A stretch of 25,505 bases of DNA from Leidyana gryllorum EB-2025a (taxonomy: Eukaryota > Protista > Apicomplexa). The first letter of the stretch is position 1. Each line of letters opens with the position of its first letter. This document shows positions 1-25,505 of the stretch, one piece after another. The notes beneath the pieces are model-generated. The model ran no database searches, was not told the origin of the DNA, and was given only the letters and a program-made list of their open reading frames with translations. The translations under genes were made by a program, and so were the position numbers. The DNA is taken from positions 1-25,505 of the forward strand of contig JBLWGC010000142.1 in the NCBI GenBank assembly GCA_048772705.1, written 5' to 3'.

Positions 1-60
1 GCACCCTTCACAGGTCGTAACTCTGTGTCTAAATACCGGCCGGTGCCGTCGGACGAAGTT

Positions 61-133
61 TGGACGACCTGGGCATCGATCCCAGTACCTCTCGCATGCT
101 AAGCGAGCGCTCTAACATTTGAGCTAGTCGCCC
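61..133 (-). tRNA. trnA: tRNA-Ala(AGC), D-loop variant
   Basis: GGGCGAC/GTCGTCC acceptor with G3:U70, CTCGC-TTAGCAT-GCGAG arm; D-loop GG changed to GT. Confidence 0.85.
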
Positions 134-285
134 GTTGTACAGACCGCATCGCATTTCTTGGTTCTCGACATAGTATGACCACTCTCTCGACTGCATCCAA
201 CGGATTGCACCACCATTGCTTCTTGACCCAACCTGCCTGGCAGCATGGTTCCGGGTTCGGGTGATTCCTCGGAGAAAGTCGGAGG

Positions 286-358
286 GGGAGTGTAGCGCAG
301 TTGGTAGCGCGTAGGTCTCATAATCCTGAAGTCGAGAGCTCGATCCTCTCCACTCCCA
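286..358 (+). tRNA. trnM: tRNA-Met(CAT) elongator, T54C variant
   Basis: GGGAGTG/CACTCCC acceptor, CTCATAA loop; T-loop CTCGATC. Confidence 0.85.
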
Positions 359-416
359 CGGTCGGAATCGGAACCGCTGACAAACTCATCATGCTATCAT
401 TCTGAAAGTTGCGAGC

Positions 417-489
417 TACAGCCACCGAGGATCGAACTCGGGACCTTCTGCGTGTGAAGCAGACGTCGTGACCACTAGACCATGGCTGC
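417..489 (-). tRNA. trnV: tRNA-Val(CAC)
   Basis: Full cloverleaf, TCTGC-TTCACAC-GCAGA. Confidence 0.92.
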
Positions 490-552
490 AGCGAAGGTCC
501 CGCAGACCACGAGAAGTGGCCAGGTTTTACGAAGTAGTGAGGACCAGTTCCA

Positions 553-624
553 AGGTCGCGCCGGGAATCGAACCCAGGTCGGGAGATTCAGAGTCTCCAG
601 TGCTAACCACTACACCACGCAACC
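553..624 (-). tRNA. trnQ: tRNA-Gln(CTG)
   Basis: Full cloverleaf, GGAGA-CTCTGAA-TCTCC. Confidence 0.92.
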
Positions 625-797
625 GGTTCAGCCCATCCCAGAAGAGTCTGCTGAATTATCCGTACTAGCGCTTCCTCAACTCGCTCACGCAACACGGGTC
701 TCTCTACAGACCGCTGAAATGTTTTAGGTGGCTCCTGTCTATAGCGCCCAGCGTAGACGTTGGATTTGGGTCGGACAGAAAGCTCACTTCAATCATT

Positions 798-855
798 GCA
801 TGTAGAACGTGTCGTTGCCACCGAGACGACCCAGATTCAATTCCCGGCAGATGCA
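798..855 (+). pseudogene. tRNA-Gly(GCC) pseudogene, D-arm deleted
   Basis: Matches the Gly gene at 10258 with a 5' internal deletion and mismatches. Confidence 0.7.
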
Positions 856-1010
856 GAAGCCACGCCTTATACCGGTGTGGCAAATTGCCAGCGAGTCAGA
901 CATATTACTGACAAGCTCGGTCGGCACGAGCCAGGCGCATTCTGACACTGGATGTAACAATCCCCTCAGATGAATTCGAATATGAGTGACGCGGTGGCAC
1001 GGCGTTGATT

Positions 1011-1084
1011 GCTCCCCTAGCTCAGCTGGTTAGAGCATCGGCCTTATGTGCCGAAGGTCGAGGGTTCGATCCCCCCGGGGAGCA
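1011..1084 (+). tRNA. trnI: tRNA-Ile(TAT), intronless
   Basis: GCTCCCC/GGGGAGC acceptor, TCGGC-CTTATGT-GCCGA. Confidence 0.9.
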
Positions 1085-1149
1085 AATCAATTCAATGACA
1101 GCCGAACGAGACCACCGAGTGCATAGCAGAGTATCCTCCTGCGGACACT

Positions 1150-1221
1150 TGACAGTGCGTCGTGCCGATCGACGGACCTTGCAGTCATAAGCCCAACACT
1201 CTCGCACTGAGTTCCACTACT
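1150..1221 (-). pseudogene. Initiator tRNA-Met pseudogene
   Basis: Decayed copy of 9487-9558. Confidence 0.7.
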
Positions 1222-1318
1222 CCAGCGTCGGATATCATGAAGGAAGCGTAAATGTGGTTCTTGAGATGCGGACTGATTTGACAGCTATGAGTGCCGTCGC
1301 CAGGCAGGCCGACTGGGG

Positions 1319-1361
1319 GGTTGTTTGGTCTGAAGGTATGATTTTTCCTCGTTTGGAAGAA
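1319..1361 (+). pseudogene. tRNA-Pro 5' fragment
   Basis: TGTTTGGTCT..GGTATGATT..GGAAGAA resembles the Pro 5' half. Confidence 0.55.
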
Positions 1362-1409
1362 CATTGCTACTGGGTCGTGTAGCACCGACAGCTGCCGCCC
1401 TACTGAGTT

Positions 1410-1487
1410 TGGACGACCTGGGTATCGATCCCAGTACCTCTCGCATGCAATGCAAAGCGGGCGCTCTACCATCTGAGCTAGCCGCCC
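1410..1487 (-). tRNA. trnA: tRNA-Ala(TGC) with a 5-nt duplication in the anticodon loop (probably non-functional)
   Basis: 78 nt; loop reads TTTGCA-TTGCA-T; one anticodon-stem mismatch. Confidence 0.7.
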
Positions 1488-1547
1488 ATCCGCTGTACAT
1501 GGAAAACCTATTGCATCCAGTGGCTCACCGAGTGCCAATACCACGGC

Positions 1548-1627
1548 GAATAAGAGTGGGATTCGAACCCACGCCCATTCGGACTGCGGCCTTAACACAG
1601 CGCCTTGGACCACTCGGCCATCTTGCC
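1548..1627 (-). pseudogene. tRNA-Leu(AAG), acceptor 3' strand damaged
   Basis: Body as Leu at 24237 with TTAAGGC loop; 3' end TCTTATTC. Confidence 0.75.
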
Positions 1628-1729
1628 GGAGCGCGCTTGGCTCGCCACTTTACACGCTTTCTGTCTGTGAAGTTCTCGAAAAGAAAGCGTTTCCTCGCTT
1701 TAGGTGGAGCTCACTTCACATGTTCGAGC

Positions 1730-1802
1730 TACAGCCACCGAGGATCGAACTCGGGACCTTCTGCGTGTTAAGCAGACGTCGTAACCACTAGACCATGGCT
1801 GC
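1730..1802 (-). tRNA. trnV: tRNA-Val(AAC)
   Basis: Full cloverleaf, TTAACAC loop. Confidence 0.92.
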
Positions 1803-1835
1803 ACGAATGCTTTCCGCAGACCAAGAGAAGTTGCG

Positions 1836-1907
1836 AGGTCGCGCCGGAAATCGAACCCAGGTCGGGAGATTCAAAGTCTCCAGTGCTAACCACTACACCA
1901 CGCAACC
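1836..1907 (-). tRNA. trnQ: tRNA-Gln(TTG), chimeric junction copy, C61T
   Basis: CTTTGAA loop; B-box GTTCGATTT. Confidence 0.8.
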
Positions 1908-2080
1908 GGTTCAGCCCATCCCAGAAGAGTCTGCTGAATTATCCGTACTAGCGCTTCCTCAACTCGCTCACGCAACACGGGTCTCTCTACAGACCGCTGA
2001 AATGTTTTAGGTGGCTCCTGTCTATAGCGCCCAGCGTAGACGTTGGATTTGGGTCGGACAGAAAGCTCACTTCAATCATT

Positions 2081-2138
2081 GCATGTAGAACGTGTCGTTG
2101 CCACCGAGACGACCCAGATTCAATTCCCGGCAGATGCA
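2081..2138 (+). pseudogene. tRNA-Gly(GCC) pseudogene
   Basis: Duplicate of 798-855. Confidence 0.7.
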
Positions 2139-2293
2139 GAAGCCACGCCTTATACCGGTGTGGCAAATTGCCAGCGAGTCAGACATATTACTGACAAGCT
2201 CGGTCGGCACGAGCCAGGCGCATTCTGACACTGGATGTAACAATCCCCTCAGATGAATTCGAATATGAGTGACGCGGTGGCACGGCGTTGATT

Positions 2294-2367
2294 GCTCCCC
2301 TAGCTCAGCTGGTTAGAGCATCGGCCTTATGTGCCGAAGGTCGAGGGTTCGATCCCCCCGGGGAGCA
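2294..2367 (+). tRNA. trnI: tRNA-Ile(TAT)
   Basis: Duplicate of 1011-1084. Confidence 0.9.
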
Positions 2368-2432
2368 AATCAATTCAATGACAGCCGAACGAGACCACCG
2401 AGTGCATAGCAGAGTATCCTCCTGCGGACACT

Positions 2433-2504
2433 TGACAGTGCGTCGTGCCGATCGACGGACCTTGCAGTCATAAGCCCAACACTCTCGCACTGAGTTCCAC
2501 TACT
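2433..2504 (-). pseudogene. Initiator tRNA-Met pseudogene
   Basis: Duplicate of 1150-1221. Confidence 0.7.
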
Positions 2505-2601
2505 CCAGCGTCGGATATCATGAAGGAAGCGTAAATGTGGTTCTTGAGATGCGGACTGATTTGACAGCTATGAGTGCCGTCGCCAGGCAGGCCGACTGGG
2601 G

Positions 2602-2644
2602 GGTTGTTTGGTCTGAAGGTATGATTTTTCCTCGTTTGGAAGAA
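2602..2644 (+). pseudogene. tRNA-Pro 5' fragment
   Basis: Duplicate of 1319-1361. Confidence 0.55.
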
Positions 2645-2692
2645 CATTGCTACTGGGTCGTGTAGCACCGACAGCTGCCGCCCTACTGAGTT

Positions 2693-2770
2693 TGGACGAC
2701 CTGGGTATCGATCCCAGTACCTCTCGCATGCAATGCAAAGCGGGCGCTCTACCATCTGAGCTAGCCGCCC
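2693..2770 (-). tRNA. trnA: tRNA-Ala(TGC) with 5-nt loop duplication
   Basis: Duplicate of 1410-1487. Confidence 0.7.
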
Positions 2771-2830
2771 ATCCGCTGTACATGGAAAACCTATTGCATC
2801 CAGTGGCTCACCGAGTGCCAATACCACGGC

Positions 2831-2910
2831 GAATAAGAGTGGGATTCGAACCCACGCCCATTCGGACTGCGGCCTTAACACAGCGCCTTGGACCACTCGG
2901 CCATCTTGCC
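2831..2910 (-). pseudogene. tRNA-Leu(AAG), damaged acceptor
   Basis: Duplicate of 1548-1627. Confidence 0.75.
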
Positions 2911-3012
2911 GGAGCGCCCTTGGCTCGCCACTTTACACGCTTTCTGTCTGTGAAGTTCTCGAAAAGAAAGCGTTTCCTCGCTTTAGGTGGAGCTCACTTC
3001 ACATGTTCGAGC

Positions 3013-3085
3013 TACAGCCACCGAGGATCGAACTCGGGACCTTCTGCGTGTTAAGCAGACGTCGTAACCACTAGACCATGGCTGC
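3013..3085 (-). tRNA. trnV: tRNA-Val(AAC)
   Basis: Duplicate of 1730-1802. Confidence 0.92.
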
Positions 3086-3118
3086 ACGAATGCTTTCCGC
3101 AGACCAAGAGAAGTTGCG

Positions 3119-3190
3119 AGGTCGCGCCGGAAATCGAACCCAGGTCGGGAGATTCAAAGTCTCCAGTGCTAACCACTACACCACGGAACC
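3119..3190 (-). tRNA. trnQ: tRNA-Gln(TTG) variant
   Basis: CTTTGAA loop; C61T and an acceptor mismatch. Confidence 0.78.
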
Positions 3191-3361
3191 ATTCGCGACC
3201 AAGATTCAAAAGAGTGAATGAAGCCATTGGGACTGGTAATAAATCCGGTCAAGAGCTCGAATGTTTCCGTGCCATTGAGACGACCCGCGCTCGATACGAG
3301 GCGGCTTCAAATCTGGGTAAGTGCACGAGGAGTTTCTCGGCGGTTCGAACTCGACGGAGCG

Positions 3362-3434
3362 TGGGAGTGGAGAGGATCGAACTCTCGACTTCAGGATTAT
3401 GAGACCTACGCGCTACCGACTGCGCTACACTCCC
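3362..3434 (-). tRNA. trnM: tRNA-Met(CAT) elongator
   Basis: Identical to 15901-15973. Confidence 0.93.
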
Positions 3435-3542
3435 CCTCCGACTTTCTCCGAGGAAATTACCCGAATCCAGAAGCATGCTGACAGGCATGCTCCTGTTGGA
3501 TCCCATCCCAAGTGACCTTGACTACCTTTATAGCCTCACCTT

Positions 3543-3614
3543 GTCCGAGTCGTCTAGCGGTTAGGACAGCATGTTGTGGCCGTGCAAACCCAGGCTCGAT
3601 TCCTGGCTCGGACA
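3543..3614 (+). tRNA. trnH: tRNA-His(GTG)
   Basis: GTCCGAG/CTCGGAC acceptor, TTGTGGC loop, A73, G-1 not encoded; C at position 54. Confidence 0.85.
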
Positions 3615-3689
3615 AGCAGTCTAAAGTGCATTGCTGTTCGCCCCGGTTGAAAATATTGTTGCAGCCATGGTCAAGTCTGTAAGATCGGC

Positions 3690-3760
3690 TGCACCTGCCG
3701 GGACTCGAACGCGGGCTGCGAGCATGGGAAGCTCGCATCCTACCCTTGGACCACAAGTGC
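3690..3760 (-). tRNA. trnG: tRNA-Gly(CCC)
   Basis: CGAGC-TTCCCAT-GCTCG; one T-stem mismatch. Confidence 0.85.
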
Positions 3761-3929
3761 ACTCGAGAAAGAGCTTCAGCACCCCGAGACTCGGCCGCAG
3801 TCTGCGTTGAGCTAGTGGGTGCCTCAGGTACTGGCAGGTTCCAGTCTGCGACGCTGAACTACGAGGCTCGGCTAAGATGATTGGAGCTTGAGAGACTTAA
3901 GCTTTGCAGGTGCCCAGTCGATGCAGTCA

Positions 3930-4001
3930 AGCCTTCTGCCGGAATCGAACCGGCGACCTTGCGCTTACTGAGCGAATGCTCTGCCCCTAAGCTAGCAAGG
4001 C
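3930..4001 (-). pseudogene. tRNA-Thr(AGT), degenerate
   Basis: Copy of 9608 with U33C and stem mismatches. Confidence 0.75.
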
Positions 4002-4089
4002 AATGCAAGCCGAAGATCACGAATCAGACACTATCGACGGAGATTGCTGGGCACTTTGCTCAAGTATTCCACTGACTTCAACCACTGAC

Positions 4090-4160
4090 TTCCACTGCCG
4101 GACTTGAGCCCGGAGCTTGCGGGTGAGGCCGCATATCCTAGCCACTCAGACTACAGTCGG
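4090..4160 (-). pseudogene. tRNA-Glu pseudogene
   Basis: Glu body with deletions in the T-arm and anticodon arm. Confidence 0.7.
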
Positions 4161-4220
4161 CAACATTCCTCAGCGAAGCTAGTCAGCCAAATCATCGAAG
4201 TAAAGTGCTGAGCATTTGGC

Positions 4221-4293
4221 TACCTACGGCGAGACTCGAACTCGCAACCTTTGGATTAGAAGTCCAACGCGCTATCCATTGCGCCACGTAGGC
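4221..4293 (-). tRNA. trnR: tRNA-Arg(TCT), intronless
   Basis: Full cloverleaf, TTGGA-CTTCTAA-TCCAA. Confidence 0.93.
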
Positions 4294-4375
4294 CGAGGCT
4301 CTTCGACAAGATTGAAATAACAACATTCACATTTTTGGACCACACCCTGAAATAGGTCTTCCATGTTGTACGCAT

Positions 4376-4448
4376 GGGCGGTTTGATCAGATGGTGGAGC
4401 GCTCGCATCGCATGCGAGAGGCACTGGGATCGACAGCCAGGTCGTCCA
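4376..4448 (+). pseudogene. tRNA-Ala(CGC), degenerate
   Basis: Ala body, ATCGCAT loop, damaged A and B boxes. Confidence 0.72.
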
Positions 4449-4525
4449 AACTCCATGCAACTTTGGCTGCAGAGAAACGGCTGGAGTGTTTCATCCAGTG
4501 GCTGACCGAGTGCCGATACCATGGC

Positions 4526-4608
4526 TGACAAGACTGGGATTCGAAGCCACGGGGCCCGTTCAAACTGCGACCTGCACACAGGGCCTTCGAGCACTCGGCC
4601 ATCTTGCT
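4526..4608 (-). pseudogene. tRNA-Leu pseudogene
   Basis: Decayed copy of the Leu(CAG) body. Confidence 0.68.
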
Positions 4609-4694
4609 TGTTGGCTCGCCCTTCCACGCGTTTCCTGTACTTGGAATCTCAAAATGGAAGAACTTCTGGGGTTGGGGGCGGCGTATCCAGAGCG

Positions 4695-4765
4695 TCCGGG
4701 ATAGTATAGCGGTTAGGATTTCCGCCTATCACGCGGAAGACCAGGGTCGATTCCCGGTCTCGGGG
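4695..4765 (+). pseudogene. tRNA-Asp pseudogene (ATC anticodon)
   Basis: Asp body, CTATCAC loop, T-loop deletion. Confidence 0.72.
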
Positions 4766-4820
4766 GACAGTTTGTTGCGCTTAGGATTGTTTCCTTTGGA
4801 TCTCGCTGAAAGTTGCGAGC

Positions 4821-4893
4821 TACAGCCACCGAGGATCGAACTCGGGACCTTCTGCGTGTTAAGCAGACGTCGTAACGACTAGACCATGGCTGT
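4821..4893 (-). tRNA. trnV: tRNA-Val(AAC) variant
   Basis: Val body; G1A and a D-loop change. Confidence 0.8.
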
Positions 4894-5078
4894 ACGGAGC
4901 TTCGTGAAAGTGACGTATGTCTTTCGAATCACGTGTCCGATGAGCCTGGTTCTATGAACCGGTCTGTATCCTCACAGAATTCGGACGGCCTGTAGTAGCT
5001 CATTTAGAGAACATCTAACGCTCCTGTTACATTTCATCCTGATTGATGCCCCATTGCCTTGAAAGCTACTTGCAGATT

Positions 5079-5150
5079 TTCCGAGTCGTCTAGTGGTTGG
5101 AACAGCCAGTTGTGGCCGTGCGAAGCCAGTCTCGATTCCCTGCTCGGCCA
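5079..5150 (+). pseudogene. tRNA-His(GTG) pseudogene
   Basis: Decayed copy of 3543. Confidence 0.7.
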
Positions 5151-5222
5151 ATATGTCTTCGGTGTCTCTAATGGAACTCTCTCTTGATGGTTATACACTT
5201 TCATTCGACGGCTCCGTTGATT

Positions 5223-5295
5223 GGCGCTATGGCCTAATGGATATGGCATCGGTCTACGGAACCGGGGATTCTGGGTTCGAGTCCCAGTAGCGTCT
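5223..5295 (+). tRNA. trnR: tRNA-Arg(ACG)
   Basis: GGCGCTA/TAGCGTC acceptor, CTACGGA loop. Confidence 0.9.
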
Positions 5296-5440
5296 GGGCG
5301 ACTGGTCGGGTTCCAGCCCCTCACGATTGCTCCACGATTGCTGCAACTCAGTTTTTGTCTCAGCTGGCTTCCTTGTTGTGGATACAGCATCCCCGTGCAC
5401 CCTTTTGACAGGAGGAGATGCATCGAGAGAAGTTCCACTA

Positions 5441-5513
5441 GGGAGTGTATTGCAGCCGGTAGCGCGTAGGTCTCATAATCCTGAAGTCGAGAGTTCGATC
5501 CTCTCCACTCCCA
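5441..5513 (+). tRNA. trnM: tRNA-Met(CAT), D-stem mutated
   Basis: Met body with TATTGCAGCC in the A-box region. Confidence 0.75.
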
Positions 5514-5557
5514 CGGTCGGAATCGAAACCGCCGACCAACTCATCATGCTATCATTT

Positions 5558-5628
5558 TGCATCTGTCGGGAATCGCACACGGGTTATCTCGATGGCAGCG
5601 AGCGACTCTTCCACTGGACCACAGATGC
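5558..5628 (-). pseudogene. tRNA-Gly(GCC) pseudogene
   Basis: Decayed Gly; T-loop lost. Confidence 0.7.
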
Positions 5629-5694
5629 AGAACACGATCTTGTGAATTTTGTACGTGGTGACAGCCATTCCTTATAAGCCTATCGATGCATCAA

Positions 5695-5766
5695 AGCCTT
5701 CTGCCTGAATCGAACCGGCGACTTCTCGCTTACGAAGCGAACGCTCTGCCCCTTAGCTAAGAAGGC
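5695..5766 (-). tRNA. trnT: tRNA-Thr(CGT) variant
   Basis: TTCGTAA loop; two changes vs 15462. Confidence 0.82.
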
Positions 5767-5871
5767 AACTTAGCTGGAGAATCATGTGTCAGTTGTATCG
5801 ACAAAAGTTAGCCGGGCGCCCGTGGCCGGGCATGCTGGGATGAAGTCGCAGGTTATCCTGACTACAACGGC

Positions 5872-5951
5872 TGACAAGAGTGGGATTCGAACCCACGCCC
5901 TTTCGGACTGCGGCCTGAACACAGCGCCTCAGACCACTCGGCCATCTTGCC
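5872..5951 (-). tRNA. trnL: tRNA-Leu(CAG)
   Basis: 80 nt with long variable arm, TTCAGGC loop. Confidence 0.9.
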
Positions 5952-6045
5952 GGAATGTTGTTGGCTCGCCGCTCAACGCGTTTTCTGTTCTTGGATTCTG
6001 GATATGGAAAGACTTTTAGAGTTGGATGCCGGCGTGTTCAGAGCG

Positions 6046-6116
6046 TCCGAGATAGTATAGCGGTTAGGATTCCGTCTGTCACGCGGAAGACCCGGGTTCG
6101 ATTCCCGGTCTCGGAG
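6046..6116 (+). tRNA. trnD: tRNA-Asp(GTC) variant with 1-nt deletion
   Basis: TCCGAGA/TCTCGGA acceptor, CTGTCAC loop. Confidence 0.78.
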
Positions 6117-6171
6117 CACAGTTGATTTCGCTTAAGATTCTTCCCTTTGGTTCCCGCTGAAAGTTGCGAGC

Positions 6172-6244
6172 TACAGCGAGCGAGGATCGAACTCGGGACC
6201 CTCTGCGTGTGAAGCAGACGTCATGACCACTGAACCATGGCTGC
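6172..6244 (-). pseudogene. tRNA-Val(CAC), degenerate
   Basis: Acceptor and D-arm mismatches. Confidence 0.72.
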
Positions 6245-6307
6245 AGCGAAGGGCCCGCAGACCAAGAGAAGTGGCGAGGTTTTACGAAGTAGTGAGGACT
6301 AGTGTTG

Positions 6308-6379
6308 AGGTCGCGCCGGGAATCGAACCCAGGTCGGGAGATTCAGAGTCTCCAGTGCTAACCACTACACCACGCAACC
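6308..6379 (-). tRNA. trnQ: tRNA-Gln(CTG)
   Basis: Identical to 553-624. Confidence 0.92.
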
Positions 6380-6492
6380 CATTCAGTCCTTCCCAAAAAG
6401 GAGTTGGTAGAGCCATCGGACTAGCGCTGTAGGTCATCAGGTTACGTGTTTCCAGAGACACACGCCTTTTTTCCCAGCCCGACAAGCTCCGT

Positions 6493-6564
6493 GCAGTCAT
6501 GGTCAGTGATCACGACGTCTGCTTCACACGCAGAAGTTCCCGAGTTTGATCCTCGGTGGCTGTA
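6493..6564 (+). pseudogene. tRNA-Val(CAC), degenerate
   Basis: T-loop TTTGATC and D-arm deletion. Confidence 0.72.
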
Positions 6565-6619
6565 GCTCGCAACTTTCAGCGAGGACCAAAGGAAACAATC
6601 CTAAGCGCAACCAAGTGTG

Positions 6620-6680
6620 CTCCGAGACCGGGAAGCGACCCTGGTCTTCTGCGTGATAGGCGGAAATACTAACCGCTATA
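6620..6680 (-). pseudogene. tRNA-Asp (ATC), 5'-truncated pseudogene
   Basis: Shares lesions with 4695-4765. Confidence 0.68.
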
Positions 6681-6773
6681 GAGACCGCGGGTTCGGGCAG
6701 CGCGACCGGTCCGAGTCAAGCTTGCTGAACCGTATGTGAAGCCACTGTCTGCGGGATGCCGAGCTTGACCGTT

Positions 6774-6855
6774 GGCAACTTGCCCTAGTGGTTAAGGGCG
6801 TAGACTTGAAATCTACTGGGCCTGGCCCGCGCTGGTTCAAATCCAGCAGTTGTCG
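6774..6855 (+). tRNA. trnS: tRNA-Ser(TGA)
   Basis: 82 nt, long variable arm GGGC-CTG-GCCC, CTTGAAA loop, G73. Confidence 0.88.
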
Positions 6856-6919
6856 TGCGATGTGATCGGAGGGTCAAACACCAACTCACGCATAAAACTC
6901 AACCATGTGCTATCTCCTC

Positions 6920-6990
6920 TGCATCTGCCCGGAATCGAACCCGGGTCGTCTCGATGGCAACGAGACATTTTGTCACTTGACCACAGATGC
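6920..6990 (-). tRNA. trnG: tRNA-Gly(GCC), D-loop and T-stem mutated
   Basis: Gly body with several substitutions. Confidence 0.7.
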
Positions 6991-7086
6991 GTAACACCTT
7001 GTTGTTGAAGCTCGTACACAATAACGGCCGTTTTGCTTCGAATGAGAAGACAGGGTCAAGTTGAGCGAGTATGAGAGACGCCTAGT

Positions 7087-7158
7087 CAGTACGTAACTCA
7101 GTGGTAGAGCAGTTGACTGCAGATCAGCAAGTCCGTGATTCAACTTCGCGCGTGCGCT
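7087..7158 (+). pseudogene. tRNA-Cys(GCA), degenerate
   Basis: Decayed copy of 24608-24679. Confidence 0.72.
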
Positions 7159-7288
7159 GAAGTTGAGCTGAAACGCTGGAAGATGTTAGACCAACATTTC
7201 TGACCACAGTGGGTTGCAGAATCCTGCGGTAATGTGGGGCCAACTTACGCATGAATTGTGGAATGGTGAAAAACAAGCACGTTTCCTC

Positions 7289-7359
7289 TGCATCTGCCGG
7301 GAACCGAACCCGGGTCGTCTCGATGGCAACGAGACATTCTACCACTAGACCACAGATGC
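7289..7359 (-). tRNA. trnG: tRNA-Gly(GCC), A58G variant
   Basis: Full cloverleaf with one T-loop change. Confidence 0.85.
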
Positions 7360-7472
7360 GTAATAACTTGTTGCGCTAGTCGCTCAGTGTGCAGACGCCA
7401 CAGCATTTCGTGATTCTTCATAGCATGGCCACTCTCTCGACTGTGCTGAGCGAGTTGCACCACCATCCGTTC

Positions 7473-7532
7473 GGCTGTTTGGTCTAGTAGTATGTTCCTT
7501 CCGGAGTCTGGGTTCGATTCCCAGAACAGCAC
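7473..7532 (+). pseudogene. tRNA-Pro pseudogene, anticodon arm deleted
   Basis: Pro 5' and 3' ends joined. Confidence 0.7.
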
Positions 7533-7680
7533 GTCTTACAATAGTTGTCTCACTCCGCGTCTCTCCAAGGTCGGCTAAGATATGCGGCTCTCACTCATAC
7601 AATCCGGCATGAAGTCTAGACAGCTGAGACAAAATCTGATTTGCTTCAGTTGTGAGGGGCTAAAACCCGACCACTCGCCC

Positions 7681-7753
7681 AGACGCTACTGGGACTCGAG
7701 CCCACAATCCTCAGTTCCGTGGACCGACGCCACATCCATTCGGCCATACCGGG
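7681..7753 (-). pseudogene. tRNA-Arg(ACG) pseudogene
   Basis: Decayed copy of 5223. Confidence 0.7.
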
Positions 7754-7830
7754 GGCGTCAAATGAGAGTGTGTTGCGATCAAGCGTTGTCGATCCGGCAA
7801 GAGTTCCCATCCGAGACTTCAGAGACATAC

Positions 7831-7902
7831 TGTCCGAGCCAGGGATCGGGCCTGGGTATGCACGGCCACAACTTGCTCTTGTAAGCACTAGACGACCCGG
7901 AC
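7831..7902 (-). pseudogene. tRNA-His(GTG) pseudogene
   Basis: Decayed copy of 3543. Confidence 0.7.
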
Positions 7903-7978
7903 AATCTTCAAGTGAGGCTGGTGGGTACCAAAGCCACTTTAGATGTCAGGCTGTCGGGTTTTGTGTCCTTACTTTCCT

Positions 7979-8051
7979 GCCGCCCTAGCTCAGTCGGTAG
8001 AGCGCAAGACTCTTAATCTTGCAGTCGCGGGTTCGAGCCCCGCGGGCGGTG
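7979..8051 (+). tRNA. trnK: tRNA-Lys(CTT)
   Basis: Full cloverleaf, CAAGA-CTCTTAA-TCTTG. Confidence 0.94.
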
Positions 8052-8111
8052 CGGATCTATATCCCTGGAAATAAGAATGGAACTGTTGCCTGCAAGCACA
8101 CTCAGCTGGAT

Positions 8112-8184
8112 TTCCACTGCCGGGACTTGAACCCGGATCGTGCGGGTGAGAGCCGCATATCCTAGCCACTTAGACTACAGTGGA
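8112..8184 (-). tRNA. trnE: tRNA-Glu(CTC)
   Basis: TCCACTG/CAGTGGA acceptor, CTCTCAC loop. Confidence 0.93.
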
Positions 8185-8271
8185 CCACTCCTTCAGCTGC
8201 AGTTTTAGCTCTAGCGGAGAGCCGTACCCTCTTGACAAGACGTGTTTTGCCGAGTTAGCCAACAAGAAAGC

Positions 8272-8343
8272 GGGCTGTTCTGGGAATCGAACCCAGGACT
8301 TCTTCCACCCGAAGGAAGAATCATACCACTAGACCAAACAGCC
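8272..8343 (-). tRNA. trnP: tRNA-Pro(CGG)
   Basis: CTTCC-TTCGGGT-GGAAG, C73. Confidence 0.93.
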
Positions 8344-8430
8344 GCCTGTCGGTCGTGCAACCGCTGAGTACAGTCGAGAGAGTGGTCATACGATGTTGAG
8401 AACAAAAAAATGCGATGGGGTCTGCAGCAA

Positions 8431-8503
8431 GGGTGACTAGCTCAAATGGTAGAGCGCTCGCTTAGCATGCGAGAAGTACTAGGATCGATGCCCAGGTTGT
8501 CCA
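8431..8503 (+). tRNA. trnA: tRNA-Ala(AGC) variant
   Basis: Ala body with about 4 substitutions. Confidence 0.8.
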
Positions 8504-8620
8504 AAGTAGGTACCGCAGCACGTGGCCGGAGCCAAACCCAACCTTACATTTTTGCACGGTCGCAGACCACAAGTGCCATTGCGAGAGCAGCGCAGTCAGT
8601 GTTAAGGGTGCCTTTGAAAC

Positions 8621-8693
8621 CGGTCTTGGCAGGTTTCGAACCTGCGACTTTGTGGTTAACAGCCACACGCTCTGCCGACTGAGCTACAAGACC
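8621..8693 (-). tRNA. trnN: tRNA-Asn(GTT)
   Basis: TGTGG-CTGTTAA-CCACA, G73. Confidence 0.93.
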
Positions 8694-8810
8694 CAGCTAC
8701 AATATTTCAGAGGTTAGTATAGAGACCCTCCTCTTTCTACCGCACGATTCTGCAACCCACTGTGGTCAGAAATGTTGGTCTAACATCTTCCAGCGTTTCA
8801 GCTCAACTTC

Positions 8811-8873
8811 AGGGCACGCGCGAAGTTGAATCACGGACTTGCTGATCTGCAGTCAACTGCTCTACCACTGAGT
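8811..8873 (-). pseudogene. tRNA-Cys(GCA), 5'-truncated
   Basis: Part of an inverted copy (8738-8874) of 7095-7231. Confidence 0.72.
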
Positions 8874-8918
8874 TTCAGCGGGAACCAAAGGGAAGAATCT
8901 TAAGCGAAATCAACTGTG

Positions 8919-8989
8919 CTCCAAGACCGGGAATCGACCCCGGGTCTTCCGCGTGACAGGCGTGATACTGACCACTATACTATCTCGGA
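8919..8989 (-). pseudogene. tRNA-Asp(GTC), degenerate
   Basis: Anticodon stem and T-loop lesions. Confidence 0.72.
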
Positions 8990-9119
8990 CGCTAGTAAAC
9001 ACGCAGGCCTCCAACCCCAGAAGTCCTCGCCTTTTGAGCGGGCAGTGGCCCCACATACGGCCGCGATAGGTGCTCGTCTTCACCGCCTTCCGTGACTACC
9101 TACCGCCTCGGTAGCTCCG

Positions 9120-9189
9120 TTGGGAGCTGAGAATCGATCCCAGAACCTTTCGTATACTAAGCACCGTTTCATCATCTGGGCTAGCCTCC
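9120..9189 (-). pseudogene. tRNA-Ala remnant
   Basis: ATCGATCCCAG T-arm at the Ala position of the Ala-Pro module. Confidence 0.5.
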
Positions 9190-9278
9190 TGCTGTGCAGA
9201 CCCCATCGCATTTAGTGGTACTTCACATAGTATGACCACTCCCTCGAGTGTACCCAGCGGGTTGCACGACCGACAGGC

Positions 9279-9350
9279 GGCTGTTTGGTCTAGTGGTATG
9301 ATCCTTTCTTAGGGTGGAAGGAGTCCTGGGTTCGATTCCCAGAACAGCCC
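9279..9350 (+). tRNA. trnP: tRNA-Pro(AGG)
   Basis: TTAGGGT loop, full cloverleaf. Confidence 0.86.
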
Positions 9351-9486
9351 TCTTGGTTGTCGGTTGACCCGATGAGATAAGCAGTTTTTAGAACCAACGC
9401 AGCCAGCTCGTTGGCAGACTTCGGCACTCAAGGCAATTAACATCTCAAGAATCGCATTTCGGCTCCCTCTTCCATGTTGAAGACTA

Positions 9487-9558
9487 AGCAGTGTAGCTCA
9501 GTGGAAGAGTGTTGGGCTCATAACCCAAAGGTCCGTCGATCGAAACGACGCACTGCTA
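9487..9558 (+). tRNA. trnM: Initiator tRNA-Met(CAT)
   Basis: A1:U72, GGG/CCC anticodon stem, T-loop ATCGAAA (A54, A60). Confidence 0.94.
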
Positions 9559-9607
9559 AGTGTGCGCACGAGGGAAACAGCTATAGAATTGATTGGGTCG
9601 TGACCAA

Positions 9608-9679
9608 AGCCTTCTGCCGGAATCGAACCGGCGACCTTTCGCTTACTAAGCGAATGCTCTGCCCCTAAGCTAAGAAGGC
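9608..9679 (-). tRNA. trnT: tRNA-Thr(AGT)
   Basis: TTCGC-TTAGTAA-GCGAA. Confidence 0.93.
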
Positions 9680-9755
9680 AATGCAAGCCCAAGAGCACGA
9701 GTCAGTCACTATTGACGGAGGTTACTGGAGCACTTTGCTCGAATGGTCCAATGAC

Positions 9756-9823
9756 TTCCCGGGACTTGAACCCGGATCGTGCGGGTGAAAGCCGCATATC
9801 CTAGCCACTTAGACTACAGCGGG
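9756..9823 (-). pseudogene. tRNA-Glu(TTC), acceptor stem partly deleted
   Basis: 5-nt deletion in the 3' acceptor strand. Confidence 0.72.
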
Positions 9824-9987
9824 CGAGTGGTTAAGTGGGGGCTTCGGCCGAGAGCCGTACCGTCTTGGAAAATATGGAATGTCGGCGTGATCAAGTGAGT
9901 GGATTTCTGATACAGATTCGGACATAGTATCCATTTGTATTGATCGTGGAATCTTGGGCCTTTCCCAGGCACAGGGCGAGCTTCCTT

Positions 9988-10061
9988 GCCGCCCCAACTC
10001 CGTCGGTGGCGCGCAACACGTTTGATGGGAGAACCGCGGGTTCGTGCCGGCGCGAGCAGTG
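9988..10061 (+). pseudogene. tRNA-Lys-derived element
   Basis: GCCGCCC start and GCGGGTTCG; recurrent family upstream of Ser. Confidence 0.6.
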
Positions 10062-10109
10062 CTGAACCGTATGTGAAGCCACTGGCTGCAAAATGCCAAG
10101 CTCGACAGC

Positions 10110-10191
10110 AGCAACTTGCCCGAGTGGTTAAGGGGGTAGACTAGAAATCTACTGGGCCCGGCCCGCGCTGGTTCAAATCCAGCAGTTGTCG
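10110..10191 (+). tRNA. trnS: tRNA-Ser(AGA), G1A variant
   Basis: GTAGA-CTAGAAA-TCTAC with long variable arm. Confidence 0.85.
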
Positions 10192-10257
10192 TGCGATGTG
10201 ATCGGAGGGTCAAACACCAACTCACGCATAAAACTCAACCATGTGCTATCTCCTCTG

Positions 10258-10328
10258 TGCATCTGCCGGGAATCGAACCCGGGTCGTCTCGATGGCAACG
10301 AGACATTCTACCACTAGACCACAGATGC
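10258..10328 (-). tRNA. trnG: tRNA-Gly(GCC)
   Basis: Full cloverleaf, TCTCG-TTGCCAT-CGAGA. Confidence 0.93.
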
Positions 10329-10408
10329 GTAACACCTTGTTGTTGAAGCTCGTACACGGTAACGGCCGTTTTCTGAACGAATGGAATGTCCGTGGCGTGT
10401 TCAGAGCG

Positions 10409-10448
10409 TCCGAGATAGCATAGTGGTTACTATTTTCGCATGTTAGCG
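10409..10448 (+). pseudogene. tRNA-Asp 5' fragment
   Basis: TCCGAGATAGCATAGTGGTT then truncation. Confidence 0.6.
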
Positions 10449-10496
10449 ACGTTCAGCGAGAACCAAAGGAGAGAATCTTCAGCGAAGCCATCTGTG

Positions 10497-10568
10497 CTCC
10501 GAGACCGGCAATCGAACCAGGGTATGCCGCGTGACAGGCGGAAATACTGACCACTATACTATCTCGGA
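10497..10568 (-). pseudogene. tRNA-Asp(GTC), degenerate
   Basis: Asp body with T-stem and variable-loop changes. Confidence 0.72.
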
Positions 10569-10663
10569 CGCTAGTAAACTCGCCGGCCTCCAACCCCAGA
10601 AGTCCTCGCATTTTGAGATTTCACCGACAGGAAATGGGTGGAACGGCGAGCCAAGAACACTCC

Positions 10664-10719
10664 GGCAAGATGGCCGAGTTGCCCAAGACGTGGTGCTCAG
10701 ACTGGAGTCCGAAAGGGCG
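10664..10719 (+). pseudogene. tRNA-Leu 5' remnant
   Basis: GGCAAGATGGCCGAGT start; paralog of 22168-22222. Confidence 0.6.
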
Positions 10720-10764
10720 AGGATCTGGGGGTTAAGCCTTTCGAACCCCGGAGCAGTTGGACAG

Positions 10765-10832
10765 CCGGGGAAAGCTCAGTTGACTGTAGTGCTGGCATCA
10801 GATAGTCGGCGGTTCGGTTCCGTCACACCGAA
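10765..10832 (+). pseudogene. tRNA-Tyr(GTA) pseudogene retaining the 7-nt intron
   Basis: Copy of 22044-22123 with a 12-nt D-arm deletion. Confidence 0.75.
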
Positions 10833-10900
10833 TGGTTTTGGCAGACAGCGATGATAGGCCAACTAGACTACTCCGGCGAGGGTTCCATCTATGTAGTTCG

Positions 10901-11500
10901 TGTTGTAACCCCAAGTCGCTACTCAAGGGGAACGAGGCCCAGTTCTCATCTCTGCATACTTTCGACCACAAGTCAGACTTAGAACCAAGTTAGTATTTTT
11001 GCCGACAAGTCTACCACGAATATGTCGCACACGACGGCGCAAAACAAGAACTACGACTTGTTGTACCAAGTGCAAAAGTTATCTTAGGCCGCCTCTTGCC
11101 TAGTCCAACTCTGACTTAGCCAACTTGCTTGCGTGTGTCTCTCGCTCTGGTGTCTCTCTCACTCCACCCATGTGCCAGTCGCTCGCACTCTTGCGGAGCC
11201 TCGCGCTGGACACACACGGTAGTTCTCCCCGACACCACACTCTGATCATTCATGTGAGTGTCTGCACAGTTACACTGTTGCAGAGAGCTCAGACCACTAG
11301 GGTGCATTTGCCTTTACGCTTTAGTAGTGGTTGCTTTACGTTCGTTAATAATGCCTTTTCACCATCTTATACATGCCCATATATAAGTGCCAAATATGTA
11401 GGGAAGTATCCAGATGGATGTTAATTCGATTGGAAATTTCACCAAGTCGAATCTGGCCACCCGATAGGAAGTTGACCATCAGGCAACACGAACTACAACA
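10901..11500. mobile_element. Solo LTR of an LTR retrotransposon (600 bp, copia-like TGTTG...CAACA termini)
   Basis: TGTTGTA/TACAACA terminal inverted repeat; 5-bp TSD GTTCG at 10896-10900 and 11501-11505; empty paralogous site at 21948-21952; TATATAAG at 11380. Confidence 0.85.
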
Positions 11501-11503
11501 GTT

Positions 11504-11576
11504 CGGACGACCTGGGCATTGATCCCAGTACCTCTTGCACGCTAAGCGAGCGCTTCACCATTTGAGCTAGTCCCCC
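11504..11576 (-). pseudogene. tRNA-Ala(AGC), degenerate
   Basis: Ala body with multiple lesions shared with 13887. Confidence 0.72.
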
Positions 11577-11664
11577 GCTGTGCAGACCCCATCGCATTTA
11601 GTGGTACTTCACATAGTATGACCACTCTCTGGAGTGTACCCAGCGGGTTGCACGACCGACAGGC

Positions 11665-11736
11665 GGCTGGTTGGTCTAGTGGTATGATTCTTCCTTAGGG
11701 TGGAAGGAGTCCTGGGTTCGATTCCCAGAACAGCCC
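11665..11736 (+). tRNA. trnP: tRNA-Pro(AGG) variant
   Basis: One acceptor mismatch. Confidence 0.84.
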
Positions 11737-11840
11737 TCTGGGTTGTCGGTTGACCCGATGGGATAGCCACCGCGTCGACACTCAAGGCAATTAACATCTC
11801 AAGAATTGCATTTCGGCTACCTCTTCCATGTTGCAGACTA

Positions 11841-11912
11841 AGCAGTGCAGCTCAGCGGAAGAGTGTTAGGCTCACAACCCAAAGGTCAGTCGATCGAAAC
11901 GACTCACTGCTA
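11841..11912 (+). pseudogene. Initiator tRNA-Met body with CAC anticodon
   Basis: CTCACAA loop; U8C and a stem mismatch. Confidence 0.72.
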
Positions 11913-11960
11913 AGTGTGCGCAAAAGGGAAACAGTCTAGAATAGATCGGCTCGTCACCAA

Positions 11961-12032
11961 AGCCTTCTGCCGGAATCGAACCGGCGACCTTTCGCTTACT
12001 AAGCGAATGCTCTGCCCCTAAGCTAAGAAGGC
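11961..12032 (-). tRNA. trnT: tRNA-Thr(AGT)
   Basis: Identical to 9608. Confidence 0.93.
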
Positions 12033-12159
12033 AATGTTAACTGGACATCACGAATGAGTCCCTATTGACGGAAGTTACTGAAGCACATTGTGCACCACTC
12101 AATACTTCCACTGCTCCACATACCGGCAAATAGGGTGTAACTAAGTTTAGAGCTTCCTT

Positions 12160-12232
12160 GCCGCCCTAGCTCAGTCGGTAGAGCGCAAGACTTTTAATCT
12201 TGCAGTCGCGGGTTCGAGCCCCGCGGGCGGTG
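12160..12232 (+). tRNA. trnK: tRNA-Lys(TTT)
   Basis: Same body as 7979, CTTTTAA loop. Confidence 0.93.
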
Positions 12233-12292
12233 CAAATCAATGTCTCTGGGAGTAGGAATGGAACCGTTGCCTACAAGCACACTCTGCTGGAT

Positions 12293-12365
12293 TTCCACTG
12301 CCGGGACTTGAACCCGGATCGTGCGGGTGAAAGCCGCATATCCTAGCCACTTAGACTACAGTGGA
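12293..12365 (-). tRNA. trnE: tRNA-Glu(TTC)
   Basis: Same body as 8112, CTTTCAC loop. Confidence 0.93.
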
Positions 12366-12462
12366 CAAGTGCTCGAGTTTAGGCTTCGGCCGAGAGCCGA
12401 ACCGTCTCGGAAAGATTCCACCATCAATACGACTGGAATTTGTTACCAAGTCCGAGCTTCTT

Positions 12463-12535
12463 GCCGCCCCAACTCCGTCGGTAAACCGCAAGACTTTTGA
12501 AGGGAGAACCGCGGGTTCGGGCGGCGCGAGCAGTC
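12463..12535 (+). pseudogene. tRNA-Lys(TTT)-derived element
   Basis: GCAAGACTTTT retained; 3' anticodon stem replaced. Confidence 0.65.
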
Positions 12536-12597
12536 CTAGTAAAGCTTGTCGAACCGTATGTGACGGCACTGGCCGCAAAATGCCGAGTTGGACAGGT

Positions 12598-12679
12598 GGC
12601 AACTTGCCCGAGTGGTTAAGGGGGTAGACTAGAAATCTACTGGGCCTGGCCCGCGCTGGTTCAAATCCAGCAGTTGTCG
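12598..12679 (+). tRNA. trnS: tRNA-Ser(AGA)
   Basis: Full 82-nt cloverleaf. Confidence 0.93.
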
Positions 12680-12753
12680 TGCGATGTGGTTGGAGGGTTA
12701 AACACCAACTCACGCATGAATTTTGAATGGTGGAAAAGCAACCATGTGTCCTC

Positions 12754-12824
12754 TGCATCTGCCGGGAATCGAACCCGGGTCGTCTCGATGGCAACGAGAC
12801 ATTCTACCACTAGACCACAGATGC
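12754..12824 (-). tRNA. trnG: tRNA-Gly(GCC)
   Basis: Identical to 10258. Confidence 0.93.
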
Positions 12825-12899
12825 GTGACACCTTGTTGTTGAAGCTCGTACACGGTAACGGCCGTTTTCTGAACGAATGTCCGTGGCGTGTTCAGAGCG

Positions 12900-12939
12900 T
12901 CCGAGATAGCATAGTGGTTACTATTTTCGCATGTCACGC
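12900..12939 (+). pseudogene. tRNA-Asp 5' fragment
   Basis: Same as 10409 fragment. Confidence 0.6.
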
Positions 12940-12992
12940 CTAAGAAGCAGGCCCGATTGCCGGTAAATGAGTCTGGAACGGGGGATGGTTTT

Positions 12993-13064
12993 GGGCCTAT
13001 GGCGCAACGGTAGCGCGTCTGACTCCAGATCAGAAGGTTGGGTGTTCGAATCACTCTGGGCTCA
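12993..13064 (+). tRNA. trnW: tRNA-Trp(CCA)
   Basis: TCTGA-CTCCAGA-TCAGA; T-run about 13 nt downstream. Confidence 0.93.
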
Positions 13065-13100
13065 ACCGGACTCTATGTTTTTCCCGTTTGGGACGCAACC

Positions 13101-13180
13101 TGACAAAAGTGGGATTCGAATCCACGACCTTTCGGACTCCGGTCTGAGCACAGCGCCTCAGACCACCCGGTCATCTTGCC
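13101..13180 (-). pseudogene. tRNA-Leu(CAG), degenerate
   Basis: Many substitutions vs 5872. Confidence 0.72.
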
Positions 13181-13274
13181 GAAATGTTGTTGGCTCGCCG
13201 CTCCACGCGTTTTCTATCCCTGGAATCTCAAGATGGAAGGACTTTTGGGGTTTCAGGCCGGTGTGTTCGGAGCG

Positions 13275-13346
13275 TCCGAGATAGTATAGTGATTAGTATT
13301 TCCGCCTGTCACGCGGAAGACCCGGGTTCGATTCCCGGTCTCGGAG
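13275..13346 (+). tRNA. trnD: tRNA-Asp(GTC)
   Basis: Full cloverleaf; D-loop GG changed to GA. Confidence 0.86.
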
Positions 13347-13401
13347 CACAGTTGATCTCGCTTAAGATTGTCTTTTTTGGTGCCCGCTGAAAGTTGCGAG
13401 C

Positions 13402-13474
13402 TACAGCCACCGAGGATCGAACTCGGGACCTTCTGCGTGCTAACCAGACGTCGTGACCACTAGACCATGGCTGC
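13402..13474 (-). tRNA. tRNA-Val body with AGC (Ala) anticodon, likely pseudogene
   Basis: TCTGG-TTAGCAC-GCAGA with a G31:G39 mismatch. Confidence 0.7.
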
Positions 13475-13537
13475 ACGGACGGTCCCGCAGATCAAGAGGA
13501 GTGGTGAGGTTTCACAAAGCAGTGAGAATTAGTTGTG

Positions 13538-13609
13538 AGGTCGCGCCGGGAATCGAACCCAGATCGGGAGATTCAGAGTCTCCAGTGCTAAGCACTACAC
13601 CACGCAGCC
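13538..13609 (-). tRNA. trnQ: tRNA-Gln(CTG) variant
   Basis: Three substitutions vs 553. Confidence 0.76.
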
Positions 13610-13886
13610 CATTCACTCCTTCACAAAAAGAGGTGGTAGAGCATCCGGACTAGCCCTCAACCGGACACATGCAACACGCGTATCTCTACTAACCTCTGAG
13701 ATATTGGAACTGGCTCTTGTACCTTAGTCGGCAGAGCGTGTGGTTGTAAAATACAAACTCGCAGATCCGGTCTCTGAGGCAACCTTCACACATACTGCGG
13801 TGCCCAAGTCCATCTAAGGGCTACAGGGCACCCTCAAAGCTCTCAACTCTGTAGTCAAATAGCGCCAGTTGCAGCACTACAAACTT

Positions 13887-13959
13887 TGGACGACCTGGGC
13901 ATTGATCCCAGTACCTCTTGCACGCTAAGCGAGCGCTTCACCATTTGAGCTAGTCCCCC
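13887..13959 (-). pseudogene. tRNA-Ala(AGC), degenerate
   Basis: Same lesions as 11504. Confidence 0.72.
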
Positions 13960-14047
13960 GCTGTGCAGACCCCATCGCATTTAGTGGTACTTCACATAGT
14001 ATGACCACTCTCTCGAGTGTACCCAGCGGGTTGCACGACCGACAGGC

Positions 14048-14119
14048 GGCTGTTTGGTCTAGTGGTATGATCCTTCCTTAGGGTGGAAGGAGTCCTGGGT
14101 TCGATTCCCAGAACAGCCC
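14048..14119 (+). tRNA. trnP: tRNA-Pro(AGG)
   Basis: Full cloverleaf. Confidence 0.9.
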
Positions 14120-14244
14120 TCTGGGTTGTCGGTTGACCCGATGGGATAAGCAGTTTTAGAAGTAACACAGCCACCGCGTCGACACTCAAGGCAATTAACA
14201 TCTCAAGAATTGCATTTCGGCTACCTCTTCCAGGTTGAAGACTA

Positions 14245-14308
14245 AGCAGTGCAGCTCAGCGGAAGAGTGTTGGGCCAAAGGTCAGTCGATCGAAACGACT
14301 CACTGCTA
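14245..14308 (+). pseudogene. Initiator tRNA-Met with the anticodon loop deleted
   Basis: TTGGGCCAAAG: 8 nt missing. Confidence 0.75.
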
Positions 14309-14356
14309 AGTGTGCGCAAAAGGGAAACAGTCTAGAATAGATCGGCTCGTGACCAA

Positions 14357-14428
14357 AGCCTTCTGCCGGAATCGAACCGGCGACCTTTCGCTTACTAAGC
14401 GAATGCTCTGCCCCTAAGCTAAGAAGGC
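14357..14428 (-). tRNA. trnT: tRNA-Thr(AGT)
   Basis: Identical to 9608. Confidence 0.93.
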
Positions 14429-14504
14429 AATGCAAGCCGAAGATCACGAAACAGTCTCTATTGACGGAGATTACTGGACCACTTTGCTCGAGTAGAACAA
14501 GGAC

Positions 14505-14577
14505 TTCCACTGCCGGGACTTGAACCCGGATCGTGCGAGTGAGAGCCGCTTGTCCTAGCCACTTAGACTACAGTGGG
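14505..14577 (-). tRNA. trnE: tRNA-Glu(CTC), degenerate
   Basis: About 4 substitutions including the anticodon stem. Confidence 0.7.
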
Positions 14578-14711
14578 CAAGTTCCCCAACTGAGGTTTCG
14601 GATGAGAACCGTACCCTCTTAACAAGACGTGGTCCGTCGGGTCAACCTACAACAAAAGGGTTGCAGTAGAAAGTGGAGGGTCTCTCCACTAAGCTCAAAA
14701 ACATTGTAAGG

Positions 14712-14784
14712 GGTCTTGTAGCTCAGTCGGCAGAGCGTGTGGCTGTTAACCACAAAGTCGCAGGTTCGAAACCTGCCAGGACCG
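14712..14784 (+). tRNA. trnN: tRNA-Asn(GTT)
   Basis: Full cloverleaf. Confidence 0.93.
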
Positions 14785-14902
14785 GTTTCAGAGGCACACT
14801 AAACACTGACTGCGCTGCTCTCCTAATGGCACTTGTGGTCTGCGACCCTTCAAAGATGACAACGATGGGTTTGAATCCGGCCACGTGCAGCCGTACGTAC
14901 TT

Positions 14903-14975
14903 TGGACGACCTGGGCATCGATCCCAGTACCTCTCGCATGCTAAGCGAGCGCTCTACCATTTGAGCTAGTCGCCC
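14903..14975 (-). tRNA. trnA: tRNA-Ala(AGC)
   Basis: Full cloverleaf with G3:U70. Confidence 0.94.
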
Positions 14976-15063
14976 GTTGTGCGGACCCCATCGCATTTGT
15001 TGGTTCTCAACATAGGATGACCACTTTTTGGACTGTCTTCAGCGGGTTGCACGAATGACAGGC

Positions 15064-15135
15064 GGCTGTTTGGTCTAGTGGTATGATTCTTCCGTCGGGT
15101 GGAAGAAGTGCTGGGTTCCATTCCCAAACCAGCCC
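15064..15135 (+). pseudogene. tRNA-Pro(CGG), degenerate
   Basis: T-loop TTCCATT and stem mismatches. Confidence 0.72.
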
Positions 15136-15211
15136 GCTTTGTTGTATCTTGACCCAACCTGCCTGGCAGCATGGTTCTGGGTTCGGGTGATTCCTCGGAG
15201 AGAGTCGGAGG

Positions 15212-15283
15212 GGGAGTGTAGCGCAGTCGGTAGCGCGTAGGTCTCATAATCCTGCATCGAGAGTTCGATCCTCTCCACTCCCA
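15212..15283 (+). tRNA. trnM: tRNA-Met(CAT), variable-loop variant
   Basis: 1-nt deletion in the variable loop. Confidence 0.82.
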
Positions 15284-15327
15284 CGGTCGGAATCGAAACC
15301 GCCGACAAACTCATCATGCTACCATTT

Positions 15328-15395
15328 TGCAGTCGGGAATCGCACACAGGTCATCTCCATTGCAGCGAGCGACTCTTCCACTAGACCACAGATGC
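15328..15395 (-). pseudogene. tRNA-Gly pseudogene
   Basis: Same decayed family as 5558. Confidence 0.65.
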
Positions 15396-15461
15396 AGAAC
15401 ACGATCTTGTGAATCTTGTAGGTGGTGACAGCCATTCCTCTTAAGCCTATCGATGCAACAA

Positions 15462-15533
15462 AGCCTTCTGCCGGAATCGAACCGGCGACTTCTCGCTTAC
15501 GAAGCGAACGCTCTGCCCCTAAGCTAAGAAGGC
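15462..15533 (-). tRNA. trnT: tRNA-Thr(CGT)
   Basis: Full cloverleaf, TTCGTAA loop. Confidence 0.92.
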
Positions 15534-15599
15534 AACTTAGCTGGAGAATCATGTGTCAGTTGTATCGACGAATACCGGCAGGTGCCGTCGTACGAAGTT

Positions 15600-15672
15600 T
15601 GGACGACCTGGGCATCGATCCCAGTACCTCTCGCATGCTAAGCGAGCGCTCTACCATTTGAGCTAGTCGCCC
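15600..15672 (-). tRNA. trnA: tRNA-Ala(AGC)
   Basis: Identical to 14903. Confidence 0.94.
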
Positions 15673-15760
15673 GCTGTGCAGACCGCATCGCATTTCTTGG
15701 TTCTCGACATAGTATGACCACTCTCTCGACTGCACCCAACGGATTGCACCACCGACATGC

Positions 15761-15832
15761 GGCTGTTTGGTCTAGTGGTATGATTCTTCCTTCGGGTGGA
15801 AGAAGTCCTGGGTTCGATTCCCAGAACAGCCC
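15761..15832 (+). tRNA. trnP: tRNA-Pro(CGG)
   Basis: Identical to 8272. Confidence 0.93.
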
Positions 15833-15900
15833 GCTTTGTTGTATCTTGACCCAACCTGCATGGTTCTGGGTTCGGGTGATTCCTCGGAGAAAGTCGGAGG

Positions 15901-15973
15901 GGGAGTGTAGCGCAGTCGGTAGCGCGTAGGTCTCATAATCCTGAAGTCGAGAGTTCGATCCTCTCCACTCCCA
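15901..15973 (+). tRNA. trnM: tRNA-Met(CAT) elongator
   Basis: Full cloverleaf. Confidence 0.93.
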
Positions 15974-16017
15974 CGGTCGGAATCGAAACCGCCGACAAAC
16001 TCATCATGCCATCGTTT

Positions 16018-16088
16018 TTCATCTGCCGGGAATCGCACACAGGTTATCTCGATGGCAGCGAGCGACTCTTCCACTAGACCACAGATGC
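16018..16088 (-). pseudogene. tRNA-Gly(GCC) pseudogene
   Basis: Same decayed family as 5558. Confidence 0.68.
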
Positions 16089-16153
16089 AGAACACGATCT
16101 TGTGAATCTTGCGCGTGGTGACAGCCATTCCTCTTAAGCTATCGATGCATCAA

Positions 16154-16225
16154 AGCCTTCTGCCGGAATCGAACCAGCGACTTCTCGCTGACGAAGCGAA
16201 CGCTCCGCCCCTAAGCTGAGAAGGC
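16154..16225 (-). tRNA. trnT: tRNA-Thr(CGT), degenerate
   Basis: U8C, A37C and other changes. Confidence 0.7.
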
Positions 16226-16300
16226 AATGTAACCCGGGTATGACGAAAAAGCGCTATCGACGGAGATTAGTGGAGCACTTTGCTCGAGTAGTTAAATGAC

Positions 16301-16373
16301 TTCCACTGCCGGGACTTGAACCCGGATCGTGCGGGTGAAAGCCGCATATCCTAGCCACTTAGACTACAGTGGA
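16301..16373 (-). tRNA. trnE: tRNA-Glu(TTC)
   Basis: Full cloverleaf. Confidence 0.93.
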
Positions 16374-16454
16374 CAACTCCCTCAGCTGCAGCTTTAGCCG
16401 AGAGCCGTACCCTCTTGATCTGAGGTGGAGCGTCGGGTCAACCGACAACCAACG

Positions 16455-16526
16455 GGGCTGTTCTGGGAATCGAACCCAGGACTTCTTCCACCCGAAGGAA
16501 GAATCATACCACTAGACCAAACAGCC
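16455..16526 (-). tRNA. trnP: tRNA-Pro(CGG)
   Basis: Identical to 8272. Confidence 0.93.
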
Positions 16527-16614
16527 GACTGGTCGGTGGTGCAAATTGCTGGTAGAGTCGGGACACTGGTCATAATATGTCAAGAACCACTAAATGCTAT
16601 GGTGTCTGCAAAGC

Positions 16615-16687
16615 GGGCGACTAGCTCAAATGACATAGCACTCGCTTAACATGCGAGAGATACTGGGATCGATGCCCAGGTCGTCCA
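16615..16687 (+). tRNA. tRNA-Ala body with AAC (Val) anticodon, D-arm damaged
   Basis: G3:U70 acceptor intact; CTCGC-TTAACAT-GCGAG. Confidence 0.7.
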
Positions 16688-16761
16688 AGCCTCTAACGGC
16701 TGCACCCGCGGTATATGAACAGATTCACGACCGAAGGGAGTTGATGCCCGATCACAGCACA

Positions 16762-16843
16762 CGACAACTGCTGGATTTGAACCAGCGCGGGCCAGGCCCA
16801 GTAGATTTCTAGTCTACCCGCTTAACCACTCGGGCAAGTTGCC
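16762..16843 (-). tRNA. trnS: tRNA-Ser(AGA)
   Basis: 82 nt with one D-stem change. Confidence 0.86.
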
Positions 16844-16901
16844 GCTGTCGAACTTGGCATTTTGCGGCCAGTGGCTTCACATACGGTTCGAGCTTTACTA
16901 G

Positions 16902-16974
16902 GACTGCTCGCGCTGCCCAAACCCGCGGATCTCCCTTCAAAAGTCTTGCGCTCTACTGACGGAGTTGGGGCGGC
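16902..16974 (-). pseudogene. tRNA-Lys(TTT)-derived element
   Basis: Same family as 12463. Confidence 0.65.
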
Positions 16975-17144
16975 AAGGAAGCTCGCCCCGTACCCGAGGA
17001 AGGCCCAAGATTCCACGATCAATACAAATGGAATTGGTTACTAAGTCCGAATCTGTATCAGAGATCCACTCACTTGATCACGCCGACATACCATGTTTTC
17101 CAAGACGGTACGGCTCTCGGCCGAAGCCCCAACTCAACCACTCG

Positions 17145-17217
17145 TCCACTGTAGTCTAAGTGGCTATGATTTGCGGCTCTTACCCGCACGATTCGGGTTC
17201 AAGTCCCGGCAGTGGAA
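17145..17217 (+). tRNA. tRNA-Glu body with CTT (Lys) anticodon, likely pseudogene
   Basis: TGCGG-CTCTTAC-CCGCA. Confidence 0.7.
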
Positions 17218-17293
17218 GTCATTGAAGTACTCGAGCAAAGTGCTCCACTAATCTCCGTCAGTAGCCATCGTTTCGTTATCTCCGGCTTCCATT

Positions 17294-17365
17294 GCCTTCT
17301 TAGCTTAGGGGCATAGCGTTCGCTTCGTAAGCGAGAAGTCGCCGGTTCGATTCCGGCTGAAGGCT
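17294..17365 (+). tRNA. trnT: tRNA-Thr(CGT) variant
   Basis: Two mismatches vs 15462. Confidence 0.8.
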
Positions 17366-17495
17366 CGACTGCATCGACTGGGCACCGGCAAGCTGCTCGC
17401 AAACTCCAATAATCGTAGCTCAGCCATCAGAGGTAAGTCTCTCAGCCACGAAGTCGCAGGTTTGGAACCTGCCAGTACCTGAGGCACCCACAGGG

Positions 17496-17556
17496 GGCTG
17501 TTTGGTCTAGTTATATGATTCTTTCTTCGGCTGGAAGAAGTCCTGGGTTCAATGCC
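17496..17556 (+). pseudogene. tRNA-Pro, 3'-truncated pseudogene
   Basis: Pro body ends in the T-arm. Confidence 0.65.
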
Positions 17557-17668
17557 ACGTCTCTCCAAGGTCGGCTACTATACGCGGCTCCCACTCGTAC
17601 AATCCCGAATGAAGTCCAGACCAGCTGAGACAAAATCTGAGTTGCACCAGTTGTGAGGGCTGGAACTG

Positions 17669-17740
17669 CTCCGAGACCGGGAATCGAACCCGGGTCTTCC
17701 GCGTGACAGGCGGAAATACTAACCACTATACTATCTCGGA
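17669..17740 (-). tRNA. trnD: tRNA-Asp(GTC)
   Basis: Full cloverleaf, G73. Confidence 0.94.
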
Positions 17741-17902
17741 CGCTAGTAAACACGCCGGCTTCCAACCCCAGAACTCCTCGCATTTTGAGATTTCACCGAT
17801 AGGAAACGGGTAACACTTCGGCAAGATGGCCGAGTGGTGTGTGCAAGCCGCCGTCCGAAAATGCGGGCGGATGATCGCAACCATGTTTAGGCTAATGACT
17901 GA

Positions 17903-17974
17903 AGCCTCCTGCCGGAATCGAACCAACGACCTTTCGCTTACAAAGCGAATGCTCTGCCCCTAAGCTTAGGAGGC
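17903..17974 (-). tRNA. trnT: tRNA-Thr(TGT)
   Basis: TTTGTAA loop; GCCTCCT/AGGAGGC acceptor; A at position 8. Confidence 0.82.
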
Positions 17975-18038
17975 ATTCCCTGTCTCGACCCATATGAGTT
18001 TTTGATGCTGGGAATTGCATCATTTCCACCACATCGCA

Positions 18039-18119
18039 CGACAACTGCTGGATTTGAACCAGCGCGAGCCAGGCCCAGTAGATTTCAAGTCTACCCCTTA
18101 ACCACTCGGGCAAGTTGCC
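18039..18119 (-). tRNA. trnS: tRNA-Ser(TGA) variant
   Basis: CTTGAAA loop; 1-nt deletion. Confidence 0.8.
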
Positions 18120-18234
18120 AACGGTCGAACTCGGCATGCCGCAGACAGTGGCTCCACATACGGTTCACACTTGATGTCCCTGATAGATTCGAATGCGAGT
18201 GACGCGGTGGCACCGCGGTGGCATGGCGGTGATC

Positions 18235-18308
18235 GCTCTCCTAGCTCAGCTGGTTAGAGCATCGGCCTTGTGTGCCGGGAGTCGAGAGTTCGATCCCCTC
18301 GGGGAGCA
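18235..18308 (+). pseudogene. tRNA-Ile body with TGT anticodon, degenerate
   Basis: CTTGTGT loop and several substitutions vs 1011. Confidence 0.7.
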
Positions 18309-18397
18309 AATCGATCCAATGACAGCCGACGACCACCGAGTGCATAGGAGGAGACCTCTGCGAGTAAATTCTATAAGTGTATCCTCCTGCGGACACT

Positions 18398-18469
18398 CGA
18401 CAGTGCGTCGTGCCGTTGGACGGACCTTGCAGTCGTAAGCCCAACACTCTGGCACTGAGTTCCACTACT
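18398..18469 (-). pseudogene. Initiator tRNA-Met pseudogene
   Basis: Same family as 1150. Confidence 0.62.
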
Positions 18470-18603
18470 TGAGCGTCGGATATCACAAAGGAAGCGGAAA
18501 TGTGTTTCTTGAGATTCGGAGTGATTTGACACACCATGAGTGCCGTAGCGGCTGTTTGGTTTGAAGGTATTATTCTTCCTTGCTTAGAAGAACATCGCAA
18601 CTG

Positions 18604-18675
18604 AGTCTTGTAGCTCAGTCGGCAAAGCGTGTGGCTGTTCACACAAAGTCGCAGATTCGAAGCCTGGCAGTACCG
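18604..18675 (+). pseudogene. tRNA-Asn pseudogene
   Basis: Decayed copy of 14712. Confidence 0.7.
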
Positions 18676-18752
18676 GGATCTGCGGTATTCGACTCTCTCA
18701 TAGAGGTTGGAACTCTGTATTCAAATACCAGCAGGTGCCGCCGTACGGAGTT

Positions 18753-18825
18753 TGGACGACCTGGGTATCGATCCCAGTACCTCTCGCATGCTAAGCGAGC
18801 GCTCTACCATTTGAGCTAGTCGCCC
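18753..18825 (-). tRNA. trnA: tRNA-Ala(AGC)
   Basis: Full cloverleaf. Confidence 0.93.
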
Positions 18826-18912
18826 GTTGTGCAGACCCCATCGATTTTTTTGTTCTCAACATCGTATGACCACTCTCTCGACTGTACTCAGCGGGTTGCT
18901 CGACCGACAGCC

Positions 18913-18984
18913 GACTGTTTGGTCTAGTGGTATGATTCTTCCTTCCGGTGGAAGAAGTCCTGGCTTCGATTCCCAGAACAGCCC
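18913..18984 (+). pseudogene. tRNA-Pro body with CCG anticodon, G53C
   Basis: TTCCGGT loop; B-box damaged. Confidence 0.7.
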
Positions 18985-19065
18985 CGTTGGTTGTCGGTTG
19001 ACCCCAATCTCTACCTCATCTCAAGATGGTACGGCTCTCGTCCAAAGCTGCAGCTGAGGAAGTTG

Positions 19066-19137
19066 TCCACTGTAGTCTAAGTGGCTAGGTTATGCGGCTC
19101 TCACCCGTACATCCGGGTTCAAGACCCGGCAGTGGAA
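19066..19137 (+). tRNA. trnE: tRNA-Glu(CTC) variant
   Basis: 1-nt deletion and substitutions. Confidence 0.72.
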
Positions 19138-19205
19138 GCTACTCGAGCAAAGTGCCTCAGTAATCCCCGTCAATAGTGACTGATTCTTGATCTTCGGCCT
19201 GGATT

Positions 19206-19277
19206 GCCTTCTTAGCTTAGGGGCAGAGCATTCGCTTAGTAAGCGAAAGGTCGCCGGTTCGATTCCGGCAGAAGGCT
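19206..19277 (+). tRNA. trnT: tRNA-Thr(AGT)
   Basis: Identical to 9608. Confidence 0.93.
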
Positions 19278-19367
19278 CGACTGCATCGACTAGGCACCTG
19301 CAAGCGGTAAGTCTCTTAGCCACGAAGCCGCAGGTTTGGAACCTGCCAGTACCTAAGGTACCCACAG

Positions 19368-19439
19368 GGGGGTTTGGCCTGGTGGTATGATTCTTTCTTC
19401 GGGTGGAAGAAGTCCTGGGTTCGATTCCCAGAACAGCCC
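19368..19439 (+). pseudogene. tRNA-Pro(CGG), 5' end degenerate
   Basis: 3' half intact, 5' acceptor mutated. Confidence 0.7.
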
Positions 19440-19553
19440 GTCTGATAGTTGTTGACGCAACAAGGCACTCGACCCATCCCGAGACAATGTCCCTGACAGC
19501 TGAGATAGGATCTGAGTTGTTGACTCAACAGGCTACACCCCGACTGTTCGCCC

Positions 19554-19626
19554 AGACGCTACTGGGACTCGAACCCAGAATCCCCGGTTCCGTAGACCGA
19601 TGCCATATCCATTAGGCCCTAGCGCC
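19554..19626 (-). tRNA. trnR: tRNA-Arg(ACG), U8G variant
   Basis: One change vs 5223. Confidence 0.84.
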
Positions 19627-19747
19627 GACTAGCGGAGCCGTCAAATGGAAGTGTGTAGCGATCAAGACAGGACATGGGCAGCGACGCCCGATGGTGGGTC
19701 TGGACAGACTTCACCCACATCTCCCATTCAAAACATCGGGGACATAC

Positions 19748-19794
19748 TATCCAAGCCAGGATTCGGGCTTGGGCATGCACGGCCACAACTTGCT
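19748..19794 (-). pseudogene. tRNA-His 3' fragment
   Basis: Paralog of 7831 with the 5' half deleted. Confidence 0.6.
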
Positions 19795-19855
19795 GAGGCT
19801 GGTGGCAAAGCCACTTTAGTTGTCAGGCTATCGGGTTTTGTGTCGTTGCTTTCTT

Positions 19856-19928
19856 GCCGCCCTAGCTCAGTCGGTAGAGCGCAAGACTCTTAATCTTGCA
19901 GTCGCGGGCTCGAGCCCCGCGCGCGGTG
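19856..19928 (+). tRNA. trnK: tRNA-Lys(CTT) variant
   Basis: T54C and one acceptor mismatch. Confidence 0.8.
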
Positions 19929-19962
19929 TGGATCTGTTGCCTGCAAGCACACTCAGCTGGAT

Positions 19963-20035
19963 TTCCACTGCCGGGACTTGAACCCGGATCGTGCGGGTGA
20001 GAGCCGCATATCCTAGCCACTTAGGCTACAGTGGA
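19963..20035 (-). tRNA. trnE: tRNA-Glu(CTC)
   Basis: One D-stem change. Confidence 0.86.
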
Positions 20036-20153
20036 CAACTCCCTCAGCTGCAGCTTTAGCCGAGAGCCGTACCCTCTTGACAAGACGTGATTCCACAATC
20101 CTGCGGTAGAATAAGGGAGGATCTCTATACTAACCTCTGAAACATTGTAGCTG

Positions 20154-20226
20154 GGTCTTGTAGCTCAGTCGGCAGAGCGTGTGGCTGTTAACCACAAAGT
20201 CGCAGGTTCGAAACCTGCCAGGACCG
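20154..20226 (+). tRNA. trnN: tRNA-Asn(GTT)
   Basis: Identical to 14712. Confidence 0.93.
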
Positions 20227-20347
20227 GTTTCAGAGGCACTCTCCAAGGGAAGGAAAATCATACCACGAGCACTCCAACTCGACATGCGCGGCAGTGGCTC
20301 CCCATACAGCTAGCAAGCTTGCGGAACGTCTTTCGCGTGAGAGGCTA

Positions 20348-20420
20348 TGATGCGGATGGGACTCGAACCCACAACTCCCGGTTCCGAAGACCGATGCCCT
20401 ATCCATTAGGCCACCGCACC
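20348..20420 (-). tRNA. trnR: tRNA-Arg(TCG)
   Basis: GGTGCGG/CCGCATC acceptor, CTTCGGA loop. Confidence 0.92.
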
Positions 20421-20501
20421 ATAGACAAGCTTCGGTCATCTCGATACTAGTTGGGTGTAAGAGGAGACACCTTGGGGCAGCTCGGTGGATGGGTTGCGAA
20501 T

Positions 20502-20574
20502 GCGGTTGTGCCGCAATGCATAGCGCGTTGCCCTCCCAAGGCGAAGGTTGAGGATTCGGGTCCCTCCAGCCGTT
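20502..20574 (+). pseudogene. Arg-like tRNA pseudogene (probably ex-CCT; loop now CCC)
   Basis: D-arm resembles Arg(TCT) at 4221; TTGCC-CTCCCAA-GGCGA; damaged boxes. Confidence 0.6.
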
Positions 20575-20657
20575 TCCTGCGTGGCTTCGTTTGTGCAAAG
20601 TGGAGAGACTGGTCATACCATGTAAAAAAGAACTGGATGTACTGGGGTTTGCTCAAT

Positions 20658-20730
20658 GGGCGACTAGCTCAAATGGTAGAGCGCTCGCTTAGCATGCGAG
20701 AGGTACTGGGATCGATGCCCAGGTCGTCCA
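20658..20730 (+). tRNA. trnA: tRNA-Ala(AGC)
   Basis: Full cloverleaf. Confidence 0.94.
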
Positions 20731-20848
20731 AAGTACGCTACGGCTGTACGTGGCGGGAGCCAAACCCAACCTTACATCTTTGAAGGGTCGCAGACCACAA
20801 GTGCCATTGGGAGAGCAGCGCAGTCAGTGTCTAGGGTGCCTCTAAAAC

Positions 20849-20921
20849 CGGTCCTGGCAGGTTTCGAACCGGCGGGTTTGTGGTTAACAGCCACACGCTC
20901 TGCCGACCGAGCTACAAGACC
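20849..20921 (-). tRNA. trnN: tRNA-Asn(GTT), degenerate
   Basis: Variable-loop, T-stem and A14 changes. Confidence 0.72.
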
Positions 20922-21051
20922 CAGCGACAATGTTTCAGAGGTCAGTATAGAGACCCTCCGCTCTCTACCGCAGGATTCTGCAACCCCTTTGTTGTAGATT
21001 CACCAGTCAGGAGGGTACGGCTCTCGGCGAAAGCTGCAGCTGAGGGAGTTG

Positions 21052-21124
21052 TCCACTGTAGTCTAAGTGGCTAGGATATGCGGCTCTCACCCGCACGATC
21101 CGGGTTCAAGTCCCGGCAGTGGAA
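21052..21124 (+). tRNA. trnE: tRNA-Glu(CTC)
   Basis: Full cloverleaf. Confidence 0.93.
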
Positions 21125-21184
21125 ATCCAGCTGAGTGTGCTTGTAGGCAACGGTTCCATTCCTACTCCCAGAGACATTGATTTG

Positions 21185-21257
21185 CACCGCCCGCGGGGCT
21201 CGAACCCGCGACTGCAAGATTAAAAGTCTTGCGCTCTACCGACTGAGCTAGGGCGGC
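21185..21257 (-). tRNA. trnK: tRNA-Lys(TTT)
   Basis: Identical to 12160. Confidence 0.93.
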
Positions 21258-21385
21258 AAGGAAGCTCTAAACTTAGTTACACCCTATTTGCCGTTGGGTG
21301 GAGCAGTGGAAGGATTGACTGGTGGAACAATGTGCTCCAGTAACTTCCGTCAATAGTGACTGATGCGTGATTACCAGCTGATATT

Positions 21386-21457
21386 GCCTTCTTAGCTTAG
21401 GGGCACAGCATTCGCTTAGTAAGCGAAAGGTCGCCGGTTCGATTCCGGCAGAAGGCT
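21386..21457 (+). tRNA. trnT: tRNA-Thr(AGT)
   Basis: One D-stem change. Confidence 0.87.
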
Positions 21458-21506
21458 TTGCTCACGAGAAAATCTATTCTATAACTGTTTCCCTTCTGCG
21501 CACACT

Positions 21507-21578
21507 TAGCAGTGCGTCATTTCGATCGACGGACCTTTGGGTTATGAGCCCAACACTCTTCCACTGAGCTACAATGCT
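21507..21578 (-). tRNA. trnM: Initiator tRNA-Met(CAT) variant
   Basis: C61T and an acceptor mismatch vs 9487. Confidence 0.78.
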
Positions 21579-21716
21579 CAGTCTGCAACATGGAAGAGGT
21601 AGCCGAAATGCGATTCTTGAGATGCTAGTTACCCTGACTGCCCTACCCAAGTGGGCTAACGAGGTGGTTGTGTTGTTTCTGAGAACTTGTCCCGTCGGGT
21701 CAACCGACGACCAAGA

Positions 21717-21787
21717 GGGCTGTTCTGGCAATCGAACCAGGACTACTTCCAAGCTGAGGAAGGATCATACCACTAGACCAAACAGCC
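21717..21787 (-). pseudogene. tRNA-Pro pseudogene
   Basis: Anticodon loop and T-arm decayed. Confidence 0.68.
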
Positions 21788-21877
21788 GACTGGTCGGTGG
21801 TTCAACCCGCTGGGTACAGTCGAGAGACTCGTATCACTATGTGAAGTACCACTCAATGCCATGAGGTAGTCATAGAG

Positions 21878-21948
21878 AGAGGCTAGCCCAGATGATGAAA
21901 CGGTGGCTTAGTATACAAAAGGTTCTGGGATCGATTCCCAGCCCATCC
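21878..21948 (+). pseudogene. tRNA-Ala remnant
   Basis: Same family as 9120. Confidence 0.5.
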
Positions 21949-22043
21949 GAACTACATAGATGGAACCCTCGCGGGAGTAGTCTAGTTGGCCTATCAACGC
22001 TGTCCATCAGGTTGAGTAGTAGTTTGCCGATGACCGCTCTACT

Positions 22044-22123
22044 TCCGGTGGGACGGAATCGAACCGCCGACTATCTGATGCCAGCACTACAGTCAGATGC
22101 TCTACCAACCGAGCTACCCCCGG
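22044..22123 (-). tRNA. trnY: tRNA-Tyr(GTA) with a 7-nt intron (22080-22086)
   Basis: C1:G72, A73, TCTGA-CTGTAG[TGCTGGC]A-TCAGA; G5:A68 mismatch. Confidence 0.85.
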
Positions 22124-22167
22124 CCGTCCAACTGCTCCGGGGTTCGAATGGCCCAACCCCAGATCCT

Positions 22168-22222
22168 CGCCCTTTGGACGGCGGCCTTAACACAGCGCCT
22201 TAGACCACTCGGCCATCTTGCC
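22168..22222 (-). pseudogene. tRNA-Leu(AAG), 3'-truncated
   Basis: 5' two-thirds of the Leu body. Confidence 0.68.
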
Positions 22223-22390
22223 GGAGTGCTCTTGGCTCGCCGCTTTACACGTTTTCTGATCGTGAGTCAAAATAGAAAGACTTCTGGGATTGGAGGCCGG
22301 CGTGTATGTCCGCCTGTCAGGCGGAAGACCAGGGTTCGTTTCCCGGTCTCGGGGCACAGATGATTTTGCTTAGGATTGTTTCCTTTGATT

Positions 22391-22450
22391 CTCGAGATAG
22401 TATTTTCGCCTGTCACGCGGAAGACCCGGGTTCGATTCCCGGTCTCGGAG
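22391..22450 (+). pseudogene. tRNA-Asp(GTC) lacking the D-arm
   Basis: 12-nt deletion between TAGTAT repeats. Confidence 0.72.
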
Positions 22451-22502
22451 ATAGATCGTCTTCCGCTCTAGATTTCGTGATGCTCACCTGAACGATGCGT
22501 GT

Positions 22503-22572
22503 TACAGCCACCGAGAATGGAACTCGGCACCTTTTGGGTGTTAAACAGACGTCGTGACCACTAGATGGCTGC
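22503..22572 (-). pseudogene. tRNA-Val(AAC) pseudogene
   Basis: Decayed Val body. Confidence 0.68.
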
Positions 22573-22712
22573 ACGGAGCTTCCGGATTGCGAAAGGGGCG
22601 TGTGTCTCTGGAACCACGTATCCGATGAGCCTGGTTTTTATGTATCGGCCTAAGTTGGACGGCCTGGACTAGTTAAGACCCTTCGCTTTGTATTCAGGAA
22701 TGGAGATGTCAC

Positions 22713-22783
22713 GCATCTGTGGTTTAGTGGTAGACTGTGTCGTTGCCACCGAGACGACCCAGGTTCGATTCCCGGCAGATGCA
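22713..22783 (+). tRNA. trnG: tRNA-Gly(GCC), degenerate
   Basis: About 5 substitutions vs 10258. Confidence 0.7.
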
Positions 22784-22848
22784 GAGAAGATGGCACATGG
22801 TTGAGTTTCATGCGTGAGTTGGTGTCTGACCCCTCTGATCACATCGCA

Positions 22849-22931
22849 CCACAGCTGCTGGATCTGCACCAGCCCGGCCCAGGCCCTGTAGAGATCAAAT
22901 CTCCTCCCCTTCCCCACTCGGGCAAGTTGGC
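22849..22931 (-). pseudogene. tRNA-Ser pseudogene
   Basis: Heavily decayed Ser body. Confidence 0.62.
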
Positions 22932-23012
22932 AACTGTCGAACTTAGTAACAGATTCCATCCCTATTCGTCGTAGAATGTTGGGGCTTCTTCGGGTCGAGG
23001 GCAACTCTGTAT

Positions 23013-23078
23013 CACGGGCTCGAACCGGGGACCTTGAGCTTATTAGGCTCACGCTCTAACCGACTGAGCTACGCGACC
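23013..23078 (-). pseudogene. tRNA-Ile(AAT), 3' acceptor strand lost
   Basis: TGAGC-CTAATAA-GCTCA; GGTCGCG has no partner strand. Confidence 0.75.
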
Positions 23079-23197
23079 GCCTCCGACGACAGATGGCACC
23101 TATTCACTTACTTGATGCCTCTGCGTCGCCACTGCAATCTCTAGCATGTACTGCTGGTGTTTTGAGCCCAGCCGCCTACTCCGATGATCGCAGCACA

Positions 23198-23279
23198 CGA
23201 CAACTGCTGGATTTGAACCAGCGCGGGCCAGGCCCAGTAGATTTCTAGTCTACCCCCTCAACCACTCGGGCAAGTTGCT
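23198..23279 (-). tRNA. trnS: tRNA-Ser(AGA) variant
   Basis: G1A and one D-loop change. Confidence 0.83.
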
Positions 23280-23340
23280 GCTGTCGAACTTGGCATTTTG
23301 CGGCCAGTGGCTTCACATACGATTCAGCGAGCTTTACTAG

Positions 23341-23413
23341 GACTGCTCGCGCCGCCCGAACCCGCGGTTCTCCCTTCAAAAGTCTTGCGCTCTACTGACG
23401 GAGTTGGGGCGGC
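23341..23413 (-). pseudogene. tRNA-Lys(TTT)-derived element
   Basis: Same family as 12463. Confidence 0.65.
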
Positions 23414-23549
23414 AAGGAAGCTCGCCCCGTACCCGAGGAAGGCCCCAGATTCCACGATCAATACAAATGGAATTGGTTATGATCACGCCGACATACCATG
23501 TTTTCCAAGACGGTACGGCTCTCGGCCGAAGCCCCAACTCAACCACTCG

Positions 23550-23622
23550 TCCACTGTAGTCTAAGTGGCTAGGATATGCGGCTTTCACCCGCACGATTCG
23601 GGTTCAAGTCCCGGCAGTGGAA
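23550..23622 (+). tRNA. trnE: tRNA-Glu(TTC)
   Basis: Full cloverleaf. Confidence 0.9.
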
Positions 23623-23698
23623 GTCATTGAACTACCCTAGCAAAGTGCTCCACTAATCTCCGTCAATAGCGATTGTTTCGTCATCTCCGGCTTCCATT

Positions 23699-23770
23699 GC
23701 CTTCTTAGTTTAGGGGCAGAGCGTTCGCTTCGTAAGCGAGAAGTCGCCGGTTCGATTCCGGCTGAAGGCT
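23699..23770 (+). tRNA. trnT: tRNA-Thr(CGT) variant
   Basis: Two changes vs 15462. Confidence 0.8.
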
Positions 23771-23900
23771 CGACTGCATCGACTGGGCACCGGCAAGCTG
23801 CTCGCAATTTCCAATAGTCCTAGCTCAGCCATCAGAGGTAAGTCTCTCAGCCACGAAGTCGCAGGTTTGGAACCTGCCAGTACTTGAGGCACCCATAGGG

Positions 23901-23961
23901 GGCTGTTTGGTCTAGTTATATGATTCTTTCTTCGGCTGGAAGAAGTCCTGGGTTCAATGCC
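23901..23961 (+). pseudogene. tRNA-Pro, 3'-truncated pseudogene
   Basis: Duplicate of 17496. Confidence 0.65.
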
Positions 23962-24073
23962 ACGTCTCTCCAAGGTCGGCTACTATACGCCACTCCCACT
24001 CGTACAATCCCGAATGAAGTCCAGACCAGCTGAGACAAAATCTGAGTTGCATCAGTTGTGAGGGCTGGAACTG

Positions 24074-24144
24074 CTCCGAGACCGGGAATCGAACGCGGTC
24101 CTCCGCGTGACAGGCGGAGACACTAACCACTATACTGACTCGGA
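24074..24144 (-). pseudogene. tRNA-Asp(GTC), degenerate
   Basis: T-stem deletion and substitutions. Confidence 0.7.
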
Positions 24145-24236
24145 CGCTCCGAACACGCCGGCCTCCAATCCCAGAAGTCTTTCTATTTCGGCTCACGGAC
24201 AAAAAAACGCGTGGAGCGACGAACCAACAAGACTGC

Positions 24237-24316
24237 GGCAAGATGGCCGAGTGGTCTAAGGCGCTGTGTTCAGGCCGCAGTCCGAGAGGGCGTGGGTTCG
24301 AATCCCACTCTTGTCA
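24237..24316 (+). tRNA. trnL: tRNA-Leu(CAG)
   Basis: Full 80-nt cloverleaf. Confidence 0.94.
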
Positions 24317-24386
24317 GCCGTTGTATTGTATTGGTAGGTAGTCCCCTCTCTTCACTGATAGACAGGTCGTTCGAGCTACATACGGC

Positions 24387-24457
24387 TGCACCTGCCGGGA
24401 CTCGAACCCGGGTTACGACCTTGGAAGGGTCGCATCTTACCCTTAGACCACAAGTGC
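24387..24457 (-). tRNA. trnG: tRNA-Gly(TCC)
   Basis: CGACC-CTTCCAA-GGTCG. Confidence 0.93.
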
Positions 24458-24607
24458 GATTGCGAAAGAGTTGCAGCACCCCGAGACACTCGGGCGATTT
24501 CTGCGCGCCACCGTCCGCCATACACCCAAAATTGTCCACCGACTTCAAACTCATTGGCATGTGGTCAGGGATGGATTTCCAACATCTTCAACCTTCAGGT
24601 CATCTTC

Positions 24608-24679
24608 AGGGCACGCGCGGAGTTGAACCACGGACTTGCTGATCTGCAGTCAGCTGCTCTACCACTGAGCTACGTACCC
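24608..24679 (-). tRNA. trnC: tRNA-Cys(GCA)
   Basis: GCTGA-CTGCAGA-TCAGC, U73. Confidence 0.92.
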
Positions 24680-24774
24680 ACAAACTACCCGTCATACTCG
24701 CTCAACTCGATTCTGTCTTCTCTTCTAAGCAAAACGGCCGGTATTGTGCACGAGCTTAAACAACAACGGGTTGT

Positions 24775-24845
24775 GCATCTGTGGTCTTGTGGTAGAATGT
24801 GTCGTTGCCAGCGAGACGACCCAGGTTCGATTCCCGACAGACGCA
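24775..24845 (+). pseudogene. tRNA-Gly(GCC), degenerate
   Basis: Multiple stem mismatches. Confidence 0.7.
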
Positions 24846-24989
24846 GGAGACACGCCTCAAACCGCCGTGGCAAATTAGCAGAGACGCTGACAAGCTTGGT
24901 CGGCACGAGGCCGGGGCATTCTGACACTTGATGTAACAACCCCCTGAGATAGAATCGAATGTGAGTTACGCGGTGGAACGGCGGTGATC

Positions 24990-25062
24990 GCTCCCTAGCT
25001 CAGCTGGTTAGAGCATCGGCCTTATGTGCCGAAGGTCGAGGGTTCGATCCCCCCGGGGAGCA
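24990..25062 (+). tRNA. trnI: tRNA-Ile(TAT), 1-nt acceptor deletion
   Basis: As 1011 with one C fewer. Confidence 0.8.
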
Positions 25063-25270
25063 AATCAACCCAATGACAGCCGAACGCGACCGCCGAGTAC
25101 TCCAGCATTTGACACCTGTATGATTTTTCCTCGCTTAAAAGAACATTGCAACTGGGTCTTGTAGCTCAGTCGGCAGAGTCTACCCCCTAACCACTCGGGC
25201 AAGTTGCCACCTGTCCAACTGGGCATCTTGCGCCCAGTGCCGTCACATACGGTTCAGCAAGCTCGACTCG

Positions 25271-25342
25271 GACTTCTCGCGCTGCCCGAACCTGCGGTCT
25301 CCCATCAAAAGTCTTGCGCTCTATCGACGCAATTGGGGCGGC
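25271..25342 (-). pseudogene. tRNA-Lys-derived element
   Basis: Same family as 12463. Confidence 0.58.
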
Positions 25343-25442
25343 GACGAAGCTCGGACTTAGTAACAAATTCCATTCGTATTGATCGTTGAATCTCGGGCCT
25401 TCCTCTGGCACAGGGCGAAGCTGTATCAGAGATGCACTCACT

Positions 25443-25505
25443 TGGTCACGCACGGGCTCTAATCGCGGACTCAGAACTCATTAGGCTCACGCTCTGGCCG
25501 CCTGA
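25443..25505 (-). pseudogene. tRNA-Ile(AAT), degenerate, cut by the window end
   Basis: TTAGGCTCACGCTCT shared with 23013-23078. Confidence 0.6.

Follow-up and report, generated by a model that had tools for sequence, protein, structure and literature searches.

The window analyzed here, a 25,505-nt stretch of the Leidyana gryllorum EB-2025a assembly, is filled with tRNA genes and their remnants, which raises the questions of how such a locus is built and rearranged and whether it supplies the cell with tRNAs. In a single-gene tree of HSP70 with 17 rows, the host branches together with Gregarina and Protomagalhaensia (support 100/99), which places it among the gregarines, a lineage of invertebrate gut parasites related to the malaria parasite.

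A mosaic of intact and decayed tRNA genes

A first-pass annotation described about 150 tRNA-derived units on both strands, covering 19 amino acids and initiator tRNAMet (iMet), with intact and decayed copies interleaved, no protein genes, and the array reaching both window edges. A BLAST search against modal copies bore out this description: 166–167 units were identified (87 on the minus strand and 79 on the plus strand), the outermost at positions 61 and 25505, which together occupy 45% of the bases; the well-preserved copies cover the same 19 amino acids and iMet, and the listed open reading frames, as judged from the list itself, overlie tRNA units on either strand, with none of them regarded as a gene. 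The same search of three shuffled windows detected no units, and ARAGORN and Rfam called 103 and 107 tRNA genes in the window, respectively. Forty units (24%) are identical to the modal copy, and beside them stand units in graded decay, with 40 at 95 to <100% identity, 28 at 88–95%, 25 that are full-length but below 88%, and 31 that are partial; tRNA-Phe is present only as a 22-nt relic at 9105. The genes show canonical type 2 features, including internal A and B boxes and a cloverleaf structure (Rfam scores up to 73.6 bits), and the 7-bp acceptor stem closes in the modal copies of 39 of the 43 tRNA types. No short tandem repeats were found in the window, its Rfam search returned tRNA only, and the viral contigs compared gave no match. 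The sequencing runs compared with the stretch have only 5–6% of words in common with it, and there is no RNA run among them.

Table 1. Features of the window (coordinates in nt)
Feature	Position	Strand	Remarks
Mosaic tRNA array	1–25505		166 tRNA-derived units, ~6.5 per kb; whole of contig C142
Tandem duplication	625–3190		1283-bp unit, 625–1907 / 1908–3190; 2 sites differ; tRNA-Gln genes at borders
Chimeric tRNA-Gln	1836–1907	-	Crossover interval 1875–1902, from diagnostic sites
Leu-Asp-Val-Gln module	5872–6379		Second full copy 13101–13609; Gln-less versions at 4526, 22165
Arg-His-Lys-Glu module	7681–8184		Second copy 19554–20035
Ala-Pro-iMet-Thr module	9124–9679		More copies 11505–12032, 13887–14428, inverted 21386–21948
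Lys(relic)-Ser-Gly module	9988–10328		Second copy 12463–12824
Solo LTR, 600 bp	10901–11500	+ (nominal)	TG...CA ends; 7-bp terminal inverted repeat; TATA-like box at 11380
Part of LTR	11366–11473	+	79% identical to C73 rDNA spacer between 18S and 5S genes
Two tandem Ala-Pro-Met-Gly(relic)-Thr modules	14903–16225		91% identical
Repeated block	16750–17776		Repeat at 23186–24179, 92% over 1030 columns
Inverted paralog of 11500–12406	21011–21953		85%; Tyr-flank/Ala junction at edge ~21948 corresponds to the LTR site without the LTR
tRNA-Tyr(GTA), 80 nt	22044–22123	-	7 extra nt following position 37, where introns canonically lie; ARAGORN/BLAST calls and sequence reading

The recurring modules listed by the first-pass annotation were recovered as claimed by the unit census for Ala-Pro-iMet-Thr (four copies), Arg-His-Lys-Glu (two) and Ala-Pro-Met-Gly(relic)-Thr (two), and in part for the others: two of the four Leu-Asp-Val-Gln copies are complete, the sites at 6683 (given as partial) and 22713 assigned to Lys(relic)-Ser-Gly contain Ser-Gly alone, and the copy of the Ile-iMet(relic)-Pro(relic)-Ala set at 18235 has an Asn relic ahead of Ala. 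These modules are joined in many ways, with 199 adjacency types between neighboring units, and the recurrence of unit-order words falls to 2% at a length of 24 units.

Two points were missed by the earlier description. Its main finding does not mention the loss of RNA polymerase III (Pol III) terminators, the most unusual property of the array, and the segment at 10901–11500 is not tRNA-derived; it is a solo LTR flanked by a 5-bp target-site duplication (10896–10900 and 11501–11505) that overlaps the 3′-end of a tRNA-Ala gene. At least 40 copies at 96–100% identity occur in the assembly, many of them on array contigs; the three copies examined have three different 5-bp target-site duplications, and same-strand pairs lie 6.7 kb apart in C72 and C181, according to match positions alone. 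Rfam found nothing credible in this island, and its interpretation as a structured RNA or a Pol I promoter for polycistronic transcripts was dropped on account of the LTR ends and target-site duplications.

Rearrangement through tRNA genes and isoacceptor homogenization

The first-pass annotation inferred a birth-and-death locus that rearranges by using its tRNA genes as homology. Direct tests supported both the turnover and the tRNA-mediated rearrangement, but the locus belongs to a compartment that extends over many contigs of the genome and is not one special site. Of the 47 ends of young blocks (at least 1 kb and at least 94% identical), 26 fall in both copies where a tRNA begins or ends, compared with 12% per copy under the null expectation and 15% with simulated random breakpoints; the remaining ~45% lie in spacers or cut tRNAs, and LTR insertions bring in further structure. 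Beyond the tRNA edge, the sequence is non-homologous in all 26 cases and the next unit is different in 25, and when the ends are collapsed to distinct junction classes, 15 of 31 remain at tRNA edges (p = 9e-7). Block ends show no preference between 5′- and 3′-edges (14:12), and a 3′-biased origin of the junctions, such as integration or retroposition at tRNA 3′-ends, was rejected on this ground.

Exchange within genes is also visible in their flanks. The common flanks of each tRNA body fall into one to three families on the 5′-side and one to five on the 3′-side, and Asn, Val, Thr and Gly-GCC each show all four flank combinations. In the chimeric tRNA-Gln gene (Table 1), the anticodon and 3′-half resemble the gene at 3119–3190, whereas the 5′-end and 5′-flank resemble the gene at 553–624. 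Half of the paralogous blocks are inverted, their identity ranges from 75 to 99% and rises with length, and substitutions in them outnumber indel events by about eightfold or more. The presence of pseudogenes of graded age beside young duplicates conforms to birth-and-death evolution, and the crossovers within repeated genes conform to ectopic recombination. SINEs typically consist of a tRNA head, an unrelated body and an A-rich or simple tail, have their own target-site duplications and lack donor flanks; tRNA-derived SINEs were ruled out, since the copies here share both 5′- and 3′-flanks and travel in multi-gene blocks.

The isoacceptor bodies of Ala, Glu, Gln, Lys, Pro, Ser-NGA, Val and Leu-NAG are only 1–4 nt apart, in comparison with mostly 6–28 nt in L031, a tRNA gene cluster of a related organism. 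Well-preserved shared bodies carry a synonymous anticodon in 345 of 364 cases, and the G34 form never occurs in A34 boxes; an anticodon for the wrong amino acid is present on ~5% of well-preserved bodies, which would impose a cost if all copies were expressed. In young blocks, tRNA units and spacers change at similar rates (0.0143 vs 0.0155 per site, p = 0.41), and neither a transcription-type strand asymmetry (C>T vs G>A) nor, when CpG- or RIP-like mutation was sought, any context bias was detected; the equal rates and the lack of asymmetry thus give no sign of selection or transcription acting on single copies. In older blocks, tRNA units change more slowly than spacers (0.047 vs 0.065), a difference that gene conversion or alignment bias can also produce.

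A genome-wide compartment without adjacent terminators

The assembly comprises 15.5 Mb, for which a first look gave 11,591 tRNA candidates, and the arrays are estimated to occupy ~1.7–2.4 Mb, a figure obtained by scaling 403 exact Thr 24-mers by sample density and possibly inflated by redundant contigs. By this estimate, the arrays contain the majority of tRNA genes and account for roughly one tenth of the genome, and working and broken tRNA copies together number on the order of ten thousand. No TTAGGG-type telomere repeat was found in the assembly. The role as a structural chromatin domain that the first-pass annotation also raised, as a TFIIIC/condensin hub or pericentromeric barrier, is a conjecture.

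Termination at an adjacent oligo-dT run is regarded as near-universal for eukaryotic tRNA genes. In the arrays, a T4 run is found within 10 nt of 1.1% of 276 perfect copies (background, 1.4%), within 25 nt of 6% and within 45 nt of 17% of genes, and the median distance to the next distant T-run is ~350 nt, or about two units; non-canonical T-tracts are not enriched as alternative terminators. A genome-wide B-box pattern search yielded 37 T4 hits against an estimated 6,000 matches, nearly all of them array variants of Pro, Asn and Tyr, together with a solitary Cys and a solitary Gly gene. No terminator-bearing copy was found by this search for Leu, Thr, Arg, Asp, Ser, Lys, Glu, Gln or Ile; the pattern does not see 13 of the 43 types (among Ala, Val, Met, iMet, His, Phe, Trp, Ser-GCT and Arg-TCT), divergent T-loops, or trailers longer than ~3–5 nt. 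A hidden canonical tRNA set, suggested by the T5-terminated Gly gene on C230, received no support from genome-wide pattern searches. In the same genome, U6 ends in T6 and 5S in T4, and genes for RPC5 and a La-domain protein are present.

We favor, with a probability of about 0.6, the reading that the window is part of a ~2-Mb gregarine tRNA compartment that is scrambled and terminator-less and serves as the main source of tRNA via read-through. The arrays would have originated from a small ancestral gene set with its flanks, amplified by kilobase segmental duplications and scrambled mainly by non-allelic homologous recombination inside tRNA genes of the same body, direct copies giving duplications and deletions and opposed copies giving inversions, with small deletions and LTR-retrotransposon insertions as additional shapers. 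The breaks are assumed for this genome to arise from replication-fork stalling at dense Pol III genes, a break source established in yeast. Pol III would start at the internal A and B boxes and continue to a distant T-run or a convergent neighbor, and the tRNAs would be excised from the read-through RNA by RNase P and RNase Z; because of this excision the terminators may have been free to decay, whereas U6 and 5S would have kept theirs because termination makes their 3′-ends. Selection would be exerted on the pool as a whole, not on individual copies. A more far-reaching version, which we advance tentatively and at somewhat less than even odds, holds that essentially the entire working tRNA complement has lost its adjacent oligo-dT terminators and is transcribed, as overlapping read-through RNAs, from both strands of a self-reshuffling megabase array, in which isoacceptors are re-derived by wobble-base change on shared bodies and which possibly forms centromeric or terminal structural domains.

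The arrays could instead be a tRNA-derived satellite, mostly silent and neutral centromeric or subtelomeric heterochromatin, in which case the tRNAs would come from a small set of active genes, located in the arrays or elsewhere. The neutral divergence of young duplicates without transcription-type strand bias is consistent with this, as are the ~80% of units that differ from the modal copy, the abundance of LTR copies, the position of arrays at the ends of the gene-bearing contigs C43 and C2, and two solitary T5-bearing genes on large contigs. Nevertheless, we consider it unlikely: rDNA, 5S and U6 are located inside arrays, the anticodon spectrum follows decoding rules, and the pattern search found no terminator-bearing copies for nine isotypes, so that even an active subset would be terminator-less. 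The satellite reading does not conflict with the recombination mechanism of the favored one; the two differ in the transcribed fraction.

Termination might also occur independently of T-runs right behind each tRNA gene, through collision with a convergent gene or a neighbor bound by TFIIIC, a protein roadblock, or a torpedo-like mechanism that releases Pol III once RNase Z has cut. A convergent neighbor is indeed faced by 304 of 512 (59%) well-preserved genes, and the strand switches between 55% of neighbors, as compared with 19% in L031; yet this orientation is near the random-inversion expectation, the consensuses of the downstream flanks contain no common motif, and U6 and 5S retain T-run termination, which makes such a mechanism quite improbable. 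An artefact, in which order and copy number would stem from misassembly, from chimeric reads or from the assembly of many parasite genotypes into contigs of their own, appears very improbable. Contigs are often short, C73 holds fold-back rDNA, LTR copies at similar offsets near the starts of C137, C138, C139 and C153 and an identical partial-plus-full LTR pair in C123 and C138 hint at redundancy, and the near-identical 1283-bp tandem is possibly an assembler loop. Against this, the blocks diverge to 75–99% identity, mainly by substitution, while rDNA copies are identical except for one gap; identical junctions recur in different contigs; LTR target-site duplications differ; and single contigs carry 77–90 kb of array. 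No window stretch of at least 300 bp has a match of at least 99% in the other sampled contigs, a weak test of redundancy because the sample covers only some tenth of the arrays. While an artefact could raise the total number of copies, it could not generate the mosaic.

A genome in which thousands of tRNA genes, but not U6 and 5S, have lost their terminators allows a test of whether RNase Z processing can by itself stand in for termination, and of the price paid in Pol III recycling and in La binding. In addition, the arrays provide many natural instances of ectopic recombination via tRNA genes, a process known until now mainly from yeast fragile sites, and offer a route for isoacceptor homogenization and anticodon switching.

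Comparison with known tRNA gene arrays

Among apicomplexans, reported tRNA counts are 45 in P. falciparum and C. parvum, 14 in Porospora and 231 in Gregarina niphandrodes, which resembles the host in size (13.9 Mb), GC content (53.8%) and its already raised count (PMC9250747, Table 1); the present arrays extend this range from tens to about ten thousand. A literature search found no array like these in apicomplexans, and short-read assemblies of other gregarines may have collapsed such a large compartment. The metagenome contig L031 (Ga0114129_10037694) contains 43 tRNA genes in 6.8 kb, a nearly full decoding set, and shares with the arrays Thr (71/72), Gly (69/71) and Leu (77/80) sequences and a short Tyr intron. 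Unlike the arrays, all its genes are intact, with distinct isoacceptor bodies, long co-oriented runs and a T4 run within 25 nt of all 43 genes; it is a plausible picture of the ancestral state, although its taxonomy is not established.

Adjacent T-runs lie within 15 bp of >97% of yeast tRNA genes and within 7 nt of all trypanosomatid ones (PMC2695483). Human read-through pre-tRNAs with long trailers show that some genes can do without an adjacent T4. Remote or non-canonical terminators concern 12–20% of human genes (PMC3141230), and the corresponding share here is ~85–95%, with non-canonical T-tracts not enriched. The tDNA clusters of zebrafish, Xenopus and Nematostella, which contain thousands of genes and pseudogenes (PMC2888827), likewise show heterogeneous neighbors and rapid turnover; however, nearly all pairs are parallel in Xenopus and Danio, whose genomes are far larger, whereas 55% of neighbors are antiparallel here and the arrays exceed a tenth of the assembly.

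In Entamoeba, almost all tRNA genes (500–7000) reside in arrays that make up >10% of the genome and consist of 25 distinct units of up to five genes, which follow one another head to tail without variation within an isolate, with STRs in the spacers of E. histolytica and E. dispar (PMC2652664). That protist parasite also has 5S in some units, retrotransposons near arrays and proposed tRNA-linked recombination, but the present arrays have no repeating head-to-tail unit and no STRs, their isotypes are mixed on both strands, and most copies are decayed. Phytophthora infestans has ~11,000 tRNA genes in a 219-Mb genome, arranged as tandem repeats of one to three genes that have diverged little, expanded by unequal crossing-over and with a suggested role in nuclear organization (PMC9584435); a similar number is contained here in 15.5 Mb, scrambled and decaying, with 20 isotypes interleaved in 25 kb in place of a one-family repeat. 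The arrays are a variant of the kind of tRNA array known from Entamoeba and Phytophthora.

tRNA content of the window and extent of the arrays

A total of 103 tRNA genes were predicted in the window by ARAGORN and 107 by Rfam, whose scan returned no family besides tRNA. A BLAST census against modal copies (the commonest sequence of each tRNA type, derived from 220 kb of array) identified 166–167 tRNA-derived units, intact or decayed, and none in shuffled sequence searched in the same way. Forty units match the modal copy exactly, 40 show 95% to less than 100% identity, 53 are full length yet more decayed and 31 are fragments. The well-preserved copies represent 19 amino acids and initiator Met, and Phe is present only as a 22-nt relic; the array of about 150 units with this coverage described in the first-pass annotation is thus borne out. 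The recurring modules listed there are also present, except that Gln is absent at 4526 and 22165 and that an Asn relic lies inside the module at 18235. A paralog within the window exists for 91% of its length, and no short tandem repeats were found in it. One tRNA-Tyr has an unusually short insert of 7 nt at the intron position; the Tyr gene of L031 (Ga0114129_10037694), a related metagenome tRNA cluster used for comparison, is 82 nt long.

The window constitutes all of contig C142 in an assembly of 15.5 Mb and 237 contigs. For HSP70 encoded in this assembly, the best single-domain matches (77%) come from Gregarina niphandrodes and Protomagalhaensia wolfi, and the protein groups with both in a tree of 17 rows (support 100/99), which identifies the source organism, on this protein, as a gregarine. 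The HSP70 family is expanded (40 matches) and includes divergent members clustered in tandem on contigs C104, C230 and C2. A rough first look with a tRNA model gave 11,591 candidates genome-wide, equivalent to ~1.75 Mb of array, and one Thr 24-mer has 403 exact matches in the assembly, which scales to ~2.3 Mb at its sample rate of 33 in 192 kb. On these two estimates the arrays occupy ~11–15% of the assembly, with roughly 11,000–15,000 units and 2,400–3,200 modal copies, all extrapolated values that redundant contigs may inflate. The sequence read amounts to about a tenth of the arrays, and unit density is ~6.6 per kb in every sampled stretch, on five contigs besides C142. The gene-bearing contig C43 (553 kb) begins with array, with matches up to ~62 kb and one more at 135 kb, and the start of gene-bearing C2 is likewise array; a TTAGGG-type telomere repeat was not found in the assembly, and hence offers no marker for placing the arrays. 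On the present results, the chromatin-hub role suggested in the first-pass annotation is neither favoured nor disfavoured. According to published counts, G. niphandrodes has 231 tRNAs, P. falciparum and C. parvum have 45 each, and Porospora has 14 (PMC9250747).

Block amplification and crossovers in tRNA genes

The arrays arose by amplification in blocks of kilobase size, with crossing-over in tRNA genes, and they show homogenised bodies and neutral copy decay. The common 5′ flank families number one to three per tRNA body and the 3′ flank families one to five; for nearly every tRNA family the multi-member flank families hold 95–100% of copies. Of 1,264 neighbour pairs, 75% belong to fifty adjacency types (199 types observed vs. 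676 in shuffles); among unit words, 94% recur at a length of two units and 2% at a length of 24. These patterns indicate that the arrays derive from a small ancestral set that was amplified and then cut up. Paralogous blocks over 3 kb are young (96–99% identity), those of 200–400 bp are old (median 82%), and half of the blocks are inverted.

Among the ends of young blocks (at least 1 kb and at least 94% identity), 26 of 47 lie at a tRNA's outer edge in each copy, as compared with 12% for random positions and 15% for simulated random-breakpoint duplications; when shared junctions are collapsed, the count is 15 of 31 (p = 9 × 10⁻⁷), and shorter blocks give 27 of 105 (p = 1 × 10⁻⁴). The 5′ and 3′ edges are used equally, and beyond them lie unrelated sequence (26/26) and a different next unit (25/26). 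Asn, Val, Thr and Gly-GCC each show all four pairings of two 5′ flanks with two 3′ flanks, which requires crossovers at the tRNA gene. The joint of a tandem duplication of 1283 bp with two differences is a chimeric tRNA-Gln, a single case that an assembler loop could mimic. Block ends, flank reassortment and this crossover together support the earlier proposal that rearrangement uses the tRNA genes as homology. The remaining young-block ends are situated in spacers or cut tRNAs short, a pattern that deletions and older junctions would produce. The isoacceptor bodies of Ala, Glu, Gln, Lys, Pro, Ser-NGA, Val and Leu-NAG are 1–4 nt apart, and those of L031 mostly 6–28 nt; such closeness points to homogenisation, via conversion or repeated switching of the wobble base.

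The LTR in the window has a 5-bp target-site duplication, and two other copies have different ones, all three sites being in a tRNA-dense region, where three insertions would not by themselves demonstrate targeting of tRNA genes. At least 40 copies (96–100% identity) are found in the assembly, many on known array contigs, and two same-strand pairs, 6.7 kb apart, may be full retrotransposon elements. Part of the LTR shows 79% identity to the stretch of rDNA spacer that separates 18S from 5S. A complete rDNA unit, 5S included, is embedded in tRNA array, and a second, inverted and truncated copy on C73 could reflect either a chimeric read or a genuine inversion. A motif of 13–14 nt occurs three times per rDNA unit, flanking 5S and the 3′ end of 28S, as well as in the LTR; it is a possible protein-binding site, e.g., a Pol I terminator or fork barrier.

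Coordinates of features in the window and in other array or comparison sequences
Sequence	Position	Feature	Remark
Window	625–1907 / 1908–3190	Tandem duplication	
Window	1875–1902	Crossover interval in chimeric tRNA-Gln	
Window	10901–11500	Solo LTR	Only long non-tRNA stretch; TG start, CA end, 7-bp terminal inverted repeat
Window	11366–11473	LTR part similar to rDNA spacer	
Window	11455–11468	13–14 nt motif	
Window	13400, 16615, 17145, 18235, 18913, 21717	Anticodon point mutants	Body of another tRNA
Window	22044–22123	tRNA-Tyr	
L011, with L012 (C157) and L013 (C73)	L011: 4912–10000	Full rDNA unit	
L011	4860, 5051, 5284	13–14 nt motif	
L013	5571, 5762, 5973	13–14 nt motif	
C73	near 2830	Fold-back of second rDNA copy	
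C72	20631–27928	LTR pair	
C181	28187–35485	LTR pair	
C61 (L022)	~12,500–12,620	U6 snRNA gene	Minus strand
C230	1499803	Solitary tRNA-Gly(GCC)	T5
C104	807105	Solitary tRNA-Cys	T5
C230	1088307	Possible solitary tRNA	
C43	351581	Possible solitary tRNA	
L031	~5380–5690 (of 1–6824)	Imperfect tandem repeat	Spacer repeat twice around it

Copy decay, anticodons and loss of terminators at tRNA genes

In 13 young blocks, tRNA-derived sites and spacers have diverged alike (0.0143 vs. 0.0155 differences per site, p = 0.41), and the decay of single copies is therefore almost neutral; the values for 32 older blocks are 0.047 vs. 0.065. No CpG bias and no C>T vs. G>A strand bias were seen in the compared blocks. 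Since the acceptor stems of the modal copies are closed and the anticodon is synonymous in 345 of 364 well-preserved shared bodies, the tRNA pool still looks functional; no G34 form in A34 boxes occurs among these 364. Approximately 5% of well-preserved bodies carry an anticodon for the wrong amino acid, and several ARAGORN names in the window correspond to anticodon point mutants, which, if expressed, are candidates for mistranslation. Genuine Leu-TAG or Arg-CCG genes are absent from the 220 kb of sampled array (the window and L011–L030), in which Pro-TGG, Val-TAC and Arg-CCT are rare (1–3 copies); thus, decoding of some codons may depend on few genes or on wobble.

Terminators have been lost at the tRNA genes but not at U6 or 5S. 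Of 276 perfect copies, 1.1% have a T4 in the next 10 nt and 6% in the next 25 nt, as compared with 1.4% and 4.5% of random positions; T4 is reached at a median of 350 nt, approximately two units downstream, and degenerate T-tracts are not enriched behind array tRNA genes. Genome-wide, a B-box with T4 near the end of the gene, a pattern covering 30 of 43 tRNA types and short trailers only, was matched 37 times among an estimated 6,000 B-box matches. Pro, Asn and Tyr are represented among these by array variants; the others are a solitary Cys with a slightly divergent 3′ end and a solitary Gly, each on a large gene-bearing contig and seen as a matched 3′ end only. No match was found for Leu, Thr, Arg, Asp, Ser, Lys, Glu, Gln or Ile. 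Two other sites, likewise matched 3′ ends only, may be further solitary tRNAs, e.g., Sec. A terminator lies within 15 bp of over 97% of yeast genes and is remote for 12–20% of human genes (PMC3141230), and in trypanosomatids it is within 7 nt for all tRNA genes (PMC2695483).

Source of tRNA and comparison with known arrays

With a rough joint probability of 0.6, the arrays would be the source of most tRNA: Pol III would read through successive units, RNase P and RNase Z would release the tRNA products, redundancy would relax selection on each copy, and modal copies would stay common through recombination and selection on the pool. The chief competing view, a tRNA-derived satellite that is mostly silent and has a small active subset, is distinctly less probable. 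Termination independent of T-tracts is improbable. Termination as such seems intact, given that U6, inside an array contig, ends in T6, that 5S ends in T4, and that RPC5 and two La-domain genes are found in the assembly. Slightly more improbable still is an artefact as the source of the arrays, which could inflate the counts but could not produce the mosaic, because paralogs differ mainly by substitutions, whereas rDNA copies are identical save for one gap.

A literature search, with most subscription papers outside its scope, yielded no account of arrays of this kind from gregarines; large heterogeneous tRNA gene clusters are known in animals (PMC2888827). L031, a 6.8-kb contig with 43 intact tRNA genes, closely resembles the gregarine arrays in sequence but differs in having T4 within 25 nt in 43/43 genes. 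The tRNA arrays of Entamoeba (PMC2652664) and Phytophthora (PMC9584435) are alike in scale, although the uniform repeat unit of both is absent here; the gregarine arrays are a variant of this type of array that lacks such a unit.
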